Origin: a virus
Taxonomy: Duplodnaviria > Caudoviricetes
Virus record (IMG/VR): IMGVR_UViG_3300021093_000004
Length of the DNA: 64,000 nucleotides
Strand: one strand, 5' to 3'
Shown: positions 1 to 64,000 of the stretch, piece by piece
How positions within the stretch are numbered: position 1 is the stretch's first letter
Layout: each line of letters starts with the position of its first letter
The notes under the pieces: model-generated
What the model saw: only the letters and a program-made list of their open reading frames with translations
What the model was told of the DNA's origin: nothing
Database searches by the model: none
Position numbers and translations under genes: made by a program

Positions 1-3
1 GAC

Positions 4-438
4 ATGGGCGACTCCATGGATGATATGGGCGATGCCGGTGATGATACTTCCGGAATGTCGCCGGTCGATTCTATCAATGCTCCCGGAGATGATGCTGGAG
101 ACATGGGTGGCGATGATGATGCCATGCCAGACTTCGAAAATGGCGAAGATTCGATGGATGGAGAAGTCGCTGGTCCACCAGAAATGGGAGACGAGGAGGA
201 CGAGGAGGAAGAGGAGGAAGTGGAGGAAGAGGACGAAACCGAAGGAATGGTCGAAGATCAGGATGTGACCAGTCCATCGAATGCCAAATATACCAAGCAC
301 GTAAAGGATAATTTACGTGATATGCCAACTCCGAAGTTGCCGAAGGCCACTGACGACGAGTTAGAGGACATTGGTCCGACCGTCAAGAAGGATGATGGCA
401 CCGGAACCAAGCCGCCAACGGCGAAAAAGGGAGATTAG
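4..438 (+). CDS. Acidic low-complexity protein, probable prohead core protein (likely 5'-truncated by the window edge)
   Basis: D/E-rich with a poly-E run; frame is open at position 1; lies directly upstream of the prohead protease. Confidence 0.45.
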   Translation: MGDSMDDMGDAGDDTSGMSPVDSINAPGDDAGDMGGDDDAMPDFENGEDSMDGEVAGPPEMGDEEDEEEEEEVEEEDETEGMVEDQDVTSPSNAKYTKHVKDNLRDMPTPKLPKATDDELEDIGPTVKKDDGTGTKPPTAKKGD

Positions 439-441
439 TGA

Positions 442-1224
442 ATGTTGCCTAGCCGTCGATCATATGCCACGCTTATGGAAGAGCGTGGTTTCCCTGCCAT
501 CAATCGGGGATTAATCGCTGAAACTGGTGTTATTCCTACCGGTATGCAGCTTATCCGTGATGTTTTCCCATTCGAAATTATTGATCGGAAAGAAACAGTA
601 ACGGAAGACGTTAACGGCAAAGAAGTTCCAGTGATGCGAGTCACTGGGCTTTTCCAAATGGGCGACAAAGAGAACGCCAATCAACGCTTCTATCCAAGCA
701 ATGATGTTCTTGCTCCTGCTGTTCGGGGAATTCAAGAAGACGTTTCTCATCGAGCCGTGATGGGTGAATTTGACCACCCAGCCGATGCCAAAATCCATCT
801 CGACCGCGTAAGCCATCTGATCACGAAAGTGTGGATGGATGGGAAGAAGGTATTCGGTGAAGCTGAAGTGCTTCACAAACTGCCTTGCGGTTCATACCTT
901 CGCGGGTTGTTTGAACATAAAGTTCGAGTTGGTATTTCATCCCGTGGTGTGGGTGATATGGAAGTCGCGGAACACCATGGACATCAGATTTATCGCGTGA
1001 TGCCTGGATATTCATTTGTGACGTGGGACGCTGTGGCGGAACCGTCAGTGAATGGGGCAATTCTGCAAATCCAAGAAAGCCTGAGTCGGCGGTTGAAACC
1101 AATTAAGGAATCCCGCAATCGATTCAGTCCGCAAGCATACCAAAATCTCTTGGTTCAAGAGATTGAAAGTTACTTCGGTTTGGACAAGCGTGGACCAAAG
1201 ATTCCGAGCCGGTCTCGGAGATAA
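442..1224 (+). CDS. gp21: T4 gp21-like prohead core protease
   Basis: Motifs GEFDHP, RVSH, GISSRGVG, TWDAVAEPS; position ahead of scaffold and MCP. Confidence 0.92.
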   Translation: MLPSRRSYATLMEERGFPAINRGLIAETGVIPTGMQLIRDVFPFEIIDRKETVTEDVNGKEVPVMRVTGLFQMGDKENANQRFYPSNDVLAPAVRGIQEDVSHRAVMGEFDHPADAKIHLDRVSHLITKVWMDGKKVFGEAEVLHKLPCGSYLRGLFEHKVRVGISSRGVGDMEVAEHHGHQIYRVMPGYSFVTWDAVAEPSVNGAILQIQESLSRRLKPIKESRNRFSPQAYQNLLVQEIESYFGLDKRGPKIPSRSRR

Positions 1225-1244
1225 CACTAAGTTTTCTATATTCG

Positions 1245-1255
1245 AGCAAAAATAA
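1245..1255 (+). promoter_or_regulatory. Candidate late-promoter motif (GAGCAAAAATA)
   Basis: Related copies at 3778, 15467(-), 45282(-), 49444 and 60943(-). Confidence 0.4.
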
Positions 1256-1286
1256 CTTTCAGCAAGCTCGTGAGGAGTAGATTGTT

Positions 1287-2006
1287 ATGAACAAGATCAA
1301 GACACTCTTGGAAAAGGCAGGTTGCAACCAGGACTTGGTTGGCAGCATCTGCGAGGCCCTTGAGGACTACAAGACAACTCTTCGTGAGCAATACGATTCT
1401 GACTACCAGAATCGTATCGAGCAGGCTAAGAAAGTCTGCATCGAAGAGACGGAAGCACACAAGAGAGAACTCGCTCGTCGAGTTCAGATCTTCTGTGAGA
1501 CGAAAGCTGCTGCGATTGAGGCACAGCTTGCTAAGCAGTCGGCCCTTAGTGAGTCCGAGGCTGTTACCAGGCTTAAGAACGTTATGTCCCTCCTTGAGGG
1601 CATCGAGCCGAATGGTGAGCCAAATGGACAAGCTACAGCCGCGTTGGACAAGGCAAAGCTCAAGATCCAGCAGGTCAACGAGGAACGCACTCGTGCAGTC
1701 GAAGTTGCCAATCGCCAAGTAGCGATCTCCGAGAAAGCTCTCAAGGAGAATCGACGGTTGGCCGCAGAGAACGCACAACTCAAGCAACGCTTGGGTACGG
1801 TCTCTGAGTCACGCCAAACACAAGGCGGACGAAAGAGAATTGACGTAAGCCGTACTGCCACTCACCCGGTAACGACTCGTCAGACGCTCCTCGAAAATCA
1901 GGACCGACGCCAGCCACAACGCAAGGCTTCGCCTGTTCAAACCCAACCACAACGTGGGTTTAACATTGGTGACATTGCCGAGGGTATGGACGAAGACCTG
2001 ATCTAA
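1287..2006 (+). CDS. Prohead scaffold/core protein (gp22-like)
   Basis: Coiled-coil-like E/K/Q-rich protein between protease and MCP, as in T4-like gene order. Confidence 0.6.
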   Translation: MNKIKTLLEKAGCNQDLVGSICEALEDYKTTLREQYDSDYQNRIEQAKKVCIEETEAHKRELARRVQIFCETKAAAIEAQLAKQSALSESEAVTRLKNVMSLLEGIEPNGEPNGQATAALDKAKLKIQQVNEERTRAVEVANRQVAISEKALKENRRLAAENAQLKQRLGTVSESRQTQGGRKRIDVSRTATHPVTTRQTLLENQDRRQPQRKASPVQTQPQRGFNIGDIAEGMDEDLI

Positions 2007-2049
2007 CCTGTACCTGAATCGAATACTAACCAATAAGGAGTTTTAGCAT

Positions 2050-3669
2050 ATGTTACCAACGCGAAGCAGCCGTACTGCGGTGTCTGGCAACGCTCGTCGC
2101 CGTCATCTGGTTGAAGGTGCGGGAGCCGGTCGCCGTCCAATTACGGAAGAAACCGATTTGCACAAGGCATCAGTTTTTCACGAGTCCAAGAAGAATGCAC
2201 TCGTCAAGAAGTGGTCCCCGGTGCTCAGCAAGTGCCGTGAAGTCACGCCGCAGAAATTCGGCTTGATGGCGGCAATTCTCGAAAACCAGTACAAGCACAA
2301 CAATCCGGAAAATCGCTCGGTCATCTTCGAAGACCAGACGACAACCGCGAACATCGCCGATTTTACTCGGTTCGCTCTTCCGCTCATCCGGAAGTCCTAT
2401 CCGAAGTTGATTGCTGACAATCTCGTCGGCGTTCAACCGATGAGCCAGCCAGCCAGCTTGATCTTCTACATCCGATATCGTTACGCTCTCACGAAGGGAC
2501 AGACGGTTGCCGGAACGCAGATCATGCGTCAGAACACCGCTCAAGGCTCTGCCCGTCAGAACGGTTGGGCACTTGACCCGTATTACTCTTCGCAAGAAGT
2601 TCGTGGCGAAGACGCGACGATTGTCGGTGGCACAGTGATTTCAGCGACTCTGGCCCATCGCCCGGTTCTCGCTGGAACGGTCGTGGTCGAAGCATTCGCC
2701 AGCGAAGCCGATGCAGGCCCGAACTGCGATGACGCAGTGCCTTGCTTGCGAGTTACCTTCGATGCGGACGGCAGTCCCGATACCGTGTTGGTTGGTGACT
2801 GCACTGAGTTCACCGCTAACATCTCTGTTGATACGGTTACTGCTGGTGCGACAACCTTCAACCACACAACCGGTGCAGTTCAGATCACTCTGAGTGCCGG
2901 TGTTTTCCCGGGTGGAGCTGTCGCACGGGTGAACTACGAGTACGATCTCGAAGCCAACCCGTTCCAGCCGGAAGTTACGTTGAGCATCGACAGCGATTCG
3001 GTCGCTGCTATCACCCGCAAGCTGAAGACCTCTTGGTCGCTGGAAGCCGCTCAAGACCTGAAGTCGGTGCACAACATCGATGCCGAGAGCACCTTGACGG
3101 ACTTGATGGCCGACGAAATGGTCGCCGAAATCGACCGCGAAATCATCAACGACTTGATCATTTCCGCCTCGATTCGTGCTGATCACAACTTCGCGACGGC
3201 AGCCGGTGCATCGGTCAACTTCACAGACCGCAACATCGCGTTGATGTACAAGACGCTCGAAGTCGCCAACATCATCCACCGCACCACTCTCCGTGGTCCG
3301 GCGAACTGGATGGTGATGAGTGCTGACATCTGCTCGAAGTTCGAGCAGTTGAATGACTTCCGTGCATCGGACGCCTTCACTACAGAAGGTGTGGATGTCG
3401 GCATCATGAACGTCGGCACGATCCAAGGCAAGATGCGGATTTACAAAGATCCGCTCTTCCCGAATTGCAAGATCCTGCTCGGATTTAAGGGCAGCAGCGT
3501 TCTGGATGCGGGCTACTTCTACGCCCCATACATTCCGTTGCTCAGCACGCCGACCGTTCTCGATCCAAACAGCTTCACGCCGAACAAGGGTATCATGACC
3601 CGATACGGCAAGAAGCTCATCGAAGACGGTGGTCTGTACTACGCAACCATCACGGTCTCTAACCTCTAA
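2050..3669 (+). CDS. gp23: T4 gp23-like major capsid protein
   Basis: KKWSPVL, GVQPMSQP, RKLKTSWSLEAAQDL, EIDREII, AGYFYAPYIPL, GIMTRYG motifs. Confidence 0.96.
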   Translation: MLPTRSSRTAVSGNARRRHLVEGAGAGRRPITEETDLHKASVFHESKKNALVKKWSPVLSKCREVTPQKFGLMAAILENQYKHNNPENRSVIFEDQTTTANIADFTRFALPLIRKSYPKLIADNLVGVQPMSQPASLIFYIRYRYALTKGQTVAGTQIMRQNTAQGSARQNGWALDPYYSSQEVRGEDATIVGGTVISATLAHRPVLAGTVVVEAFASEADAGPNCDDAVPCLRVTFDADGSPDTVLVGDCTEFTANISVDTVTAGATTFNHTTGAVQITLSAGVFPGGAVARVNYEYDLEANPFQPEVTLSIDSDSVAAITRKLKTSWSLEAAQDLKSVHNIDAESTLTDLMADEMVAEIDREIINDLIISASIRADHNFATAAGASVNFTDRNIALMYKTLEVANIIHRTTLRGPANWMVMSADICSKFEQLNDFRASDAFTTEGVDVGIMNVGTIQGKMRIYKDPLFPNCKILLGFKGSSVLDAGYFYAPYIPLLSTPTVLDPNSFTPNKGIMTRYGKKLIEDGGLYYATITVSNL

Positions 3670-3697
3670 TCGAGACCATTCGATCCGCATCAATTCG

Positions 3698-3735
3698 AGT
3701 GGCCCGGTTGACAACAACCGGGCCACTTTCGTTTA
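3698..3735 (+). terminator. Intrinsic terminator after MCP
   Basis: 13-bp perfect stem AGTGGCCCGGTTG-acaa-CAACCGGGCCACT followed by TTCGTTT. Confidence 0.8.
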
Positions 3736-3846
3736 TATGTATTGAAAAGCGAGGGGCAATTCCCTTGAGAATTATTCACGCAAATTTATCTTGGATGTTG
3801 CGTGACATCCTGAAAATACGACCTGTTACCCGTATGGAGATGATGC

Positions 3847-4209
3847 ATGAAGAATTGGCTTGTAGCACTGTTAGCCCTAGTGGGCTGTGCTAGCCTTGCG
3901 GGTATTGCAACCGCGAGCGACGTTCAGTTTGTGACCGGTGGGTGCACTTCACCAGTTGTTGTGCAGCAGCAATTTGTGGCAAGCCCGTTTGTGATGCGAT
4001 CATTCGTGTCACAGGTATTCGTTGCTGCTCCGGTGGTTCAACAGCAATATCTCGCGGCTCCGATGGTCCAGCATAAAATCGTCGCGGCTCCGGTTTTCGT
4101 TCAACAGCGATTCGTCGCGGCTCCGGTTTTCGTTCAACAGCGATTCGTCGCGGCTCCGGTGGTTACACGGCGAGTCATTCGCCAACGATCGGTCATCAGA
4201 GGCTTTTAA
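3847..4209 (+). CDS. Signal-peptide, V/A/P/Q-rich protein of planctomycete style
   Basis: Hydrophobic N-terminus, VAAPVFVQQRF repeats, R-rich C-terminus. Confidence 0.6.
   Translation: MKNWLVALLALVGCASLAGIATASDVQFVTGGCTSPVVVQQQFVASPFVMRSFVSQVFVAAPVVQQQYLAAPMVQHKIVAAPVFVQQRFVAAPVFVQQRFVAAPVVTRRVIRQRSVIRGF
4081..4160 (+). repeat. 33-bp coding tandem repeat (about 2.4 copies)
   Basis: GTCGCGGCTCCGGTTTTCGTTCAACAGCGATTC repeated. Confidence 0.9.
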
Positions 4210-4246
4210 GCCTTCGTCCGACGTGAAGAGTGACAGCACTGACGTG

Positions 4247-4275
4247 AGACCCGGCCTAAAATGCCGGGTCTTACT
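4247..4275 (+). terminator. Hairpin terminator
   Basis: AGACCCGGC-ctaaaat-GCCGGGTCT; argues that the 5' part of ORF 4022..4843 is not coding. Confidence 0.6.
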
Positions 4276-4345
4276 GTATTTAGGCATCGTTTGGAAGTAT
4301 TTAAAATCATGCGAGAGTCCAATCGAGTGCCACACGGATCAAGTT

Positions 4346-4843
4346 ATGATAACAGTATCTGCCGGATATAAGCAAGAACGTGAAGCATATGTAGTAGGAT
4401 TTGGTCTTTCTGAAGACAATCTTGTTGAATTGCGGAAATCCCGCCCCATCGCTGTTGCTAATGACCGTGTTAAACTTCCCCCACCTGGGTGTGATTTCGT
4501 CATTCTCGCTGTGAAAGATCGAGAAGCAATTCAGAATGAATTAGACACAATACTATCACGTGTCCCTGTTATGACGGATGCATCTGTTCCAGTCATGTAC
4601 ATTGATAATAGTTTCTATGTCGCTGTTTTGAGTAAATCTGATGGGCGGATTCTGTATGTAATCATACTCGATGATATATCTTACCAAAAGCTTCGAGATA
4701 AGGTATTTCTCACTTTTCGATCACGTTCCGTTGAGGGTAGTACGACTTCTATTGAAGTCATTATCTTCTGGGGACTAACCGAAGCTGAGATGAAACAGAA
4801 ATTCGAAGAACGTGGGCTGATCTTCGACCCGAATATGAATTGA
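4346..4843 (+). CDS. Hypothetical protein
   Basis: 3' part of ORF 4022..4843; start moved to the ATG after the hairpin. Confidence 0.55.
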   Translation: MITVSAGYKQEREAYVVGFGLSEDNLVELRKSRPIAVANDRVKLPPPGCDFVILAVKDREAIQNELDTILSRVPVMTDASVPVMYIDNSFYVAVLSKSDGRILYVIILDDISYQKLRDKVFLTFRSRSVEGSTTSIEVIIFWGLTEAEMKQKFEERGLIFDPNMN

Positions 4844-4856
4844 TATATAAGGTACT

Positions 4857-5756
4857 ATGGCTACCAATTTTGATGATATTACGTTCGACGCACAATCGCA
4901 TACCTATAGGCTTGGTAATCAGGCTCTGATTCCTGTTACGTCCATTGTGAAATGGTTGACTCCAGAATTCCGTAGTGACGAAATGTTGGAAACAAAAGCC
5001 GCCACATCTGGAAGATCGAAAGCGGATATCCAAGCCGAATGGGATTCGAAGCGTGATATTGGATTAGACAAAGGTACGCGGGTCCACAATTATATCGAGA
5101 ATGTTCTTGAAGGACGTGATCCGCGTTTATTGCTTTCTGTCAACGACCATTTACATGAAATGAAACAATTTGACATCGCCTGGGGGCGTATGTGCTCCAG
5201 ATTGTCAGCGAAATTTGATCGTAAGGAGTGGACTGTTGGTGATGCTGAATTAGGTGTTGCTGGGCGAGTGGATGCTATTTTACGGATCGTTATTGAATCC
5301 GAAGAAAAGCGATGCTTGTTCGACTGGAAGACTGGGAAATTCATGGTTCGGAAGTATGCTCGTGAAACGATGCTTCCGCCATTTGATGATCTTCCATGTT
5401 GTGAAGAAATTAAATATAGTATTCAGTTGAGCCTATATCGCTTGATTATCGAACGAAATACCGATGAGCGATTATTCAATGGATTTATTCTACATCTCCC
5501 TGCCGAATATCAACACAATCTTTACAATGTAATCGATTTGCGAGAACGTCTTGAAACGTGGCTGCTTAAAATGCGGGCAGAAGGGCGTCTAGGCGATCCA
5601 GAGGGCGACAAGAAAGCCTTGCGAGTGGCTAAATCTCTGGATCAATTCGATGATGATATTCTTCGAATTCTGTCGCCGCAATCTCGCAAAAAATTGTTAT
5701 TGAAAGCGGCGAAGTTGTTAAAGCGTGGCCAGCAATATTTTAATGAGCCGACATAG
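4857..5756 (+). CDS. PD-(D/E)XK exonuclease (YqaJ/Cas4-like fold)
   Basis: GTRVH, AGRVDAI, FDWKT, QLSLY motifs. Confidence 0.8.
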   Translation: MATNFDDITFDAQSHTYRLGNQALIPVTSIVKWLTPEFRSDEMLETKAATSGRSKADIQAEWDSKRDIGLDKGTRVHNYIENVLEGRDPRLLLSVNDHLHEMKQFDIAWGRMCSRLSAKFDRKEWTVGDAELGVAGRVDAILRIVIESEEKRCLFDWKTGKFMVRKYARETMLPPFDDLPCCEEIKYSIQLSLYRLIIERNTDERLFNGFILHLPAEYQHNLYNVIDLRERLETWLLKMRAEGRLGDPEGDKKALRVAKSLDQFDDDILRILSPQSRKKLLLKAAKLLKRGQQYFNEPT

Positions 5757-5804
5757 AAGAAGGCCGCTTTCACGACCTTCTTCTATGTCGGCTCATTAAA
5801 ATAT
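5735..5804. repeat. 29-bp perfect inverted repeat with 12-nt loop
   Basis: ATATTTTAATGAGCCGACATAGAAGAAGG (5735-5763) and its reverse complement (5776-5804). Confidence 0.92.
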
Positions 5805-5809
5805 AGTGC

Positions 5810-6295
5810 ATGAAACTTCGCACTATACTCGAATTCGTAGAACCTGAGATTAATGCGGCAGATCCCGAAGATTGGGAGGCTGCTGATCAGGCAGACCGTA
5901 TTGCTAGCAATTCGGGAATTAGAATATCTCGGAATAAAGAGTTAACACTAGTCGCACAAGTAGGTGGCGAAGTTGTCGGGGCGGTTTGGTCAGCGTTCGA
6001 ACGTGACGATGAAGCAAGTCAAGAATACGGAGAGGATGTATACCGCTTCGATTTTGACGTTGCAGTTGATCCAAAATCGCGAGCTATGGGCATGGCGTCT
6101 GCTCGGATTGGGCCAAAACTTATTGATGCTGCTTTAGACCACTACCGCTCACTGAAATCTGAATTTGGAAATGCCTACATCCGTGTGTATGTTGTGAATC
6201 CGAAATTAGCCGGTTATCTGGAACGACGTTACGGATTTGAACCGGAAGGACGTGGATGGTCTCAAGATAGTTTACATATGATTTATCACGGATAA
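5810..6295 (+). CDS. GNAT-like acetyltransferase with MKLRTILE N-terminus
   Basis: EVVGAV, DVAVDPKSR..IGPKLIDAAL, YLERRYGF resemble GNAT motifs A and B. Confidence 0.6.
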   Translation: MKLRTILEFVEPEINAADPEDWEAADQADRIASNSGIRISRNKELTLVAQVGGEVVGAVWSAFERDDEASQEYGEDVYRFDFDVAVDPKSRAMGMASARIGPKLIDAALDHYRSLKSEFGNAYIRVYVVNPKLAGYLERRYGFEPEGRGWSQDSLHMIYHG

Positions 6296-7321
6296 TCCGG
6301 GCGTTTGTGTATTTCGAGCGATCTTGTCTTTGTCGATTCTCAGATTTGTGATAATATTTGTCATTCGTTCAATCATAAATCCCAATAATACTGCCGCGTC
6401 TGGAAAAACGATCCTTTCGGCACTTGAATGGCTGATATCTAGCTCGTTCCACAGTTCAATATTCTGCATTACTGTGGTTTGATATCCTCTAATTACTCTG
6501 GCTAGACCACAAATATTCTCACATTGTATAGGATTTCGCTTGTGCGGCATGCTGGATGATCCGACTTGGTTTTCTTCAAATCCTTCTGCCATTTCTTCTA
6601 TTCCGCTTTGTGATAATAGCCGAATATCGGTTGCAATTTTCGCGATTGCACTTGCCAATAATGCCCATTCATTCATGCGTTCTGCATAGATGCCACGGTG
6701 GATGATCTGCCCATCATACAAGCCTTCGACGAGATTCAGTTTAGACAGCGTGTTTATAACGACAGCACGATTGACATACTTTAGTGATCCTACACTATCC
6801 GCCAATCGTCCGTAATAAGCACATTTGAATGTTCCGTACCTGAGAATTGTGTGCAAATATGTATCGAACTTTTGGCTGAGTGGCATTAGTTCTGCGGCCT
6901 GCCCATGAGTTCGTCCCACGATCATAATTCCATCACACTCAGAGATTTTCTGCTTGAGTATAGATACGAGTGCTCGCAAGAGATCAGTGATAACTTCATT
7001 GCTGGCACGGATCATCATAGAAAAAGCGGTGTCAACAATGTCCGATGAAGTCAAACCATAATGCACGAATCGGCTGAATAATGGATCAGTTTCGTGTACT
7101 TTCGATTCGAGCCACTCAACGAATGCGACTACATCGTGTTTCGTTTGCATTTCTCTCGATTGGATGTCATCGATCCACGATGACTCGAAATGATCAGGGG
7201 CGAGAATGGAGACGGCTTTTAGTTCTGACAGAAATGATAATTCAATTTGCGTCCATACAAGGTATTTATTGCCAATGGACCAAATTTCTGAGATTTTTGG
7301 GTGATCGTATCGTGGTAACAT
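6272..7321 (-). CDS. purB: Adenylosuccinate lyase, C-terminally shortened
   Basis: MLPRY, HDVVAF, HYGLTSSD, GRTHGQAAE, GSSSMPHKRNP signature. Confidence 0.9.
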   Translation of the reverse strand: MLPRYDHPKISEIWSIGNKYLVWTQIELSFLSELKAVSILAPDHFESSWIDDIQSREMQTKHDVVAFVEWLESKVHETDPLFSRFVHYGLTSSDIVDTAFSMMIRASNEVITDLLRALVSILKQKISECDGIMIVGRTHGQAAELMPLSQKFDTYLHTILRYGTFKCAYYGRLADSVGSLKYVNRAVVINTLSKLNLVEGLYDGQIIHRGIYAERMNEWALLASAIAKIATDIRLLSQSGIEEMAEGFEENQVGSSSMPHKRNPIQCENICGLARVIRGYQTTVMQNIELWNELDISHSSAERIVFPDAAVLLGFMIERMTNIITNLRIDKDKIARNTQTPGLSVINHM

Positions 7322-7373
7322 TTTCTTCTCCGATAACTTTTTCTAGCTTTAAAACTTTGGAGAGGTCAGTTGA

Positions 7374-7565
7374 ATGTATGTAATTTTTGATAATCTAACC
7401 GGGAAATATTATACCGGTAATGGTTGGAATGCTGCATTGAAGCTAGCTCTTCAGCAAACTAAACTTCGTGCTGAAGAATTAGCTGAATCGATGAATATGC
7501 ATGTTGCTCGTGGATGGATCAAAGGCGAATTCGTGTTGATTGACTACGATTCAATAGATAATTGA
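7374..7565 (+). CDS. Small hypothetical protein
   Basis: ORF overlapping the start of the next gene by 4 nt. Confidence 0.45.
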   Translation: MYVIFDNLTGKYYTGNGWNAALKLALQQTKLRAEELAESMNMHVARGWIKGEFVLIDYDSIDN

Positions 7566-8278
7566 TGCTCCAACACAAACGAAACGAACGATGGGAACCG
7601 TCTGCCGACCAACTCAGGCAATCGATCAAGGAGCGGACATTACAGATACTTGGCGGTAGCTTAGAATTTCCTACTGATCATCGTCTTCGATATCTCCTTG
7701 ATAATATTGAATGCAATCAATTAACTGCTGTTGAATTCGGATCATGGCATGGTTGGCATACCGCCACGCTATCCAGAAAGTTTCGGCATGTGATTGCCGT
7801 CGATGCCCGCCCCACCAATGTCGCATTTGCCCTATTGAGGCTAAAATTGTTGGGCATTAATAATGTTGATGTAGTTTTATCCGATGTTCAATCATTTGAA
7901 TTTAACTGTGACGTTCTAGTTCATATCGGGGTTTTATATCATTTGTCATTCCCGATCAAGCATTTATACCATGTGTTGCCAAAATGTCATACTATCTGCC
8001 TCGATACCCATATTGGCGACGAGGACCGTCCTCATTTGACGCCATCATATGAAGTGTACAATGATGAGATATATTATGGCAAAAATTTCCCTGATGGTGA
8101 CTGGGATGATGCGTTGAGTGGAGTTTGTGGTACTAGTTTTTGGCCTAATTTGGCTGAGATTCATCGTGTTCTTAATAATTTGCGATTCAAGATTTTACAC
8201 GAACATCGGCATATGGTTGATCCTGGCCCGCGTGTGACTATTGTCGCTTCGAAACGATGCGGCAGGATTCTCATGTGA
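7562..8278 (+). CDS. Class I SAM-dependent methyltransferase
   Basis: AVEFGSWHG, VIAVDAR, GVLYHL motifs. Confidence 0.75.
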   Translation: MMLQHKRNERWEPSADQLRQSIKERTLQILGGSLEFPTDHRLRYLLDNIECNQLTAVEFGSWHGWHTATLSRKFRHVIAVDARPTNVAFALLRLKLLGINNVDVVLSDVQSFEFNCDVLVHIGVLYHLSFPIKHLYHVLPKCHTICLDTHIGDEDRPHLTPSYEVYNDEIYYGKNFPDGDWDDALSGVCGTSFWPNLAEIHRVLNNLRFKILHEHRHMVDPGPRVTIVASKRCGRILM

Positions 8279-8305
8279 GTATGTGCCCTAAAAATGGTGA
8301 CAAGG

Positions 8306-8644
8306 TCAAGTGAAATGTGTCACATAAAATCTCCAAATTTGCGCATAGCAAACGCCCCAGCTTGCGCGATGCGCTTCAACCGCTACGCCGTTAAGCTCTT
8401 GATCGAGTGCGTGCGCGTACTCGTGGAGTAACGTGTCAATCGCAGACAATGCCGACAAGTGTGTATCTACTTCAATAACAAAACGAATTATAGATCCATC
8501 GTTGTCGAGATATGTGATACAACTCCCACAGATTTTTTGCTTATTCAGTTTTTTACACACAATTCGCAAAGGACGTGACAACGGAAACTCACGCCGCAAC
8601 TTTCGAGCAAGTGTTTTAAAATTGTTTTGCATATTGCGTGCCAT
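8306..8644 (-). CDS. Small HExxH (SprT-like) metallopeptidase-like protein
   Basis: TLLHEYAHAL followed by H..SWG. Confidence 0.6.
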   Translation of the reverse strand: MARNMQNNFKTLARKLRREFPLSRPLRIVCKKLNKQKICGSCITYLDNDGSIIRFVIEVDTHLSALSAIDTLLHEYAHALDQELNGVAVEAHRASWGVCYAQIWRFYVTHFT

Positions 8645-8668
8645 AGTACCCTCCTTGGTATGGCTTGT

Positions 8669-9994
8669 TTAATTTCCGAGAGGTCTCCCGGTGTAACTGT
8701 TGATGTTCACCTGCATTCTTGCAATAGGTCCCTCACTGTGATCCCAAACAAAAGCCATTGCGCCTCGCTGTTGCCAGTTAAACGCTTTGATTCTGTGCCA
8801 GGCATTAGGTGGCGTCAGTGAGGGTAGGTATTCTACGCTGACACCTTGCTCCTCCATAATTACCGGACTACCTGAACCTTTACGGTGCTGGTCACCCAAG
8901 TGCCATTCACGAAAACAAGTCTTAGCCCATTGGTTTTTAGCTTCGTGAGCCATTAGTCCGGCTAAGCGAATTGGTTTAATGTGATGTCCATGGTCGAAAC
9001 CTACCAAGTTTACCCCGTAATGCCAAAACTTGTACGGCGACGAATCCACAATCACGCTGACATTGCTGTTCTGTCGGTAGTATGCCCGCAAAACATGTCC
9101 TAAACTAAAAGAAGAAACCTGATCATGGTTTCCGCTAATTTGAATTACGCGAACAGGAGCTACCTCAGAAAGACGTTCCACGATCGCGATTCCAAGCTCA
9201 ATAGCTTTCTCGTACACCGTAAAGTACGACACGCCTTCTGGCTGTAGTGTTCCTTTCGTTGTCGTGTGCATTAGATTGTCGTGGTGCATAAAGTCATTGC
9301 CAAATGGAAAGACAATTTCTTCAAAATCACCATAACTAGCTGCACGTTCAAGCAACCGATCGACAGTCCACATACAAAGCTTAGAACACTGCGATAAATC
9401 CCAAGAGTGATCGCTTTCACCCTTAAAACAAAGCATGCCAAGGTGCGGGTCCATCAAAGAAACTTCTAAAGCACGCCGCGTTTTGGATGAACGTCCTTTA
9501 GGATACTTAATGCGTGCGCGGAACGGTCCGTGCTTAGACAACTTGTCGAGCAAACGCTCTACCGCGATCTTTTCGTCTCGCTTGCGACGCAAAAGAACTT
9601 TAATCTGCCGCAAGCCAGTTTTGTAGATACCGCCGTCTGATTTTCCTCCGGCTTGTTCCCAGACGTTAGTAATGACTTGATCAATCTCAAAAAGTGCGAG
9701 ATCAATTCCGGATTTTAAAATCAATTCTTCGTAGGTGTGAATCTGTTCACCAAAATATTCAATCTCAGTGACAGCACCTTTTTCTTTGATGTTTACTTTC
9801 TCTTTTGCCGAAACAGTGTTGCCCGACTGCAAGTCTTTTCGCAATCGATCAAGAAGTCCCGACTCTTTTAGTTTATAAAACACACAACCACGCGAGACGT
9901 TCATCTGTCTTGCGGTTTCTGCTAGATTGCCTTTATTAGCTAAAGCTAGCGAATACAACTCCTGATCTGTCAACTTATTGGCACGTTCGGCCAT
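8669..9994 (-). CDS. N-terminal HTH plus calcineurin-like metallophosphoesterase
   Basis: GNLAETARQMNVSRG HTH; DPHLG, GNDFMH, SGNHD, HGH, GDQH motifs. Confidence 0.75.
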   Translation of the reverse strand: MAERANKLTDQELYSLALANKGNLAETARQMNVSRGCVFYKLKESGLLDRLRKDLQSGNTVSAKEKVNIKEKGAVTEIEYFGEQIHTYEELILKSGIDLALFEIDQVITNVWEQAGGKSDGGIYKTGLRQIKVLLRRKRDEKIAVERLLDKLSKHGPFRARIKYPKGRSSKTRRALEVSLMDPHLGMLCFKGESDHSWDLSQCSKLCMWTVDRLLERAASYGDFEEIVFPFGNDFMHHDNLMHTTTKGTLQPEGVSYFTVYEKAIELGIAIVERLSEVAPVRVIQISGNHDQVSSFSLGHVLRAYYRQNSNVSVIVDSSPYKFWHYGVNLVGFDHGHHIKPIRLAGLMAHEAKNQWAKTCFREWHLGDQHRKGSGSPVIMEEQGVSVEYLPSLTPPNAWHRIKAFNWQQRGAMAFVWDHSEGPIARMQVNINSYTGRPLGN

Positions 9995-10071
9995 TGTTTA
10001 TCCTCCATGACGCGACATTGTCGCAACTTTCTTTAGTTTTGGGTTGGATTAACAATCTGGCACAAAATTAA

Positions 10072-10144
<73 letters not shown>

Positions 10145-10215
10145 CTTGAGGAATCATTCGTTCAATTTAATCGAAAACTAGCAACGATTGGTAAGCAAGA
10201 TTCAAGCATGATCCA

Positions 10216-10461
10216 ATGTGTTGGACCAGCGACGGTTATAAGGACACTATTCGATATTGGCAGACCGGCAACAAAGACCTGGATATTCTGCTGAAGGGCG
10301 TTGGAGAAGTCAGTGAACAAGTATGTCTAGACTTCGGCTGCGGAATAGGAAGGCTGACTATTCATGCCAAAGAAGCATTCAGGAAAGTACATGGAATTGA
10401 TATATCAAAAACGGTTATTGATATAACCAAGAATAACGAAAGTGATTCATTAGACACCTGA
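10216..10461 (+). pseudogene. Truncated class I methyltransferase
   Basis: CLDFGCGIGR and GIDIS motifs, then an early stop. Confidence 0.6.
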
Positions 10462-10503
10462 GTATATAGAAATTGTTCGACTCTTGTTAGATTTACAGAA
10501 ATC

Positions 10504-10731
10504 ATGATCCACGAGTTCAACAAGCCAATACCTGTAGTCGTTGAAGGTAACAAAACAGGTTATGCAATTTATGTCCAATCTTCAGGCATGTTTGAGAATG
10601 ATGTGTGGTGCGTCGTCCATTGTGATGGCGGAATAGTTAGACACTACACTACTGACCAGATCAGGGTTTACCAAAATCTGACATTTAATATCAAGAAATC
10701 AGGTGGTCAGACGCAGGAATGTCAAACATAG
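10504..10731 (+). CDS. Phage hypothetical protein
   Basis: Compact ORF with GYAIYV, ENDVWCVV, VRHY segments. Confidence 0.55.
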   Translation: MIHEFNKPIPVVVEGNKTGYAIYVQSSGMFENDVWCVVHCDGGIVRHYTTDQIRVYQNLTFNIKKSGGQTQECQT

Positions 10732-10844
10732 CATTGGAGGTTACTATGACATTCAAAGAGCGATTCGTTGTTGGTCTCGAACAACCCTGAATCGCTTTGG
10801 CTACCAGAGATGCACAAATGGGCCGATGTTCATGAAGGATAATT

Positions 10845-11567
10845 ATGTCAGATCCCATATGGGTCGGTTCTCTCGACGATATTCGACATGGCGAAGCTGC
10901 ATTAGCGGCTATCAAAGAACAAAGTGACGTCGATCGCTGGGTCGATGGTCAAGGTATCATTCAAGTTGATAGAAATAGATGGGAAGCCGCCCAAAAGTTC
11001 GAACGACAAGGCTGGATGAACGCATGGGCCTCTGATTCTGATGATCGCAGCCGCGAGCACCACCAATTGTTTGATGGCTATAATGCAGTTCCACCAAATC
11101 TTGGTAACATATTAGAAGTTGGCTGTGGTCCGTTCACTCAAACGCGGACGATCTTATCTGCCCGCTCTGCAACTTCGATTACTCTACAAGATCCGTTGAT
11201 TAACGACTATCTTCATCATCGGCATTGTAGTTATACCAATCGCCGATTGCATGATATTCCGGTGACGTTAGTCCCAATGATGCTTGAGTATTTCACACCA
11301 CCGGAAGAATTCGATACTGTGGTGTGTATCAATGTTTTGGAGCACACCATGGACGTGAAAGTGTGTCTTCAACATATGCTCGCGGCACTGAAGCCGGGCG
11401 GAATATTGATTTTTGGGGAGCGAATTTACGACGACTTCGATCCTACGAGATTATATTGTATCGGGCACCCCATTCGGATTTGCAAAGCGATTGTTGACGA
11501 ATTCAAAAAGAATTTCAGGATGCTTTTTGAGCGTAGTGATAATGGCTATTTCATAGGTCAGAGATGA
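10845..11567 (+). CDS. Class I SAM-dependent methyltransferase
   Basis: ILEVGCGP, FDTVVCINVLEH, LKPGG. Confidence 0.8.
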   Translation: MSDPIWVGSLDDIRHGEAALAAIKEQSDVDRWVDGQGIIQVDRNRWEAAQKFERQGWMNAWASDSDDRSREHHQLFDGYNAVPPNLGNILEVGCGPFTQTRTILSARSATSITLQDPLINDYLHHRHCSYTNRRLHDIPVTLVPMMLEYFTPPEEFDTVVCINVLEHTMDVKVCLQHMLAALKPGGILIFGERIYDDFDPTRLYCIGHPIRICKAIVDEFKKNFRMLFERSDNGYFIGQR

Positions 11568-11634
11568 GTCTCTTTGACATATGAACCAGTGGGCACTTGT
11601 TTTAACATACTCGCTCCACGTGTTAGGAGCGTAT

Positions 11635-12243
11635 ATGAACCTTTTCATACTGAATGTTGATCCACGTCAAGCGGCTATCGAGAACTGCGATAAGCATGTT
11701 TGTAAGATTATCCTCGAAGCCGCCGATATGTTGTGTTTAGCTCATTGGCACTTCGATTTTCCACGCATCGCACAAGCCCCGCAGATTCTTAGAGAATCTC
11801 GAATGGTTGTCAATGACAAGGGCACCCATCGGTGCGTTTGGCGGTATCGCCCCCAGAGTCAGAATAACAATCATGTTAGTGTCTGGGTCCGCACGAGTCT
11901 TGAAAATTATCGTTGGACAGGGCAGCATGGTCTGGCACTTTGTGACGAATATGAACGTCGCTATGCACACACATTGCGTAAGAAGGGTTTACTGCATCAT
12001 CAGACCCGACCAATTATGGAGTGGTTCGCGAAGAATGAACCACCGATCCAGTCTGTTGACAGAACGCCTTTTCGCCAAGCGGTAGCAGAAGATTGCTACA
12101 ATTCCGACATTGTTACTGCATATCGTGAATATTATGTGAGATACAAGGTACGATTTGCTAAATGGCGATTGGGTAATGTACCAGAATGGTTTACGGATGG
12201 TGTAAGGGCAAATCTTACTTCTTTTCCATCTTCCGCAACTTAG
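11635..12243 (+). CDS. Pyrimidine-dimer DNA glycosylase (DenV-like) family protein
   Basis: MNLFILNVDP, CDKHVCKIILE, W..TSLENY.W, AYREYY, FAKW. Confidence 0.7.
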   Translation: MNLFILNVDPRQAAIENCDKHVCKIILEAADMLCLAHWHFDFPRIAQAPQILRESRMVVNDKGTHRCVWRYRPQSQNNNHVSVWVRTSLENYRWTGQHGLALCDEYERRYAHTLRKKGLLHHQTRPIMEWFAKNEPPIQSVDRTPFRQAVAEDCYNSDIVTAYREYYVRYKVRFAKWRLGNVPEWFTDGVRANLTSFPSSAT

Positions 12244-12374
12244 TATAAATCTTTCGGATTTTCTTTGAGATGATCTTTCGCGATTTCTTTGGCGACTCTG
12301 CTGTCTGATGTCTGTTCTAATTTGGTTTCGATTCTCATTCGAAGTTGTTCGGGATCGAATTTACGTAGTCGCAT
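12215..12374 (-). pseudogene. Frameshifted small protein, DUF5661-like
   Basis: QLRMRIETKLEQTSDSRVAKEIAKDHLKENP; a 1-nt shift restores YTKLRKMEKK*. Confidence 0.55.
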
Positions 12375-12378
12375 AAGC

Positions 12379-12834
12379 TTATAACGAAACGTCTTCATCA
12401 GTCAAATAATAGGTAGCTCCGAAACCCTCACGAAATCCGTGCTTTTTATAGATTTGGGCAGACCCTTCCGTCGAAGATAGGTACAATCCAGCCCCATGGT
12501 CTGCGGCTACGGACTTTAAACCTCTTATGACTTCTGATCCAATTCCAGGATGGGCGGTTGCTAAACTTCCTATTCTTAAATAATCGCCCTTGGGCATCCC
12601 TTCAGAGTCTCCATGATCTGGTGCTTTCCAGAGACTAGCCACTCCTACAAGCTTGCCGCTGTGATCTCTAAATGCATGAACATCGAACCATTTCGGAGAA
12701 TCACCTGTGGCAGCCGATAGGGCTCGTTGCAATCTTTCTCCGTCTGGAAACGAATTTAGAATTTCATATACGATTGTTCTTCCATCTAACACTTGACTTC
12801 GAAGCCTATTTTCATCTATTATTCGTAGTCGCAT
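12379..12834 (-). CDS. GNAT-like acetyltransferase with MRLRIIDE N-terminus
   Basis: LVGVAS, IGSLATAHPGIGSEVI, IYKKHGF; start set at ATG 12834. Confidence 0.6.
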   Translation of the reverse strand: MRLRIIDENRLRSQVLDGRTIVYEILNSFPDGERLQRALSAATGDSPKWFDVHAFRDHSGKLVGVASLWKAPDHGDSEGMPKGDYLRIGSLATAHPGIGSEVIRGLKSVAADHGAGLYLSSTEGSAQIYKKHGFREGFGATYYLTDEDVSL

Positions 12835-12870
12835 ACTGGCCCGTTTCCTATCCTGGGCGGTCACACTTAT

Positions 12871-12944
12871 GCCGCTATCAGCTAGAAACCAAGGCTACCC
12901 GGTTCTAAGCCGGGTAACGGTGGGTTCGAATCACCATAGCGGTA
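12871..12944 (+). tRNA. Amber (CUA) suppressor-like tRNA
   Basis: Acceptor GCCGCTA/TAGCGGT; anticodon arm CCCGG-TTCTAAG-CCGGG; TTCGAAT present; D-loop lacks GG and T-stem is irregular. Confidence 0.72.
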
Positions 12945-12947
12945 TAC

Positions 12948-13018
12948 GTGACTGCAACTCAGCGGTATTAGAGCACCGCCTTGATAAGACGGGGGTCGTT
13001 CGATCCGGACCAGTCGCA
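12948..13018 (+). tRNA. Degenerate tRNA-Ile(GAT)
   Basis: Acceptor GTGACTG/CAGTCGC; anticodon loop TTGATAA; shortened, irregular T-arm. Confidence 0.55.
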
Positions 13019-13522
13019 CTAGATGGTTTTACGCCGTGGAAGATGCTTAGTTTTAGGTCGTGGCTTCTTCTTCCCGAACTTCAAGCCATGAGGACCGGGG
13101 GTTTGGGATTCCACGACTTCAGACTGCATTACGGGTGATTCAACAACCGGCTCAACTGCGGCTGGAGCTTCAGTAGGGGGAATTCTACTAACCGGTTCTT
13201 CGGCGGGAGGCAATTCAGGCTCTGGTTCGCCCTTTGGCTCTGGTGGGGGAGTTCGTGTTTCTGCCACTTCTTGTGGCTTCTCTTGCGTCAGAACGGGATC
13301 GACGGGCTTCTGGGCCTCTTCGGTCTTAAGTGGCTTTTCGGACTTCGGAGAAGCCTCGACGAGCTTTTCGGTAGCCGGTTGTTCGGCCACGACAGGCTTT
13401 TCGGACTTCGGAGAAGCCTCGACGAGCTTTTCGGTAGCCGGTTGTTCGGCCACGACGGGCTTTTCGGCCTTAGTAGCTGGCTTATCGGAAGATTTTTCAG
13501 TAGGTTTCTTGGTTTCGTCCAT
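13019..13522 (-). CDS. Pro/Glu/Lys-rich repetitive protein
   Basis: 21-aa repeats EKPVVAEQPATEKLVEASPKS; basic C-terminus. Confidence 0.6.
   Translation of the reverse strand: MDETKKPTEKSSDKPATKAEKPVVAEQPATEKLVEASPKSEKPVVAEQPATEKLVEASPKSEKPLKTEEAQKPVDPVLTQEKPQEVAETRTPPPEPKGEPEPELPPAEEPVSRIPPTEAPAAVEPVVESPVMQSEVVESQTPGPHGLKFGKKKPRPKTKHLPRRKTI
13332..13467 (-). repeat. 63-bp coding tandem repeat (about 2.2 copies)
   Basis: Units start at 13332, 13395 and 13458. Confidence 0.88.
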
Positions 13523-13555
13523 TAATTCCTTCTCCTGTATAATAGATTTGCCCAT

Positions 13556-13636
13556 GTACATGTGGTGGAATGGTAGACACGCTGGTCTTAGGAGCCAGTG
13601 CCGTAAGGTGTGAGGGTCCGAGTCCCTCCGTCCACA
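13556..13636 (+). tRNA. Degenerate tRNA-Leu(TAG)
   Basis: Leu-type D-arm and long variable arm; two acceptor-stem mismatches; T-loop TCCGAGT. Confidence 0.6.
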
Positions 13637-13727
13637 CTATTTAAGTACCGTCAGCCGCAAGGCTACCATCGTGGAAATATCACGAAGGCGATGATCGTAG
13701 CCACAGTCCTTACTAAAGGCTCATAAT

Positions 13728-13810
13728 GGTCGTGTGGTGGAATGATAGACACGGGGGTCTCAAAAGCCGCTGATCGTAAGATCGTGAGGGTTTAACTCCC
13801 TCCTTGACTA
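13728..13810 (+). tRNA. Degenerate tRNA-Leu(CAA)
   Basis: Loop CTCAAAA; long variable arm; mismatches in acceptor and anticodon stems; T-loop TTTAACT. Confidence 0.62.
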
Positions 13811-13815
13811 TTATA

Positions 13816-13889
13816 GGGCGTTTAGCTCAGTTGGTAGAGCATCTGCTCGACACGCAGAAGGTGCACTGGTTCTACTCCAGTAATGCCCA
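13816..13889 (+). tRNA. tRNA-Val(GAC)
   Basis: Good cloverleaf; anticodon loop TCGACAC with C at position 33. Confidence 0.8.
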
Positions 13890-13900
13890 CTGTATTTTAC

Positions 13901-13982
13901 GGAGGGTATCCGAATGATCAGGAAGCCGTTTCGAAAACAGCCGGGTCGAAAGGCTTTTAGGGTTCGAATCCCTTGTCCTCCG
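13901..13982 (+). tRNA. tRNA-Ser(CGA)
   Basis: Loop TTCGAAA, long variable arm, TTCGAAT T-loop, G discriminator. Confidence 0.72.
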
Positions 13983-13990
13983 CTTGATAG

Positions 13991-14413
13991 GTGAATATGT
14001 ACGCAATATTATACAATGATGCTCAATTAAAAATCGCTGATATTCACGCTGAATGTGGGCATGAACGATGGGTGCCCTTAATGGTATATCGTCCAATTGA
14101 TGATCCAGGAGGTCTACCCAGACTAGTCCTATTTGATAATAAGGACTCAGCCTATCGGTTCGCGAGGCGCAACGTGACTTCTCAAATGGAGAAAAAAGGA
14201 TGGCTGCGTGGATCGGTATTTCTGACACGAGAAGACATTGAAGCAATCAAAGCACGTGGATGGATATTAGACATATTCCAATGGCCTCGGAAAATCATTG
14301 GAAATAAAGATTTATTGGTGAGCTTTGAAGTTCACGAATTCGCTGGCCGAGTAGATGTGAGACATATCCATGGTAAAACACGACCAGAGCTTCCCAAATC
14401 TGACGATCTTTGA
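13991..14413 (+). CDS. Hypothetical protein
   Basis: 140-codon ORF within the tRNA cluster. Confidence 0.55.
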   Translation: MNMYAILYNDAQLKIADIHAECGHERWVPLMVYRPIDDPGGLPRLVLFDNKDSAYRFARRNVTSQMEKKGWLRGSVFLTREDIEAIKARGWILDIFQWPRKIIGNKDLLVSFEVHEFAGRVDVRHIHGKTRPELPKSDDL

Positions 14414-14621
14414 TGATTTCTTGCCGCCAGAAGAACTCGCGTATTGGAAGGAACGAGTCGAAACCGGCGAAGAATCGGTCTGTTTATACGGGGACGACAT
14501 CAAAAAACACGGAATTATATAAGAGATGTCGAGAATTAGTCGGTCAATCCGACAGATGGTTCATTGCGATCTTCGATAGTATTGAAATGGCGATTGCCTC
14601 TTGAATATATTTCGTGATTAT

Positions 14622-14706
14622 GACCGGATGGTGGAATGGTAGACACTAGGGACTTAAAATCCCTTGCTCTGTAACGGGCGTGAGGGTTCGACTCCCTCTC
14701 CGGTCA
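14622..14706 (+). tRNA. tRNA-Leu(TAA)
   Basis: Perfect acceptor GACCGGA/TCCGGTC; AGGGA-CTTAAAA-TCCCT; TTCGACT T-loop. Confidence 0.9.
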
Positions 14707-14714
14707 CTGAATCT

Positions 14715-14742
14715 GGAGGGTATCTGAATGGTTAGGAAGCTG
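14715..14742 (+). pseudogene. 5' remnant of a tRNA-Ser
   Basis: GGAGGGTATCTGAATGGTTAGGAAGCTG closely matches the 5' end of the Ser tRNA at 13901; no 3' half. Confidence 0.55.
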
Positions 14743-14964
14743 AAAGCGTACTACAAGCAGTACACGGCAGTACACGTTCCACATCGATTTATCGCGAGTT
14801 CTGTCATTTCGTCACCTCGTGATCTATAATATATATCTGTTATGTCTATATATTCTACACAGAGGCGAATAAACAGCAAGTCATTAGAAGAAATGGGGTC
14901 GGGCTACCAAAAATTAATTATCGTCTAGGCGATCCAGAGGGCGACGGTCCTCATTATAATCTGG

Positions 14965-15447
14965 TTAATAATCATAATCTGGTTCATAATCATAATCGCC
15001 GCCAGACAGCTTATCATATTCTTTCTCGATAACTGTCGCTTCCAATTTTTCATGGAAGTAGGCTACGGCTGACTTTTTCCAGATTTCCAATTGTTCTAGA
15101 GTCGGTTGGATTTCATTGCCGTCTTCATCGTATCCGACGACATCCATATTGGTGATTTTGCCGATTTGCACATCGGGACTTTCGGCGGGTGTTTCATATG
15201 TGGCTGGATACCAGCCGCCGCTGATGTGTACCTCATAGGTATAAATAACGTGGCCGGTAGTCCCCGATGCGTCTAACGGGACTTCTTCATCTTCGTAAGT
15301 CCCTTCGCCGCCGCCAGTGTGAGTTCGTTTGTTACCGTATCTTCCCATCTCGTTGACGACAGGAGCACTTTCGATCAAGATGTCTGGATCATAGGTGAGC
15401 ATACTTGCCACTAGATCCACCACATTTTTTTCAACTGGCTTTGGCAT
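14965..15447 (-). CDS. Hypothetical acidic protein
   Basis: ORF with an upstream ACGCAAAAATA motif and an internal ILIE site. Confidence 0.6.
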   Translation of the reverse strand: MPKPVEKNVVDLVASMLTYDPDILIESAPVVNEMGRYGNKRTHTGGGEGTYEDEEVPLDASGTTGHVIYTYEVHISGGWYPATYETPAESPDVQIGKITNMDVVGYDEDGNEIQPTLEQLEIWKKSAVAYFHEKLEATVIEKEYDKLSGGDYDYEPDYDY

Positions 15448-15494
15448 AGCGATCTCCTAGTTTTAATATTTTTGCGTCTAGGTAAACATAGTGT

Positions 15495-16925
15495 ATGAAG
15501 CTGAAACTCATTACCGAAGGTATATCGTACTTACCAAATTCTGGAGTCGATCTTGCTCAAATTGAGCAACGACTCCAGGGTGAGGCAAAGGTCAATCAAA
15601 TTGATTTGATGCAATTTCTTGAGGCTAATGGTACGTTTGTATTCCAACCGCAAGATTCTCCAAATGATATTATCAAGATTGAACCATTTCAAAAATCTGT
15701 TAATCTCAATATAGCTCCTACCGACCCTGAAGCCCTAGAATCATTTCAAGGGGCACGGATATACTATGCATATCGTGTGGCTGATCCCGCAGACATCGAC
15801 CTCGATTTCTACAAAGCAAAACAAGAACCGCCGATTTTACGAGCCCTTAGTGCTATTTCTCCACCACGAGGAAAATTCAGAAGATTGAATAATCTTGATT
15901 CTCTGTCAGCAAAACACCAAGAATTATTGAGAGACCTAAATAGTAAATCGGTTCAATATCACAACGATGCCCACCGTGCACAAGTACACGGTGAATTGCA
16001 GGGTGACATTGATGTCATAAAACAAGTCGAAGGACTGCTGAAGACAAATGGAGTGGAATCAGTCGATGGCCTGAGAAAAATACTTGCTAAATCAACTCGC
16101 CGATATAATACAGGCAAGAAAAAACTGTTACCGGCTCTTAAAAATGCTCTTGGGCATATTATTAAACATCCACGCAATGCACATGAAGCTCAACTGCGTA
16201 CTACTATATTGGATCAGATTATTAACAAAGTCAATGTAATCGGACAGTGGGGCGATGGGCACGATGTTTTCCCGGACATTATTGCATACCCAACTTCGAC
16301 TGTTCGTGCTGGTGAGACTCAAAGTTTCAATCAGGAATTCGCGAATCGCATCTCTGAAGCATATGGTGGTGTTCCGGTAATTGAAATTGCCAAACGGCCC
16401 AGAGAAGACACCACCGATTACTTCGAATCGACTATTGATCGTGCTGCGCTTCAGCGATTTGCAAATACTATACATAACAAATACTTAACGACGCCGCCAG
16501 GTCCGGCGTTAGCGAAAAAAAGGCAAATTACCAGGAAGACACAATTAAAATATTTGGGGGCAGTTCGATACAACGAAACGATACTCCCAACTGATCCTAG
16601 ATGGCCTAAGTTGTGGGCTGACAAAGAATTTGCGAAGCTTCAGAAGGGGCTAGAACGTACGCCGGTTGGTCTACAGCCAACTTATAAATCACTTGCCGGA
16701 CCATCCGGCAGCATGGGATCTAAACGGCGATACGTACAATTATTTGGGAAAAGTGCCGGAGTATCCCAATATAATTCGGATGATCAGCTACGAGGGAAAA
16801 ATGTCTTAATTGTAGATGATAATATTCAGTATGGCGGAACCATGGAAACGCTCCACAAATTAGTGAATGAAGCGTCTCCACAGAGTATAACCGTCTTTGT
16901 TCCGTTTTATTTCGGAAAGTTCTAG
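15495..16925 (+). CDS. Large protein with C-terminal type I phosphoribosyltransferase-like motif and MKLKLITE N-terminus
   Basis: NVLIVDDNIQYGGT PRPP-binding loop; IIAYPTS segment. Confidence 0.65.
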   Translation: MKLKLITEGISYLPNSGVDLAQIEQRLQGEAKVNQIDLMQFLEANGTFVFQPQDSPNDIIKIEPFQKSVNLNIAPTDPEALESFQGARIYYAYRVADPADIDLDFYKAKQEPPILRALSAISPPRGKFRRLNNLDSLSAKHQELLRDLNSKSVQYHNDAHRAQVHGELQGDIDVIKQVEGLLKTNGVESVDGLRKILAKSTRRYNTGKKKLLPALKNALGHIIKHPRNAHEAQLRTTILDQIINKVNVIGQWGDGHDVFPDIIAYPTSTVRAGETQSFNQEFANRISEAYGGVPVIEIAKRPREDTTDYFESTIDRAALQRFANTIHNKYLTTPPGPALAKKRQITRKTQLKYLGAVRYNETILPTDPRWPKLWADKEFAKLQKGLERTPVGLQPTYKSLAGPSGSMGSKRRYVQLFGKSAGVSQYNSDDQLRGKNVLIVDDNIQYGGTMETLHKLVNEASPQSITVFVPFYFGKF

Positions 16926-17008
16926 GCAGGTTATTCATCGGCAAACCATAATACCATATTGGTAAGCCATGATTGTAATTCATCGAGGCTGTTCGGATTT
17001 AGATCGAC

Positions 17009-17089
17009 CGTATGTGCGCACATACGAGATTCCTACCGTGAATTCTGAACCGCCGAGATTCCTACCGTGAATTCTGAACCGCCGAGATT
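17009..17089. repeat. 18-bp perfect palindrome abutting a 29-bp tandem duplication
   Basis: CGTATGTGCGCACATACG at 17009-17026; CGAGATTCCTACCGTGAATTCTGAACCGC at 17025-17053 and 17054-17082, plus a partial third copy. Confidence 0.88.
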
Positions 17090-17113
17090 ACTGATGACTG
17101 TGAATAGCGATCA

Positions 17114-17674
17114 TCATAGAGTCCGATTTTTGCCAGCAGCCCTGTGATTATAGCCTTCTCTGTGTTGGTTCGTGGCATGTCGGGGAATCGGTGGCTGTAC
17201 ATGTTGGTTCAATAGGGTAAAGACTTGAAGTAGGAATGCCTGTACGAAATCTCCAATACCAGGGCTAGTCTTGTCAGAATTTCCTGCTATGTTCAGGATT
17301 TTGATATCGTTCTCGATGATCCAGTTCGACACATCTTCAGGCGTCGTGGTTTCACGTCTAACGTCAATCGACAGGCTCGGTTTGCCATATTGCCGAATCA
17401 TTTTCGCGGTGAGTTGTTCTCCCGGTGACACGAAATTCGACGCGAACCGTATAGTCCCATCTGATTCTTTCACATTTAGAGCGGTGCGTGGTGGGTATTC
17501 AGGGCTTTCGTGTTCTTTGATGCCGTATTGGTAAGCGAACTCTGGATGAGACCCGTCGTGTGCCTTGAAGCCTTTCGGCATCCATCCACCGGTCTTTAAC
17601 CCGGCTGTAATAGCCGCGTCCAATCCCGCTCGGTCGGCTCCGGTCTGCCCTCCAGAAATCACTTTGGTTAACAT
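17114..17674 (-). CDS. SLOG-superfamily protein (putative molybdenum-carrier/YpsA-like)
   Basis: VISGGQTGADRAGLDAA, RTALNVKESDGT, ILNIAGN. Confidence 0.8.
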   Translation of the reverse strand: MLTKVISGGQTGADRAGLDAAITAGLKTGGWMPKGFKAHDGSHPEFAYQYGIKEHESPEYPPRTALNVKESDGTIRFASNFVSPGEQLTAKMIRQYGKPSLSIDVRRETTTPEDVSNWIIENDIKILNIAGNSDKTSPGIGDFVQAFLLQVFTLLNQHVQPPIPRHATNQHREGYNHRAAGKNRTL

Positions 17675-17785
17675 GTGGGACCTCCGTTAGTGTTGTTGCA
17701 TTGTTTACCTTTATTGTTAAATACAGTCTATTTCTGAATGAAGATGTGGTAGTCAGAATCTGCCGTCTCCCACTAAGGAACAAGC

Positions 17786-18256
17786 ATGTACGATGATAAT
17801 GGAATGGACGACGACGCTCCGACCAATGATTCAGAATCGACAGAGGAGTCAGAATCGACAGAGAAGTCAGAATCGACAGAGAAGTCAGAACCGGCAGAGC
17901 CGAAAGAAAAGCACTGCGATTACATGGTGGGTTCCGGGTTCGATGCGTACCCAAAGATTTATCGCATCGCGTTTCGAGTATATGGTGTCGATTCCGCAGG
18001 CGTCAAGCATGTTGTAGTTGAGGTTGATCGGGCTTACATGGTTGGCGTTGATGTTGAGGATATTGTCGCTCAACTCAAATCAGATCACCTCAACACCGAA
18101 TTCAATGATCATGATGGTGAAGGGATGTACCATATTATTGGGCAACAAGTCGTCGTACATTCTGTGCGATACATGGGGATCTTAAACCATATGACGAGCA
18201 AGGCCAAGAAGATGTTCGAGATCCCAGACGACGAATTGGACGATCTAGAATCCTAA
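17786..18256 (+). CDS. Hypothetical protein with 18-bp (SESTEK) repeats
   Basis: ORF with acidic, repeated N-terminus. Confidence 0.55.
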   Translation: MYDDNGMDDDAPTNDSESTEESESTEKSESTEKSEPAEPKEKHCDYMVGSGFDAYPKIYRIAFRVYGVDSAGVKHVVVEVDRAYMVGVDVEDIVAQLKSDHLNTEFNDHDGEGMYHIIGQQVVVHSVRYMGILNHMTSKAKKMFEIPDDELDDLES

Positions 18257-18458
18257 GCCGATTTCGTAGGTTGGTTTAGATATATAGGTTTTGAGGCGGC
18301 GAATACCGCAGCAATGCGTTTGTAATAGATCGACAATGTGTGCTACATTGTCAACAACTCGGACATGTCTGGGTGAAAGGTCTCAAATTATCGACCGAAT
18401 GATGTGATAGTCAAGGGTTTGGGGCACGTAAAGCGTGCTGCAAACCATATATAGACCC

Positions 18459-19172
18459 ATGAAAATCGCGGTCTGTACATTATTTCGAAATTGTGTAAAT
18501 GATGTGCTCCATGCCTTTCGCCAACGCGGGGCTTGGAAGCAACAATTGGGCAATAAATATGACATAGTTCATGTGTGTCTCGAAGGCGACAGTACCGACG
18601 CGACCTACGAAACTTTAGAGCAATATCAAAAAAATTTCAATATTGTTTTAATCAAAAAAGACACTGGCAAACCCCATTATCCTAGCCATGCTATCACAGA
18701 TCGCTTAATAACACTTGGGCAATTATCGAATATCGCCTTAGAACGAGCGATGGAAGAAAATCCATCATATATTTTATGGCTTGATTCTGATGTTACTCTA
18801 CCAAAAGATTATATTCCACGATTACTTGCTCATAATAAAGATGTCGTCGCTCCGATGTTCTTCTTTGAAAAGAGCTGTTATTTTCGCGACACATGGGGAT
18901 ACCGAGTAGGCGAAACATTATTCACAAATCGATATCCATATTGCAAGACGTATCGCAATAATGAATTATTTGAAGTCGATAGTGTCGGACTGCCGTTGAT
19001 CAACGCGAATGTGATTAAGGCCGGAGCACGATTTGGTAATGAAGAAATCGTAGACCTGTGCCGCTCAATAAGAGGACTTGGATTCAAGATTTTCGTTGAT
19101 CCGTTGGTGGAAGCAACCCACCCACGACATGGTACAATTGTTCCGACAAACCACGAGAGACATGAGAGATAA
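18459..19172 (+). CDS. GT-A fold glycosyltransferase (Anp1/GT2-like)
   Basis: EGDSTDATY, YILWLDSD (DxD), FEVDSVG, IFVDP. Confidence 0.75.
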   Translation: MKIAVCTLFRNCVNDVLHAFRQRGAWKQQLGNKYDIVHVCLEGDSTDATYETLEQYQKNFNIVLIKKDTGKPHYPSHAITDRLITLGQLSNIALERAMEENPSYILWLDSDVTLPKDYIPRLLAHNKDVVAPMFFFEKSCYFRDTWGYRVGETLFTNRYPYCKTYRNNELFEVDSVGLPLINANVIKAGARFGNEEIVDLCRSIRGLGFKIFVDPLVEATHPRHGTIVPTNHERHER

Positions 19173-19174
19173 TC

Positions 19175-19564
19175 ATGGTCGAGAATCTAATGCACGACGG
19201 AGTCTTTTTTGGATACATCTATACTGGAAACGTGCCGGACCAGACCACATTTATCACACCAAATGAATGTCAGCAACAATCTGGATATATCGTCTATCCG
19301 AAGGGTTCGGAGATACAAAAACACTATCACAACCCAGTAGAACGCCACTTACACACGACTACCGAGGTACTGTTAGTTCTCAAAGGTTCGTGCTTCGTTG
19401 ATTTTTATCAAGATCAAGAATTTGTATTCAGCCGTCAGTTGCATGCTGGAAATGTACTTATCATAGTAAATGGCGGCCATGGATTCCGCGTAACTGATGA
19501 TTTGGTCCTGTTCGAGGTCAAACAAGGACCATATACCGGGCTTCAAGAGAAGGTTCGATTTTAA
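19175..19564 (+). CDS. Cupin-fold sugar isomerase-like protein
   Basis: HYHNPVER..TTEVLLVLKG, GGHGF, EVKQGPY. Confidence 0.75.
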   Translation: MVENLMHDGVFFGYIYTGNVPDQTTFITPNECQQQSGYIVYPKGSEIQKHYHNPVERHLHTTTEVLLVLKGSCFVDFYQDQEFVFSRQLHAGNVLIIVNGGHGFRVTDDLVLFEVKQGPYTGLQEKVRF

Positions 19565-20667
19565 TGATTCCAGTTAATACACCAGTGATTGGGCATCCTG
19601 AGAAAGAATATGTCGCTCAATGCATGGAAAGCGGCTGGATATCATCGGTGGGCCGCTTCGTTCCAGAATTTGAAAAATCATGGGCCAATTATTGTGGGTG
19701 TGAACATGGTATTGCCGTAACCAATGGTACCCATGCTTTAGAACTTGCTATAGCCGCCCTTCAATTGCCCAAAGGCAGTGAAATAATCATTCCGAGCCTC
19801 ACCATCATTTCGTGTGCACTTGCCGCAATTAGAAATGGACTGAAACCGGTTCTCGTAGATGCTCATCCATATACGTGGTGCATAGACACCGACGCCATCG
19901 AAGCCGCGATTACGCCCAACACATCAGCTATTATGGTTGTGCATATTTATGGCTACCCTGTCGATATGGACAGTATTCTCACGTTGGCCGCAAAGCACAA
20001 TCTAAAAATCATCGAAGATGCCGCCGAAGCCCATGGTGCGGAATGCTTGGTGCGGCAAGAAAAAACGTGGAAACGTTGCGGGAGCATAGGGCATGTCGGA
20101 TGTTTTAGTTTTTATGGCAATAAAATAATAACCACTGGCGAAGGTGGTATGGTGATCACCAATGACAAGACATTGGCTGATCGCATGCGGTCAATTCGAA
20201 ATCTGTGTTTTGGCGAAGGTGAGAATCGATTTACGCATGTAGGAATTGGTAATAATTTCAGAATGACGAATATTCAAGCCGCGATAGGGCTTGGGCAAGT
20301 ATCTCGTATTTCTGACATATTGCGACAGAAACAATTCGTCGGCACATTTTACCGCCAACAACTTAAGGATCTTGGGGTATACCAATTGCCCCCAGAGTCG
20401 CCAGACGCGATCAATGTCTATTGGATGTTTGGGCTGATTAGCTGTGATCCACAGCGTCCGGCGTCGTACTTCATCAAGCAATTACGAGATCGCGGGGTTG
20501 AATCTCGCCCATTTTTCACCGGATTACATCGTCAACCGATAGGCGTTGGTGGTGAGTTTCCAGTCTGCGATAAATTGTCGAAGCAAGGCTTTTATATCCC
20601 ATCCGGTGTTGGATTAACGATTTCTGAACTTGTTTCCGTGTGCTCAGCGTTGAGGGAACTCGCATGA
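19564..20667 (+). CDS. DegT/DnrJ/EryC1/StrS aminotransferase, perosamine synthetase-like
   Basis: GWISSVG, NGTHALELA, IEDAAEAHG, FSFYGNKIITTGEGG, NFRMTNIQAA. Confidence 0.92.
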   Translation: MIPVNTPVIGHPEKEYVAQCMESGWISSVGRFVPEFEKSWANYCGCEHGIAVTNGTHALELAIAALQLPKGSEIIIPSLTIISCALAAIRNGLKPVLVDAHPYTWCIDTDAIEAAITPNTSAIMVVHIYGYPVDMDSILTLAAKHNLKIIEDAAEAHGAECLVRQEKTWKRCGSIGHVGCFSFYGNKIITTGEGGMVITNDKTLADRMRSIRNLCFGEGENRFTHVGIGNNFRMTNIQAAIGLGQVSRISDILRQKQFVGTFYRQQLKDLGVYQLPPESPDAINVYWMFGLISCDPQRPASYFIKQLRDRGVESRPFFTGLHRQPIGVGGEFPVCDKLSKQGFYIPSGVGLTISELVSVCSALRELA

Positions 20668-21407
20668 TTTTCGGTCGCAACTATGCTGATTTGTATGACT
20701 TGCTTTACACGGATAAACCGTATGAACAGGAAGTAGAAACTATAGATGCACTTATTTCTAAATATTTGGCAGACCCAGCCGCTGTTGAAATTTTAGATGC
20801 TGGTTGTGGTACTGGTAATCATAGTGTATTTCTGTCGAACAACAGCAGATATTCGGTGGTCGGATTGGATAGATCCGCAGGAATGCTTGATAACGCTAAG
20901 AAGAAAATTCCGGGCATGCGGTTCGTAGAAGGAGATATCGCAGACTTTGATTTACACGAGACCTTCGATGTAATGTTGACGATGGCGGCGGTCTTGGGGT
21001 ATCAAAACAGCAACGAAGGAATAATGAATGCGTTCCGATGTGCTCGGAAGCATGTAAGACCCGGTGGATTGTATCTGTTCGACGTTTGGTATGGCCCGAC
21101 TGTCTTGCAGACCGGAGTCGGAGAACGCATTAAACGAATTGAGGGTGATGGCGTAAAATTTTTGCGGCTATCAAAAGGCACATTACATCAGAATGAGAAT
21201 GTGTGCCATGTTCGATACCAGATTTGGGACAATCATGGCAATGAATTTGTGGAAGACCATTATATGCGATTCTTCTTCCCAATGGAGATTACTCACATGT
21301 TGAAGTTAAGTGGTTTCCATGTTCTGAAGATTGGGCAATGTCCGAATATATTTGAAGAACCCGATTTTGATTCTTGGCATATGATGATCGCTGCACGAGC
21401 GGCTTGA
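20664..21407 (+). CDS. Class I methyltransferase, sugar methyltransferase-like
   Basis: YADLYDLLY.DKPY, ILDAGCGTGNH, PGGLYLFD, HYMRFFFP. Confidence 0.8.
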   Translation: MIFGRNYADLYDLLYTDKPYEQEVETIDALISKYLADPAAVEILDAGCGTGNHSVFLSNNSRYSVVGLDRSAGMLDNAKKKIPGMRFVEGDIADFDLHETFDVMLTMAAVLGYQNSNEGIMNAFRCARKHVRPGGLYLFDVWYGPTVLQTGVGERIKRIEGDGVKFLRLSKGTLHQNENVCHVRYQIWDNHGNEFVEDHYMRFFFPMEITHMLKLSGFHVLKIGQCPNIFEEPDFDSWHMMIAARAA

Positions 21408-21419
21408 CAAATATATCGT

Positions 21420-21962
21420 ATGCGAACTTTATACGACGACACATTTGCTAATCTCAACATTGTGACCGAACAGGAACTAGCTCAGTTCACTGTGACGGGG
21501 CAAAATGTTGCATTGATTGTCATGGTCAATGTTGACAACATATCCACGTCTGGCGGGGAATATGCGGCGAAGCTGCGAATTGACAATCGTTTGGTCGTTC
21601 CGGATCGAAAAGTATTAGTCGAGGCCGGACAGTCTGCGGTATCGTTCCAAAGCCGCGATATTGTACTTTATGAAAATGGGGTTCTTAAGATCAGTCTTCA
21701 GGGAATGCCCAGCGATACCAATGTCAATGGTCGATTGCTAGTAATTGATACTAGCCCGGTTACAGTTCAAGAGGATGTCGAAGAAGCGATTAGCAAGCTC
21801 AATGTGACGGTGAAGCCAGAAACGAAAGTTTTGGGTGTATGCAAGCGTTCTGTGGTTGCGATGCCTAAGATCAAACGCAGCGCGGCAGCACAGGCAAAGT
21901 TAAGTGCCGGGGGCGGGTCAATTGGCAGCACAATGTCTAAAGAGCCACGTGGTGCATTTTGA
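21420..21962 (+). CDS. Hypothetical beta-rich protein
   Basis: ORF between the sugar cluster and the fibre genes. Confidence 0.5.
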   Translation: MRTLYDDTFANLNIVTEQELAQFTVTGQNVALIVMVNVDNISTSGGEYAAKLRIDNRLVVPDRKVLVEAGQSAVSFQSRDIVLYENGVLKISLQGMPSDTNVNGRLLVIDTSPVTVQEDVEEAISKLNVTVKPETKVLGVCKRSVVAMPKIKRSAAAQAKLSAGGGSIGSTMSKEPRGAF

Positions 21963-22117
21963 GATGCCTGGGATTCACTGGCCAATCGTGGATGGCATGT
22001 TTGCTCTCTCCATTGCGATCATAATTAACGCGATGACAGAATTCTACGCAGTGATTGCTTGGGCATGTGGACTGATCATCAACAGCGTGCACAAATCGTG
22101 CAGTCGGGATATTAAAT

Positions 22118-23650
22118 ATGGCAATCACAGCATTTCCCTTTAGCGCGGTCCTCGACGTGTCGGCAAACACGCTGCTTGGGAACAATACGGGCAGTGCTGC
22201 AGCAGCTATCGCACTGACGGCAACGCAGGTGCGGACGCTGCTGAGTGTCTACACGTCGGCACAGGTGGATACATTGCTAGCGGCATATCAACCGCTTGAC
22301 AGCGATCTGACGGCAATCGCAGCCCTGACGACTACCGCATTTGGCCGATCACTACTGACGCTAGCAGACGGGCCGGCGACTCGAACAGCAATTGGTGCAG
22401 GCACATCGTCGTTTAGCGGAGCTTACGGGGATTTGAGCGGGGTTCCTGCGACGTTCACGCCGTCGAGCCACACGCACGGCAACATCACAAATGCAGGAGC
22501 AATTGGCGCAACAGCAAGCCTGCCAATCATTACCGGGGCGTCTGGTGTTTTAACGGCGGGGGCATTCGGCACAACGTCCGGCACATTCTGTCAGGGCAAC
22601 GACAGCAGGCTATCGGATTCACGCACGCCGACAGCACACAAAACAAATCACGAAACAGGCGGCAGCGATGCACTGACCGCAGCCGACATCGGAGCAGCAG
22701 CCACAAGTCACACGCACGCAGCATCAGACATTACCAGCGGCACGATTGCTACGCCGAGACTCGCTAGTGGCACGGCTGACGCGACGACGTTTTTGCGTGG
22801 TGATCAGACGTGGGCAGTGCCAAGTGGTGGCGGCGGCGGTATTACAAGCTTGAATTCGCTGACGACCGCGACGCAAACATTTGCGGTCGGCACGACGGGT
22901 ACCAATGTTGCGTTTTCGTCGGCGTCTGGAGTTCACACCCTGAACATTCCCGACGCATCGGCATCCGCAAGAGGAGTCATTACTACAGGCACGCAGACTC
23001 TTGCAGGCCGAAAAACACTGAGCGAGGTGCATGTTGTTGGTTCGAGCAATCTCACGCAAATCGACATCACACCGGCAAGCGGGCAATCGGTCAATCAGCA
23101 AATTTGGCGCACAAGTGCCGGTGTGTCTGTCGGTGTCATTGATTCGGCGGGTCGTCCTGTATTTGGGAGCGGCAGTTGGACACTGAACAGTGCGTTCCAT
23201 GCTGTCGCGTGGTCTGGTGCTACAATTGGTTGGGCATCAGCTGCGGTGACCGGAACATCAACACATGACACTGGGCTGGTGCGTGATGGCGGTGCAGGGC
23301 TGGTCGGTCTGCGAGCGTCTACAACAGCACATACCTTGCGTGTCTATAATACCTACACCAGTGCTACCAGCCATGAGCGGCTGAACATTGCGTGGGCATC
23401 CAACATCTGCACCATTGAGACTGACAAAGGCTCTGCAGGCGGCACGCTGCGAGGTCTACGCATCGGCGGGTCTGCGTCAGCATTGGTCGGTATGTATGGT
23501 GCGACACCGATTGAGCAACCGACGACAGCGGTGGACTCGGCCAGCCATGAGCTATTTGCTGGCAACGCGCTCAGCGATGCTGACACTTTCGACGGCTACA
23601 CAATCGCGCAAGTGGTCAAAGCCCTGCGCAACATTGGAGTTCTTGCATAA
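22118..23650 (+). CDS. Tail fibre/spike-like protein
   Basis: A/T/G/S-rich; YQPLDSDLTAIAAL, HTHGNIT, HTHAASDI and TFLRGDQTW fibre-type motifs. Confidence 0.72.
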   Translation: MAITAFPFSAVLDVSANTLLGNNTGSAAAAIALTATQVRTLLSVYTSAQVDTLLAAYQPLDSDLTAIAALTTTAFGRSLLTLADGPATRTAIGAGTSSFSGAYGDLSGVPATFTPSSHTHGNITNAGAIGATASLPIITGASGVLTAGAFGTTSGTFCQGNDSRLSDSRTPTAHKTNHETGGSDALTAADIGAAATSHTHAASDITSGTIATPRLASGTADATTFLRGDQTWAVPSGGGGGITSLNSLTTATQTFAVGTTGTNVAFSSASGVHTLNIPDASASARGVITTGTQTLAGRKTLSEVHVVGSSNLTQIDITPASGQSVNQQIWRTSAGVSVGVIDSAGRPVFGSGSWTLNSAFHAVAWSGATIGWASAAVTGTSTHDTGLVRDGGAGLVGLRASTTAHTLRVYNTYTSATSHERLNIAWASNICTIETDKGSAGGTLRGLRIGGSASALVGMYGATPIEQPTTAVDSASHELFAGNALSDADTFDGYTIAQVVKALRNIGVLA

Positions 23651-24027
23651 TGCCATTACCAGTACCAGCAATACCAAAAAACAGAGCGGCAGAGTATGCC
23701 GAAAACATCATTATCCGAGCCAATCAGGCTGAGGAAAATGTTATTAACGAATTCATTGCCGCGTATCAGCACACTTGGGGCGTGAATCAACTCGGTGGCG
23801 GCAGCATTCATACTTGCCAGCAAATGCAAGACATCATCGATGCAATGCCACCGACTACAGTGTTACTGTTGCTCGGTATGGGTCGGCAATTTGTATCAAC
23901 ATACGGCACAGTTTTGCCCGTCGAATATCAAAAAGCAGCTTGGTCGTATGAAATGGGTCAAGACGACAGAATCGTGATCGGTGAACTACTGCCATTATGG
24001 CAATCGGCATCAACAGAGGCGACGTAA
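23650..24027 (+). CDS. Hypothetical protein, possible fibre chaperone
   Basis: Translationally coupled to the fibre gene. Confidence 0.45.
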   Translation: MPLPVPAIPKNRAAEYAENIIIRANQAEENVINEFIAAYQHTWGVNQLGGGSIHTCQQMQDIIDAMPPTTVLLLLGMGRQFVSTYGTVLPVEYQKAAWSYEMGQDDRIVIGELLPLWQSASTEAT

Positions 24028-24030
24028 TCA

Positions 24031-25407
24031 ATGGCAACGCAGACAATCGAATTTGCAGCCCCATCCGGCCAGACAATCACAGCAAAACTATTCGCTGCGG
24101 GGTCTGATACGATTGAGGCAACAGCAGGCAGCGTCACAGCCAGAACAAATGCCACGGGCGTGTACGTCGCAACGGTGACGAGCACACTCGCAGGCGTGTA
24201 TCGATTAGTCGCTACAAACCCAGCCGGAACGCTGCTCGCTCAGTGGTGGGTCAGATTAGCGAATGCCGATGGCACTTACATCGCATATGAAACCCCAAAC
24301 GCTGACTATCTTGATGCAACAGTGAGCAGCAGGCTCGCAACCTCGGGCTATACAACACCACCGACAGCGGCAACGAATGCAACGGCAGTCAGAACGGAAT
24401 TGGCAACCGAATTAGGTCGCATCGACGTAGCAGTCTCAACGCGATCAACATTTGCCGGTGGTGCTGTAGCGTCGGTGACTGCAGGCGTCACAGTAAGCAC
24501 AAACAACGACAAAACCGGCTACGCACTGATTGCAGTAACCGGACTCGGTAATCAGACGGCAAACATCACAGGCAACGTGAGCGGCTCCGTGGGCAGCGTG
24601 ACGGGGGCCGTAGGAAGCGTGACGGGGGCTGTAGGCAGCGTGACAAACAGAGTCACGGCAAATACGGATCAATGGAACGGCGTGACTGTAACAGGAATGC
24701 CGATGCCCACCTATGTGCAGCCGACTGGTTTTCTTGCGGCGACATTTCCCGCAACGGTCAGCAGTTTTGCTGGCGGTGCTGTAGCAAGCGTGACAGGCAA
24801 TGTCGGCGGCAACGTCGTCGGGTCGGTTGGCAGCATTTCCGGAGTGACGTTCCCGAGCAACTTTGCAGCCCTTGGCATCAATGCTAGTGGTCACGTTTCG
24901 CGTGTTGTGCTGGTCGATACAACGACGGCAAACAGTGATATGAGAGGTACTGACGATGCACTGCTGGCAGCGAGCTACACGGCACCACTGAACACGGCAG
25001 GGACAGCGGCAGCGGTCTGGAACTCACTGCTAACGACTTACACGACTGCGGGCAGTTTCGGGGCAAGGGTGGTCAGGTCAACGGACAGCAACAGCAGCCT
25101 GCAGATCACTGGCAGCAATCATGCGGCGGCGGTGCTGCATGATGCCGAGCCGGACAGTATACCGGCGGACGCACTGGCGGCGGCAACTATCACGGCGATT
25201 CAAGCTGGGCTGGCGACGACGGCGAATCAGACGATCATCATTGACCGTGTGACGTTTGCTCTGACGGCACTGGTGGGGGCCTGCAGTGATGCACAGACGG
25301 CGGAGGAAACTTACACCCTGACGATCGGGGGAAGTACGTTCACGGTTGATTACAGCGGGCTGGATTCGAGCGGCAATCGCAGCACAACGACATTGAGCAA
25401 GGCGTGA
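24031..25407 (+). CDS. A/T/G/V-rich virion structural or fibre-like protein
   Basis: GSVTGAV repeats; YLDATVSSRL and TELGRIDVAVSTR segments. Confidence 0.6.
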   Translation: MATQTIEFAAPSGQTITAKLFAAGSDTIEATAGSVTARTNATGVYVATVTSTLAGVYRLVATNPAGTLLAQWWVRLANADGTYIAYETPNADYLDATVSSRLATSGYTTPPTAATNATAVRTELATELGRIDVAVSTRSTFAGGAVASVTAGVTVSTNNDKTGYALIAVTGLGNQTANITGNVSGSVGSVTGAVGSVTGAVGSVTNRVTANTDQWNGVTVTGMPMPTYVQPTGFLAATFPATVSSFAGGAVASVTGNVGGNVVGSVGSISGVTFPSNFAALGINASGHVSRVVLVDTTTANSDMRGTDDALLAASYTAPLNTAGTAAAVWNSLLTTYTTAGSFGARVVRSTDSNSSLQITGSNHAAAVLHDAEPDSIPADALAAATITAIQAGLATTANQTIIIDRVTFALTALVGACSDAQTAEETYTLTIGGSTFTVDYSGLDSSGNRSTTTLSKA

Positions 25408-25884
25408 GCATGAGCAGCGGTAGATTCAGTATGCGTGGTTATGCTAGCCAAGGTAGGCGAGCTGTGGGAAGGGCGTTGGCAAACGGCGAAACCGCGTCAG
25501 TGGTTGGGGGTGACATGTTTGACGCGGCGATTTGGGAATCGTCTTTCTGATGAATCTTGGCTAATTTCGCTGAGTCGGGCTGCATTATGATGATCGAGTC
25601 AGATCCTCTTCAAGCCCAGTTAATTCACCAAATTGGTCGCAAGGCCGTCCTACAACGATAAATAAGTTAATGGCCAAGTTTGAAATGTTGCGTGAAGATT
25701 GGGTTGTTTTTATCGTCAACCAAAAGCATGGTTTATAGATTACGCCTGTCGATGGCTTCAGAATTGTGTCCATCACGTTGACGTAACTGAATACCATCTT
25801 TGGATATGGCTACCCAAAATAACTTGTCTGTGTAAGTTTTATTACTTGCTACATAGTCCATAACCATATTCCAAGAGGATCACA

Positions 25885-26286
25885 ATGTCGAATTATCTAC
25901 ACACACTGATCGGCGGATTTTCAAATGATAAGCGGCGTGAAGTGCGAAAGCTTTTTGCGAGTGCCACGACGCAACCGACACCAACCGCAATCGTGTCAGT
26001 ACGTGAAACCAATATCGCAATAGCCGTAGGAATTTTGTTTGAATTCAGACAAATTGGGATAAGGAAATTTACTACTCAACAAGCCGCTAGGGTTATTGAG
26101 ATTTTCGGATTGAACTCACATTTCGATGGGCACGAAATATTGACAGAACTTGATGGTCTGTTTAGTGGCCCGAAAATCAGATTATACTCGATTGTTGAAT
26201 CTTCAAATCGGGTATACGATGTCCCAGAAGACACCCGGTTACAACATTTATCACAGCAATTCCATCCACAAGAGAAATCGGCATGA
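25885..26286 (+). CDS. Hypothetical protein
   Basis: 133-codon ORF. Confidence 0.45.
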   Translation: MSNYLHTLIGGFSNDKRREVRKLFASATTQPTPTAIVSVRETNIAIAVGILFEFRQIGIRKFTTQQAARVIEIFGLNSHFDGHEILTELDGLFSGPKIRLYSIVESSNRVYDVPEDTRLQHLSQQFHPQEKSA

Positions 26287-26442
26287 CTCCATTTGCTGAA
26301 AGCGAAACAGCGGTCGTATTTTGATGTCGTCCTCATTAGGAGATCCAACCGGTGGCATCGAAAATATCGGAACGCGAACGCGGTGAGTTGAATGTGGGGC
26401 GTAAAAGCACATTAGTCCCACTTACTTTCAATCGATCTCTTG

Positions 26443-26553
26443 GTTATGTCCTGTCATCGGAATGTTGACACGTGTGTGGGGAGAACAACTATAGGTCGTG
26501 CTGGTCAGAAATTCAGACCACATTTGGCAAAGCGTCCAGATAAAACTAACTAA
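26443..26553 (+). pseudogene. Possible decayed GIY-YIG endonuclease remnant
   Basis: Frame reads RNVDTCVGRTTIGRAGQKFRPHL, resembling YVGxT...RF..H; GYVL lies just upstream in another frame. Confidence 0.3.
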
Positions 26554-26897
26554 AAGGACTATTATCGAAGCATTCAAATCTGCCCCCGGTCGTCAAAAAT
26601 ATTGACGTTTGTATGAACACCACGGAGTTTGATAATGGAGAAGGCCGACTGTCCTCAGCGGTTCACAGTGTTAAGGTGATATTAACTGCTGACTTGAGAC
26701 GGTGGAGCTTGATAGAAATGGAGTGATAAATTAGTTGGGGTCCGTTTTTTACAGTAGAGACAGAAGGTAATTGGTTTCGATCTTGATATTCCCTACTAGG
26801 ACCTAGGTGTTAGATGTTTTGTTTAACCTTAGAAGGTCGTCTTGGTTTTTTTAGCTTATAGACCATCAAAAGTTTTACGTGTGACAAAGGAGCACAA

Positions 26898-27314
26898 ATG
26901 AATCGTAATCAAATCGTAATTTTAATTTCTGCTGTAGGTATGGCTGGTTTTACCGCGTTGACGGTAGCCGCATATCAGTCGCCGCTGGCCTATGGTACCA
27001 GTGAATCAGCGGCTCAAGTAGGCAACGGTGTTGGCATTGTCGGCCTGCTGACTTCGATCGGTGGCATGATTTGGTCCGTCGTCAATGGCGGGTCGCTGTC
27101 GTCGCTCGTCAAAGACGGTGGCACGATTACCAATTCTATCGACCTGCTGAGGCCAATCCTCGACGGAAAAGCGAACGTGACCGACTCATTGATTCGTGTA
27201 GCGTTGTTGACGCTGGAGATTGACCGCAGTGTCAAGGGTGACGCCGAGGGACTGAAACAGGTTCACAGTTTGTCTTCTCGAATTTTGCTAAAATCAGCGG
27301 AGCCGAAGACATAA
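26898..27314 (+). CDS. Two-TM membrane protein (holin-like, inferred)
   Basis: Two hydrophobic segments; AGGAG RBS upstream. Confidence 0.45.
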   Translation: MNRNQIVILISAVGMAGFTALTVAAYQSPLAYGTSESAAQVGNGVGIVGLLTSIGGMIWSVVNGGSLSSLVKDGGTITNSIDLLRPILDGKANVTDSLIRVALLTLEIDRSVKGDAEGLKQVHSLSSRILLKSAEPKT

Positions 27315-27404
27315 TTGGTGATGTTGTCGTTGGTGTGCTTGCGTGGTAGCTGATTGGTTTGGTCTCGCTCTTTTGCGGACTGAGGCAGCACTGATAATCG
27401 TTAG

Positions 27405-27821
27405 TTGGTCGTCGAGATTACTGGGAGTTTTAAGGTGAACCAACCACAAATCAAACGCGGCATTGATTGCCGCCTTCTATTGTTAGTGTGTGCGCTGCTG
27501 ATCACCGGCTGCGTGGCTGATGTTGCCGAACCAAAGAAACCGTCTCCGAGAGCAAACACGCTGGAGCAAATTGCGTTCGAGTCGTTCCAGAAACGTGACG
27601 TGCTTCGAGCGGCGAAATTGCGAGCACTCAAAGGCACGAAGTACGACGGCAAACGAATACAAGCCATCGAGCAGGCCGGTGCGGAAGCGAGCACTGAAAG
27701 CTGGAAACGTGTTGCTGACGCTCTAGCAAAACGACTTGACGAGTTGCCGCAGGACGACCAAGCGGCGTTTGACGCGGTGATTGAGGAGTTGGCAAAGGCG
27801 GCGGAAAGGGCAGGAAAATGA
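27405..27821 (+). CDS. Predicted lipoprotein
   Basis: LLLLVCALLITGC lipobox-like signal; helical body. Confidence 0.55.
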   Translation: MVVEITGSFKVNQPQIKRGIDCRLLLLVCALLITGCVADVAEPKKPSPRANTLEQIAFESFQKRDVLRAAKLRALKGTKYDGKRIQAIEQAGAEASTESWKRVADALAKRLDELPQDDQAAFDAVIEELAKAAERAGK

Positions 27822-28633
27822 GTGACGGACTCGGCCTCATCATTGACGAACAGCACGAACAAACGATTCACGATTTAGCTAAGGTGCCAGTGTCGTTTGG
27901 TGCAGGCGAAGACGTCACACCATGCTGGGTGCCACCTTTGATCGTCGAGTCTCAAGGAAGAACAAATTCATGCGCGGGTCATTCGATTGCGACCGCAGCG
28001 TCACACGCCAATTATGTGGCAACTGGCGAGGTGATTCGATTTAGTCGCCGATTTGGTTATATTACCAGTCAGTCATGCGGTAACTTCCTCGGTCGCGACG
28101 GCGGCACGTCTATTACGAGTACATTGATTGCCGCCACAAAATTTGGATCGTGTCTGGAATCAACGTGTCCATTTTTAGAGCGATACAGCACACGGTTGCC
28201 TCAAGCAGCGTACACCGAGGCAGCAAATCATAAGCATCATGGAGAAGTTCGCTACGACTGCCGTGATTGGGATACGGCAATCAACTGGTTGACAGACCAT
28301 CGGTGTATAGTTATCGGCACGAAATGGACAAGCGGCCAAGATGGTTGTACCGGTTGTGAATCGAAGCGGGTCGGTACAAGTGGATCGTTTCGTGGTTATC
28401 ATGCACGGCTGATCGTGGGCTGGGACACGTTCGATGATCTACTTTGTCCAGTGGTGCAAAACAGTCATGGCACACAATGGGGCAAACACGGACGAGCGAT
28501 AATAACTCGCGACCTGTGGGATGAGGTATGGAAAAAGGACGCGAATTTTTTTGCGCTCGGATTCAGTCGCATTGACGAGGTAGAGCCACAACGTAAATCA
28601 TGGTCGGAGTCGAAAGCAGGTGACACATGCTAG
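27818..28633 (+). CDS. Papain-like (C1A) cysteine peptidase
   Basis: QGRTNSCAGH (Q..C), YHARLIVGW (H), QNSHGTQWG (N). Confidence 0.85.
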   Translation: MSDGLGLIIDEQHEQTIHDLAKVPVSFGAGEDVTPCWVPPLIVESQGRTNSCAGHSIATAASHANYVATGEVIRFSRRFGYITSQSCGNFLGRDGGTSITSTLIAATKFGSCLESTCPFLERYSTRLPQAAYTEAANHKHHGEVRYDCRDWDTAINWLTDHRCIVIGTKWTSGQDGCTGCESKRVGTSGSFRGYHARLIVGWDTFDDLLCPVVQNSHGTQWGKHGRAIITRDLWDEVWKKDANFFALGFSRIDEVEPQRKSWSESKAGDTC

Positions 28634-28959
28634 ACCACGAAGCAGCGGTGAAATGTACTGCTAAACTAAACGAACATGGTTATCTTTTAAGTTATGACGA
28701 TGACCAAAAAACAAAGGCGTCTTCGTACGTGTTCGCGGAGTTGCACGCATACGCGGCTCAGCGTTTGCCTTTCGGTTGCGACGCAAAAAAGGCGGAGCAG
28801 GTGTTAAAAAAGGGGTTAAAGCATGTCCGAAACAACGCAAACCGCAACCAACAGCAGGTTGAGCAAGCGGCGGGTGTGCCGATCCTGCTGATTCTCGGCC
28901 TGATCCCGACGTTGTATGCGTGGATCAAAATGCTGATCGATTGGTGGAGGGGCGAATAA
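28627..28959 (+). CDS. Small protein with C-terminal TM segment
   Basis: GVPILLILGLIPTLYAWI. Confidence 0.5.
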   Translation: MLDHEAAVKCTAKLNEHGYLLSYDDDQKTKASSYVFAELHAYAAQRLPFGCDAKKAEQVLKKGLKHVRNNANRNQQQVEQAAGVPILLILGLIPTLYAWIKMLIDWWRGE

Positions 28960-29113
28960 TGCTGGGCGTTTGGCGGTATAGGCCGGTGACAAACGTCGCA
29001 GATTTGCGACAAATTTAAATATAGAATGACACTCGGTGTGAATTTAACATTGTAATACTTTTGGAATCGACTTGCGAGGCTGAGCCACACGGCAATGCGT
29101 GGAGGGTTTCGAA

Positions 29114-30079
29114 ATGAAAAACACCGTAATTTCGCTCACAGTCGCGACGATGTTGTCGCTTGGTTGCGCTGCACGACCGCCGGGCGACTCACAAGAAATT
29201 GAACCGGAAGACGTTGTCATCGTTGAGCCGGTGGAAGAAACGGCGGGCGGTACATCGGTCGCCGTCGCGGTTTCGCCGGAGCAATTCGGCGAGGTGGCTA
29301 GTTGGTTTGGCACGGCTAATAGCGTTACCTTTTCAAATCCGATTCATGTCGAGCGTGACGGCACTACCCTCGACGCGAAAGCAGGCACGAAGATCGAGTA
29401 TGAGATTGGCGACGGCAGCGGTCGGTTTGTGTTTGAAAAGCCGTGGCCCACGGTGCGAACGAACTTGCTCAGTCGCATGATTGGGGGAGTGTCGCTTTAC
29501 GAAGTATTGCTCAAAGCCGATGGTAATGGCGTGGCAAAGACCGGTGTAGGTGCGTTTAAGCTTAAATGGCTTGACGATGGAGATATGGAGGCGGCTGCAG
29601 CGGAAGTCGACCTGCCGGAAGTGTGGTGTTATTCTTCGCCAGGCTGTCAGCCCTGTGAAAACGCGAAACGCGAACTTGCGAGTGCAGATGGATTGCCGTT
29701 TCAGATTGTGTGGAAAGACGACGCTCCGGTATGGTTGAAGTCGCGGCCTGCGTTCTGGTGGCACATTAGTGGAATAACACCATCGCAAGCGGACGTGAAA
29801 AACACGCGACAACAAACAGGCTGGAACGGACTTAAAAAATTCGTTGATTCGTGGCGATCATCACGGGTTGCGGAAAATCAGGCGCAATCGCGGACGGTTG
29901 GCAGTTTTTCGTCAGGTCGCTGGTTGATAAATGGTAGCAGCACTCCGAGTCGCTCTGTGTTGCTGACGCATCTTACGAATGATGGCATACATCGCGGCAA
30001 ACATGATAGGCAATGGTTAGCGACTCTGACTACTGAGCAGCTTCGGTGGTTGCATGACAGAGATCATGAAATTAAGTAA
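29114..30079 (+). CDS. Predicted lipoprotein with thioredoxin-like CxxC domain and His-rich C-terminal domain
   Basis: MLSLGC lipobox; CYSSPGCQPCENAK; HL..DGIH...H...QLRWLHDRDH. Confidence 0.65.
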   Translation: MKNTVISLTVATMLSLGCAARPPGDSQEIEPEDVVIVEPVEETAGGTSVAVAVSPEQFGEVASWFGTANSVTFSNPIHVERDGTTLDAKAGTKIEYEIGDGSGRFVFEKPWPTVRTNLLSRMIGGVSLYEVLLKADGNGVAKTGVGAFKLKWLDDGDMEAAAAEVDLPEVWCYSSPGCQPCENAKRELASADGLPFQIVWKDDAPVWLKSRPAFWWHISGITPSQADVKNTRQQTGWNGLKKFVDSWRSSRVAENQAQSRTVGSFSSGRWLINGSSTPSRSVLLTHLTNDGIHRGKHDRQWLATLTTEQLRWLHDRDHEIK

Positions 30080-30618
30080 GCCTGTATGAGACAAGGGAAG
30101 GTGAGGCACAGGCCAGATTCAGGTTTAATTCCTTCGCCGATGCTCCTAGAATGGTTAACTGTTGCGGGCCGGGGTGTCTGAAGCGTGGCTGAAATTATAC
30201 AGAAAGTCCTGCAAAATTCCAACTAAGTTGGTAAGATACTATCGCAAGTGCTTCGAACGCACCACACCACGACCGGGAATGGTCTTAGATAAAAACACAA
30301 ATAGATATATTAATATCACCAAAGCTAGTCCAGAACAACTAGCGGAACTGGACGAATGGTGATGATCGCAATTTTGCCTGATGATCATGTGACATTAGAA
30401 CACGAAAGGCTAACATGAATATCCATGAGATAATCGCTGAAGAAGCTTATCAGGAATTCAATTGTTCTACAAGGTTTGGCGGCCATCTAAATATAACAGT
30501 AACAAAGGCAACGACTATAGTACAGTTTAACCTGGATGGCATCAAGAAGTACAAGACGGGGGGGGTGTCCACCCCGATTTGATTTAGTTGGCTTTTATGT
30601 CAAAAGAGAGAGGTACAC

Positions 30619-31041
30619 ATGAAGGCGTTTGTTCTTGCGGCCCTGATGGGTCTGGGACTGATGGTCGGTCAGTTGAGCGGTCAGGAAGCGGCTCCCAAGC
30701 CGGTTGCTGAAGGCGAAGCGATTCACCTGTTTGAACACGTGAAGTACGTGGACCTGCACGAAATGGCTCCCTGTGCAGTGCCTAAGATCATTGAAGTCAA
30801 TGACCCTTGCGCCTGCGAATGCAAGTGCGAGTGCTCTGATCCGTGCAAGAAGGCCGGTGATGCCTGCGGCGCAGTCTGCGAGCAGAAAAAAGTACACATC
30901 CAGATCTGCATTCCAAAGTGCTACTGCGAGGAAGAAGTGATCTGCCGTCGCGATGGCGACCGCCTGCGTTACGAATACGGCGAATACGCCGTTGACGTGC
31001 GCGTCCGCAAGGGTTACATCGCTGTCGATTATCAGGACTAA
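30619..31041 (+). CDS. Secreted Cys-rich protein resembling a planctomycete-specific family
   Basis: Signal peptide; VKYVDLHEMAPCAVPKII..DPC...YGEYAVDVRV..VDYQD; GC-rich, host-like codons. Confidence 0.65.
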   Translation: MKAFVLAALMGLGLMVGQLSGQEAAPKPVAEGEAIHLFEHVKYVDLHEMAPCAVPKIIEVNDPCACECKCECSDPCKKAGDACGAVCEQKKVHIQICIPKCYCEEEVICRRDGDRLRYEYGEYAVDVRVRKGYIAVDYQD

Positions 31042-31260
31042 GCCAATCACGAGGAAGGACCTGAAGATCACAGACCTTGATTTTTTAGAAATAGCTTCGT
31101 GCCAAGGTCATTCTACTATGGAGTCTACGGAAGATCAAGCACCGCAGAGACTCAACAACAAGCCAGTTTGATCATCCGCGAAAATGAGTTCTTGCTCATT
31201 TGATTGGACGCAAACGTATTGTAGTTCTCGGATACTCCGCCAGGACGCGGATACACACCT

Positions 31261-31297
31261 TCGGACCCGTCACTTTGTCGGGAAGTGACGGGTCCGA
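31261..31297. terminator. 15-bp perfect hairpin
   Basis: TCGGACCCGTCACTT-tgtcggg-AAGTGACGGGTCCGA followed by TCTGTTT. Confidence 0.6.
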
Positions 31298-31651
31298 TCT
31301 GTTTCCAGACTGAAAGGTCATCATGGAAGTTACGCGACCATGGGGACATTACATTGACCATGTGCGAACTGAAGAATTAGCATGTTAAACCATTATTGTA
31401 AAACTGACACACCGCATATCATTACAATTGTTTGCGGGTCGAATTTTGGTGAGGGGTTTACGGATTTGGCCAAGTCCAAATAATGATTTATTTGAAGTCA
31501 ATCCTGGCAATAGATTTACCATTGACAAAGAGATTATACGTCAGATTATAAATACTGGTCAAATTGATTTAATAATACACGAAATGCAATGCGGAGTGTG
31601 TTCAGAAAATGACATCGAACGCATTCAAGATCCTGATGGCAGAGAAAAATC

Positions 31652-32308
31652 ATGAAACTCTTCATTACCCTTGATGACCACTTCAAATATCTCTCAGAAT
31701 TAGTGGCCAGAAAACCGAAGGGTGTATTCATAGCCAGTTTTGGCATTTATGCTGGCATCACATTTGACGGACGTGACACCACCGCGTGGGGTGAGCGGTA
31801 TAAGCTTCAGACGCGAGACTTTTTGGAGAGTCTGCGTCCAATCCCAAACGTTCGCTTAATGATCGGTATTCCGGATTACAAGAGTTGTCGCGGAAAAGTT
31901 GCGTGTTCGCATTGTGAATGCGGATACATTTACCAAATGACTCGGCTCTTGAATCACGCAGAACTATTTTCCGAATTCAAATGGAAAGCCGCGACTCAAG
32001 CACACGTCAAGTGCATTCTATTCTTTTTCGAGAAAGAAATTCTTGGAGTCGCTGGTGGTCGAAATCTGAACGATTCGAATTCTATTGATGCTACGTTCCA
32101 GATTGACTCTTCTGTTGGAACACAATTGTACCAACAGCTCGTTCCAATTTGGAAAGCATCACACGATCTGACTGGCGAGGCGATTAATGCGGTTCTCGTT
32201 AAACAGGGAATCTCTCAATCGACCATTAATGGTATTATGGCTGAATTTGAAGCCGAAGACGCACTTCAACGGAAAGCCAGAGAAGTCTCTGAAAGTGCAC
32301 CTGAATAG
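31652..32308 (+). CDS. Single PLD-like (HxK) domain protein
   Basis: AHVKCILF followed by GVAGGRNL; the Asp of HKD is absent. Confidence 0.55.
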   Translation: MKLFITLDDHFKYLSELVARKPKGVFIASFGIYAGITFDGRDTTAWGERYKLQTRDFLESLRPIPNVRLMIGIPDYKSCRGKVACSHCECGYIYQMTRLLNHAELFSEFKWKAATQAHVKCILFFFEKEILGVAGGRNLNDSNSIDATFQIDSSVGTQLYQQLVPIWKASHDLTGEAINAVLVKQGISQSTINGIMAEFEAEDALQRKAREVSESAPE

Positions 32309-33483
32309 TGGGAATTCCAATGCCAACAACCCAGAAGCCACGTATCACGCCTTTGGCGATTCAATTACGTCCAGAGACATTGAACGATATCATAGGTCAA
32401 GAACATTTATTGGCCGCTGGTAAACCCATACGCAGAATGGCTGATACAAAAAAATTCCAAAGCACCATCTTTTGGGGGCCTCCGGGTGCTGGAAAAACTT
32501 CGCTAGTATCCGCTTTGGCTTCGGAAACAAACTCCAATTTCCATAAGCTAAATGCCACAGAAGCTACTGTAAAAGACCTTCGCAAGGTTATTGAGAATGC
32601 TCAGAAATTATTGCCGGATATTCGGACATTTGCTTTTGTTGATGAAATCCATCGGTGGTCCAAATCCCAACAAGACGTAATGCTGCCGGTCGTTGAAGAT
32701 GGGACTATTGTTTTATTTGGGGCGACGACAGAAAAGCCCAAATTCGCTGTCAATAGCACCATATTATCTCGATGCTTGGTCTTGGAGGTCAAGCCGCTTA
32801 CCGCCGCAGATATATTGAAATTGATTATAAAAATTAAAGAATATTACAAGTCGAAAGATCGTCTTGTAAAAATTCCGCCAGAGGTAGCCAAACGGCTTAT
32901 CAATCGATGTAGTGGTGATGCCAGAAAAGCGATAATGGCATTAGAGACCGCTATTGAAATTTTGTCAGAGAATGATATAGTTACTCTCGATCACATTGAT
33001 TTGGCAATCCCGGACAAGCATATAGTCTTTGATGCCCACGGTAATGACCACTATGATCTTGCCCATTGTTATCAAGAAGCCATACAACATTCTGATACTG
33101 ATGGAGCTATTTATTGGCTGGCTAAATGGATTCAGTCTGGAGAAGATCCGGCTTATATCTGTCGTCGAATGCTGATTACAGCATTTGAGGACTGTGCCGG
33201 TAATCCGTCCGCATGGTTAGCGGCTATGGCTGCGTGTTATACGGCTGAACGCACCGGGCTTCCGGAATGCATGATTCCGATGTCTCTCGCTACTTGTGAG
33301 ATGGGCCAAAGCAAACGAAACAAAAGTGCGTTTTATGCTATTCACGCAGCGATGGCCGATGTGGAGAACCGAGAAACGGTTCATGTTCCTCCGGGGTTGC
33401 GAGCAGGTACCAATGGTTATGTTCATGCTGTGAATAAACAGTACCTGAAAGGCTGGGGTCGTGATGTAAACCGGTTTGACTAA
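32308..33483 (+). CDS. rarA: Replication-associated recombination protein A (MgsA/RarA AAA+ ATPase)
   Basis: LRPETLNDIIGQEHL, WGPPGAGKT, VDEIHR, GATTEKP, GDAR, SGEDPAYICRRM. Confidence 0.9.
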   Translation: MGIPMPTTQKPRITPLAIQLRPETLNDIIGQEHLLAAGKPIRRMADTKKFQSTIFWGPPGAGKTSLVSALASETNSNFHKLNATEATVKDLRKVIENAQKLLPDIRTFAFVDEIHRWSKSQQDVMLPVVEDGTIVLFGATTEKPKFAVNSTILSRCLVLEVKPLTAADILKLIIKIKEYYKSKDRLVKIPPEVAKRLINRCSGDARKAIMALETAIEILSENDIVTLDHIDLAIPDKHIVFDAHGNDHYDLAHCYQEAIQHSDTDGAIYWLAKWIQSGEDPAYICRRMLITAFEDCAGNPSAWLAAMAACYTAERTGLPECMIPMSLATCEMGQSKRNKSAFYAIHAAMADVENRETVHVPPGLRAGTNGYVHAVNKQYLKGWGRDVNRFD

Positions 33484-33622
33484 CTTTCAGATGAAATCGG
33501 CGGTACTGTGCATGGTATCGACCTTGCTACATTTCGTAACCAATTAAATGCAGCCACCTTCGAAATCTTTTCAGTGGTTTTATTTTAGCTGCGACCAGAT
33601 CTCTTGCATCATGATATATCCT

Positions 33623-34198
33623 TTATAGATGATGACCAATAATAACTTTTGAATAGTTGACAATCGGATTATGTTTTAGAAGCTTCGACAACCAGCGATA
33701 ATCGCTATATCGTCCGCCGTTGGTAGCCCACCTTTCTCGTGCTGCTAGCTCTCTCTTGACGCACAAACACATTGTGTCAATATCACCAGCCTTTATGTTA
33801 TTGGCAGTTGGGATAATAAGATTTTGATGTTTGGTTCGGACAATGCCAATGTCAAAACCTTGAGCCGCACTATATTGAGATACCAGTGCATGTTGATAAT
33901 AGATATTATCATCATCCCAGAATACTAGGTATTCTCCCTTCGCTTCCGTGATTCCTACGTCGCGGGCAGCCGCTCCATAATCTCCGTGAAGTTGCTGCAT
34001 TTTAACCACCAAATCATTCACCGGCAACTTTGTATCAAGATTAAATTTGCGATGATCGCGTTCATCCATCGCTTCTTGAATTATAATGATCTCAACCGCT
34101 AGTCCGGCGACAGACTGCTGTTCAATATAATCCAACACCCTGACCAGATTGGCGGATCGTGCGGTAGCAACGATTATGGACAAGTCGTATGTTAACAT
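33623..34198 (-). CDS. GT2-family glycosyltransferase
   Basis: LSIIVAT, ARDVGITEAKGEYLVFWDDD. Confidence 0.8.
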   Translation of the reverse strand: MLTYDLSIIVATARSANLVRVLDYIEQQSVAGLAVEIIIIQEAMDERDHRKFNLDTKLPVNDLVVKMQQLHGDYGAAARDVGITEAKGEYLVFWDDDNIYYQHALVSQYSAAQGFDIGIVRTKHQNLIIPTANNIKAGDIDTMCLCVKRELAARERWATNGGRYSDYRWLSKLLKHNPIVNYSKVIIGHHL

Positions 34199-35040
34199 AC
34201 TTGCACCAAGAAATCGATTGCCGTTGTCGCCATGATCTTTATCGCATCCTCTGGTTTAATCGTTCCCCATGTTCTGTTTATGAGGATTTCTAGATATTCA
34301 GGATTGCTTATAATATAATCATCTGGAGTGATACTTGTGATTTTCCTCGATAAAACTCGCATCTTTGCTTTGTTAAGAATTGATTCGTATGTTGCAAGTG
34401 GGCGAACAACTCTGTTTCTCACTAATTGGTTCGATTCTAGATCCATCAGTAAGTGAGCAAACGCTTTGTTAAAATATCCGCTCTGGAATCCACCATCACG
34501 AGATGACCATGGCCTAAATCGGATATAAATTTTCCCTTGTGGTTTTATTCTCTGTTTGATCTTCAGAAGTGTCACTACTGGGTCTTGATCGAACTCCAAT
34601 GACTCATAAATGATCCCAATATCATATGGACCTTCGGCTTCTTCCAGTGAATTGATGATTTTAACTGACGGTGGTTGGTCGTCGGGGCCGAACTTATAGG
34701 TATTGCATACTAATTCGACTTCGGTATTTTGAAATGCATGACCAATTGGGATCGATGGTCCATTCGAATATTCAAGTATCTTAGCGTTAGAGAGATCGAA
34801 TTTAACATCTTGAGCCTGTTGTTTCGACACTACTTTCCAATATGCGTTGGGATGATTTGCAGCCGATGGCCAGAATTCGAATTGACGAATGTCGAGACTT
34901 TTAGATGAATCAGGGAGTTGGATCAATTCGGTTTCTGGTGGTAATTCTGATAAGATGTCTGTACTGAGTAAGCGGGCAACGTGTTCGCATTGCTTGCTCA
35001 ATAGCAGTAAAGCATTGATAAGTTCTAATCGACTATCCAC
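34192..35040 (-). CDS. Degenerate class I methyltransferase-like protein
   Basis: KILEYS.G, YDIGIIYESLE, IKPQGKIYI. Confidence 0.5.
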   Translation of the reverse strand: MDSRLELINALLLLSKQCEHVARLLSTDILSELPPETELIQLPDSSKSLDIRQFEFWPSAANHPNAYWKVVSKQQAQDVKFDLSNAKILEYSNGPSIPIGHAFQNTEVELVCNTYKFGPDDQPPSVKIINSLEEAEGPYDIGIIYESLEFDQDPVVTLLKIKQRIKPQGKIYIRFRPWSSRDGGFQSGYFNKAFAHLLMDLESNQLVRNRVVRPLATYESILNKAKMRVLSRKITSITPDDYIISNPEYLEILINRTWGTIKPEDAIKIMATTAIDFLVQVC

Positions 35041-36238
35041 CGAAATCCTCTTCTACGGTGAATTGAATCTCGACACCCGGAAAAACCGCTCGTATCTGCT
35101 TGCGTTGATCATTAGGTAATGAATACTTTGTGAATATCCGCATAAACTTCCGAATTACATCGACTCTTTTTACACCGTCCAATAATGCATTGTTAGTGAA
35201 TCTTGATTGAATTGATGACAACTCGGAAACCTGGGTGATTTTCGATCTGGTCCTGCCTATCTCAAAACGTCGAAAAGCCCGTCCGCATTTGCAACGCTCG
35301 TAATCTTCAGAGATATCGGCATAGTCTCCGTTCCAATAGTTTACGAATGGCGACGGTAATGAAAAGTAATCATAACTAATCAATCGATAGTTGTCCGAAT
35401 ATGCCCATGACAGCCCATCTAGTAAATGGTAGACGTTGTGTTTGCAAGTGAAGAAAGTTACTCCTCCGTCCCAGCATCGCATGTGGTCGCACCATGCCTC
35501 AATATTTCCGTTCTGTTGTAGTTCAATTACATCCTGAGTGCGTAATTTACTGCCAGTATTACTAATTAGTCTGCATAACTTCTTTTTGCACTGTAAACGC
35601 TTCGCGTTCCATGCAAGAGACGCGATACTATTAGCTTGAGAATGTATAATATCGATTTTGTTTTCAGTAATATATTCAATCAGGTCCTCGTAATACTTGT
35701 AATAATTGACGTAGAATGTGCGGTTTGCGATGGCAGAGTGAATTTCGGCTTGACCTTTTAGCCCATGGGATACCAATGGATTCTGAGTAACGTATGTCTC
35801 AATCAGTTGATCGGTATTCGGTTTTACCGTATCAAAATGCAGATATAGTATCTTAACTGGTCCGGATATGTTGAATTCATCGGCGATAGTCTTGTAATGA
35901 CTTTCGCATTCTATTGAAGCGTATATGTCACGCCAGATTTTATATCTGAATGGTGCCCCGGTTGAACCGCTTGTTTCGTTCTCAAATGTGTCGTAATTTG
36001 GGAGATACCATTGATCTTTATTGACGAGATCTTGCTTTGTGATAATGCCGGTGTGTCGGCGGTAGACTGGTGATAATTGTGCCTGCTTAACAATTTTGGT
36101 TATGAGGTAAGCAGTGACTTCTCTGATGAATTCTTCACTCTGATACATCAAGGTATTGGCAATACCCGCATACTGCTTCAGAAATAGTTGATGATCGGTG
36201 TTGCTTCTGAATAATTGGTGAATATCATTTAGGAGCAT
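35033..36238 (-). CDS. PaaK/CapK-like adenylate-forming enzyme
   Basis: ETSGSTGAPF loop; YWNGDY; RCKCGR..GR. Confidence 0.72.
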   Translation of the reverse strand: MLLNDIHQLFRSNTDHQLFLKQYAGIANTLMYQSEEFIREVTAYLITKIVKQAQLSPVYRRHTGIITKQDLVNKDQWYLPNYDTFENETSGSTGAPFRYKIWRDIYASIECESHYKTIADEFNISGPVKILYLHFDTVKPNTDQLIETYVTQNPLVSHGLKGQAEIHSAIANRTFYVNYYKYYEDLIEYITENKIDIIHSQANSIASLAWNAKRLQCKKKLCRLISNTGSKLRTQDVIELQQNGNIEAWCDHMRCWDGGVTFFTCKHNVYHLLDGLSWAYSDNYRLISYDYFSLPSPFVNYWNGDYADISEDYERCKCGRAFRRFEIGRTRSKITQVSELSSIQSRFTNNALLDGVKRVDVIRKFMRIFTKYSLPNDQRKQIRAVFPGVEIQFTVEEDFGG

Positions 36239-37781
36239 AGCGAGACCAAAATACTTCGCCTTTGATTATGCGACAATCATGATCCGGTGATGGTAAGGAC
36301 AAGCATGTTTGTAAACCATCTGATTTTTCGCACAGAGTTCGGCAAGGCCCGTTTTCACTGTATACATACTGTCCGTTCAGACGGCCAAAGCCAAATTTGA
36401 GCCATCGTTGGCTATAAATGAAGTATTTTATGATTTCGTTACGGATATCTGCTAATAATTCTGTGTCCGGTGGCAATTCTGTGGTGATAATCCATTCGGA
36501 TTTGCAATGCTGCTTTAAGTATGCATATGGGTCGATATCATCCGTTATAATGAGCCAGTTCGATGGTCCGAATTTGTTGAGATTATTCCTTAAAGCTGTG
36601 AGATCGGCTTTGAAGGTTCGGTTGTCTGTGATATACCAATGCTCTACATCATTATATTGATGGTTGCAGAGAACCCGATCAGAATATACCCATTTCGTTG
36701 TTTGCTGACAATGCGTAGATTGATGTCCAATATGGTCTCCTAAGCTTGGCTTTGGATAGAAAACTGGCCAATTGTTCTGGGACATCAATATGAAGACTCC
36801 AAGATCATCAAAACTAGTCTTTTTCTGGCTTTGTACCCCATAATATCGTAGTGGAATAAGACTAGACAATATTTCTTGGACGGTTTCATGTGACATGATG
36901 ATTGAATTCGGTCCGCCGTGGTAATTCGAGACGCTCCTCCAACCATTCGATGGATCTTTATCGATGGCGTTTGGCCCGAATAAGCTTACCAAATGTGGCT
37001 GTTCTGTGAACCACAGAGAATTCTCTAAATAATTGCGAGTGCCGGGAGCTACCACAATATCATCTTGGATCATGAAAAATGCGTCGGCGTCGATATTTCG
37101 AATGAACAACTCGTACAGCCCAAGAATCCAATTGCCAAATATTCCCGTCTGCTTAAACCTATGAACATATGGCCAATTTGGTCCACAATCGATATATGAT
37201 CCTGGTTCTGCGAAGATTATCCCAGTGCCCCATCCAGCAGATTCTAATGCTTTGATGGATTTTGTGATAGTCGGATATCTTCGTGGGGCTATTGTAACGC
37301 CGACAGCCCATTTTCTAATCGTGTCGAATTTTTGTCTTGGTTCATAAATTCCAAAGTCTGGATTCTCGTTAAATTCATAAGAAATTCTGAGACGATCTGG
37401 GCATAGTTGGCAGCTTTTCTGATCATTTGAAATAATTGTACATTGTCTATAATAATGACATTGGTGCTTGCAATTGAGATATTCTGAAATTGGGAGCGGG
37501 TCTGAAGGAATATTGAGAGGATCGCCTAATAGTATACAATTGGCGTCTTTGAACGTTGTTGGTGGTGGAATTACTCCGCTGTTCGTTAGTCGGCGGAATT
37601 GAGATCTGAATGGATCAGAGGCGAGATCGAGAGGAGGACTTGTGGCTAAGCAGTATTCGCAAACCGATGGATCAAATTCTGTTTGGACTTGTACTAATTC
37701 GGTGAATTTTTGGCATTCAGCAGATATAGTATAATCTTGGTGCTTTCGATGTTTACAATTCAACTTCGATGATTTGTCCAT
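36225..37781 (-). CDS. Cys-rich N-terminus plus GT-A glycosyltransferase-like domain
   Basis: CxxC clusters; VTIAPRR, GIFGNW, FMIQDD, PSLGDHIG. Confidence 0.6.
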   Translation of the reverse strand: MDKSSKLNCKHRKHQDYTISAECQKFTELVQVQTEFDPSVCEYCLATSPPLDLASDPFRSQFRRLTNSGVIPPPTTFKDANCILLGDPLNIPSDPLPISEYLNCKHQCHYYRQCTIISNDQKSCQLCPDRLRISYEFNENPDFGIYEPRQKFDTIRKWAVGVTIAPRRYPTITKSIKALESAGWGTGIIFAEPGSYIDCGPNWPYVHRFKQTGIFGNWILGLYELFIRNIDADAFFMIQDDIVVAPGTRNYLENSLWFTEQPHLVSLFGPNAIDKDPSNGWRSVSNYHGGPNSIIMSHETVQEILSSLIPLRYYGVQSQKKTSFDDLGVFILMSQNNWPVFYPKPSLGDHIGHQSTHCQQTTKWVYSDRVLCNHQYNDVEHWYITDNRTFKADLTALRNNLNKFGPSNWLIITDDIDPYAYLKQHCKSEWIITTELPPDTELLADIRNEIIKYFIYSQRWLKFGFGRLNGQYVYSENGPCRTLCEKSDGLQTCLSLPSPDHDCRIIKGEVFWSRYAPK

Positions 37782-38001
37782 CGAATTTTCCGTTAGGTAA
37801 TGCTGCTTGATCTGGCTCCGGATCTTCGTCTCGGAGTTTAAGCCACTTGTTTTCTAATTTACTCCACTCGTAATACATGAAGCGAAGTGACTCTGGCGTT
37901 CCCTCTCCGTGCGCGTGGGGTGAGTGTTCGTGATGCGCATGGTGGTGCTTCTCACCAGTGAATGCAATAATCGAATCATCGAAGAAGTCTGATTTTTTCA
38001 T
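37753..38001 (-). CDS. Small His-rich protein
   Basis: KHHHAHHEHSPHAHG. Confidence 0.5.
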   Translation of the reverse strand: MKKSDFFDDSIIAFTGEKHHHAHHEHSPHAHGEGTPESLRFMYYEWSKLENKWLKLRDEDPEPDQAALPNGKFDGQIIEVEL

Positions 38002-38255
38002 TGTAATTCTCTCAGGTCTTGCTGTGTCTATTTAAATATTTGAACGTGCTTTAACGAATATCGGGTTGCCATATGATATGACGAATCGCTGCCACTTTGC
38101 GTGATGAAATTAAATCGCGACCAGATTTATCTGCGATTACTGTTGAGCATAAAGAGAATCGGGTTGCCTTCAAGCTCAAAGAAGTAATTTTGTGGGGATC
38201 GATATCTAGAAATTGCAACACCATCGGATGCATTTTCTCAGCGGTCTCGGGGTCT

Positions 38256-38387
38256 TTACGAAGATCCTAAATCTATTAATAATTTCCCAACCCGGTCGAT
38301 ATGTTCTTTAGTTCGCTTCTCGAAGAAAGCGACCATTTCTGGGGTCGGATCAGAGATTTTATCTTCTGAAATCATTCGTAATCTCAT
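38256..38387 (-). pseudogene. Truncated gene beginning MRLRMISE
   Basis: Read by hand: MRLRMISEDKISDPTPEMVAFFEKRTKEHIDRVGKLLIDLGSS*; RTKEHIDRV resembles the start of an HD-domain family. Confidence 0.5.
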
Positions 38388-38395
38388 GGCCCCAC

Positions 38396-38629
38396 TCAAT
38401 CATAACCCGGTAGGTCGTCATCGGTTATCTCATCGTTATCGACACCATTTACTTCATCTGAAATTTGCCAAAATTCATCATCGTGTTCACTACGCCAATA
38501 AGTATCCAACATTTCACTAAGAGCATCTAATATAATTTCTGGTGAATTGATTGATATAGCCGTACCGACAAGCCACGTATTCTCCATATCTTCTGTAGGC
38601 AACAGAAACACTGTGCTAATATCCGACAC
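38396..38629 (-). CDS. Hypothetical acidic protein
   Basis: Short ORF with a GTG start. Confidence 0.4.
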   Translation of the reverse strand: MSDISTVFLLPTEDMENTWLVGTAISINSPEIILDALSEMLDTYWRSEHDDEFWQISDEVNGVDNDEITDDDLPGYD

Positions 38630-38772
38630 TTCTTTCTCATAAGCTGGACCGACTTTTTGATTGATTTACTTGCAAAAATGCTAGATGTAGTGCTAGACAG
38701 CTATAATTCGCATTTAACACTTTGTGGAGGTAAATCCCTATCGATCTTCATACCGGTGCGAAGTTATAATGA

Positions 38773-39216
38773 GTGATAACCATGTCGCAAAAGCAGAACC
38801 GGAATTCCACGACATCAAACGCTTGGGGCGAACCTACATTCTTCGTTGTTCAAGAATTTGCAATGATAAATGTGGTCAGGTTTGGCTTACCAAGCACGTA
38901 TGGATCATCGGTGTATCTGATCCAATTTCAAGCCAAGCATCTGGAATATCCAGCTTCTGAACCTATTGGTATTTATCATTATGCTGGTATCCGAAGATTT
39001 ATTTGGAGGGACCGTTTTTGGAACGAAGTCGAAATTGATTATCGAGATATGATGCAGAAGGCTGCAAAGCTGTTGACTCAACCATCCGATCAATCAGAAG
39101 CCCAAAATCTCAGAGTATTGTTGAGCTTGTTGCAGCTTTATCGCACAGCGTCGGCTCCATTATCTCGGCCAGACGAAGAGCAGATGTATTGCCGAGCCAT
39201 GTACGAAATTAACTGA
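38773..39216 (+). CDS. Hypothetical protein
   Basis: ORF; true start possibly downstream at MINVVRFG. Confidence 0.5.
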   Translation: MITMSQKQNRNSTTSNAWGEPTFFVVQEFAMINVVRFGLPSTYGSSVYLIQFQAKHLEYPASEPIGIYHYAGIRRFIWRDRFWNEVEIDYRDMMQKAAKLLTQPSDQSEAQNLRVLLSLLQLYRTASAPLSRPDEEQMYCRAMYEIN

Positions 39217-39242
39217 CTCGATATCGCCTGATATAAAAATCT

Positions 39243-39662
39243 ATGAAACGGATCAAGGCTTACAAACTCGAACTCGCTGAACCTGCACTATGGGTACGAC
39301 GTGCCGACAGTCGAGCCGTGTTCCACGCCATAGAGTTCATTGAGGATGCTCTGACGGACGATGGCGAAATGAAATTAGTCCATATCCGCCACAAAGTCGA
39401 GCTTGCTGATCCTTCCAACGATGTTATCGCTCTGGTTGGATCAGTGAGAACGTGCCTAAAAAGCGGTAGAATAGAACCGCAGCCGCCGTCATTGTGGTAT
39501 TGGAATGGTCAATTTTGGCTTCAGGCTGTGGATAAATTGCGAATTCCTTATTACAAGCTTCAAATTCGCCAATACGACAAAAAGCAGCACGCACTCTACC
39601 CAATAGCTATTGAAAATGCCGACGAATTGTTGGCTACTCTCAAATCGGGGATGGAAGACTAA
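39243..39662 (+). CDS. Hypothetical protein
   Basis: 139-codon ORF. Confidence 0.55.
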   Translation: MKRIKAYKLELAEPALWVRRADSRAVFHAIEFIEDALTDDGEMKLVHIRHKVELADPSNDVIALVGSVRTCLKSGRIEPQPPSLWYWNGQFWLQAVDKLRIPYYKLQIRQYDKKQHALYPIAIENADELLATLKSGMED

Positions 39663-39964
39663 TGGGTCCAATTACTCCCTCGAATTTCCTGTATTCGAAA
39701 GAGGGCGGCGATCTGGTGTTTAGAGCCGGGTCGGTGGAGTTATTCAGATCATCAATCGTCGCAATCGCGTACATTAAGATGCTGGATAGACTGTAGCCGC
39801 ACAAGCACGGGCCGATGGATCTAGTTCGTGAGTGGGAACAGCGAGCACGACACTATTGGACCTCTCTTCGTATGGCCGCTGATGATTCGAATAATATCAT
39901 ACACACTCCTGGATTTCTAGGAATGTTTTATAAATCTTCATTAACCAATCAATACGTGGTGTAA
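39662..39964 (+). pseudogene. ORF interrupted by a single in-frame TAG (39794-39796)
   Basis: MGPITPSNF..MLDRL*PHKHGPMDLVREWEQRARHYW.. stays open to TAA at 39962-39964. Confidence 0.45.
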
Positions 39965-40007
39965 CACTTCAATATCGAGGTGTCATCCATCACAGGGAGA
40001 AACTGAA

Positions 40008-41315
40008 ATGGCGAAGATTAGTACGATCAAAGAAGCGATCATGATTTGTCGCGATGCCTATGTCACCCCATTCATCTGGGGCCATCGCGGGTTGGGTAAA
40101 TCAAGTTTGGTGCAACAAGTTGCCGCCGAACAGTCTTGGGGGTTCATCGACCTTCGATGCTCTCAATTGGAAGCTTCCGATGTTCGTGGGCTTCCTGATC
40201 GTGTCAATGGTCGGACGCATTATCTTCCACCAGCCGATATGCCGGTCGGCGATCTTACTCTGGAACAGATCGAAGCGGAATTGGGCAAAATGCCAGATCC
40301 GGGCGATCTCGAAGCCGAACGTCAATACTATCTCAAGCTTCAAAGCTTGCAACCGCGATTCCAACGCGGAATCCTTTTCATCGACGAAGTGAACCGTGCC
40401 CAAGACGATGTGCTTCAAGCCATCTTCCAGTTGGTGCTCGACCGTCGCGTCGGGATGTATGTCCTTCCTCCCGGATGGTGCGTTGTTGCGGCGGGCAACT
40501 ATATGGAAGGATACATGGTTACGGGGTTCAATGACCCTGCATTCTTGAACCGATTCAGCCACCTGATTTTGAGTGGTGGCGAGACGACTCTCGAAGAGTG
40601 GGTCAATTACATGTCCGTCGCCCATGGTCCAACAGCGACCGATGTAATCGAATTCGCTTCACAGAACACGAAGCATTTGGACGGTGATGTTGCGGGAGAA
40701 CTTGGGTTTTCGATTCAGCCGTCTCGCCGATCGTGGGAAATGGTGGTTCGTGTTGATAAGGCTTGCGAAGCCGGTGGTTATAACGAAACCGCCAGAATAG
40801 AAGTGTTGGCCGGGTTGGTCGGTCGAGAATTGGCCCAAGCATTCACCCGCTATTCATGCCCTGTCAAGCCGCGTGAACTGATTCAACGTGGTGTGAAGGT
40901 CTTCGAAGACAAGCTTCGCAAATTGAGCCGGAACGAACTGACCGGTCTCATGTGGGGTATGGTTTCATTCTGCAAGACGCAGACCGAGAAAGACGAAATT
41001 GCTACTGTCTGCCTCGATTTCGCGGAATTCATGGTGGGTGTTACCAGCGACAAGGATGTTGTAGTTGCATTCTGCCGTGCGTTGGTCAGCGGTGGACACC
41101 CTAACGATAAACAGGAAAAGCCACGTGCTGCGGTAATCTCGAATCCGCGATTGGCAGAAATGATGAGCAAATTCGGCAAGAAAGCCGGAAACGACCGCAA
41201 ATCGTTTGTGGATCGGTTGGTGGAACGCCCGGCATTGCAACAAGCTTTGGCCCGCGTTTCGTGGGGCTTTGATGATTCCGAAGAACCAGAACCCCCAAAG
41301 AAAGGCAAGAAGTGA
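40008..41315 (+). CDS. MoxR-like AAA+ ATPase
   Basis: WGHRGLGKS Walker A; LFIDEVNRA Walker B; AAGN; RF. Confidence 0.88.
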   Translation: MAKISTIKEAIMICRDAYVTPFIWGHRGLGKSSLVQQVAAEQSWGFIDLRCSQLEASDVRGLPDRVNGRTHYLPPADMPVGDLTLEQIEAELGKMPDPGDLEAERQYYLKLQSLQPRFQRGILFIDEVNRAQDDVLQAIFQLVLDRRVGMYVLPPGWCVVAAGNYMEGYMVTGFNDPAFLNRFSHLILSGGETTLEEWVNYMSVAHGPTATDVIEFASQNTKHLDGDVAGELGFSIQPSRRSWEMVVRVDKACEAGGYNETARIEVLAGLVGRELAQAFTRYSCPVKPRELIQRGVKVFEDKLRKLSRNELTGLMWGMVSFCKTQTEKDEIATVCLDFAEFMVGVTSDKDVVVAFCRALVSGGHPNDKQEKPRAAVISNPRLAEMMSKFGKKAGNDRKSFVDRLVERPALQQALARVSWGFDDSEEPEPPKKGKK

Positions 41316-41324
41316 TCCCTGTGA

Positions 41325-41496
41325 ATTGATGCCAGTTAGATGTAGCGGAAACCTTACCGCTGTTGAGTTACGGGGAATGCACCCTAAGTCGGAGCGAGTG
41401 AAGCTGGTCGTGCTTGAACTAGCTGCGATGCCGAAAGGCAAAACCTCGGCAAGCTATCACATCGATGGGAGTTGAGACCCATTAACTGGTGTCAAT
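41325..41496 (+). ncRNA. Candidate structured RNA, family not recognised
   Basis: 14-bp closing stem with two G-U pairs enclosing several hairpins, including a GAAA tetraloop. Confidence 0.55.
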
Positions 41497-41534
41497 CTTT
41501 TGCCACAATGTAATATACCAACAGGGAGTTAAAT

Positions 41535-42992
41535 ATGAGACAGATAGCTGCGACAGTTCCGGGCGGGCGTGCTCCGGTTGATGAAAAACAAGCGGATCGA
41601 TTGATGAAGGCTCGCTGCCGCCTGATGATGCGAGAGCCGTGGTACGGTCACGTTGCTATGAGCATGGTATGGATTCCCAGCCAAATGTCATGGATGGCAG
41701 AGAATCGCCGCACGATGGGTGTGCGGATTGTTAACGGTGGTGAGATTCAATGCTTGTATTATCCGCCGTTTATTGAGACTCTGAACATCAAAGAGTTATA
41801 TGCGGTCATTCAGCATGAAATCGAGCATATTGTCCGAGTTCACTGTGTTCGCATTGGTGATCGTGAGCCTGAAGCGTGGAATATCGCCGCCGATATGACG
41901 GTGAATGGGCCTCGATCTTCACCACGAATTGGTTATTCAGACCCGACCACGAACGAACTGGTGATTCCGTTTAAGAATCAGATCGTCTGGATTCCGGAAG
42001 ATTGGCCGAAGGATGGAACTTCGGAGCAGTTCTACGATCAACTCAAGGAACGCCAGCAGACCAAGGTCTGTAACTCGTGTGGTCGCCCGACTCAAGGCCA
42101 TGGGCAAGGGAAAGGCCCGAAGGGTCAGGGTCAAGGCCAAAAGCCGTCTCAAGGTGGCGGAACGCCAGGACAGGGCAACGGAACGCCAGAACAGGGCAAC
42201 GAAACGCCTTCCCAAGGCAACGGAACGCCTCAGAATGGCGGTCAGCCGGATGAAAACACTTACCCCGGCTGCGGACAAGATCATGATGGCGTCTATCATT
42301 ATGGTGGAGTTTCGGGGCGTGGATTGGATGACCACAGCGTCTGGAATCAGTCTGATGTGTCTCAAGATGAAGCCCGTCAGATTGTTAAGGATTTGGTAGA
42401 TCAAGCGACTCAGAAATGTCAAGGTCATTTTCCGGGCCATCTGCAAGGTGCTATCCAAGAACTTGGAAAGCCAGTTGTTCGTTGGCGTGAATTGTTGCGA
42501 CATTATCTTGGCAAGCATGTCGGCAATCAACGGTCCACATATTCTCGTCGGAACCGCCGCCGAGATTGGTTTGGTGTGCCTGGTATCAGCCACCACGCGG
42601 CTGCAAATGTCAACGTGATCGTCGATACGTCCGGTTCCATTGGTGTTCGTGAATTGGAGCAATTTTTCGCTGAAATTGATTCGATCAGCTCACGTGCAAA
42701 GACCATGGTGCTTCAATGGGATGCGGCATTTCAGGGATACGAGAAGTATCGCCGTGGCGATTGGAGAAGATTCAAGATCACTGGGCGTGGCGGCACTGAC
42801 ATGGCTAAGCCTGTGCAGTGGGTAATTGATAATCATCTGGTGGCCGACGTTCAGGTCATGTTGACGGACGGCTATTGCAACTACACCGATGCTTCGAACG
42901 TAAAATTCCCGATTATTACGGTGATTACCACCCCAGAAGGTACTACTAATAGCCCTCCATACGGGCATGTCGTTAGGATGAAGGTGGCATGA
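41535..42992 (+). CDS. HExxH metallopeptidase-like plus vWA domain protein (DUF2201-like)
   Basis: QHEIEH..RVH, WNIAAD, VIVDTSGS MIDAS, GRGGTD, LTDG; 21-bp GTPGQGN repeats. Confidence 0.85.
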   Translation: MRQIAATVPGGRAPVDEKQADRLMKARCRLMMREPWYGHVAMSMVWIPSQMSWMAENRRTMGVRIVNGGEIQCLYYPPFIETLNIKELYAVIQHEIEHIVRVHCVRIGDREPEAWNIAADMTVNGPRSSPRIGYSDPTTNELVIPFKNQIVWIPEDWPKDGTSEQFYDQLKERQQTKVCNSCGRPTQGHGQGKGPKGQGQGQKPSQGGGTPGQGNGTPEQGNETPSQGNGTPQNGGQPDENTYPGCGQDHDGVYHYGGVSGRGLDDHSVWNQSDVSQDEARQIVKDLVDQATQKCQGHFPGHLQGAIQELGKPVVRWRELLRHYLGKHVGNQRSTYSRRNRRRDWFGVPGISHHAAANVNVIVDTSGSIGVRELEQFFAEIDSISSRAKTMVLQWDAAFQGYEKYRRGDWRRFKITGRGGTDMAKPVQWVIDNHLVADVQVMLTDGYCNYTDASNVKFPIITVITTPEGTTNSPPYGHVVRMKVA

Positions 42993-43363
42993 TGTGGACT
43001 CCATCGAATGTGTAATTACGTATAATGACGCTGAATTTGGTGAGCGTACATCCATTCGTGATGCTCTCTTCGATTGGTTAGCATCAGATCATATGCGGAT
43101 GTCAAATCTTCTCTAGGATCATCGCGAAATGACTCAAGTCTATCTTTCGACAATTCGAAAGGACAAGACTGATTTCAAATATTAGTGATGTTGAAGACTC
43201 GGTAAATTCATTCTTGTTTTTGCCGAGTCAATCATCATATTTGAAATGACACGCTACACTAATATCCGCACGCTTGCCGATTCAGCTACGAATTTTTTAA
43301 ATAGAATTCGTGACTCACTACGTAGAATTGGAGTGACGTTGCGGCTTCTATAATGGAGTTGCA

Positions 43364-43570
43364 ATGTCTGAACCGACAGTACCAAAGGACGCACGACCGA
43401 ACAGTCAAGCATTCGAAGTTGACGGTCGTATTTGGGTCAAAATTGATAGAGATTTGGCAGTCAGTCTTGGCGTATTGATACTTGCGACCGACACCAAAAA
43501 TCCCGCACTACTGGCTCTTGGACATCAATTAAGGAGTTTCAAACATGAGCAACCGATACCATCCCCATAA
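43364..43570 (+). CDS. Small hypothetical protein
   Basis: GGAG RBS upstream. Confidence 0.5.
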   Translation: MSEPTVPKDARPNSQAFEVDGRIWVKIDRDLAVSLGVLILATDTKNPALLALGHQLRSFKHEQPIPSP

Positions 43571-43766
43571 ACATGTTGCGGTCGCTGGTCCGGACAGGGA
43601 CGACGATTATGACGATGACGATGACGACGACATCGATTATGGCGACGATGGCCTCGATGACGACGAGGACGATCTAGACGAAGATCAGGATGAGGACTCA
43701 GAATACGAAGATGAAGATGAAGATGAGGATGAAGACGACGACGAAGATGAAGACGACTTTGAGTAG
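43545..43766 (+). CDS. Very acidic small protein
   Basis: AAGGAG RBS; D/E tract. Confidence 0.5.
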   Translation: MSNRYHPHKHVAVAGPDRDDDYDDDDDDDIDYGDDGLDDDEDDLDEDQDEDSEYEDEDEDEDEDDDEDEDDFE

Positions 43767-43769
43767 TCG

Positions 43770-45248
43770 TTACTTCACATCCAAGTCTCTGAAAGTGCAC
43801 TCTCCGGCTTCGCCGATTGATCCATGGTCTCCCGCATAACCTATCTCGTTTGTCTTGCCGACTACGAGATAGAGCGGGGCCGTTGGAAATATGCTTAATG
43901 GAATCTCAATAACTGTATACCATTTGTTATTATCATATACTTCGCCAACATATGACACATTGGTCTTCTTGATTCGCAATGTGTACTCTTTGTTAGGTGT
44001 AACTTGGCCAATTCCCAGATTCGCATTTCCGTTCAGCACACCAGCGAAACTGCCAGAATATCGCAGATTGACCTTTAGGATGCCGTTTGGCCAAACAACC
44101 GAAATTCCAGGCCCCCATGTGGCTCCTTTATCGGTTCCGGTATTCACAGTAACCCGAACTTCCTTAAACGCTGGTAACACACGTTGAAAGAAGCAGTAGC
44201 AATTTGCCGGGCTAACGATTTTGATAGAATCCGGTCCGGGTGTTATTACTCCCAACGATTTGGCTAGAGTCCATTTTCCGTCATCAAGTTCCATTGATGG
44301 TATCGCTGCTGTGTTCCACAGGGATAATCCATATTGGTTAACGACGGATTGGAATGGCGATGCGATTGTTACCTTAGGGGAACCTGCAAATAACAATGCA
44401 ACAGCCTTCATGTCCATGCTACAGATGATACTACCTGAGTCCCCGCCTTTGCTCATCGCACTGCAAACAACGCAGTCGTTGAATCGGCCCGCTCCGAAAT
44501 CGTATCCAATCGTGAAGCTGGCATTCACACCTATGATGCGTCCGGTGGTATATCCTGTTGTTCTTCCGAGCTTCTGAACTTGCATTTTGACTGCTGGTGT
44601 TCCGAAGCCCGACAGTGATTGATTCACAACCGGGTAGAACGGATCAACCATACCCGCTTGGATGAATGCATCATGGATTACGGCGATAGCCGAATCTTGA
44701 GTGTTATTGGTCTTTTGAAGTGGAACGAAACTCTTCAATGTTGCGATATATGGTAATTGAGTGGCTGGGGTATTCCAACCGTTAAATTGAAGGTTTCCGG
44801 AACTATCTGACGGTCCCGGTTGATAGATAATATCGCCAGCTTTGGCGTTGTTTTCATTGGCCAAAACGTGGTTATTGCTGAGAATAACGGGCTGCCCGTC
44901 ACGATCAGCAAAGACCCCGCCAATTGTTCCTGCGGTGATTTTACCGTGACCGCAACTATATCCGGGCTTAACAGGTCGAACCCGTGCTCTCAAATTTTGC
45001 TTTTGGATATACCCGACTTCAATAACGTCAGTTGGAATTCCATCGACTTCTGAAGGGACCAATTCGTCTTCAGAGTATTTGCTGATGAGGCCACGTTTTG
45101 CGAGCTTCTTTTCTACAAATACCAGTATAGCTGGTTGGTCCGTTGGTTGACCATTGACCCACTTAATGCCGATTCCAACGCCGTTGACATTCTTCTTTTG
45201 TGAGAGGTCGTTTTCGTGAGCTTGTTTGACCGCCAGTTCGTTGGACAT
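43770..45248 (-). CDS. Trypsin-like serine protease with Nal1-like N-terminus and C-terminal beta domain
   Basis: GVGIG.K..PTDV prodomain; SNNHVL (H), QDSAI (D), GDSGS (S). Confidence 0.85.
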   Translation of the reverse strand: MSNELAVKQAHENDLSQKKNVNGVGIGIKWVNGQPTDQPAILVFVEKKLAKRGLISKYSEDELVPSEVDGIPTDVIEVGYIQKQNLRARVRPVKPGYSCGHGKITAGTIGGVFADRDGQPVILSNNHVLANENNAKAGDIIYQPGPSDSSGNLQFNGWNTPATQLPYIATLKSFVPLQKTNNTQDSAIAVIHDAFIQAGMVDPFYPVVNQSLSGFGTPAVKMQVQKLGRTTGYTTGRIIGVNASFTIGYDFGAGRFNDCVVCSAMSKGGDSGSIICSMDMKAVALLFAGSPKVTIASPFQSVVNQYGLSLWNTAAIPSMELDDGKWTLAKSLGVITPGPDSIKIVSPANCYCFFQRVLPAFKEVRVTVNTGTDKGATWGPGISVVWPNGILKVNLRYSGSFAGVLNGNANLGIGQVTPNKEYTLRIKKTNVSYVGEVYDNNKWYTVIEIPLSIFPTAPLYLVVGKTNEIGYAGDHGSIGEAGECTFRDLDVK

Positions 45249-45281
45249 TGTATGTTCCTAGCTAAGTGGTCCGAGTTTCTC

Positions 45282-45292
45282 TAATTTTGCGT
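45282..45292 (-). promoter_or_regulatory. Candidate late-promoter motif (ACGCAAAATTA)
   Basis: About 34 nt upstream of the trypsin-like gene. Confidence 0.45.
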
Positions 45293-45366
45293 TTCAGCGG
45301 GGTTCAAACCTATAATATACCACTTGTCTATATGAAGATACATAAGGCGAGGTAGCGACATACACT

Positions 45367-46701
45367 ATGGATTGCGGCAGTAGTTCGATATTACCGAATG
45401 GTCGGTGTTCTGTTTTACCGATTCTCGCCACAGACGGCCAAGTCTTTGTGGATAGCGAGTTGGTGAAATGGATCTATAATGCATCTACGGATCTTTGGGA
45501 AAAATCCGGTACCGCAACTACCATTCCTCTTGCATCAACAGCCGGTGTTGGCTACCTTTCTTTTCGCGATAAAGCATTACTAGATCGAATTCCACCGGTA
45601 CCGGGCGGTTTCGGGATTATCACCGACACCAAATTATTGCTACAAAGCCCGACCAATCCGGAAGGAATTATTCGAGGCGACATTCAATTAAAAAGCGAAA
45701 GCCTAGACATTATATGTGTTGGCCCGGAAGGTCTTAAATTAAATTGTTCCACCCCACCGGAATTAGAATGCACATCTCCAACTGGTAGAACTCCTGGGCT
45801 GCTGTTTAAATTAAGCAAGAAATTCTTGGATACTCTTGTGGTCAATATGCCAGGACCACAAGGAAAAAAGGGCTATACGGGCGAAAAAGGAAAGGCTGGT
45901 AAGCCGGGATTTGCCGGTGGTCCCCCAGGGATACCTGGAACTCCGGGCGATGACATCGACGAATTATGTCAGTTAACAGGAATTCGCTATCGCGATATCA
46001 ATGGCATAACCGAAAAGGCAATCGTTGATCTCAACTTAGTTGATGATGAGGGTCGCGGTTGCAAACTGGTTGTGACTAAGGCCAGATTAAATGTCCCTGG
46101 CGATGTCCCAGCCGATAAGATTATTGCGACTCCATTGATCCGGAATATCGTATATCAGCCTGACCCAGATCCGGATAACTGTGACATCACGCGAATAAAC
46201 CAGTGGACACTGACTAAGAATCCGGGCGATGTCACGCCATTAAATCTCAGCTTGCTGCGATTGTCTCGCGGAGCCGATGCTGTCTCTAACGAGCCGGTCG
46301 GATTTAATACCACATTATCGCTACGAAAGTTCGTGACAGATATTGTAGCGGAACATCAGCGACGCTTGAAAAAGATCGATGAGGCATTTGGCAAACAAGC
46401 TCGATCCTACATTGAAAGAATTGATGATAAGGCTAGAACTATATTATCACAACTAGCCAATGAATTGGCAATGTGTGAATTCAATCTGCCAGCGGTGGAA
46501 TACTGTATTACATTTACGGGATGTGACCAACCACCTCCACCTCCACCACCTCCACCTCCACCTCCACCTCCACCACCGCCAAGCCCAATACGGGCAGCAG
46601 CGATGCGGGCTGGAGATGGGGACCATGAAGGGATACCAATATCTGGTCGAAAGCTGACGAGCGTTGCGATGGGTGCTAAAAAGTGGGGTATTAAACAATG
46701 A
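45367..46701 (+). CDS. Structural protein with collagen-like and poly-Pro segments
   Basis: GPQGKKGYTGEKGKAGKPG; Pro run near 46531-46578. Confidence 0.65.
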   Translation: MDCGSSSILPNGRCSVLPILATDGQVFVDSELVKWIYNASTDLWEKSGTATTIPLASTAGVGYLSFRDKALLDRIPPVPGGFGIITDTKLLLQSPTNPEGIIRGDIQLKSESLDIICVGPEGLKLNCSTPPELECTSPTGRTPGLLFKLSKKFLDTLVVNMPGPQGKKGYTGEKGKAGKPGFAGGPPGIPGTPGDDIDELCQLTGIRYRDINGITEKAIVDLNLVDDEGRGCKLVVTKARLNVPGDVPADKIIATPLIRNIVYQPDPDPDNCDITRINQWTLTKNPGDVTPLNLSLLRLSRGADAVSNEPVGFNTTLSLRKFVTDIVAEHQRRLKKIDEAFGKQARSYIERIDDKARTILSQLANELAMCEFNLPAVEYCITFTGCDQPPPPPPPPPPPPPPPPPSPIRAAAMRAGDGDHEGIPISGRKLTSVAMGAKKWGIKQ

Positions 46702-48896
46702 GCACCGAATTGACAACGGTTGATCCATGCACGCTGTTCCCGGCTAATCCGACCCACGGAATGCTTTTCGAACAGAAAAATGGTGTCATATACCAATATG
46801 ACGCTGCTATTCATGCATGGCTTAAGCTTGCGTCAGATAATATCGTTTTACCGCTCGCAACCACAACTCGCGATGGTGCGATGTCACTAGACGATTTCAA
46901 GAAATTGAATCGTCTAGTGATTCCACCTCCTATATCCAGTATAATTGGTACTGATTGTCTCGCTTCTTACCAGCGTGGATCGATTAGCTTATACTCCGGA
47001 GACCAATTTGTATCAGTAGATGGACATTTAGATGTTCAAAATATCGATCAATTTGGAGACCAGATCTCTGAAGAGGTTCCATTCCAGATCCATCAGCATA
47101 CGTATGGCTTTGATTTTACAGTTGATGCTCAACAATTAATATCAGAACTAGAAAGACGTGGCCAAATTCGTCTTTCTGGTCGTGATGGACAAAAGGGTGA
47201 CACTGGAGAAACTGGTGATCCTGGAATCAACGGTGTTATGGCAGGACCACCGGGAGATTCTGGCAACGATGGGTCCGCGCCTACTTGCACACTTTCGATT
47301 GAACCGGAAACCTTTCAAGCTCAAACAAGGCCCGGCTTAAAGCGAGCATTGGTTGATGTTCGAGTGATTCCGGATGTTGTTGATGATAGGAATTTCGCAC
47401 TTGAATTTGATCGCCAAGTGGTTGGTAATGAGAATGGCTCTGCTTCACAATTCAGAGTGAAGCAGATTGAAAGCACTTGGTTATTGGCGGTCTCTGTCTT
47501 CACGGATGAAAGCGACACTACAGAGGCTTTAAATTGCGGTGTTCCGGGTGAACGAAGAAATCAATTCTATACCCTATTTTATATTGATATTGAACCAATA
47601 TTGAATACTATTCAAACGAAATTCTTCGATGAAGTTGAACGATTGAAAAAAGGGTATCAAGACATCGTTGCGTTCTGGGTACAAACGATGTCCGATTTGT
47701 TCGATGAACAAAAAGATGCTTTATGTTGCGCTCTTGAGAACTGTATTTCTGGCAAAAAGAGCACACATGCCCGTGAACACATGGAGACTATCGCAGCGTT
47801 GGCATTAGGAAAGGCCAAAATCAATCTTCATGGAAGACATAGCAAACAAGCCGTTGAATTATCGAGCACTCGGTTATTGCATGAACTCGGTGGACCGGAT
47901 CTCTGCAAAGGTGGTCCGGATTTTCCACAAAACCCTGTAGCAAAACGTGGGGATGACGATGGCGATAGTGCAGTCGTTGCGTCGTCCGCGAGCGTAACTC
48001 CATTATTAATTGATATAGACCCATTGGTTAATTCGGCTATCTCAAGCTCGAAGCAGATTGAATTGCCTCAAGGAATTTACGTCGCAACGATAAAACAAGC
48101 TACGGCTCAAGTCAATAATATGCACCGTAGTAATGTGAAAATTCGCTATGTGTCAAATGGAGAACATAAAACCACTCAATTCCTTGATAAAGGTGCGTTT
48201 TCTTCATTAATCGAAGCCCAATCAGCATATGAGGGATTGTCGATCTCGTTTAAGCATGATGGTGGTTTCATAGAAGCATTTCTGCCATCGATTCAGCCAC
48301 GACAATCATCTGGACAGATAAAAATTCTGATTGATAAGACTTCCGAAACGGTGGTAATACCGGTTCCGGAGCCAATTCAGTCTGAAATATTAACGCCTAA
48401 AGTATCTAAGACTGACAAACCACGGCGTAAAAAGCAGAAAGAATCCAAAGCGAAACGGGCTGAAGTCGTAACTACTAAGTCTGCAGAACAATGCCAAATG
48501 TCCGTATCTCATCTTGCATGGTATGAGAGCGGTTGGTCATCAGGTCGGTGCTGTGGCTTGGTCGTAAATGTGGCCGGACAAGATTATATCGTCGTCAAGC
48601 GATCAATCGGTTCGGAAGACAATTGTGGTGGTGGTGAAAGCCTAGACACACCTTGTATAGCTAAATTCACTCATGCTCAGGGACATCCGGCATTTGCATG
48701 GCCGACATTCGACGGTCGCACATTTGCTCCCATTCCGGCATCGGGTTTTGTCACGTTCGAATATGATAAAGCCTTAAACGAATTAGTTGCAGCCAAGATC
48801 GCCAAGTCAGAGTATAATAATGGTGTTGGCAATCCAAACGGCATCCGTCATCTCAGCTATCAATTGATGACGATTTTATTTCCATCGGCACAATAA
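46698..48896 (+). CDS. Structural protein with collagen-like segment, paralogous to 45367..46701
   Basis: GRDGQKGDTGETGDPG; shared PLA...G.MS..D.K.L motif. Confidence 0.65.
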   Translation: MSTELTTVDPCTLFPANPTHGMLFEQKNGVIYQYDAAIHAWLKLASDNIVLPLATTTRDGAMSLDDFKKLNRLVIPPPISSIIGTDCLASYQRGSISLYSGDQFVSVDGHLDVQNIDQFGDQISEEVPFQIHQHTYGFDFTVDAQQLISELERRGQIRLSGRDGQKGDTGETGDPGINGVMAGPPGDSGNDGSAPTCTLSIEPETFQAQTRPGLKRALVDVRVIPDVVDDRNFALEFDRQVVGNENGSASQFRVKQIESTWLLAVSVFTDESDTTEALNCGVPGERRNQFYTLFYIDIEPILNTIQTKFFDEVERLKKGYQDIVAFWVQTMSDLFDEQKDALCCALENCISGKKSTHAREHMETIAALALGKAKINLHGRHSKQAVELSSTRLLHELGGPDLCKGGPDFPQNPVAKRGDDDGDSAVVASSASVTPLLIDIDPLVNSAISSSKQIELPQGIYVATIKQATAQVNNMHRSNVKIRYVSNGEHKTTQFLDKGAFSSLIEAQSAYEGLSISFKHDGGFIEAFLPSIQPRQSSGQIKILIDKTSETVVIPVPEPIQSEILTPKVSKTDKPRRKKQKESKAKRAEVVTTKSAEQCQMSVSHLAWYESGWSSGRCCGLVVNVAGQDYIVVKRSIGSEDNCGGGESLDTPCIAKFTHAQGHPAFAWPTFDGRTFAPIPASGFVTFEYDKALNELVAAKIAKSEYNNGVGNPNGIRHLSYQLMTILFPSAQ

Positions 48897-49411
48897 TGCG
48901 TGTTAAAGTTGAACAATTCTGTTCATTGGCTACATCACCATCTTGGCAAGCATGGTTGTACCATTTCAATGCCGAATTATATCGCCGATTTATCAAACGG
49001 TTACAGGAATCACGCGGTTGCAATCAAAATCGCGATTTGATGACTGAGATACTGCGAGAAATCGATACTTCTGGTGGTAGTGATGCATTAGGAACATTTC
49101 TATCAAAACATTACCCACATATGATTGAAGGACTGGAACGCATCCAACCAATCCAGTCAAGTGGTAGTGTTTTTGAATATTATAATCCAAATATCCTAAC
49201 TTACCCGCGTCGTATAATCTTTACTGGTGATTTGCGTAGCCTTCGGCATACCATCAATGAATTCGTTTTGGACAAAATTAAACATGATAGTATCATCGTT
49301 GGAAATACGGCATACATAGAGTATCTGACTTCCGACGATAGTGCTATTGTGGATAAAATTCCAGACCAAAATTGGCAAATACCTGCTTATCGCTTGCGGA
49401 CATTTAAGTGA
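48896..49411 (+). CDS. Hypothetical protein
   Basis: Coupled to the previous gene. Confidence 0.5.
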   Translation: MRVKVEQFCSLATSPSWQAWLYHFNAELYRRFIKRLQESRGCNQNRDLMTEILREIDTSGGSDALGTFLSKHYPHMIEGLERIQPIQSSGSVFEYYNPNILTYPRRIIFTGDLRSLRHTINEFVLDKIKHDSIIVGNTAYIEYLTSDDSAIVDKIPDQNWQIPAYRLRTFK

Positions 49412-49443
49412 TATCGAGCGATTTTTAGGACCAGATTGTATCC

Positions 49444-49454
49444 ACGCAAAATTG
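49444..49454 (+). promoter_or_regulatory. Candidate late-promoter motif (ACGCAAAATTG)
   Basis: 7 nt upstream of the ATG of the large core-like gene. Confidence 0.45.
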
Positions 49455-49460
49455 ATACAG

Positions 49461-52400
49461 ATGAGTCTCTTTGGAACAATTGCTGGCGAGTCTACAATGG
49501 ATATAACGCAACATTCTACAACGGAAATTCGTTTAAATAAACTTGGTCAACCAGAATTAGTACGCAAACGCAAAGGAAAACGACCAGAAGGTACTTTAAG
49601 TGAATTAGCAGATGATATCTCACATCTGTTGGAATATATGGAATTTGGCGGTCCAATGCCAGCCATGTCGCCTGAGCAACCCCCAAATGATCGTGCTTTA
49701 AATCAGTCACCAGAACTGGTTGCATCTCGTGGTGATCAGATACGTAACCATGACGAAACGATCACCAACATGGGAGGATCGACTCCGATGGCTGCTGATT
49801 CTCCGGAATTAAGCAGGGTCAAAAGTAGATTACAAGCAACCGCCACAGGCAACAAAGTTCGAAACAAATATATTGCAGGCTCTACGGGTGTAGGCATTGA
49901 TTATAGTGCCCCACGAACCGAAAGCTTTACTGGGACATCAGGGATTGCAATAGCCCCCACTCAATACAATGTCATCGGTGATGATGACGATGAGGAAGAA
50001 TCAAACCAAGCGTCGGAGAGTAATATGAAGAGGACAATCGATGATCTTCTGCTTGAATGGGAGCCGGAATTCAAGGGTGGCGAATACAGCCCTGGCGACT
50101 ATCAAATGGTAAGCCCATCTGGGGATGGTGTTGTTAAGCGGAAGCCAAAGCAAGATCGTACTGGTGCGTTTGACACCGATACGACTGAAGCTGGCAAGCC
50201 ATTTCCGGGCAAGCACAAAGTCACTGCGGCTATGTGCGATGTCGATGAAGATGGCGTTGAAAACAAGCCTCAAGGTGGTCATGAAAGCAGCGTTGGCGAG
50301 CCAACAGACGGCCATCAGTCGAAAATGGGCCACGACTGGCCGAAGAAAGCAAAGCACTCCGGTGGCGGAGTTGCAGAGCCATTTAGCGGCACACGTTGGA
50401 GCGACGGTGGTACTCTCGAAAGCGGGAGTGGATCGGACGACAATAACTATAGCAAAGGCAGCCCTGGATCGCCAAAAGGAGGCCCTCGGATGGGCGAACC
50501 GATGGAATGGTCTCCAGAGAAAATCGGTCAACTGCTCGGCGAAGAAGCAGACTTGCAGAATCTGTTCGACAGTTATGCTCGGACATCGCCACAAGTTCAC
50601 GTTGAAGGCTTCCAAGAACTGTGTGACGCACACGGTTTAGGGGTGATGCTCGATGAATCATCACTGCTTGGTCTGATGGCAGCCAATCAAGAATTCATGT
50701 TCCATGAATATGGCGACTCTAACGGAACATATTGGTTGGCCGAAGAAGCCGAGGAGACCCACCGGAATATAGATTGGGACTGTGAATTTTTTCATGGGGA
50801 CAATGAAGAAGCTCTCCTGGCAGCTACGCTGAATGACATCCAATTGGAGGAACTTCCTTCTTTTATCAGAACACTAAACGATTTCTTGGATAGTCCGGGC
50901 TACGTGACCGGTTCCTACCCAGAAGAATGGAAAATCGACAATATAAAACTGGACGGAAGCGACGACGCCATTATTCACCTGCGAAATGGAGATACGTTCG
51001 ATATCTCCTCTGAAACATCTTTCTTGGACATCATTAAGTTGCTGGCCCCCCCGATTACCGAGGGTGTAATATCCGAGTTGCAAATCCGGTCCCCGGAGGA
51101 GGAAGCTAGTCTGTTTAAAGGCCGGTATCCCACTGGTGATCCGCACTACGACGACGATTACAATGCCCGCCTTAAAGCTGGCCGTGACCCCATGGATCGC
51201 TTTGGTTCTGGTCCAATGGGAGCCGCTGATGAGTACGGCGACGATGAGTTCGGCGACGATGAGTTCGGCGACGATGAGTACGGCGACGATGAGTTCGGCG
51301 AAATGATGCATGGTGAGGAAGACATTCCTCAAGAAGAAGCCCCGTACTTCGAAGGTCGTGAAATCGTCACCGGTCCGCAGATGAATGAGTCGCTTGGCAA
51401 ATTCATGACATCGGCACGCTCACTGATCGAAAACAGCAAGGGTGTGAATCGAAGAGATATTGCTAACGCTCTGAACCGTTCGTGGGAATTCCACGCTGGA
51501 AACATTAATGCTGCGACCACTCCGACGAAAGTTCAAGGGACTCTTCGCCAGATGATGGAAAGTTTTCCGGGCTTCAATCCATTGCTGAATGAAGCTGGAA
51601 AGGATGCGATGGAATCTGCTTCCGGGAAGGCCATTACCGCTGATGGAATGAAGCAATCGCCGCATTTGAACAAGCAGCCCGGTCCGGATGAAATGGAGCA
51701 ACACGGCAGCAAAGATAATCCTCTTAAACGTGATCAAAAGAACACGTACACTTCGACCCCGATCATGAAGGGCACGGAGAAGGGATTGACTGGTACCGGA
51801 AAAGTCAAGGAAGAAAGTAAACTCTCCGGACCGAATGCCGCTATCCTTCGAGACAATGTGAACAAACTTGCGAAGAAAATCCGCGAGTCGATCCGCGAAT
51901 CTGCCAAAGGGCTTCGCGGGAAACACACCGTGAATTTCTCGATCGTGGTAGCCGAAGGCAATGCCAAAACGCGAACTCCAACCCGGTCACAATTGGTTGA
52001 GGCCGTTGCCGATCTGGAAGAAGTTTTGCAATTCCACCCGCTTGACGATGTTACATTCGAGACGCGGTTCAAAGACATCAAGGGGCACGTAGTGCTCAAG
52101 AACGATGTTCCGCTCGCGACCATCAATCAACGTGGGCCAATCGTTGCCGAAGGACGAGCGATCTTTCGATTCACACGAAACGCCGAGCTCTTCGCCAACG
52201 AATTGGTGGTTGAAGGGGTCACATGCCGCATTCAGCCACACAATTGGGGCACTGCGGTAGCAGCGAAAGTGACGCTGGAAAGTGCTACCGCTGCCTTCCG
52301 TGTCCTCACTGAAAAAAAAAAGAAGTCATTAAAGGACGCTTGTTGGGAAGGTTACGAAGCGATCGGATTCAAAAAGGGTAAAGGCGGAAAAGAGGTACCA

Positions 52401-52751
52401 AATTGTGTGCCTATGAATGAGAATATCCGCGATAGCAATGGCTTAAATTATAATTCAGATAGGCACCAGAAGGCAAATATAAGAACTAACAGAGGCACCA
52501 AAGTAGTGCTTTATCCACAACAGCAACTAACACCCACTCGCCGCTTTGTCGAACTGATCACTTGGCAATTCGACAGAGGATATGTGACACCTCTCCGAAA
52601 TTCGCGTAGTCAATTAAGTTGGTATATTAGTCGAGAACTGCCGAAGTTGTACCGCCCAAGCCCAGATGACTTTATAAATGTGGATATGCGGAGTGTTGTA
52701 GGCCCGTTCTCGACCAAAAGGGATGCGTTGGAGGCATTAAATCTAAACTAG
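49461..52751 (+). CDS. Large low-complexity protein, probable head-internal/core protein
   Basis: Start inferred 7 nt after ACGCAAAATTG; 15-bp GDDEF repeats; CWEGYEAIGFKKGKGGKEVPNCVP motif. Confidence 0.6.
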   Translation: MSLFGTIAGESTMDITQHSTTEIRLNKLGQPELVRKRKGKRPEGTLSELADDISHLLEYMEFGGPMPAMSPEQPPNDRALNQSPELVASRGDQIRNHDETITNMGGSTPMAADSPELSRVKSRLQATATGNKVRNKYIAGSTGVGIDYSAPRTESFTGTSGIAIAPTQYNVIGDDDDEEESNQASESNMKRTIDDLLLEWEPEFKGGEYSPGDYQMVSPSGDGVVKRKPKQDRTGAFDTDTTEAGKPFPGKHKVTAAMCDVDEDGVENKPQGGHESSVGEPTDGHQSKMGHDWPKKAKHSGGGVAEPFSGTRWSDGGTLESGSGSDDNNYSKGSPGSPKGGPRMGEPMEWSPEKIGQLLGEEADLQNLFDSYARTSPQVHVEGFQELCDAHGLGVMLDESSLLGLMAANQEFMFHEYGDSNGTYWLAEEAEETHRNIDWDCEFFHGDNEEALLAATLNDIQLEELPSFIRTLNDFLDSPGYVTGSYPEEWKIDNIKLDGSDDAIIHLRNGDTFDISSETSFLDIIKLLAPPITEGVISELQIRSPEEEASLFKGRYPTGDPHYDDDYNARLKAGRDPMDRFGSGPMGAADEYGDDEFGDDEFGDDEYGDDEFGEMMHGEEDIPQEEAPYFEGREIVTGPQMNESLGKFMTSARSLIENSKGVNRRDIANALNRSWEFHAGNINAATTPTKVQGTLRQMMESFPGFNPLLNEAGKDAMESASGKAITADGMKQSPHLNKQPGPDEMEQHGSKDNPLKRDQKNTYTSTPIMKGTEKGLTGTGKVKEESKLSGPNAAILRDNVNKLAKKIRESIRESAKGLRGKHTVNFSIVVAEGNAKTRTPTRSQLVEAVADLEEVLQFHPLDDVTFETRFKDIKGHVVLKNDVPLATINQRGPIVAEGRAIFRFTRNAELFANELVVEGVTCRIQPHNWGTAVAAKVTLESATAAFRVLTEKKKKSLKDACWEGYEAIGFKKGKGGKEVPNCVPMNENIRDSNGLNYNSDRHQKANIRTNRGTKVVLYPQQQLTPTRRFVELITWQFDRGYVTPLRNSRSQLSWYISRELPKLYRPSPDDFINVDMRSVVGPFSTKRDALEALNLN

Positions 52752-52864
52752 GATGCCAAAGCGGTTAACGCAACCAGAAGGCTATATGATATTATTGGTG
52801 GTGATACCAAACGATAGGCAGAATCCCGAAATCTAGATAATTTGGAGCGGGAGGTGAGCTTAGA

Positions 52865-53440
52865 ATGCGTCTTAACAGCATATGGTTAGAATATAAAGGA
52901 TACCATCAGGCACCGGATGCTGAAAATGGTGCTCCTATGCATGACCTTAAGACAATATACCCAGACGATATATATTCGTTTGATGGTGCTAGAATATACG
53001 GTTCTGGAGAACCATATGATCAACAGGCCATATTAATATTAAGACTAGCACGAGGCAAGCCTAATTATCCTGTCAAGGTGTTTAGAGCTGTTCCTAAAGT
53101 TATTACTAAACAGCAACATATACAAGATCTGATAGATCAAAAAAAATACATATTAAAACGTGGTAAGATACCTCCTAGAATCAATACCCATATGGATTCA
53201 AGTGAATATTACGAGTATATATCAGATCAGCTAGAACAAATAGAAAAATCAAACGCACTGCCAGAGAGAGTGCAGATCAATCCGGGTGATTGGGTGACGA
53301 TTAGTAGAGAATACGCTGTGTTACACGGAAGATCTTCTCTAAAGGGCGCGTACAGAATACTATCTAAAACAGTCAGGGCTAAAGACCTGTTCACAGAGGG
53401 AAACAGTTTGCACGAATGGGGCTATTTCCCTGCTGCCTAA
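52865..53440 (+). CDS. Putative ADP-ribosyltransferase-fold protein with MRLNSIWLE N-terminus
   Basis: VFRAV (R), GDWVTIS (S/T), GNSLHEWGY (E). Confidence 0.5.
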   Translation: MRLNSIWLEYKGYHQAPDAENGAPMHDLKTIYPDDIYSFDGARIYGSGEPYDQQAILILRLARGKPNYPVKVFRAVPKVITKQQHIQDLIDQKKYILKRGKIPPRINTHMDSSEYYEYISDQLEQIEKSNALPERVQINPGDWVTISREYAVLHGRSSLKGAYRILSKTVRAKDLFTEGNSLHEWGYFPAA

Positions 53441-53443
53441 CAT

Positions 53444-53474
53444 GCCCCGTTAGTCTAGAAGTTAGGACGCGCGC
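53444..53474 (+). pseudogene. 5' half of a tRNA-like sequence
   Basis: GCCCCGTTAGTCTAGAAGTTAGGACGCGCGC resembles an acceptor 5' strand plus D-arm; no T-arm follows. Confidence 0.4.
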
Positions 53475-53522
53475 AGTAAGCCATTACCCGGTACGGTAGA
53501 TTCTCCAAGCGGAAGATTGAAT

Positions 53523-54101
53523 ATGCGTTTATCTATAATCAATGAAACCGCCGTACATTTCCACGACGGAATTGCTGATACATATTCGCGATATGTTGCT
53601 GTCCACGGGGATATTAATGACGGTATACCAGAAATAGTGTATGCAGCACTCGATTCTTTGGGTCACGGCAATCTTAGTTATATACAAACTAAAATTAGAC
53701 CACATTTTTTGGGCTGGATTGGTTATTATGTTCGCGATGGCGTTTTAATCATTACTGAGATACAATCAGATGTTTTGGAAAAATTATCAAATTCTGAGAT
53801 TCATAATATTGGAGATTTAAATACACAATCCATAGTCAAAAAATATCGATCCAGAATTGACAATCGATATAGCCGTTGGATTGACAATGCTTTGTTGTAC
53901 ATCGAGTCACAATTAATACCAAGTCTTAATGATCAACGGCAACAATGTCCCCACGGTCCTGAATCAAAGATCGATTCAATATCAGTAGAACTACCGCGTA
54001 ATTTGGAACTAGGGACTAGGTTAATGCGAATGATTTCAGCACTTGGGCGTGCTGGTTATCGCAAAATAGACCAACATACCTTTAATAAGAAGTTGATTTA
54101 A
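53523..54101 (+). CDS. Hypothetical protein with MRLSIINE N-terminus
   Basis: ORF with ATG at 53523. Confidence 0.6.
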   Translation: MRLSIINETAVHFHDGIADTYSRYVAVHGDINDGIPEIVYAALDSLGHGNLSYIQTKIRPHFLGWIGYYVRDGVLIITEIQSDVLEKLSNSEIHNIGDLNTQSIVKKYRSRIDNRYSRWIDNALLYIESQLIPSLNDQRQQCPHGPESKIDSISVELPRNLELGTRLMRMISALGRAGYRKIDQHTFNKKLI

Positions 54102-54157
54102 CGCAGTCTTGTGTGCTGTAACAAGGCTGTAGATCAGCTGCGTACCGGAAATTAGCG

Positions 54158-54502
54158 ATGCAGTATCCAATCAAAATACTCGCACACAATCCTGCGAATT
54201 CGTCAGCCATTTCTTGGAGACGGATACATCTTATTACGAAGCAGGCGGTTACTGCACAGGCTAGAGCCAGCGATTCGTATAGTTGTGTATGCCGTATAAC
54301 CAAGGAGTATGTGGCCCCTGATGGGACAATCCGTATAGACGAATCGTTCGAAGAGGAAAGTGGGTGTCATGTTCTTTACAATTACATGTGGGATTTGACC
54401 GGTGCTAAAATCGGCGACTCTTCCCCTCCCCTGCCAAAGTCAATTGTCACAAAGGTGAGTAGTCCGCCGTGGCCGTCACCGGGCGACAAGGGCCTAGCGT
54501 AA
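54158..54502 (+). CDS. Hypothetical protein
   Basis: 114-codon ORF. Confidence 0.45.
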   Translation: MQYPIKILAHNPANSSAISWRRIHLITKQAVTAQARASDSYSCVCRITKEYVAPDGTIRIDESFEEESGCHVLYNYMWDLTGAKIGDSSPPLPKSIVTKVSSPPWPSPGDKGLA

Positions 54503-54519
54503 TAGCTAGGCCCTTGTTG
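54484..54519. terminator. 15-bp hairpin overlapping a gene end
   Basis: CGACAAGGGCCTAGC-gtaata-GCTAGGCCCTTGTTG. Confidence 0.65.
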
Positions 54520-54538
54520 TATATGAGCTTGTTCTGTA

Positions 54539-54871
54539 TTGAATTTACAGAGCATGTTACCTCACGAAATAGAATCAGAACTGTTTTATTTGAAGAATCG
54601 TGTAAGCGACACGATCATCGAATATATTACCGATGAATTCTGGAAGTATAGATTAAGAATAACTTGTGTTGATAATTGCGACGTTTATGTTTATTTCGAT
54701 TTTGAAGGCCCTAAGAATACGAAGGGCGAATTAAGAATCGATAGATTTCAGAAAACATTCGAAATATCTGCTAGAAATGATGATGTGGTAGTTCTTCCTG
54801 TGTCTGGAGATTGGTCGGTGGTCCTCAAATTCTTAACAATGTTGGTTGCTTCGCGATCATCAACTGATTAG
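54539..54871 (+). CDS. Hypothetical protein
   Basis: 110-codon ORF. Confidence 0.45.
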   Translation: MNLQSMLPHEIESELFYLKNRVSDTIIEYITDEFWKYRLRITCVDNCDVYVYFDFEGPKNTKGELRIDRFQKTFEISARNDDVVVLPVSGDWSVVLKFLTMLVASRSSTD

Positions 54872-55161
54872 GTATTCAATAATTTCATCTATAGCATAAT
54901 TTGGCTATTTGTCAGTTCTTCACAATAACAATGGTGTGGCTATCATATGCGGATATAATATGTTGGTATAAGTTAATTCTGATTCTAGTAAGTAGAATCT
55001 GCTGCCAGCGATTCGATGGCAGCGACTGCTTGGTGCATTTCTACCGGGGTCATTCTTTTCTGTTATTTGCCAGACTGAAAAGTCTTGGAGATATTGTCCG
55101 AAAATGAATATGGTATATATTCGGTGCTTGTGCTCATAAAATCTCAACACGGAGAATTTTC

Positions 55162-55644
55162 ATGGACGACTTCTTACCCAAAATCGGCGACCCAATCGGC
55201 GAACCCGCACCATCTGTATTTGAACTCGTGTTGGGCGACTATTTGAATTTCATAAACCCTAAAGATTACGGTATTGATGAACAGTCAATTAATCCGTCTG
55301 ACTATTTCGTCACAAGTGGCGATGCGGTCGAAAAAACCAAAGTCCTTGAGCGTGATCTTTGGAATCTTGCGGGTGAATTACGCAAGAAATGTTATAATAT
55401 CATAGCCGAGGAAAATTCCTGCACTTATGTACAAGCTCAGGAAATGTACCGTACGGGAACGCGCCCGCAAAACCCGGCAAAACTGAGAGATTTCGAAACG
55501 GAAATTTGGAAGTCTGCTGGCGCAAGCCGAAAACTACTGAATGCCTTAATTAAGGCAAAGGGTCCGAACATTTTTCTTGAAACCGAGTGGGATAGTCACC
55601 ATTTGCTGTGCATCCCTAAAAACCCACGGAAAGTGACGCAATGA
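55162..55644 (+). CDS. Hypothetical protein
   Basis: GGAG RBS; coupled to tmk. Confidence 0.6.
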   Translation: MDDFLPKIGDPIGEPAPSVFELVLGDYLNFINPKDYGIDEQSINPSDYFVTSGDAVEKTKVLERDLWNLAGELRKKCYNIIAEENSCTYVQAQEMYRTGTRPQNPAKLRDFETEIWKSAGASRKLLNALIKAKGPNIFLETEWDSHHLLCIPKNPRKVTQ

Positions 55645-56342
55645 GCGGATTGTATGTTATCTTCGAAGGTAACGACGGAGCCGGAAAAACGACTACTATG
55701 ACGGCTGTCGCGGAGGAAATGAAGCGACGGTATCCGAATTTCGATCCGATCCTGACCCATCATCCAGGAAGTACACCGCTGGGGTCATATTTAAGGAAAT
55801 TGGTCAAGTTTCCTGAACAAATTGATCCGAATATCCGTATTGATGACTTGTCTCGTCAAATGCTGTATATGGTCGATACGGTTAGCTTCATCCGGACACT
55901 GCTCGAACCTGCTTTGGAACAAAATAAGGCTATTTTTGCTGACCGAAGTTCATTCATCAGTGCTCTAGTTTATGGTCTGGCCGATGGTTTGAGTTTGCAT
56001 GATATCACGAGACTATTCGATATCATCACGCCGCCAAAGGCCAATCGACTATATGTGTTACAATGTCCATGGTTAGTAGGAAAGCAGCGAATTCAAGCTG
56101 ACCGTGGGACATTGGATCATTATGATCGTAAACCAGCCGAATTTTTCAACAAAATCGAACAGCTTTACCAGAACTTGATCACCGGCCCATCTGATCGAAC
56201 TATTCTTATTACACGGTCTGTGGCATTGGATGACATTGTGTATATTGACACCACCATGCCGCGAGACCGTGTTATAAAAACGATCGCTGATGATCTGTCT
56301 AGGTTGATTCAAGAACTAGGCGTTTTACCACCAACGGAATAG
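55641..56342 (+). CDS. tmk: Thymidylate kinase
   Basis: IFEGNDGAGKTT P-loop; HPG; FADRS. Confidence 0.88.
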   Translation: MSGLYVIFEGNDGAGKTTTMTAVAEEMKRRYPNFDPILTHHPGSTPLGSYLRKLVKFPEQIDPNIRIDDLSRQMLYMVDTVSFIRTLLEPALEQNKAIFADRSSFISALVYGLADGLSLHDITRLFDIITPPKANRLYVLQCPWLVGKQRIQADRGTLDHYDRKPAEFFNKIEQLYQNLITGPSDRTILITRSVALDDIVYIDTTMPRDRVIKTIADDLSRLIQELGVLPPTE

Positions 56343-56627
56343 GGAGATTACGCGATTGACAAGACGACGTATTGACGACTCGTTTTGTTGTTCGTCAGAT
56401 CTCGCAGTCTGGTGTGGAGGCTTAGCTTCAGGAGGATGAAGTTTAATCTTCATCTTTTGCAAGCGAAGCTCAGCCTGATATTCCGATTGTGGGATCGAAC
56501 TTGCAGATACGACCTGTAATCCTTGTTGACGGAGCCTTAGAGCGAGATGACTAAATGATGGGCTGGCGATAACACCATCCACCATTGCCATCTGATCGTC
56601 ATAAGCTCTAAATCTCCAGTAACTCAT
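56325..56627 (-). CDS. Small protein resembling the PilC/GspF N-terminal region
   Basis: WRFRAYD..VDGVIASPS...LALRLRQQGLQVVS matches the F.Y.A....G.I.A.....A...LR.QGL pattern. Confidence 0.5.
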   Translation of the reverse strand: MSYWRFRAYDDQMAMVDGVIASPSFSHLALRLRQQGLQVVSASSIPQSEYQAELRLQKMKIKLHPPEAKPPHQTARSDEQQNESSIRRLVNRVISLFRWW

Positions 56628-56643
56628 AACGTGGACACCACAA

Positions 56644-57168
56644 ATGACTCATGAAAATGTAACCGATGCATCCGATGGTTTGGAACAATACACCAGGATT
56701 CCAAGAAAAATTATACCTCTGGAGACTGTGATGGTCCGCAAAGTTCGAATGGAAGTCCGCCTGATTCATCCTCAGGCTAAATTGCCATTCCGAAAACGCG
56801 AAACCGACGCTGGATACGATATCTATTCCATCGAAAATATTGTCTTGCCCCCGAAAGGGGCCATATTAGTCAAGACTGGTATTGAAATATCTGCTCCACC
56901 AGGATATTATTACACCATCGAAGGCCGATCTAGCCTCTGGCGGCAAGGTGTTTTCCCGAATCGTGGTATCATTGATTCAACGTACTGCGGCGAAGTCGTG
57001 GTATCATTAGTCAATGTGAATGACTTTTCATTTGATGTCGTTGCAGGTGATCGTATTGCACAGATTATACTCAGCAGACAATATGATGCTGAGTTTGAGA
57101 TGGTTGAAGAGTTTAGCCCGCTGTATAACCAGCGGGGGACAGATGGATTTGGTAGTACCGGACGTTAG
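56644..57168 (+). CDS. dut: Trimeric dUTPase
   Basis: DAGYD, GRSSL, GIIDSTYCGE, GDRIAQ, RGTDGFGSTG. Confidence 0.93.
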   Translation: MTHENVTDASDGLEQYTRIPRKIIPLETVMVRKVRMEVRLIHPQAKLPFRKRETDAGYDIYSIENIVLPPKGAILVKTGIEISAPPGYYYTIEGRSSLWRQGVFPNRGIIDSTYCGEVVVSLVNVNDFSFDVVAGDRIAQIILSRQYDAEFEMVEEFSPLYNQRGTDGFGSTGR

Positions 57169-57187
57169 GGCAATCTAGGAGGCTCAG

Positions 57188-57535
57188 GTGAGAATCGATA
57201 TGATGGATCGCACATGTAACGCAACACCAACGGAGACCGCTCAAATGGAGAAATGGGTCGTCGCCTATGCCAAAATATTATTGGATAAAGATATTGGTGT
57301 GATGCTGCAAGGTGTCTATTTTGGTGGCATAGGCGACACACCGGACGAGGCTGAAGTCATCGCCCGCGAGTGTGTCAACACGATTAAGGGAGGAACGATT
57401 CTGCCTAAAGTTGTTAAAGTCACTGACGAATTTACGGTAATCGATGCATTGTATGAAGCTTTTGACCGGTTCGAAAGTACGACCAAGAGGATGCAAGAAG
57501 CTGAATCAATCCTTAATCGCGGTAAAAAGAAATGA
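57188..57535 (+). CDS. Hypothetical protein
   Basis: GGAGG RBS, GTG start. Confidence 0.55.
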   Translation: MRIDMMDRTCNATPTETAQMEKWVVAYAKILLDKDIGVMLQGVYFGGIGDTPDEAEVIARECVNTIKGGTILPKVVKVTDEFTVIDALYEAFDRFESTTKRMQEAESILNRGKKK

Positions 57536-57831
57536 TATGGTTCGAAAAGACTTGCACTGCTAAGAACCAACCAGATGGCTCATCCATCGTGCTTCGCGGG
57601 ATTTATAATCCGCCAGGACGTTCGGAAGCATCAGCAATAATCCAGATCAAACTCGATATAACAATAGCTCCCGAAGATACCATAATCTATCGCGTCATGT
57701 ATGAGCACAACCCATCGATGCTCAGACAGGAAGACCCCGATCCATCAGATATTCTTTTCAAGTATCAGGCTCAAGTCAATCGAGTTATCGATCGATTGAC
57801 TAGAGTGGACTTTGAATCTTTTATTCGGTAG
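57532..57831 (+). CDS. Hypothetical protein
   Basis: Coupled ORF. Confidence 0.5.
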   Translation: MIWFEKTCTAKNQPDGSSIVLRGIYNPPGRSEASAIIQIKLDITIAPEDTIIYRVMYEHNPSMLRQEDPDPSDILFKYQAQVNRVIDRLTRVDFESFIR

Positions 57832-58375
57832 TTTCTGGTGCTTCCGTTTCCATCTCTTTTGACGGTTCTCGCTCAAGCGATTCAGAAGCCGACCCGCCGC
57901 CTTCTAGTGCCGCCTCTGACTCTGGAGAGGCCACGGCTGGGTCATCTTTGGGTGGGTCCGGCTCGTCGAATTCGATTTGATATATCGGAAGTCGCACTCC
58001 ACAACATCTTTTGTTTATGTCAGGTTCTTCCTTAGCCAACGGCGAAGTGTCTCGAAACCATTGTGGGTGGCATATGCACAAGCCATTCGAAAATTCTATG
58101 TCCAGCCCGAATGCCATACCGTTATGATCTGTAACGCCATCTTGGATTACTTGGCCGTCTTTAAGCAGTTTCCATTTGTATCCGCGAGCAATCTGACCTT
58201 TGTATTTGCACACTAATACGGTATCCATCCCCATAAAGCTATTGTCTGGGGATGGCTGCTTCATTCCAAGGAATGGAGAACGTCGCATTTCGCGACGCAT
58301 ATAGATATACAATTCACTTGCGGCTTGTTCAGTGATGAAATAATCGTGGGCTGTAATTGTGAATGACGCAATCAT
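57821..58375 (-). CDS. Hypothetical protein
   Basis: Downstream of a large structural gene on the same strand. Confidence 0.5.
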   Translation of the reverse strand: MIASFTITAHDYFITEQAASELYIYMRREMRRSPFLGMKQPSPDNSFMGMDTVLVCKYKGQIARGYKWKLLKDGQVIQDGVTDHNGMAFGLDIEFSNGLCICHPQWFRDTSPLAKEEPDINKRCCGVRLPIYQIEFDEPDPPKDDPAVASPESEAALEGGGSASESLEREPSKEMETEAPETTE

Positions 58376-58388
58376 AAACCTATCTATG

Positions 58389-60908
58389 CTACGTCACTTC
58401 AAGTTGCCCATATGTAAATTCATTGAACAGCGTAATTTGGGTGCGGACATCGAACCGTCTGATCGTAGCACCGGGCCAAAGTCTGGCACCCATCTTTCCA
58501 AATGGACGATATTGATTAAACTCGATTGGATAGTACGGAGTCTCAATTGATACCGGAGTAGGAAGAGTCGCACTCAATGTTGTGCTCGGTGGAATTAACA
58601 ATTGGTTCCACCAGATCCAGACTTGATTATCACGTAACATGATCTCAAGTCTATTCCAGTATTCGTCGAGCGTGCCACCGATTTGAGCACCGCCGTCATA
58701 AACTACAAATCCGTCTGGTGATGCATCGGGTTGAATACCGACACCAGAGAATGTACCAGCTTGTGAGTAAATCGCACTTACGGCATAGCCCGGTGCCAAA
58801 CCGCGAACATAATCATCAACATCGTCACCGATGTCTTCTTCATATGGCCGGGACATATCCAACGTTCCGACCTTGAACTGTACTTCGACTAGCTCAGTTG
58901 CCGGATTGAACGAGAATTCGACTCGTACCACCGGGGTTGTGTACTCTTGATGCAGTAATTCAACAATGTCCCCAACATCACCAGGATATGCAATGTTGGA
59001 AGCAGAACCGCCAGCAAGAACAACTGTATCACAAGGAGCACCATAATCTGGACTGAAGCCACCAGTGGGTTCCGTGGGTTCCGTTGGAGATGTGCCCCCC
59101 GCTCCCGTGCTTTCCGCAAGAATCGAGGGGAAAGCGAGCTTTCGGTTGTAATTGTAGATCGCATTTTGATTTGAGACTGGAGAGAGAGTACGGATTGTTC
59201 CAAACGGCGGCAAATCGTGAAAATGAACGCCACATACTCTTATGTAGTGTGTACCATCGCTCAATCGGCCCTTACCAACAATACGCATATATTTTGAAGT
59301 GTACTCATCGACTGGAGACCGCAAGATAATATCGTAAGGAACGAAATTAGAACTTGAAGGTCGTCCGATATCGCATCGGATCAATGCGTTGCACAGATTG
59401 TGGCGATTCCACAACCATACTGGTCGCTCACTGTAGTCTGACGGCACTTCTGTAGCTGCGACGACCTTCAACCCCGGCATTGATGTATCGATTATTGCTC
59501 GATGCTGTAGGCTGATATCAGCATCTTCCGTTCCCGCAGTAGACGCGATATCGAAACTGACCAGTGGGTCGTCGAATCCGGTCAAACCCCAATGTGACCG
59601 CTCGAATTGTCGAATTGCCGACACTTGCACCGCAGCATCTTTATCCTCGCTGCCAGCACCGGGCATGATTTCTTCGCGAGCAATATCGACATCACCGAAT
59701 TGCAGATGCCCGACCCAAGTCCAAATGTGATTTGGATTTAGATTTGGCTTCTTTGAGAAATAATACCGACGAATCGGTTCTCCGGCAACTTCGCCAACCT
59801 TGAACCACCATAACTCCACCAGAGTTCCGATCGGCAGTAGATCGATGGTGCCGTCTAAAATCAATGATGATGGGTTTACCCCGGACGGTGGATTTTCCGG
59901 GTTGACGTATTGCCATAGATTACGTGCTGTGAAAGGTCCGCCGACCGCTCGTGCACCGTCCATATCCCATTCACGGACAGTATATTGGTTGGTAGCGAGA
60001 ATTGTACTGGTGTAATCGACGACAACTGCCATCTTCTTTGTGATGAGATGGCCTTTGTATAGTATTGTGCCGAGCAGATTTGGTTCGGACTCTGGTTCCA
60101 GTTCGAAACGGGTTTGGTTGCCGTCTTTATCCTTACCAGTGAACCACACGCATTCAACAATTCCGGTAGCTCCGGGAGTGAATGCCCACCCAATCTCTGT
60201 CTGCAACGTGTTGATCCGATCACGTTTGAGAATCAGCTCGTACTCTCCAGCACCCGGTACGATGGTATCATCATACCGTTTGAATATCATGGCCGGATGG
60301 TTGCCTTTGTTGTTTAACGTTGCGGCGACATTGTTCGGATCGGCAATCGTGGACTCTGGAAACAGGAATATTTTCATCTCTCCGTATGCATTGACGCCCG
60401 GCAGTTTGCCGCCGCATGTAGGAGGACGAATGCTTGCGATATCGGTTTCGTCTTGCACCCAGAAAATCTGTTGACATTCTTCGCAAGCACAATTCAGTGG
60501 AATTGGGCTGTCAACTGTGAAACGCACAACATTTCCGATGCGTTCGAGACTGATAAATTCGGTTCCGGCAGCAAGGATAATATCGCCTTGCATCCATCCA
60601 CCGTCGTCTGGGAATCCCGCTCCTTGGAATCCTAAGACACCAAGACGAGTTTGGAGTAATGCATCCAGTTTGCATTTGTCGTCGGCTGACATCAACCCCG
60701 GTGTGTCGCACGTGGCATTCGGTACCGGGTCTTCGGCGATGTGTGTGGGGCCGTGGAAGCTTGGAAATAGGACCTGTGATTCCTTGAAATATAATGCCCG
60801 CTGCTGCTCGTCGTATGAATATCCCGACGTGATTGCGTTTGGCCCTTCGACTTGTACGAATTGTCCATCTTTGAGGGCTGTGTGTGACGGGAGTTTTGTG
60901 ATTGCCAT
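58389..60908 (-). CDS. Large beta-rich virion structural protein
   Basis: PNATCDTPGLMSADDKCKLD fibre-type motif; upstream ATGCAAATTTA. Confidence 0.6.
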   Translation of the reverse strand: MAITKLPSHTALKDGQFVQVEGPNAITSGYSYDEQQRALYFKESQVLFPSFHGPTHIAEDPVPNATCDTPGLMSADDKCKLDALLQTRLGVLGFQGAGFPDDGGWMQGDIILAAGTEFISLERIGNVVRFTVDSPIPLNCACEECQQIFWVQDETDIASIRPPTCGGKLPGVNAYGEMKIFLFPESTIADPNNVAATLNNKGNHPAMIFKRYDDTIVPGAGEYELILKRDRINTLQTEIGWAFTPGATGIVECVWFTGKDKDGNQTRFELEPESEPNLLGTILYKGHLITKKMAVVVDYTSTILATNQYTVREWDMDGARAVGGPFTARNLWQYVNPENPPSGVNPSSLILDGTIDLLPIGTLVELWWFKVGEVAGEPIRRYYFSKKPNLNPNHIWTWVGHLQFGDVDIAREEIMPGAGSEDKDAAVQVSAIRQFERSHWGLTGFDDPLVSFDIASTAGTEDADISLQHRAIIDTSMPGLKVVAATEVPSDYSERPVWLWNRHNLCNALIRCDIGRPSSSNFVPYDIILRSPVDEYTSKYMRIVGKGRLSDGTHYIRVCGVHFHDLPPFGTIRTLSPVSNQNAIYNYNRKLAFPSILAESTGAGGTSPTEPTEPTGGFSPDYGAPCDTVVLAGGSASNIAYPGDVGDIVELLHQEYTTPVVRVEFSFNPATELVEVQFKVGTLDMSRPYEEDIGDDVDDYVRGLAPGYAVSAIYSQAGTFSGVGIQPDASPDGFVVYDGGAQIGGTLDEYWNRLEIMLRDNQVWIWWNQLLIPPSTTLSATLPTPVSIETPYYPIEFNQYRPFGKMGARLWPGATIRRFDVRTQITLFNEFTYGQLEVT

Positions 60909-60987
60909 GTGTAAAATCCTTTGTTTGCATTAATTACATTATTAAATTTGCATTCATGGTGCAACGCAAAGCTAGGAAAACAACGGC

Positions 60988-61671
60988 GTGCAACAAATGG
61001 ATACACAACTTAACGAAATAGTGAAATTATATCATAGCGGATTATCATATGCCGCTATTGGACGCAGGCTACGTCGATCCAGGTCAACGATAAAGCGTCA
61101 TCTTAACAAACAAGGAATAACCGAACCCAACCCAACGCGGAATTATATTTTAAAGCTTGGGGATATACTTGATATTACCACTGAAGTCGGGCAATATTGG
61201 TTCGGATATATGTGGCTAGGTGGTCATATCGCTCGCGATCGATTTCGTTTGTCTTGCAAAGTCCGATTACAAGATATCGGTCATCTTTTTTCTTTTTGTG
61301 CTGATGTTGGTACTACTCAGATCCCTCGTAAACATGTCGGTTCGGCCAGATCTTCGGCCATTTTACAATTAAATTCCAAAATATTATGTGAATTCTACCA
61401 ACAGCAGCATACTCATACACGACATTCGATTCGTGGAGCATGGGACGCTCGCGGACGATTGTTTATTCGACATGGGGCATTGAGAATGGGGTTTACTAAT
61501 CCTCCGGAATTTGTGGACGAATGGTGCACTGCCAATGGATTCATGTTGCATAATGATGTCTTGTCACCAATTCAATCGATGGACTTAGCACGATTGTTGT
61601 ACACCAACCAAAGTCGGGCATTACAACGTCATACCAATATAGTGATGACTAATTACCAGATAAAGAAATAG
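60988..61671 (+). CDS. HTH plus LAGLIDADG-like protein, possibly degenerate
   Basis: GLSYAAIGRRLRRSRSTIKRHL HTH; YWFGYMWLGGHI; IRGAWDARG. Confidence 0.55.
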   Translation: MQQMDTQLNEIVKLYHSGLSYAAIGRRLRRSRSTIKRHLNKQGITEPNPTRNYILKLGDILDITTEVGQYWFGYMWLGGHIARDRFRLSCKVRLQDIGHLFSFCADVGTTQIPRKHVGSARSSAILQLNSKILCEFYQQQHTHTRHSIRGAWDARGRLFIRHGALRMGFTNPPEFVDEWCTANGFMLHNDVLSPIQSMDLARLLYTNQSRALQRHTNIVMTNYQIKK

Positions 61672-63218
61672 TTCGGATCTCGGTTCATGGGGTGTGTGAC
61701 CACTTTGATCATCGACTTTGGTTTATACATTTTCTGATATTCTAGCTTCTTTTCTCGTGGCACATAGACCATAATATTCTTTGCTCTGTCTGCGAATGAC
61801 AGAGCATATTCGATATCTGTTTCTGACAAGTCATTGTCATTGATCACCAAATCGACAACTTCAGAACCATCGTAATATTGATATTTAAGATCCATCAAAT
61901 CTGCGAATCCACGCTCGATGGCCTGTCGGAAACGCGGGTTGTCATGAATGCGGTAGTCACATCCAGCAAGACCGCATGCAACCGCTCTTGCCCCGGTCCC
62001 TAGTTGTAAATCGAGTACCGTCCCTGTAAAGCCCAAACGACGGAGAATTATAGAATAGAATGCCGGGTTTGGGAATCTAAATCGCGATCGCTCTTTCGTG
62101 ATCAATCTAATCAGATTGTAGACATTGAATTTCGATTTGGTTTTAAGCAATTGCTTTGCGAGTTTCCACATTCGCCTTGGGCGTCTGAAATATTCCCAGA
62201 TATAGCCATGTTCAAAGTAATGAAGCATAATATACTTGGTCACTGTCCGACTGAATATGGATGTGAATGCTCCATTCTTAATATAATTGCTTTCTTTCAC
62301 ATTCTTGAGAACATCTAGCTCACGCAATAGCACTTCTTGTGGGACGGATGGCCAAATCCATCCTCTAGTAGCCAATTGCTTTACGAATTCATGTAGTACC
62401 ACATCTCTTTCGAATACCGAACATTGATCTAAATTCGCGATAGTGATGTGGGCAGGATATGTTGTACCGGTTGTCAGATCGTTCTCATATTCGTTCGTAA
62501 TCTTTGGTATAGAATTTAATACCCATTCATCGCCGGGTATGGTTTTGTAAATGTATCTGCCATACAAGCCATCGCGGTACTTGACATATAGATGGGTTGG
62601 GTATGTCTTGACACGACGAACTATCGGATGCTCACGGAGTTTGACGATTAAATGCTTCAGTTCAATTGGTACCTGATACGGTTCTTGATGAACCCTAATT
62701 TGTATTTTGAATTTAATTAGCCAATCGACAAATGTGGGGTGGGTTACTCCAGCTATCTTCGCACATTTTCGAATTGAATATCCGAGTTCGACGTAGTGTC
62801 TGTGGCACCACGCTTTCGTGTAACACGGATTTTTGTTGATCCGCCCTGGTAGTGGAACTTCGAGCTTTCGCAGAATCTCGTAAAATCGCTTTTTGGTTAA
62901 TCCTGTGGCTCTGATAATCGAATTTGAGCCATATTTGGGCAAATGCTCAATCAACCATTCGCGTGTTCGCCAATTATCAGGCAATTCTGCGATATCGACT
63001 GTTCTGGTGGTTGCTCTGTTCTTGGTCTTAGGGGCTTTTCCTTGGATGCCGACTGATCGACGCAGTGCCCGGACATCGCGTGAACATTTACCGATAATTA
63101 TTGACAAATCTTGGATATTTAGATATGCATACTCTTCGAACCATTTTCGAAGAGCTTTTGGATTTGATTGATCGATCTTTTGAAATCCCGCCCGTAGGTC
63201 GGAATAATCATCATTCAT
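61653..63218 (-). CDS. Multi-HTH protein with C-terminal methyltransferase-like domain
   Basis: YSIRKCAKIAGV HTH; TVLDLQLGTGARAVA; DLVINDN where a catalytic PPY motif would be expected. Confidence 0.5.
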   Translation of the reverse strand: MNDDYSDLRAGFQKIDQSNPKALRKWFEEYAYLNIQDLSIIIGKCSRDVRALRRSVGIQGKAPKTKNRATTRTVDIAELPDNWRTREWLIEHLPKYGSNSIIRATGLTKKRFYEILRKLEVPLPGRINKNPCYTKAWCHRHYVELGYSIRKCAKIAGVTHPTFVDWLIKFKIQIRVHQEPYQVPIELKHLIVKLREHPIVRRVKTYPTHLYVKYRDGLYGRYIYKTIPGDEWVLNSIPKITNEYENDLTTGTTYPAHITIANLDQCSVFERDVVLHEFVKQLATRGWIWPSVPQEVLLRELDVLKNVKESNYIKNGAFTSIFSRTVTKYIMLHYFEHGYIWEYFRRPRRMWKLAKQLLKTKSKFNVYNLIRLITKERSRFRFPNPAFYSIILRRLGFTGTVLDLQLGTGARAVACGLAGCDYRIHDNPRFRQAIERGFADLMDLKYQYYDGSEVVDLVINDNDLSETDIEYALSFADRAKNIMVYVPREKKLEYQKMYKPKSMIKVVTHPMNRDPNYFFIW

Positions 63219-63633
63219 AGTTATCGTCGATCCAGTCTGGACGATCAGTCTCGGCAATCACGACATCCTCTGGTGTGAATTGGACATCGGGAATCCTCGA
63301 CCAGTTATATCCACCACCACTTTCATAGACGTGGTATGGAATATCTACTACATATGCCTCTTGATCATTGTAGGCTACCAAATATGCGTGGTCATCACCG
63401 TCATGACCACCTTCTGTATAGTCGATTCCATTCGATGATAAAACATCGCCGATTGCATTCGCAATCGCATCACAGATCCCACCGCTACCGAATTCATCGT
63501 CACCATCGTCGCCCGGTGTCCATTCATCGTATACCGCTTGAGCCGCTTTTGCAAATTGAGGACGCAATTGGGCTAGGACAGGTAATAATCGAGTTGATAG
63601 TTGTCCGCTTTCGACGATTTGCCGAAGTTTCAT
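63211..63633 (-). CDS. Hypothetical acidic protein with MKLRQIVE N-terminus
   Basis: GGICDAIA, HAYLV, YESGGGY. Confidence 0.6.
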   Translation of the reverse strand: MKLRQIVESGQLSTRLLPVLAQLRPQFAKAAQAVYDEWTPGDDGDDEFGSGGICDAIANAIGDVLSSNGIDYTEGGHDGDDHAYLVAYNDQEAYVVDIPYHVYESGGGYNWSRIPDVQFTPEDVVIAETDRPDWIDDNYE

Positions 63634-63757
63634 AGATGTCTACCAGTTTGAATGTACAATATTAAAAGCTGGCTCTATAACATATTTCCCACGGATAGGT
63701 GAATAATAGATTATCGATTCTTCAAGATTCACGTCATTATTTGGATCTAAAAGTTCT

Positions 63758-64000
63758 TCACGATTCTTTTCACGTTCCTGATCCATTTTGGCTTGTGCAA
63801 GCCGTGGGTCTGGTTGTGGTTCCGGCTGGGCCTGTTGTGGTTCTTGCTGCTGCTGCTGTAATCCCGGTTCTGACTGCTGCTGTAATCCCGGTTCTGACTG
63901 CTGCTGTAATCCCGGTTCTGACTGCTGCTGTAATCCCGGTTCTGGCTGCTGCTGTAATCCCGGTTCTGGCTGCTGCTGTAATTCCGGTTCCGGCTCTGGT
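63758..64000 (-). CDS. 3' end of a Pro/Gln-rich repeat protein, cut by the window edge
   Basis: 24-bp repeats encoding PEPGLQQQ; stop TGA at 63758-63760. Confidence 0.6.

Follow-up and report, generated by a model that had tools for sequence, protein, structure and literature searches.

The proteins of an uncultured huge phage include several that are unrelated in sequence but begin with nearly the same eight residues, M-[K/R]-L-x-x-I-x-E. By analogy with phage T4, this tag is probably (at roughly 65%) a capsid-targeting propeptide that would be cut by a gp21-like S77 protease. The window, meaning the whole stretch of 64,000 nucleotides analyzed here, is from a distant T4-like phage with genes for a portal, an S77 prohead protease, a scaffold, and a gp23-type capsid protein. 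A preliminary description of this DNA reported near-identical starts on at least seven unrelated ORFs, and its positions were right throughout: six starts fit the strict pattern and one, at 52865, is a variant. It also proposed that the tag loads enzymes into the head for injection before phage gene expression. All comparative tests (S77 protease, capsid site, scaffold, lineage-wide tag, and modularity) agreed with the core of this proposal, a T4-type propeptide cut by the gp21-like protease, and from the T4 analogy we infer that the tagged proteins would be packaged, cleaved, retained in the head, and ejected.

A tag conserved at the protein level

The strict pattern M[KR]LxxIxE had six matches in the six-frame translation of the window, compared to 0.05 expected, and among the 88 predicted N termini, 0.003 to 0.022 strict matches are expected by chance. 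Strict tags start at 5810, 15495, and 53523 on the plus strand and at 12834, 38387, and 63633 on the minus strand; the variant at 52865 is one residue longer and ends W-L-E. The reversed pattern had no match in the six-frame translation of the window, position-permuted patterns recovered only the same two II-containing tags, and allowing GTG and TTG starts added no tag copies in the window. Each of the six strict tags begins at the first Met of its ORF, 1 to 20 codons past the upstream stop, and in each of them residues 6 to 8 read I-x-E, in agreement with the T4 gp21 cleavage rule, [I/L]-x-E. The T4 sequence on which the preliminary description drew, MKTYQEFIAE, does occur twice in T4, and the capsid-targeting sequence (CTS) is documented in the literature (PMC9026906, PMC3012670).

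The tag is conserved at the protein level only. Codon choice for the conserved residues varies among the tags (K, AAA/AAG; R, CGA/AGA/CGT; L, CTT/CTA/CTG/TTA; I, ATA/ATT/ATC), and thus selection acts on the peptide. No relatedness between genes was found in the DNA upstream of the tagged genes, and after removal of the first eight residues, no within-genome pair of tagged proteins matched at an E value of <1e-3. MRLRKFDPE, which had been listed as a weaker member, was rejected, since it has Phe at position 6, nine-residue spacing, and D-P-E rather than [IL]-x-E; its ORF has a possible alternative start 8 codons upstream, at 12398.

The head module

Genes of the head module are arranged in the order portal, 1018-aa protein, protease, scaffold, and Gp23 (the full 1018-aa gene was seen in L161/L162). 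The gp21-like protease that had been reported at 442 was confirmed: in addition to the Pfam match (Table 1), it shares 30% identity with T4 gp21 (E value, 9e-15) and contains the catalytic His and Ser, in FDHP and in ISSRG where the T4 gp21 crystal entry 5jbl has Ala. The [IL]-x-E cleavage sites of the protease, scaffold, and capsid protein were placed by homology. Near the protease N terminus, the sequence NRGLIAE/TG (slash, predicted cut; IAE, residues 25 to 27) aligns where T4 gp21 has LIE/TW, and IAE/T is kept among relatives. The capsid protein site, [IL]-[FL]-E/[DE]xTTT, is kept in 59 of 59 distinct relatives aligned, and the capsid propeptide contains several further conserved [LIV]xE sites. 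With 4.2 [IL]xE per 100 aa, the scaffold has the highest density among window proteins of at least 100 aa (median, 0.94). It is kept in 75 related loci, among which its own N-terminal LLE showed no conservation, a point against the capsid-targeting reading. The 1018-aa protein contains 24 [IL]xE sites and is a candidate prohead core protein.

Table 1. Features of the head module and the tagged gene set, with positions in the window
Feature	Position	Strand	Evidence
Acidic C-terminal end of 1018-aa protein between portal and protease genes	4..438	+	Full gene in L161/L162
Prohead maturation protease, T4 gp21 type, MEROPS S77	442..1224	+	Pfam Peptidase_S77, 4e-17
Scaffolding (prohead core) protein, N terminus MNKIKTLLE	1287..2006	+	Between protease and capsid genes, like T4 gp22
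Major capsid protein, T4 gp23 type	2050..3669	+	Pfam Gp23 on identical L161 gene; tblastn matches to T4-like capsid genes
Predicted capsid protein maturation site I-F-E(94)/D	2323..2331	+	Aligns with T4 gp23 L-T-E/A and gp24 L-R-E/S
Cargo 1: MKLRTILE, GNAT acetyltransferase, 161 aa	5810..6295	+	Pfam Acetyltransf_1, 24.9 bits
MRLRKFDPE, small DUF5661-like ORF, probably outside the tagged set	12240..12374	-	DUF5661, 3.9e-5, below cutoff
Cargo 2: MRLRIIDE, GNAT acetyltransferase, 151 aa	12379..12834	-	Pfam Acetyltransf_1, 21.5 bits
Cargo 3: MKLKLITE, 476-aa protein, C-terminal PRPP-binding (phosphoribosyltransferase) motif	15495..16925	+	Pfam Pribosyltran
Tagged remnant: MRLRMISE, first ~35 residues of a DUF5662 family protein, truncated	38256..38387	-	G2 homology
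Cargo 5: MRLNSIWLE, phrog_2579 family domain, 191 aa	52865..53440	+	phrog_2579, 7.7e-32
Cargo 6: MRLSIINE, 192-aa protein	53523..54101	+	No Pfam or PHROG family
Cargo 7: MKLRQIVE, 140-aa protein, papain/transglutaminase-like	63211..63633	-	Invariant Cys54/His82, near-invariant Asp97

The tagged cargo

The preliminary description had assigned acetyltransferase, phosphoribosyltransferase, and ADP-ribosyltransferase (ART) functions to tagged proteins; the first was upheld, the second was supported as a motif that scores at the cutoff, and the third, for 52865, was not confirmed. Both GNAT proteins are to be read against the Pfam Acetyltransf_1 curated cutoff of 20.7 bits, and cargo 1 also matches the acetyltransferase family phrog_1249. 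For cargo 3, the Pribosyltran match (26.3 bits) lies exactly at the cutoff and covers 44 residues only (428 to 471), including VLIVDDNIQYGGT; no family was matched by its first 400 residues. The remnant at 38387 is 59% identical to the N terminus of a G2 protein that begins MRLIMILE (DUF5662, 3e-35), and a search of all frames found no continuation.

The 52865 protein had no Pfam match even at E values up to 5. Atlas feature scores for ART-PolyVal, Arr, and PARP were only 0.76 to 0.77, and comparison of its AF2 model with the PDB gave no significant match, with cholera toxin A1, the SdeA mART, and an ADPR complex at noise level only. Residues R74, H154, and E184, invariant in the family, are compatible with the ART signature R/H - S/Y - E but are not diagnostic of it. 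A tagged protein of G2 matches ART-PolyVal at 2e-5, below the cutoff. Cargo 6 possibly has a GNAT-like fold, as an Atlas structure search returned GNAT clusters with weak scores (TM, 0.44 to 0.49 by query and 0.52 to 0.64 by target), and the weak fold matches of cargo 7 all belong to the thiol-protease/transglutaminase group.

Some observations weigh against capsid targeting. The tagged cargo as a set has a median pI of 6.3, the same as that of all genes, and shows no depletion of internal [IL]xE (21 observed, 23.7 expected). Tagged genes also cluster only loosely near head genes, and a search for a late-promoter motif common to them found none.

The tag in relatives and its modularity

Relatives of 340 to 408 kb carry the same tag on 6 to 10 other unrelated proteins. 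A motif scan against background had been suggested as a check on the tag; as in the window, matches were above expectation in the complete relatives G1 (354 kb) and G2 (408 kb), with 6 and 10 matches compared to 0.35 and 0.44 expected, and the reversed pattern had no matches in these two genomes. Related loci totaling 1.05 Mb contained another 16 matches, each located at an ORF start or close to one (15 of them no more than 13 codons past the upstream stop and one 54 codons past it).

In some subclades the tag reads M[KR]LxxLxE, and this switch from Ile6 to Leu6 is subclade-wide. The ratio of Ile to Leu at position 6 is 22:1 in the window, G1, and G2 together, 1:7 in G3, 1:6 in G5, and 0:7 in G008. 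Orthologous cargo takes the tag type of its own clade: the cargo 1 orthologs begin MKLTTITE in G1 and MKLSILHE in G5. That position 6 is nearly uniform within a genome and that cargo follows its clade point to one common recognition partner. Against the capsid-targeting reading, the choice of Ile or Leu does not track the P3 residue of the capsid site, as G008 combines L-type tags with an I-type capsid site. The G1 ortholog of cargo 3 begins MKLDMIYN..VSE.

In two cargo families, comparison of homologs indicates that the tag is a module added to the protein. In the 63211 family, close homologs are tagged and distant ones start straight at the core, LRPQxAxAAQxVYDxW. In the 52865 family (66 homologs), the conserved core begins at Y10, and members in other lineages have different, lineage-specific leaders, including the MIKLKNLLKE type, suggesting that this cargo family was retagged in each lineage. 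Hydrophobic-x-E was present in 44 of 54 short leaders of this family (24.1 expected), mostly 0 to 4 residues before the core. In both AF2 models, the tag is predicted to fall outside the confident fold: for 52865, the mean pLDDT is 90.6 and that of residues 1 to 10 is 49, and for cargo 7, residues 1 to 15 are modeled as coil with a pLDDT under 50.

A proposed model for loading and ejection

The 10 N-terminal residues of T4 IPIII suffice for packaging, and residues 8 and 10 govern processing (PMC9026906, PMC3012670). The internal proteins of T-even phages are diverse and have the CTS alone in common (PMC3012670, PMC9026906). In the model proposed here, the tag would bind each tagged protein to the scaffolding core during prohead assembly, and the capsid shell would then close round the core. 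The S77 protease (442 to 1224) would be activated and would cut after Glu8, at a motif, [I/L]-x-E, that would also serve the capsid protein (I-F-E94), the protease itself (I-A-E27), and, many times over, the scaffold. The freed cargo would be retained alongside the DNA inside the head and exit with it at the next infection. This cargo would comprise two GNATs, a protein with a phosphoribosyltransferase motif, a papain-like enzyme with Cys-His-Asp, a phrog_2579 domain, and one protein without a family.

Alternative explanations

The tag might instead be recognized by, or serve as an address for, a partner outside the prohead, such as a modifying enzyme, a chaperone, or a sorting machine, with its likeness to the protease motif a coincidence. 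The conservation of K/R2 and L3, which exceeds the needs of a P3-P1 protease site, fits such a partner, as does the uniformity of each genome in Ile or Leu at position 6 although the capsid site allows both. However, the extra N-terminal residues of the T4 CTS are its targeting part (PMC9026906), and thus extra conservation is expected under the capsid-targeting reading as well. Every tag closes with [IL]-x-E at constant spacing from Met1, the 52865 cargo family has hydrophobic-x-E leaders in other phage lineages, and no candidate partner gene was identified; we regard this explanation as unlikely. Somewhat more doubtful is a protease-removable propeptide that silences potentially toxic enzymes or marks them for late destruction, with no role in delivery. 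The cargo enzymes could harm the producing cell, and in the 52865 family the conserved core follows immediately after the tag. S77 proteases, however, act inside assembled proheads (PMC9026906), so that cleavage implies prior packaging, and eight flexible residues with low pLDDT would be unlikely to inhibit several different folds.

That the shared start is a feature of translation initiation or of the mRNA, for example, a favorable context in codons 2 to 8 that accompanies weak ribosome-binding sites, appears very improbable. Several tagged genes (5810, 15495, and 63633) do lack a clear Shine-Dalgarno sequence, and MK- starts are common in bacteria, but the conserved residues occur under different codons, the fixed Ile6 and Glu8 have no known role in initiation, and the change to Leu6 extends across whole subclades. 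Chance, or common 5' ancestry (a recombination cassette or paralogous N-terminal domains), is the least credible explanation and is already refuted as far as sequence data can do so. Duplication can spread a leader, and those of T4 ipII and ipIII are identical at the DNA level; here, the match count is far above chance, and no similarity is found in DNA within or upstream of the tags or in protein beyond residue 8.

Discussion

The capsid-targeting reading places the tag beside the T4 CTS, likewise a short leader at the extreme N terminus of otherwise unrelated proteins, ending in [L/I]-x-E, in a genome that encodes an S77 protease beside a scaffold and a gp23-type capsid protein. The T4 cargo protein Alt is a host-modifying enzyme, resembling the enzyme cargo described here. 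Unlike the T4 leader, the tag has 8 residues, not 10, and its consensus differs from, and is far more uniform than, MKTYQEFIAE/MELITELFDE. Seven tagged genes are present in 64 kb, compared to four cargo proteins in T4, and the cargo is mostly enzymes of 120 to 480 aa with ordinary charge, whereas T4 internal proteins are small and basic. The tags diverge in DNA, in contrast to the identical T4 ipII and ipIII leaders.

Giant phages of the phiKZ type (phiKZ, 201phi2-1, and SPN3US) package many ejection or inner-body proteins, which are processed by the prohead protease (PMC5694885, PMC9026906). That protease, related to T4 gp21, also cuts after the Glu of a three-residue motif, and its propeptides have redundant sites, as does the capsid propeptide here. 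The phiKZ-like motif is [S/A]-x-E, however, rather than [I/L]-x-E, and most of the propeptides reach or exceed ~100 residues and share no short tag, in contrast to the uniform 8 residues found here.

In the polyvalent proteins of phages and conjugative elements, a GNAT domain typically neighbors ART (Iyer, Burroughs, Anand, de Souza, and Aravind, 2017; PMC5512222). Their effector domains overlap those of the tagged cargo (GNAT, phrog_2579, papain-like peptidases, and, below the cutoff in G2, ART-PolyVal), and for both groups, packaging into the head and entry into the host together with the DNA are predicted. Polyvalent proteins fuse many domains in one giant polypeptide, often with MuF or portal domains, whereas the proteins described here are small and separate, each with its own tag, as in the adjacent genes 52865 and 53523. 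The T4 principle is already published; what is seen here is most likely the same strategy, used by a new lineage for a cargo consisting mostly of enzymes.

Results

The pattern M[KR]LxxIxE occurred six times in the six-frame translation of the window, each time at the first Met of an ORF, 1 to 20 codons past a stop; a seventh ORF (52865) opens with MRLNSIWLE, the tag plus one additional residue, giving seven tagged genes in 64 kb. Approximately 0.05 strict tags were expected from six-frame composition and 0.003 to 0.022 from the 88 predicted N termini. The reversed pattern gave no matches in the six frames of the window, and position-permuted patterns matched nothing beyond two of these tags. 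The claim in the preliminary description that at least seven unrelated ORFs have nearly identical starts thus held, as did the excess over background, which extends to relatives in the clade. A weaker member proposed there (MRLRKFDPE at 12374) does not fit and is probably not a member: it has F at position 6, a differing spacing, and D-P-E.

A capsid-protein search of IMG/VR returned 161 related stretches, and the best 80 of the 161 (capsid identity, 71 to 92%), several of which stem from 340- to 408-kb contigs, were used. Their flanks (1.05 Mb) held 16 further strict tags on different proteins, 15 of them at most 13 codons past the upstream stop and 1 at 54 codons; several lay directly 3' of the capsid gene. 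Two complete relatives, G1 (354 kb) and G2 (408 kb), carried 6 and 10 tags versus 0.35 and 0.44 expected. In other subclades, M[KR]LxxLxE (L-type) replaces the I-type tag, with position 7 often Y, F, or H in genomes G003 to G007 and S or T in G008. The I-type to L-type ratio was 22:1 in the window, G1, and G2 combined, 1:7 in G3, 1:6 in G5, and 0:7 in G008, and tag type was near-uniform within each genome. Orthologous cargo carries the tag type of its clade: orthologues of the 5810 GNAT begin with MKLTTITE in G1 and MKLSILHE in G5, and the 63211 orthologue in G5 begins with MKLRVLYE. A hint from G003 to G007 that I or L at tag position 6 covaries with P3 of the capsid cleavage site was dropped because G008 (L-type tags; capsid site, LILE) breaks it, as do the I-type loci L010 and L047, which have L at capsid P3. 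A capsid-protein search of a phage collection found no close cultured phage; the best match was an uncultured 595-kb phage (40% identical).

The tag is an add-on in two cargo families. Close homologues of the 63211 protein have it; distant ones start directly at the LRPQxAxAAQxVYDxW core, which is conserved, and G, D, Q, or N stands in for Glu8 in a few members. The conserved core of the 52865 family begins at Tyr10, and its leaders vary by lineage (for example, MRLNRIWIE, MLLRIIYE, MNFKTWLENED, and MIKLKNLLKEAED). Hydrophobic-x-E was present in 44 of 54 short leaders of this family versus 24.1 expected by shuffling, the majority ending 0 to 4 residues upstream of the core. The tag was the sole low-confidence N-terminal part in both AF2 models: residues 1 to 10 of the 52865 protein had a pLDDT of 49 (model mean, 90.6), and residues 1 to 15 of the 63211 protein were coil with a pLDDT below 50 (model mean, 81.7).

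The first genes of the window form a T4-type head module, and copies of the same contig from three JGI samples (3300020196, 3300020074, and 3300020603) place a T4-type portal and large terminase just upstream. The gp21-like protease of the preliminary description is indeed an S77 prohead protease, 30% identical to T4 gp21 (E value, 9e-15), that retains His and Ser at two positions where the gp21 crystal entry 5jbl has Ala. Sites in the T4 record are ..L-T-E/A in gp23, ..L-R-E/S in gp24, MLKEQLIAE in gp22, ..L-I-E/T in gp21, and MELITELFDE in Alt; the sequence MKTYQEFIAE, cited earlier for IPIII, is present twice in T4. I-F-E94/DQTTT of the capsid protein aligns onto the gp23 and gp24 sites, with [IL]-[FL]-E/[DE]xTTT in 59 of 59 distinct relatives aligned; at the position of gp21 LLIE/TW, ..NRG[LVI]IAE/TG is conserved in the protease. 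Among window proteins of at least 100 aa, [IL]xE density was highest in the scaffold (4.2 per 100 aa; median, 0.94) and second highest in the protease. Given this motif at the aligned capsid-protein site, at the protease N terminus, and in the scaffold, the tag ends in a motif that the S77 protease would be expected to cut. Depletion of internal [IL]xE in the cargo was not significant (21 observed versus 23.7 expected), and a complex prediction pairing protease residues 20 to 235 with residues 1 to 40 of the 63211 protein scored 0.00, giving no answer either way. The scaffold start MNKIKTLLE looks similar to the tag and was rejected as a copy, Glu9 not being conserved in relatives.

Other features of the head module were observed. 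The 1018-aa protein, whose C-terminal part is very acidic, contains 24 [IL]xE sites and is a candidate for a giant prohead core protein; its gene sits between those for portal and protease, the position of gp67 and gp68 in T4. The protease gene of two relatives is ∼380 residues longer (L018 6497.., which is G1 108295, 639 aa; L011 6632..); similarity returns at window residue 114, directly after the catalytic FDHP, and the extra residues look like an intein or other active-site insertion. MLP[ST]R plus a basic stretch opens two unrelated proteins, the protease (window 442-456) and the capsid protein (window 2050-2064), in G1 and G2 as well; across the window, G1, and G2, this start is limited to the two proteins apart from one short, probably spurious G2 ORF, and it could be a second N-terminal signal common to both. 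The capsid propeptide (residues 1 to 94; window 2050-2330) has a clade-specific N-terminal extension with conserved [LIV]xE sites upstream of I-F-E (HL[VT]E, [IL]TE, and V[IL]HE), suggesting possible redundant cleavage; redundant cleavage has been described for phiKZ-like phages.

The tagged proteins had been described as a battery of modifying enzymes, a view that survives in part. Both GNAT assignments stood; the ADP-ribosyltransferase (ART) label for 52865 was not confirmed, there being no Pfam match and no significant PDB fold match by Foldseek or VIA-align (Atlas scores, 0.76 to 0.77). The first 400 residues of the 15495 protein matched no family. Fold matches of the 63211 protein were weak (E value, 0.15 or worse) and in every case resembled thiol proteases or transglutaminases: the Pasteurella toxin C3 domain, SseI, arylamine N-acetyltransferases, and menin. 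Other tagged proteins in G2 matched ART-PolyVal (2e-5, below cut-off) and DUF5662 (3e-35). Basic charge like that of T4 internal proteins was not seen in the cargo.

Head-module and tagged features of the window
Feature	Position	Strand	Evidence
Strict tags	5810, 12834, 15495, 38387, 53523, 63633	+, -, +, -, +, -	Six-frame pattern search
1018-aa protein, acidic end	4-438	+	Full gene, L162 6941-9997
S77 prohead protease	442-1224	+	Pfam 4e-17
Scaffold	1287-2006	+	Head module, between protease and capsid gene
Capsid protein, gp23-type	2050-3669	+	Head module
GNATs	5810, 12834	+, -	Both exceed Pfam cut-off
C-terminal PRPP-binding motif	15495	+	Score exactly at cut-off
Tagged stub, first ∼35 residues of DUF5662-family protein	38387	-	
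phrog_2579 member	52865	+	7.7e-32
Possible GNAT-like fold	53523	+	Weak evidence
Thiol-protease/transglutaminase-like candidate	63211	-	Cys54 and His82 invariant, Asp97 nearly invariant

Elsewhere in the window, six tRNA genes (10072-10145 and 13556-14707) were found: Met-CAT, Leu-TAG, Leu-CAA, Val-GAC, Ser-CGA, and Leu-TAA. ARAGORN called no tRNA, including none with a CUA anticodon, at 12871-12944; a terminator-like hairpin lies at 12894-12918. A fumarate-lyase-family gene (Lyase_1, 3.5e-34; 6272-7321, minus strand) directly follows the 5810 GNAT and could encode a PurB-like step. A MoxR-like AAA ATPase gene followed by one for a DUF2201 metallopeptidase/VWA protein (40008-42992, plus strand) makes up a pair conserved in G1 and G2, where the MAKIS.IKEA start is the same. 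The minus strand at 17114-17674 encodes a SLOG-family protein of the circularly permuted YpsA type (cpYpsA, 1.2e-40); cpYpsA is a nucleotide-binding domain frequent in conflict systems.

Discussion

We consider it probable (roughly 65%) that the tag is a T4-type capsid-targeting propeptide; by analogy with T4, we infer that the tagged proteins are targeted to the head, cleaved, retained there, and ejected. K/R2 and L3 are conserved beyond the P3-P1 site, which fits a signal that would have two parts, one for targeting and one for cleavage. In T4, the 10 N-terminal residues of IPIII are enough for packaging, processing is governed by residues 8 and 10, and T-even internal proteins have only the capsid-targeting sequence (CTS) in common (PMC9026906, PMC3012670).

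Origin of the common start by chance or shared ancestry is most improbable: without their first eight residues, the tagged proteins gave no within-genome pair matching at an E value of <1e-3. A signal acting at the mRNA level is also quite unlikely. Synonymous codons vary for the conserved residues and the upstream DNA of tagged genes is unrelated, so the tag is conserved at the peptide level and not as a DNA cassette. The capsid-targeting reading gained no support from internal-site depletion or basic charge of the cargo, nor from a search for a promoter common to tagged and head genes: TTTAATATT was found just twice, which is chance level, a sigma-70 scan gave background, and k-mers enriched upstream were ribosome-binding-site words only. 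Two local features were noted: a perfect long hairpin (GACATAGAAGAAGG..CCTTCTTCTATGTC) at 5752-5795, just upstream of the 5810 gene, and ..ATAGTG[CT]ATG without a Shine-Dalgarno sequence at both 5810 and 15495.

Two further readings accept a peptide signal. That the tag is a mere inhibitory propeptide seems unlikely, and that it addresses a partner other than the capsid is slightly less so. 

Tentatively, the tag could be an evolvable address code, uniform across the cargo within every lineage of T4-like huge phages and coevolving with a prohead-core receptor; examples would be the I-type here, the sister-clade L-type, which has an aromatic residue at position 7, and different leaders in other lineages.

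Capsid targeting is textbook for T4, and reviews already propose it as a general means of protein loading in T4-like phages. The principle is not new, and the tag extends the published mechanism if our reading holds; a literature search found no paper describing such tags in huge metagenomic phages. Specific here are the very uniform 8-residue consensus, the high local density with mostly enzymatic cargo, and clade-wide I-type or L-type uniformity. Polyvalent proteins, predicted to be packaged and injected, have an overlapping domain set (PMC5512222); in contrast, the domains here are separate small proteins with one tag each.

If the capsid-targeting reading is true, a sequence rule would name the capsid-carried, DNA-delivered proteins of a widespread uncultured 340- to 410-kb phage clade, at least 6 to 10 per genome, most of them without a known family. 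Such proteins would act ahead of any phage gene expression and would for that reason be prime candidates for host takeover or antidefense, and the tag would offer a candidate means of directing foreign proteins to these capsids, a use already made of the T4 CTS. Should the address code also hold, the full injected protein set of uncultured giant phages could be readable from sequence. The solo GNAT, papain-like, phosphoribosyltransferase-motif, and phrog_2579 enzymes would then be unlinked counterparts of polyvalent-protein domains, a largely unexplored set thought to act within seconds of the start of host takeover or counterdefense.

What the first reader, a model, noticed from the sequence alone, without database searches (positions are those of the whole stretch)
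41325..41496. Unrecognised ~170-nt multibranch RNA inserted between the AAA ATPase and its vWA partner
Seen: closing stem ATTGATGCCAGTTA/TAACTGGTGTCAAT (14 bp with two G-U pairs, consistent with plus-strand RNA); GATGT/ACATC; and hairpins AGCGG/CCGCT, GGG/CCC, AGCTGGT/ACTAGCT, TGCC-GAAA-GGCA (alternative TGCCGA/TCGGCA) and ATGGG/CCCAT. Known: MoxR and vWA genes are usually adjacent and co-expressed. Inference: a novel ncRNA, riboswitch or ribozyme controlling ATPase-to-vWA stoichiometry, or a small mobile RNA.
Basis: partly seen in the sequence, partly recalled or inferred. Interest (0 to 1): 0.75.

Follow-up and report, generated by a model that had tools for sequence, protein, structure and literature searches.

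The report
New folded RNA in lake phages
The flagged stretch is a real, evolutionarily conserved folded RNA of about 170 bases that matches no catalogued RNA family. It turns up in unrelated gene neighbourhoods of several uncultured phages, so it is a portable RNA gene of unknown function, not a device built for the two genes around it.

Summary
Window 41325-41496 (plus a U-tract to 41501) lies in the 219-nt gap between a MoxR-like AAA ATPase gene and a metallopeptidase-vWA (DUF2201) gene of an uncultured lake jumbo phage. Seven further copies were found in metagenome contigs: three at the same site in sister phages, one of them with a second, miniature copy in tandem, and three in other phage contigs. 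On eight sequences, 96.5% of pair cells form standard pairs and 24 of 51 pairs change on both sides, against 27-44% and at most 7 when partners are slid. There are 32 G-U cells against 4 A-C cells, so the plus strand is the RNA. Rfam 15, tRNA finders and T4 rnaC/rnaD gave no match.

The three other contigs share no protein similarity with the window or, among those tested, with each other. The outer stem differs completely between contexts while the core stays 69-85% identical. One relative has the two genes 34 nt apart, and others hold small ORFs there.

Verdict: a new structured RNA family carried as an accessory cassette. Control of ATPase-to-vWA stoichiometry is not supported. Function is unknown. 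The likeliest reading is a stable RNA co-transcribed with the upstream gene and ending at the outer stem plus U-tract.

The parts
40008..41315 (+). Upstream gene: MoxR-like AAA+ ATPase (435 aa). Its stop codon lies 9 nt before the RNA.
   Evidence: Pfam AAA_16, AAA, AAA_5. Homologues are named MoxR-like ATPase by JGI.
41325..41501 (+). The structured RNA (P1 to P1') plus the trailing CUUUU tract
   Evidence: CM R1 scores 199.6 bits. Covariation is shown. Fold z is -4.2.
41325..41338 (+). P1 5' strand. It pairs with 41483-41496 (14 bp, two G-U).
   Evidence: 13 of 14 pairs change on both sides across the family.
41339..41343 (+). P2 5' strand GAUGU. It pairs with ACAUC at 41459-41463.
   Evidence: helix 2: 100% of cells paired, and 4 of 5 pairs have double changes.
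41344..41361 (+). P3 hairpin AGCGG-AAACCUUA-CCGCU
   Evidence: helix 3: 100% paired. The sequence is nearly invariant, with one double change.
41362..41371 (+). J3/4, GUUGAGUUAC. This is the most conserved single-stranded segment (GUYRAGUUAM), and the mini copy keeps it.
   Evidence: L119 deviates, reading GUCGAGAAA.
41372..41385 (+). P4 hairpin GGGG-AAUGCA-CCCU. Every copy's hexaloop contains a 4-nt palindrome.
   Evidence: helix 5 (GUGG/CCAC in the mini copy).
41388..41392 (+). P6 5' strand GUCGG. It pairs with UCGGC at 41446-41450.
   Evidence: helix 6: two pairs are doubly changed in L003 (AUCAGG/CCUGGU), and U-G is invariant in all copies.
41395..41416 (+). P7 hairpin: CGAGUGA, loop, UCGUGCUUG, with a 2-nt bulge
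   Evidence: helix 7: 93.5% paired, with one-sided changes only (G-U to G-C, U-A to U-G).
41420..41424 (+). UAGCU. The partner is unresolved: AGCUA at 41452-41456 (P8, which would make a pseudoknot with P6) or AGUUA at 41366-41370 in J3/4.
   Evidence: P8 is 86.7% paired and breaks in L119. The alternative is 94% paired without clean covariation (helix 4).
41430..41439 (+). P9, an optional hairpin, GCC-GAAA-GGC
   Evidence: It is replaced by 60-75-nt hairpins in L002 and L003, and is absent in L095, L101 and L119.
41465..41482 (+). P5 hairpin AUGGG-AGUUGAGA-CCCAU. It abuts the P1 3' strand directly.
   Evidence: helix 8: 100% paired, and 3 of 5 pairs have double changes.
41483..41496 (+). P1 3' strand
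41497..41501 (+). CUUUU tract directly after P1 (U6 in L001-L003, UUUUAU in L119)
   Evidence: In L095 a separate 13-bp terminator hairpin follows instead.
41535..42992 (+). Downstream gene: metallopeptidase + vWA-like protein (DUF2201_N + DUF2201), with its own GGGAG Shine-Dalgarno at 41524-41528
   Evidence: Pfam. The pair is described for T4-like (group 2.2) jumbo phages in PMC7824862.

Best explanation
This is a gene for a previously uncatalogued structured RNA of about 150-230 nt. Uncultured phages carry it as an accessory cassette in hypervariable gaps between conserved genes. Shown: the fold. A variable 7-14-bp outer stem (P1) closes a three-way junction (P1/P2/P5). P2 opens into a second junction with two nearly invariant hairpins (P3, P4) and a 10-nt conserved linker. 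A peripheral domain (P6/P7, optional P9) is missing in a ~100-nt mini copy. Also shown: the RNA strand is the coding strand of the neighbouring genes, and the RNA is independent of the ATPase/vWA pair. Inferred: it is transcribed with the upstream ORF, whose stop codon lies 0-10 nt before or inside P1 in the copies where it could be read. The transcript mostly ends at P1 plus the U-tract, or at a separate terminator in L095. This would leave a clamp-closed, nuclease-resistant RNA whose conserved core acts in trans by binding a protein or small ligand. At the window's site the same stem and U-tract would incidentally lower read-through into the vWA gene.
For: Conservation and covariation: eight copies from seven contigs. 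96.5% of pair cells are paired, 24 of 51 pairs change on both sides, and 0 of 500 shuffles reach this. Slid controls give 27-44% paired and at most 7 such pairs (seven-sequence version).
Strand: 32 G-U cells against 4 A-C cells.
Not a known family: Rfam 15 gives nothing for the window at E<=10, and nothing but tRNAs for five member loci at E<=1.
Context independence: the RNA lies between ATPase and DUF2201 in the window and L001-L003. In L095 and L119 it lies downstream of an RNA ligase gene. In L101 it sits among tRNA genes. L095, L101 and the window share no protein similarity (L119 was not compared this way).
P1 identity between contexts is 32-46%, while core identity is 69-85% whatever the context.
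Optional at the window's site: L112 has a 34-nt gap. L004-L008 have 581-2439 nt of small ORFs.
3' end signals: U4-U6 directly after P1 in five copies, and a 13-bp terminator after the L095 copy.
Stop codon of the upstream ORF at or just before P1.
Against: No transcript data exist, so the ends, the stability and even expression are inferred.
Only eight copies, all from metagenomes, and partly found with a sequence pattern taken from the core. This inflates apparent core conservation.
The L101 copy has no U-tract or terminator after P1.
Single-sequence folding energy is unremarkable for the short members (z -1.3 for L095, -1.65 for L119).
The U-run after P1 at the window's site may partly pre-exist in the empty site, which reads TAATTTGC in L112.
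No candidate partner protein is shared by all contexts.
Confidence: 0.45

Rival explanations
1. It is a cis-acting intercistronic attenuator, possibly a riboswitch. The conserved core senses a ligand, or translation of the upstream ORF, and decides whether P1 forms. P1 plus the U-tract then terminates transcription before the downstream gene, setting the ATPase:vWA ratio at this site.
For: P1 is followed at once by U4-U6 in the window, L001-L003 and L119. The upstream stop codon abuts or overlaps the P1 5' strand, so terminating ribosomes would melt P1. A variable P1 around a conserved junction core with an optional peripheral hairpin is typical aptamer anatomy. In the window and L001, UCCCUGU (41316-41322) can also pair with ACAGGGA (41522-41528), which covers the Shine-Dalgarno of the vWA gene.
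Against: Downstream genes differ in every context: DUF2201, unrelated small ORFs, or nothing before a strong terminator in L095. L101 has no U-tract. The L003 mini copy is followed by another RNA copy, not a gene. The Shine-Dalgarno-masking helix is absent in L002 and L003. Most ATPase/DUF2201 pairs manage without the element.
Confidence: 0.22
2. It is a new self-cleaving ribozyme or RNA-processing element that cuts the polycistronic phage transcript between genes.
For: It is independent of context, sits on the same strand as the flanking genes, and has a tandem mini-plus-full arrangement. It also has variable outer and optional peripheral stems around a sequence-invariant junction core. All of these are common traits of self-cleaving ribozymes found in phage genomes (established knowledge of hammerhead, twister, pistol and hatchet distribution).
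Against: No known ribozyme family matches. The hammerhead-like string CUGCGAU-hairpin-GAAAC does not fit the CUGANGA core, and its hairpin is absent in three members. Cleavage cannot be assessed in silico. At 150-230 nt it is larger than most self-cleaving classes.
Confidence: 0.13
3. It is a passive mRNA-end structure: a 3'-UTR bulkhead, or an RNase III processing stem, that stabilises the upstream message, with no function for the RNA itself.
For: It always lies immediately 3' of an ORF on the same strand. The long P1 clamp and terminator-like tail are shown.
Against: A simple hairpin would serve that purpose. The 69-85% sequence conservation of junctions and hairpins P3 and P4 across otherwise unrelated phages argues that the core itself is the selected feature.
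Confidence: 0.12
4. It is a DNA-level element (a miniature inverted-repeat transposable element, or a recombination or replication site), or a chance fold.
For: There are terminal inverted repeats, and it sits at sites where gene content varies.
Against: The inverted repeats are not conserved in sequence between contexts, only in pairing. 32 G-U cells against 4 A-C cells would be mismatches in DNA or on the other strand. Internal helices covary. There is one copy per locus and per 64-kb window. No target-site duplication was seen.
Confidence: 0.04

Closest known systems
Orphan structured ncRNAs of phages (GOLLD, ROOL and similar Rfam motifs of unknown function)
   Same: It is phage-borne, intergenic, has a covariation-supported complex fold, is sometimes close to tRNA genes (L101), and has no known function.
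   Different: It is much smaller (150-230 nt against 400-800 nt). It has no Rfam match at any threshold tried and a different architecture.
Phage T4 rnaC / rnaD (species 1 and 2 stable RNAs)
   Same: They are small stable RNAs of unknown role in a T4-type phage, similar in size at 120-140 nt.
   Different: The covariance model finds no similarity. The best hit overlapping rnaC scores 1.9 bits, E 4.6. The T4 RNAs lie in the tRNA cluster and carry a tRNA-like 3' domain, whereas this RNA is not recognised as tRNA-like.
Bacterial Y RNAs (YrlA/YrlB) with Rsr (Ro60, a TROVE + vWA protein) and RtcB
   Same: The 5' and 3' ends pair into a long stem that closes a modular structured domain. One copy (L119) lies about 3 kb downstream of an RtcB / 3'-5' exoribonuclease / RNA ligase cluster, and the window copy lies next to a vWA protein.
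   Different: There is no match to Rfam Y RNA models. The terminal stem is not sequence-conserved, whereas the Ro-binding stem of Y RNAs is. No TROVE protein was seen in the flanks available. The vWA neighbour here is a DUF2201 peptidase-vWA co-chaperone (PMC7824862).
Riboswitch aptamers and medium-sized ribozymes closed by a variable P1 (for example glmS-sized RNAs)
   Same: It has a variable closing helix, conserved multi-helix junctions, an optional peripheral hairpin of variable length, and a tandem arrangement in one genome.
   Different: There is no consistent downstream gene class, no known ligand or cleavage site, and no family match.
Accessory gene cassettes in hyperplastic regions of T4-type phages (PeSL-type cassettes)
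   Same: It occupies a gap between conserved genes that in relatives is empty or filled with unrelated small ORFs.
   Different: The cargo is an RNA, not a small protein gene. No cassette promoter or repeat handle was identified at its borders.

Membership tests
Any Rfam 15 family (4227 covariance models) | Score at or above the family gathering threshold, or at least a low E-value, on either strand | tested here: not met
   The window at gathering threshold gives only five tRNAs, all elsewhere. Window 41200-41650 at E<=10 gives only two chance C/D-box hits inside the DUF2201 ORF. Five member loci at E<=1 give only tRNAs in L101.
tRNA / tmRNA / tRNA-like | Cloverleaf recognised by ARAGORN or RF00005, with T-loop and D-loop signatures | tested here: not met
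   ARAGORN finds six tRNAs at 10-14.7 kb and none at 41.3 kb. Rfam tRNA does not hit. Only the P5-on-P1 stacking geometry resembles an acceptor/T arm.
Hammerhead ribozyme | CUGANGA - stem II - GAAA core at a three-way junction | tested here: not met
   The window reads CUGCGAU-GCC GAAA GGC-AAAAC (GAAAC in L001-L003). The box does not fit, and the hairpin is absent in L095, L101 and L119. No Rfam hit.
Group I intron | P3-P9 core with a G-binding P7, inserted within a gene, with exon continuity after removal | tested here: not met
   No Rfam intron hit. The element lies after the ATPase stop codon and before a separate gene with its own Shine-Dalgarno and ATG. In L112 the two genes are separate without it.
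Y RNA (Rsr/Ro-associated) | Conserved Ro-binding terminal stem, an adjacent TROVE-domain gene, and an Rfam Y RNA model match | tested here: not met
   The terminal stem is only 32-46% identical between contexts. No Rfam match. No TROVE domain among the neighbours scanned.
T4 rnaC/rnaD stable RNAs | Sequence and structure similarity to the T4 genes | tested here: not met
   cmsearch with filters off on T4 68-76 kb gives at best 1.9 bits, E 4.6, over rnaC.
Intrinsic (Rho-independent) terminator | A stable stem immediately followed by a U-run, with termination shown in vitro or in vivo | tested here: inconclusive
   P1 is followed by U4-U6 in five of the seven full-length copies. The 'loop' is a 130-200-nt domain, so the consensus scan does not call it. 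L095 uses a separate canonical hairpin and L101 has none. Termination itself is not testable here.
Riboswitch | A conserved aptamer upstream of a consistent set of regulated genes, with ligand-dependent structure change | tested here: not met
   The gene-association criterion fails, because downstream genes are unrelated between contexts. Ligand binding is not testable with these tools.
Miniature inverted-repeat transposable element | Conserved terminal inverted repeats, target-site duplication, many copies per genome | tested here: not met
   The terminal repeats covary rather than being conserved. There is one copy in the 64-kb window. No duplication is visible at the borders.

The most novel reading that the evidence does not exclude
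The RNA is a new functional class, either a self-cleaving ribozyme or a ligand- or protein-sensing RNA, whose closing stem doubles as a transcription terminator. It may also act as a homodimer: all eight P4 hexaloops contain a 4-nt palindrome, and the window's AAUGCA differs from the common AAUUAA by the paired change UUAA to UGCA that preserves self-complementarity. It may be linked to phage RNA repair, since copies lie near RNA ligase or RtcB genes and among tRNA genes.
Probability: 0.2. Interest if true: 0.85.

Novelty: new variant of a known kind. Interest (0 to 1): 0.55.

Why it matters
Jumbo phages are turning out to carry many structured RNAs whose roles are unknown. This one is small enough for direct biochemistry (about 100 nt in its mini form). 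It has a well-resolved covarying scaffold with an unusually sequence-constrained core, and it moves between unrelated phage genomes, which implies a function useful in its own right. If that function is catalytic, ligand-sensing, or a decoy or cofactor in RNA repair or host defence, it would add a new RNA class. If not, it still corrects the annotation: the gap is an RNA gene, and the MoxR/vWA pair is not specially regulated by it.

Tried and rejected
1. Rfam at gathering and permissive thresholds on the window and on five member loci: no family.
2. ARAGORN: no tRNA or tmRNA here.
3. T4 rnaC/rnaD comparison with the covariance model: no similarity.
4. Nucleotide searches of 50,697 cultured-phage records with the window and L095 copies: no match. 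The DUF2201 protein has only 25-32% identical, partial-length relatives there.
5. IMG/VR pattern scans, six patterns: only chance hits, none confirmed by the model.
6. GTDB genome contigs: four chance hits, none real.
7. Whole-record searches by handle were not available for these loci.
8. Sequencing runs: DNA holders are lake-water metagenomes. No RNA holder was listed, so expression could not be examined.
10. Helix P8 (UAGCU/AGCUA, pseudoknot with P6): mismatched in L002, L095 and L101 and broken in L119. The alternative J3/4:UAGCU pairing is possible. Neither is established.
11. Intron reading: rejected, because the flanking genes are separate in all relatives.
12. The Shine-Dalgarno-masking helix 41316-22/41522-28 occurs only in the window and L001, without covariation.
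13. The six contigs L097-L099, L102, L104 and L105 share a 25-nt module but not the architecture. Fold z is -1.0.
14. MAFFT alignment of the empty site L112 against filled sites was uninformative.
15. The RNA ligases near the L095 and L101 copies show no detectable similarity to each other. The 385-aa protein in L095 is not RtcB. No shared partner gene emerged.

Full report
OBSERVATION

Window 41316-41534 is a 219-nt gap between two plus-strand ORFs. The upstream ORF (40008-41315, 435 aa) matches AAA_16, AAA and AAA_5. The downstream ORF (41535-42992, 485 aa) matches DUF2201_N (putative metallopeptidase) plus DUF2201 (vWA-like). This MoxR-type ATPase / peptidase-vWA pair has been described in T4-like 'group 2.2' jumbo phages as a probable assembly chaperone pair (PMC7824862).

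The inverted repeat 41325-41338 / 41483-41496 is present: 14 nt, with two G-T positions. The plus-strand fold of the gap is -75.9 kcal/mol, z -4.2, and none of 200 shuffles folds as well. The minus strand gives z -2.9. Rfam 15 gives nothing here at gathering thresholds or at E<=10. ARAGORN finds tRNAs only at 10-14.7 kb.

HOMOLOGUES

The closest DUF2201 and ATPase relatives, found through protein searches, were traced to their contigs.
- Three sister contigs carry the element at the same site: L001, L002 and L003, with ATPase 82-85% identical where it is present.
- L003 has in addition a ~100-nt miniature copy in tandem.
- More distant relatives do not have it. L004-L008 hold 581-2439 nt of small ORFs between the two genes.
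- In L112 (ATPase 74% identical) the two genes are only 34 nt apart.

A covariance model (R1) combined with a pattern scan of metagenome contigs found two further copies, L095 and L101. A third, L119, was reached through the RNA ligase next to the L095 copy.

Copies of the window's own phage from several lake samples are identical. Nothing was found in IMG/VR, in GTDB genomes or in cultured-phage records.

STRUCTURE

On the eight-sequence model alignment A5, a hand-refined structure was tested.
- 96.5% of pair cells form standard pairs.
- 24 of 51 pairs have changes on both sides.
- The covariation score is 0.354 against 0.150 in shuffles, and 0 of 500 shuffles reach it.
- Sliding the 3' partners by 1-3 columns drops pairing to 27-44%, with at most 7 doubly changed pairs.

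P1 is the clearest helix. Its sequence is unrelated in L095 (AGUCAAAUCUG/CAGAUAUGACU), L101 (CAUAGCACAG/CUGUGCUAUG), L119 (GGUCUGU/ACAGACC) and the window, yet it always pairs.

P2 and P5 also covary strongly. P3 and P4 are nearly invariant, with single compensatory changes. P6 (GUCGG/UCGGC) becomes AUCAGG/CCUGGU in L003. P7 shows only G-U/G-C-type changes.

The partner of the conserved UAGCU (41420-41424) is unresolved. The obvious P8 would form a pseudoknot with P6, but it is mismatched in three members and broken in L119. Pairing with AGUUA of J3/4 is an alternative.

P9 (GCC-GAAA-GGC in the window) is optional. It is absent in L095, L101 and L119, and is replaced by 60-75-nt hairpins in L002 and L003.

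The mini copy keeps P1, P2, P3, J3/4, P4 and P5 only.

Across the nested helices and P6 there are 32 G-U cells against 4 A-C cells, so the RNA is the plus strand. Single-sequence folding energies are exceptional only for the window clade. L095 gives z -1.3 and L119 gives z -1.65. The case therefore rests on covariation, not on energy.

CONTEXT

L095 and L101 are phage-like (thymidylate synthase, DHFR, methyltransferase, RNase H, RNA ligases). L119 carries RNA-repair and helicase genes.
- L095 and L101 share no detectable protein similarity with the 64-kb window or with each other. L119 was not included in that comparison.
- In L095 the RNA follows two small ORFs downstream of a PF09414 RNA ligase. 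A 13-bp canonical terminator follows it.
- In L119 it lies 1.1 kb downstream of the homologous ligase, beyond an RtcB and an Rv2179c-like exoribonuclease gene. The sister contig L118 lacks it.
- In L101 it lies in a region with four tRNA genes on the same strand.
- Wherever the upstream ORF could be read, it is on the same strand and its stop codon lies 0-10 nt before, or inside, the P1 5' strand.
- In five of the seven full-length copies P1 is followed directly by U4-U6.

Core identity is 69-85% for all pairs of copies, whether or not they share a genomic context. P1 identity falls to 32-46% between contexts. The core is therefore under strong sequence constraint, and P1 is needed only as a stem.

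INTERPRETATION

What is shown:
- It is a real, plus-strand, structured RNA family absent from Rfam.
- It is not tied to the ATPase/vWA pair.
- It occupies gene gaps that are empty or filled with other accessory genes in relatives.

What is inferred, in order of likelihood:
1. Stable RNA (about 0.45). The RNA is co-transcribed with the upstream ORF, ends at P1 plus the U-tract or a nearby terminator, and persists as a clamp-closed stable RNA. Its invariant core (P3-J3/4-P4 plus P6/P7) would bind a factor in trans.
2. Cis-acting attenuator or riboswitch in which P1 is the terminator stem (about 0.22). The unrelated downstream genes and the L095 and L101 arrangements weigh against it.
3. New self-cleaving or processing RNA (about 0.13).
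4. Passive 3'-end stabiliser (about 0.12).
5. DNA-level repeat or chance (about 0.04).

At the window's site a stem plus U-tract between the two genes would probably reduce vWA transcription relative to the ATPase.

COMPARISON WITH KNOWN SYSTEMS

The element works most like other orphan phage ncRNAs, but it is not a member of any of these families.
- T4 rnaC/rnaD show no model similarity.
- Y RNAs share the paired ends and, loosely, the RtcB and vWA neighbourhoods. The terminal stem is not conserved here, no TROVE gene was seen, and no Rfam model matches.
- Hammerhead, group I intron, tRNA-like and MITE readings each fail a defining feature, as listed in the membership table.

LIMITS

There are only eight copies, all from metagenomes. 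Several were found with a pattern taken from the core, which exaggerates conservation of that block. L119, found independently of that pattern, indeed deviates in J3/4. No RNA-level data could be obtained: no RNA run was listed.

Earlier notes of this scan describe the genome as a ~350-kb T4-related lake phage with cassette-type gene shuffling and another unassigned tRNA-shaped RNA. These notes were used only as context and were not tested here.

Noticed in passing
L003:2638-2742: A ~100-nt miniature copy of the RNA (P1, P2, P3, J3/4, P4, P5 only, with no P6-P9 domain) lies directly upstream of the full copy in one sister phage. It scores 58.8 bits with the model. It defines a minimal core and would be the best construct for biochemistry.
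   Followed up: partly
window 41316-41322 and 41522-41528: UCCCUGU, just after the ATPase stop codon, can pair with ACAGGGA, which overlaps the Shine-Dalgarno of the vWA gene. This extends the P1 clamp across the whole gap in the minimum-energy fold. It is present in the window and L001 only, with no covariation.
   Followed up: partly
L097, L098, L099, L102, L104, L105 (for example L104:2103-2122 minus strand): Six ENA metagenome contigs share a 25-nt module, GCUGUUAAGUUAAGGGGAAUUCACC. It matches the L101 copy's P3'-J3/4-P4 at 23 of 25 positions but sits in a different scaffold: a variable GC hairpin, then a short stem plus U6. Four of the contigs end just past the module (L097, L098, L102) or within it (L099), which suggests a repeat. 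It may be a related RNA module.
   Followed up: partly
L112:1374-1407: An 'empty site': in a relative with a 74% identical ATPase, the DUF2201 gene starts 34 nt after the ATPase stop. The spacer begins TTTGC, as does the spacer after the RNA in the window.
   Followed up: partly
L009:1074-2420, compared with L008:1076-2419: In one of two contigs encoding an identical DUF2201 protein, the ATPase gene is called as three pieces (205, 88 and 87 aa). In the other it is one 447-aa ORF. This could be a disrupted gene, an insertion or an assembly error.
   Followed up: no
L119:1264-4583: An RNA-repair cluster (RtcB, an Rv2179c-like 3'-5' exoribonuclease, a small ORF, and an RNA ligase of the PF09414 family) lies upstream of the RNA copy. 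L095 has the same ligase but no RtcB, and L118 has the ligase followed by an HNH/NUMOD4 endonuclease gene.
   Followed up: partly
window 41376-41381 and the homologous P4 loops: All P4 hexaloops contain a 4-nt palindrome: AAUUAA, AAUUGC, AAUUGA, and AAUGCA in the window. The window's UGCA replaces UUAA by a paired change. This is compatible with loop-loop self-association but is statistically weak.
   Followed up: no
window 41574-41628: There are three direct repeats of an 11-nt unit ending in TGATGA, spaced 21-23 nt apart, inside the start of the DUF2201 ORF. They produce weak chance hits to archaeal C/D-box models (E 0.095). They are probably only repeated codons.
   Followed up: no
L006:1903-2423 and L007:2225-2438: ORF-free stretches of 520 and 214 nt sit among the small ORFs that fill the ATPase-DUF2201 gap in other relatives. 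The RNA model does not match them. They were not scanned against Rfam.
   Followed up: no

Follow-up and report, generated by a model that had tools for sequence, protein, structure and literature searches.

Genes at the tmk–dut locus

The DNA analyzed here (the window) is a stretch of 64,000 nucleotides from a T4-like jumbo phage of lake-water metagenomes. The window carries the gene of the Gp23 capsid protein (2050–3669), a prohead protease gene, and six tRNA genes. Between the genes of thymidylate kinase and dUTPase lies a short gene on the opposite strand, and the three genes are arranged as follows.

55641–56342, plus strand: tmk, thymidylate kinase (PF02223, E = 5.8e-18; phrog_761)
56325–56627, minus strand: gene of a 100-aa protein (P0001) with its stop codon, starting with ATG (from the ORF list)
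56644–57168, plus strand: dut, dUTPase (PF00692, E = 2.7e-29; phrog_135)

The earlier note on this DNA had placed a 100-aa ORF antisense between tmk and dut, and both the position of the ORF (56325–56627, minus strand) and the PF02223 and PF00692 matches of its neighbors bear this out. The gene is antisense to both of them. It is convergent with tmk, with which it shares 18 nt (56325–56342) at the 3′ ends, and divergent from dut, with a gap of 16 nt (56628–56643) from ATG to ATG. The plus strand of the 300-nt gap between tmk and dut contains no ORF of at least 60 aa. Only one copy of the gene is present in the window.

A GGAG sequence is located 6 nt upstream of an in-frame ATG of dut at 56731 (codon 30; 56721–56733), and the Pfam dUTPase match in the protein starts at residue 45. 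A dut start at ATG 56731, which would give an intergenic region of 103 nt, was rejected because the long frame is kept in all relatives, where it ends up 13–17 nt from the 100-aa gene. Owing to this retention, the annotated start of dut probably stands, and the extra N-terminal part of its product seems to be genuine. Immediately beyond the dut block, the minus strand encodes an 839-aa protein (58389–60908) that matched no Pfam family and whose marginal PHROG matches are confined to residues 52–87.

No sigma-70-like promoter was found upstream of the 100-aa gene on its strand, nor was a terminator found for it. There is no enrichment of the T4 late motif TATAAATA either. The DNA upstream of the gene, including a TATAAT at 56710–56715, is not conserved among the relatives. 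A tmk–dut co-transcript, if made, would be fully antisense to the 100-aa gene; for this reason we infer that, if tmk and dut are co-transcribed, the 100-aa gene and tmk/dut are probably expressed at different times.

At 10072–14707, the plus strand carries a cluster made up of the six tRNA genes (Met, three Leu, Val, Ser). The Gp23-type major capsid gene (plus strand) has a GC3 of 0.67, as compared with about 0.4–0.45 for most genes of the window. Other GC-rich ORFs, at 22118–23650, 24031–25407, and 30619–31041, matched no Pfam family, and the first two had no tblastn match in the phage-record collection.

Conservation and selection

An exhaustive phmmer search of 1.84 billion representative sequences yielded 90 clusters at E ≤ 1e-3, each 69–134 aa in length; the family count of about 90 refers to clusters at 50% identity. 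Conservation at the protein level extends down to about 30% identity across these clusters. In the family alignment, the N-terminal 60 residues are conserved and are followed by a variable linker and then by a C-terminal helix. W4, Y6, A8, G18, L32, R33, Q34, G36, and Q38 show little or no variation, and the N-domain has the family motif YW-x-YRAYD ... G-V ... LRQ-x-GLQ. Comparison of the 100-aa gene with its 82%-identical orthologue at locus L001 gave a dN/dS of 0.086 at a dS of about 1.1. The gene is under strong purifying selection.

The genomic setting is conserved as well. Every relative with readable flanks shows the order dut / X / tmk, where X is the homolog of the 100-aa gene and lies on the opposite strand. 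The same locus was found at L001 (82% identity), L008 (54%), L018 (41%), L016 and L017 (39%), and L015 (37%), and the tight spacing with the neighboring genes recurs in L001, L008, L015, and L018. L015, which shares the dut / X / tmk arrangement, is a 408-kb IMG/VR phage contig (IMGVR_UViG_3300000976_000008). Its dut (6880–7983, minus strand) encodes a 367-aa fusion in which the dUTPase domain is preceded by about 200 aa rich in Cys, an N-terminal half that has a zinc-finger/HNH-type look by eye.

A scan of IMG/VR with the single 100-aa protein returned only one relative, no close relatives were found in the GTDB genomes, and tblastn against 50,697 phage records gave no match.

The low dN/dS at a dS of about 1.1 and the conservation of the protein to about 30% identity in 90 clusters argue against the reading that the frame is not a gene and arose by chance antisense to the tmk–dut spacer. 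So do the confident AlphaFold2 model described below and the plus strand of the gap, which is free of a competing ORF of at least 60 aa. Although a chance ORF would fit with the failure to find a recognizable promoter or a strong ribosome-binding site, and with the very tight packing against both neighbors, the conservation pattern effectively refutes this reading, and we regard it as hardly credible.

Domain architecture and predicted fold

The protein consists of the following segments, all encoded on the minus strand.

56493–56627, minus strand: N-domain, residues 1–45, beta-beta-alpha-beta (AlphaFold2 pLDDT 97–98, hhalign, Atlas fold search)
56439–56489, minus strand: helix alpha-2, residues 47–63, conserved, with the pattern Y-x-AE-x-RL-xxx-K (alignment, AlphaFold2, hhalign)
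56379–56438, minus strand: linker rich in Pro, Gln, and charged residues, residues 64–83, variable in length and sequence (pLDDT 57–70)
56328–56378, minus strand: basic amphipathic C-terminal helix, residues 84–100, a putative membrane anchor (AlphaFold2 helix 85–99)

AlphaFold2 run on the family alignment gave a model with a pLDDT of 89 overall and of 97–98 over residues 1–60. The predicted strands are 2–9, 15–22, and 38–45, and the predicted helices are 25–34, 47–63, and 85–99. The model thus begins with an N-terminal beta-beta-alpha-beta unit, as is characteristic of T2SSF_N, the N-domain (about 45–55 residues) of the platform proteins GspF and PilC. A shape search of the ESM Atlas pointed to the same domain: the 99 nearest models carry only two family sets, T2SSF with T2SSF_N and stand-alone T2SSF_N. 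An Atlas model with T2SSF and T2SSF_N superposed with a TM score of 0.54 over residues 1–65 and an rmsd of 2.4.

Foldseek searches against PDB and BFVD returned nothing at E ≤ 1e-3. The weak PDB neighbors are YkzG (RNAP epsilon; TM 0.74 by target), T7 Gp2, and phi29 p56, with Foldseek E-values of 0.06–0.2 and identities of 6–14% for YkzG and Gp2. In BFVD, many small uncharacterized phage proteins share the beta-beta-alpha-beta fold, none of them significant.

That YkzG and T7 Gp2 are the best, though weak, PDB neighbors raises the idea of an RNA polymerase binder that modulates host transcription as in T7. The resemblance is one of a similar small beta-beta-alpha-beta fold, with no sequence or profile similarity and no PHROG match at E ≤ 1. 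Moreover, the same two proteins were also found as neighbors of the PulF N-domain, where they were judged uninformative (PMC10790770). The putative membrane-anchoring tail, which the phage protein has and Gp2 and YkzG do not, would be an odd fit for such a function. On balance an RNA polymerase binder appears very improbable.

Homology to the N-domain of GspF and PilC

Since the fold alone is not diagnostic, the domain assignment rests on sequence profiles. BLASTP of P0001 against E. coli GspF aligned residues 4–37 with GspF residues 3–36 (E = 0.003), and hhalign of the family profile against E. coli GspF alone gave a probability of 84% (E = 7e-6, GspF residues 2–43). For an independent set, 26 planctomycete GspF N-termini were picked solely because they adjoin orthologues of one GspE. 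Against this set hhalign gave a probability of 97.3% and an E-value of 1.8e-11 over 62 columns from residue 1 of both. Against E. coli GspF, HofC, and five PilC/PulF matches, a set that is partly circular, it gave 98.5% and 1.7e-15. The similarity to T2SSF_N is significant in the profile–profile tests against E. coli GspF alone and against the independent planctomycete set.

The five matches came from a search for longer proteins among 5.8 billion sequences with a trimmed profile of 88 N-domains at E ≤ 10. All are 401–422 aa in length, contain PF00482 and PF28597, and are PilC or PulF wherever they are named. An earlier search for longer proteins at E ≤ 0.01 found nothing. The precomputed Pfam 38.1 annotation places PF28597 (T2SSF_N) faintly on P0002, which is 99% identical to P0001, and at E ≤ 1e-5 on the family member P0050. 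Searches of the 100-aa protein against PHROG (E ≤ 1) and against a Pfam library without PF28597 gave no family, and at E ≤ 10 a sequence-profile search of PDB brought up no relevant entry.

The resemblance to PilC/GspF N-termini that the earlier note had read from the sequence therefore stands well beyond chance, and the comparison with PilC N-terminal profiles that it had called for came out in its favor. Its estimate of the extent, the first ~45 residues, was too short, as the similarity runs to about residue 62. Residues 47–63 still align with the best planctomycete GspF N-termini, and profile positions 3–63 are matched in the GspF of genome G132. We conclude that residues 1–62 very probably represent a phage-borne, stand-alone homolog of the GspF/PilC N-domain.

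The protein is neither a whole platform protein nor a piece of one. As noted before, T2SSF domains are absent, with no PF00482 match at E ≤ 10. A platform protein has two T2SSF domains (Cyto1 and Cyto2) and three transmembrane segments, neither of which is found in this protein of only 100 aa, and all 90 relatives are short.

The phage protein and the cellular N-domain share the sequence pattern [FW]-x-Y-[KR]-A-x-D ... G-[IV] ... L-R-x-x-G, the beta-beta-alpha-beta fold, the extreme N-terminal place, and a net positive charge, and in both a flexible segment then leads to the membrane. They differ in that the phage copy is detached from the Cyto1-TM-Cyto2-TM core and carries an extra conserved helix alpha-2 and a putative C-terminal anchor of its own. 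In addition, the phage protein lacks the hairpin glycine that is G13 in the cellular set, and in helix alpha-1 the cellular D-A-D-S-x-x-x-A-R is replaced by a hydrophobic x-F-x-x-L-A-L.

Stand-alone bacterial T2SSF_N proteins in the ESM Atlas (clusters of 54–88 aa, with PF28597 on 49–97% of members) likewise consist essentially of the N-domain only. They are the nearest proteins by shape and by language-model features (0.84, to be read as a lead only), and some of them could be fragments of genes. When 603 genomes of three phyla were searched with the phage profile, every match lay at the N-terminus of a frame about 400 aa long, and no short free-standing gene was found.

The C-terminal helix

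Residues 84–100 follow the pattern S-I-R-R-x-V-x-R-V-I-S-L-F-R-W-W. The helix has a hydrophobic face made up of I86, L89, V90, V93, I94, F97, and W100, an arginine-rich opposite face, and an Eisenberg hydrophobic moment of 0.74. The earlier note had overlooked this helix. For this member, the absence of transmembrane helices that had been reported from the sequence is correct, since the highest Kyte–Doolittle value in a 19-residue window is 0.99. A true transmembrane segment (value above 1.6 in such a window) occurs at the position of the tail in 9 of 91 relatives, and the remaining tails form a similar basic amphipathic helix, often with S-I-R-R ... L-F-R-R. Because amphipathic and transmembrane tails replace each other at the same position, the C-terminal helix is probably a membrane anchor and the protein is probably membrane-tethered. 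The resulting layout of N-domain, flexible linker, and membrane resembles the setting of the native domain in PulF.

Many members share the tail S-I-R-R-x-[ILVW]-x-x-[ILV]-[IL]-x-L-F-R-[RK]. The tail could also be a specific protein-binding peptide, as its conservation exceeds the needs of a generic membrane-binding helix.

Planctomycete relatives of the domain

The top match in the whole-collection search, P0094, is a planctomycete protein of the PilC type. Its relatives at 59–67% identity were found only in Planctomycetota MAGs (Pirellulales, Thermoguttaceae, Planctomycetaceae), and the next ones, verrucomicrobial (36%) and deltaproteobacterial (33%), follow far behind.

A six-frame search with the phage profile was performed on about 200 genomes per phylum. 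At E ≤ 0.01, matches were obtained in 129 of 201 genomes of Planctomycetota (best score 46 bits), and about 48 of these 201 genomes were still matched at E ≤ 1e-4, as counted from the best E-value of each genome. Among the comparison phyla, 12 of 201 genomes of Verrucomicrobiota (best score 33.6 bits) and 14 of 201 genomes of a third phylum (27.6 bits) were matched. Among the three phyla compared, the nearest cellular N-domains are planctomycete. The host may be a planctomycete too, by a comparison of three phyla in which T2SSF paralogues inflate the planctomycete match rate. Three planctomycete genomes (G001–G003) contain 16–29 T2SSF domain matches each, which indicates numerous platform-protein paralogues.

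The best match, in G132, and the next ones, in G085, G110, G027, G058, and G023, are the GspF proteins of one orthologous gspD-gspE-gspF-gspG-pseudopilin cluster. In G132, this compact cluster of gspD (secretin), gspE, gspF, gspG, and a pseudopilin gene lies on the minus strand at 5071–12680 of L076 (G132:C34:46000-65000). Upstream of the secretin gene lie two genes without annotation (177 aa and 192 aa), which could be the L/M-like parts.

As the best-matching cellular N-domain belongs to a T2SS-type cluster, the term "pilus" may be too narrow for the target machine. We do not claim a T2SS in preference to a pilus as the target, since the PilC-type and T2SS-type N-domains of planctomycetes have similar medians (17.6 and 17.0 bits) and one T2SS-type planctomycete subclade alone stands out, at 29–41 bits.

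Possible function of the phage protein

The native domain has been studied in PulF, where it spans residues 1 to about 54 (Guilvout et al. 2023, PMC10790770). A flexible loop connects it with the core, and in every oligomer model it takes a peripheral place near the membrane; it does not co-evolve with other regions of PulF, and it touches anionic lipids in simulations (PMC10790770). The PulF N-domain is dispensable for stability, oligomerization, and basic function, but pilus assembly and secretion do not reach their full level without it; the N-domain is also dispensable in P. aeruginosa PilC and N. meningitidis PilG (PMC10790770). The contact with the ATPase has been modeled through the Cyto1 and Cyto2 domains, and the N-domain has no identified partner (PMC10790770). 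The piliation defect of a PilG N-domain mutant is suppressed by loss of PilT (cited in PMC10790770). We found no paper on T2SSF_N as such, and none describing a phage-encoded platform-protein domain came up in our literature searches.

Three phage inhibitors of pili offer a comparison, namely Aqs1 from DMS3, Tip from D3112, and PfsE from Pf4, the last being a peptide of roughly 30 residues. To our knowledge, none of them is a homolog of a machine component. All three are small phage proteins that attack the machine at its cytoplasmic or inner-membrane part in superinfection exclusion, which is the functional analogy behind the hypothesis considered here. No sequence relationship to them was seen for the 100-aa protein, which matched no PHROG family at E ≤ 1 and none of 50,697 phage records in tblastn. 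Aqs1 and Tip target PilB, and Aqs1 binds the N2 patch of PilB (PMC13436744), while PfsE is reported to bind PilC (PMC8764522).

The earlier note had started from the platform protein engaging the assembly ATPase and had proposed that the phage protein is a decoy which jams this ATPase in the host pilus. Such a mechanism presupposes that the N-terminal segment makes the contact. This premise is not established, as the modeled contact runs through Cyto1/Cyto2 (PMC10790770), and for that reason the proposed mechanism is not supported; a decoy of the N-domain could act on the machine, yet nothing directs it to the ATPase specifically. In a broader form, the protein would bind and jam the assembly ATPase of a host pilus or T2SS (PilB/GspE or PilT). 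The platform protein as a whole does contact the ATPase, Tip and Aqs1 do target PilB (PMC13436744), and the suppression of the PilG N-domain defect by loss of PilT indicates that the N-domain affects the balance of extension and retraction (PMC10790770). However, the modeled contact is through Cyto1/Cyto2, the N-domain is peripheral, near the membrane, and has no known partner (PMC10790770), and the sequence data single out no ATPase. A single complex prediction of the phage N-domain with planctomycete GspE (from G132) gave a score of 0.00, which is not evidence either way. We consider an ATPase decoy unlikely.

The reading that we favor, tentatively and at somewhat less than even odds, is a membrane-anchored competitor for the site that the N-domain uses in the T2SS or type IV pilus of the host. 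In this proposal, the phage protein would be tethered to the cytoplasmic face of the inner membrane by its C-terminal helix, and the tether together with the flexible linker would reproduce the geometry of the native N-domain hanging from the membrane-embedded platform. It would sit beside a host type IV filament machine (T2SS or type IV pilus; probably planctomycete) and occupy the site normally used by the N-domain of the platform protein itself. This occupation would lower or redirect filament assembly, and the outcome might serve superinfection exclusion or host takeover. What we infer here is the membrane tethering, the action on a filament machine, and the mechanism of competition.

By analogy, the precedent of small phage proteins that disable type IV pili (Aqs1, PMC13436744; PfsE, PMC8764522) is consistent with such a competitor. 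On the other hand, titrating the partner of a dispensable N-domain might have a mild effect only, and the binding surface may not be retained, since the surface of helix alpha-1 has diverged from that of the cellular domains. The beta-beta-alpha-beta fold is also common among small uncharacterized phage proteins.

Some of the same observations would suit a domain that was co-opted, with the T2SSF_N fold serving only as an all-purpose module in a role that has nothing to do with secretion or pili. The protein could then be a small membrane-associated adaptor or regulator, for example one that organizes enzymes of nucleotide metabolism or replication at the membrane, or it could bind lipids. Besides the diverged alpha-1 surface and the spread of the fold among small phage proteins, this reading would account for a gene invariably locked between tmk and dut, and the PulF N-domain binds anionic lipids in simulations (PMC10790770). 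Yet the gene lies on the strand opposite to tmk and dut and so would not be co-expressed with them, and the linkage may merely mark an old insertion point. Furthermore, the sequence homology is specific to the N-domains of T2SSF proteins and does not extend to other beta-beta-alpha-beta proteins. Co-option is a possible explanation, to which we give less weight than to the competitor.

The T2SSF_N domain and its short stand-alone forms are already known from Pfam and the ESM Atlas. What is new is the occurrence of T2SSF_N in a phage-specific and putatively anchored architecture with a conserved genomic address. It is conceivable, though doubtful at present, that inhibitors or modulators of a new class, which act on type IV filament machines through domain mimicry, are encoded throughout this clade of T4-like jumbo phages. 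If so, mimicry of a machine component would join the known means by which phages put pili out of action (Aqs1, Tip, PfsE).

Secretion systems and pilus systems alike have a conserved GspF/PilC N-domain, which is dispensable yet needed for full efficiency (PMC10790770). A free-standing, putatively anchored copy under strong purifying selection argues for a specific and targetable interaction of this domain. If the competitor reading is true, the phage protein would be a ready-made probe, or natural reagent, for finding the partner of the N-domain. As to the host of this uncultured group of phages of 200–400 kb, the domain adds one more modest hint, toward Planctomycetota.
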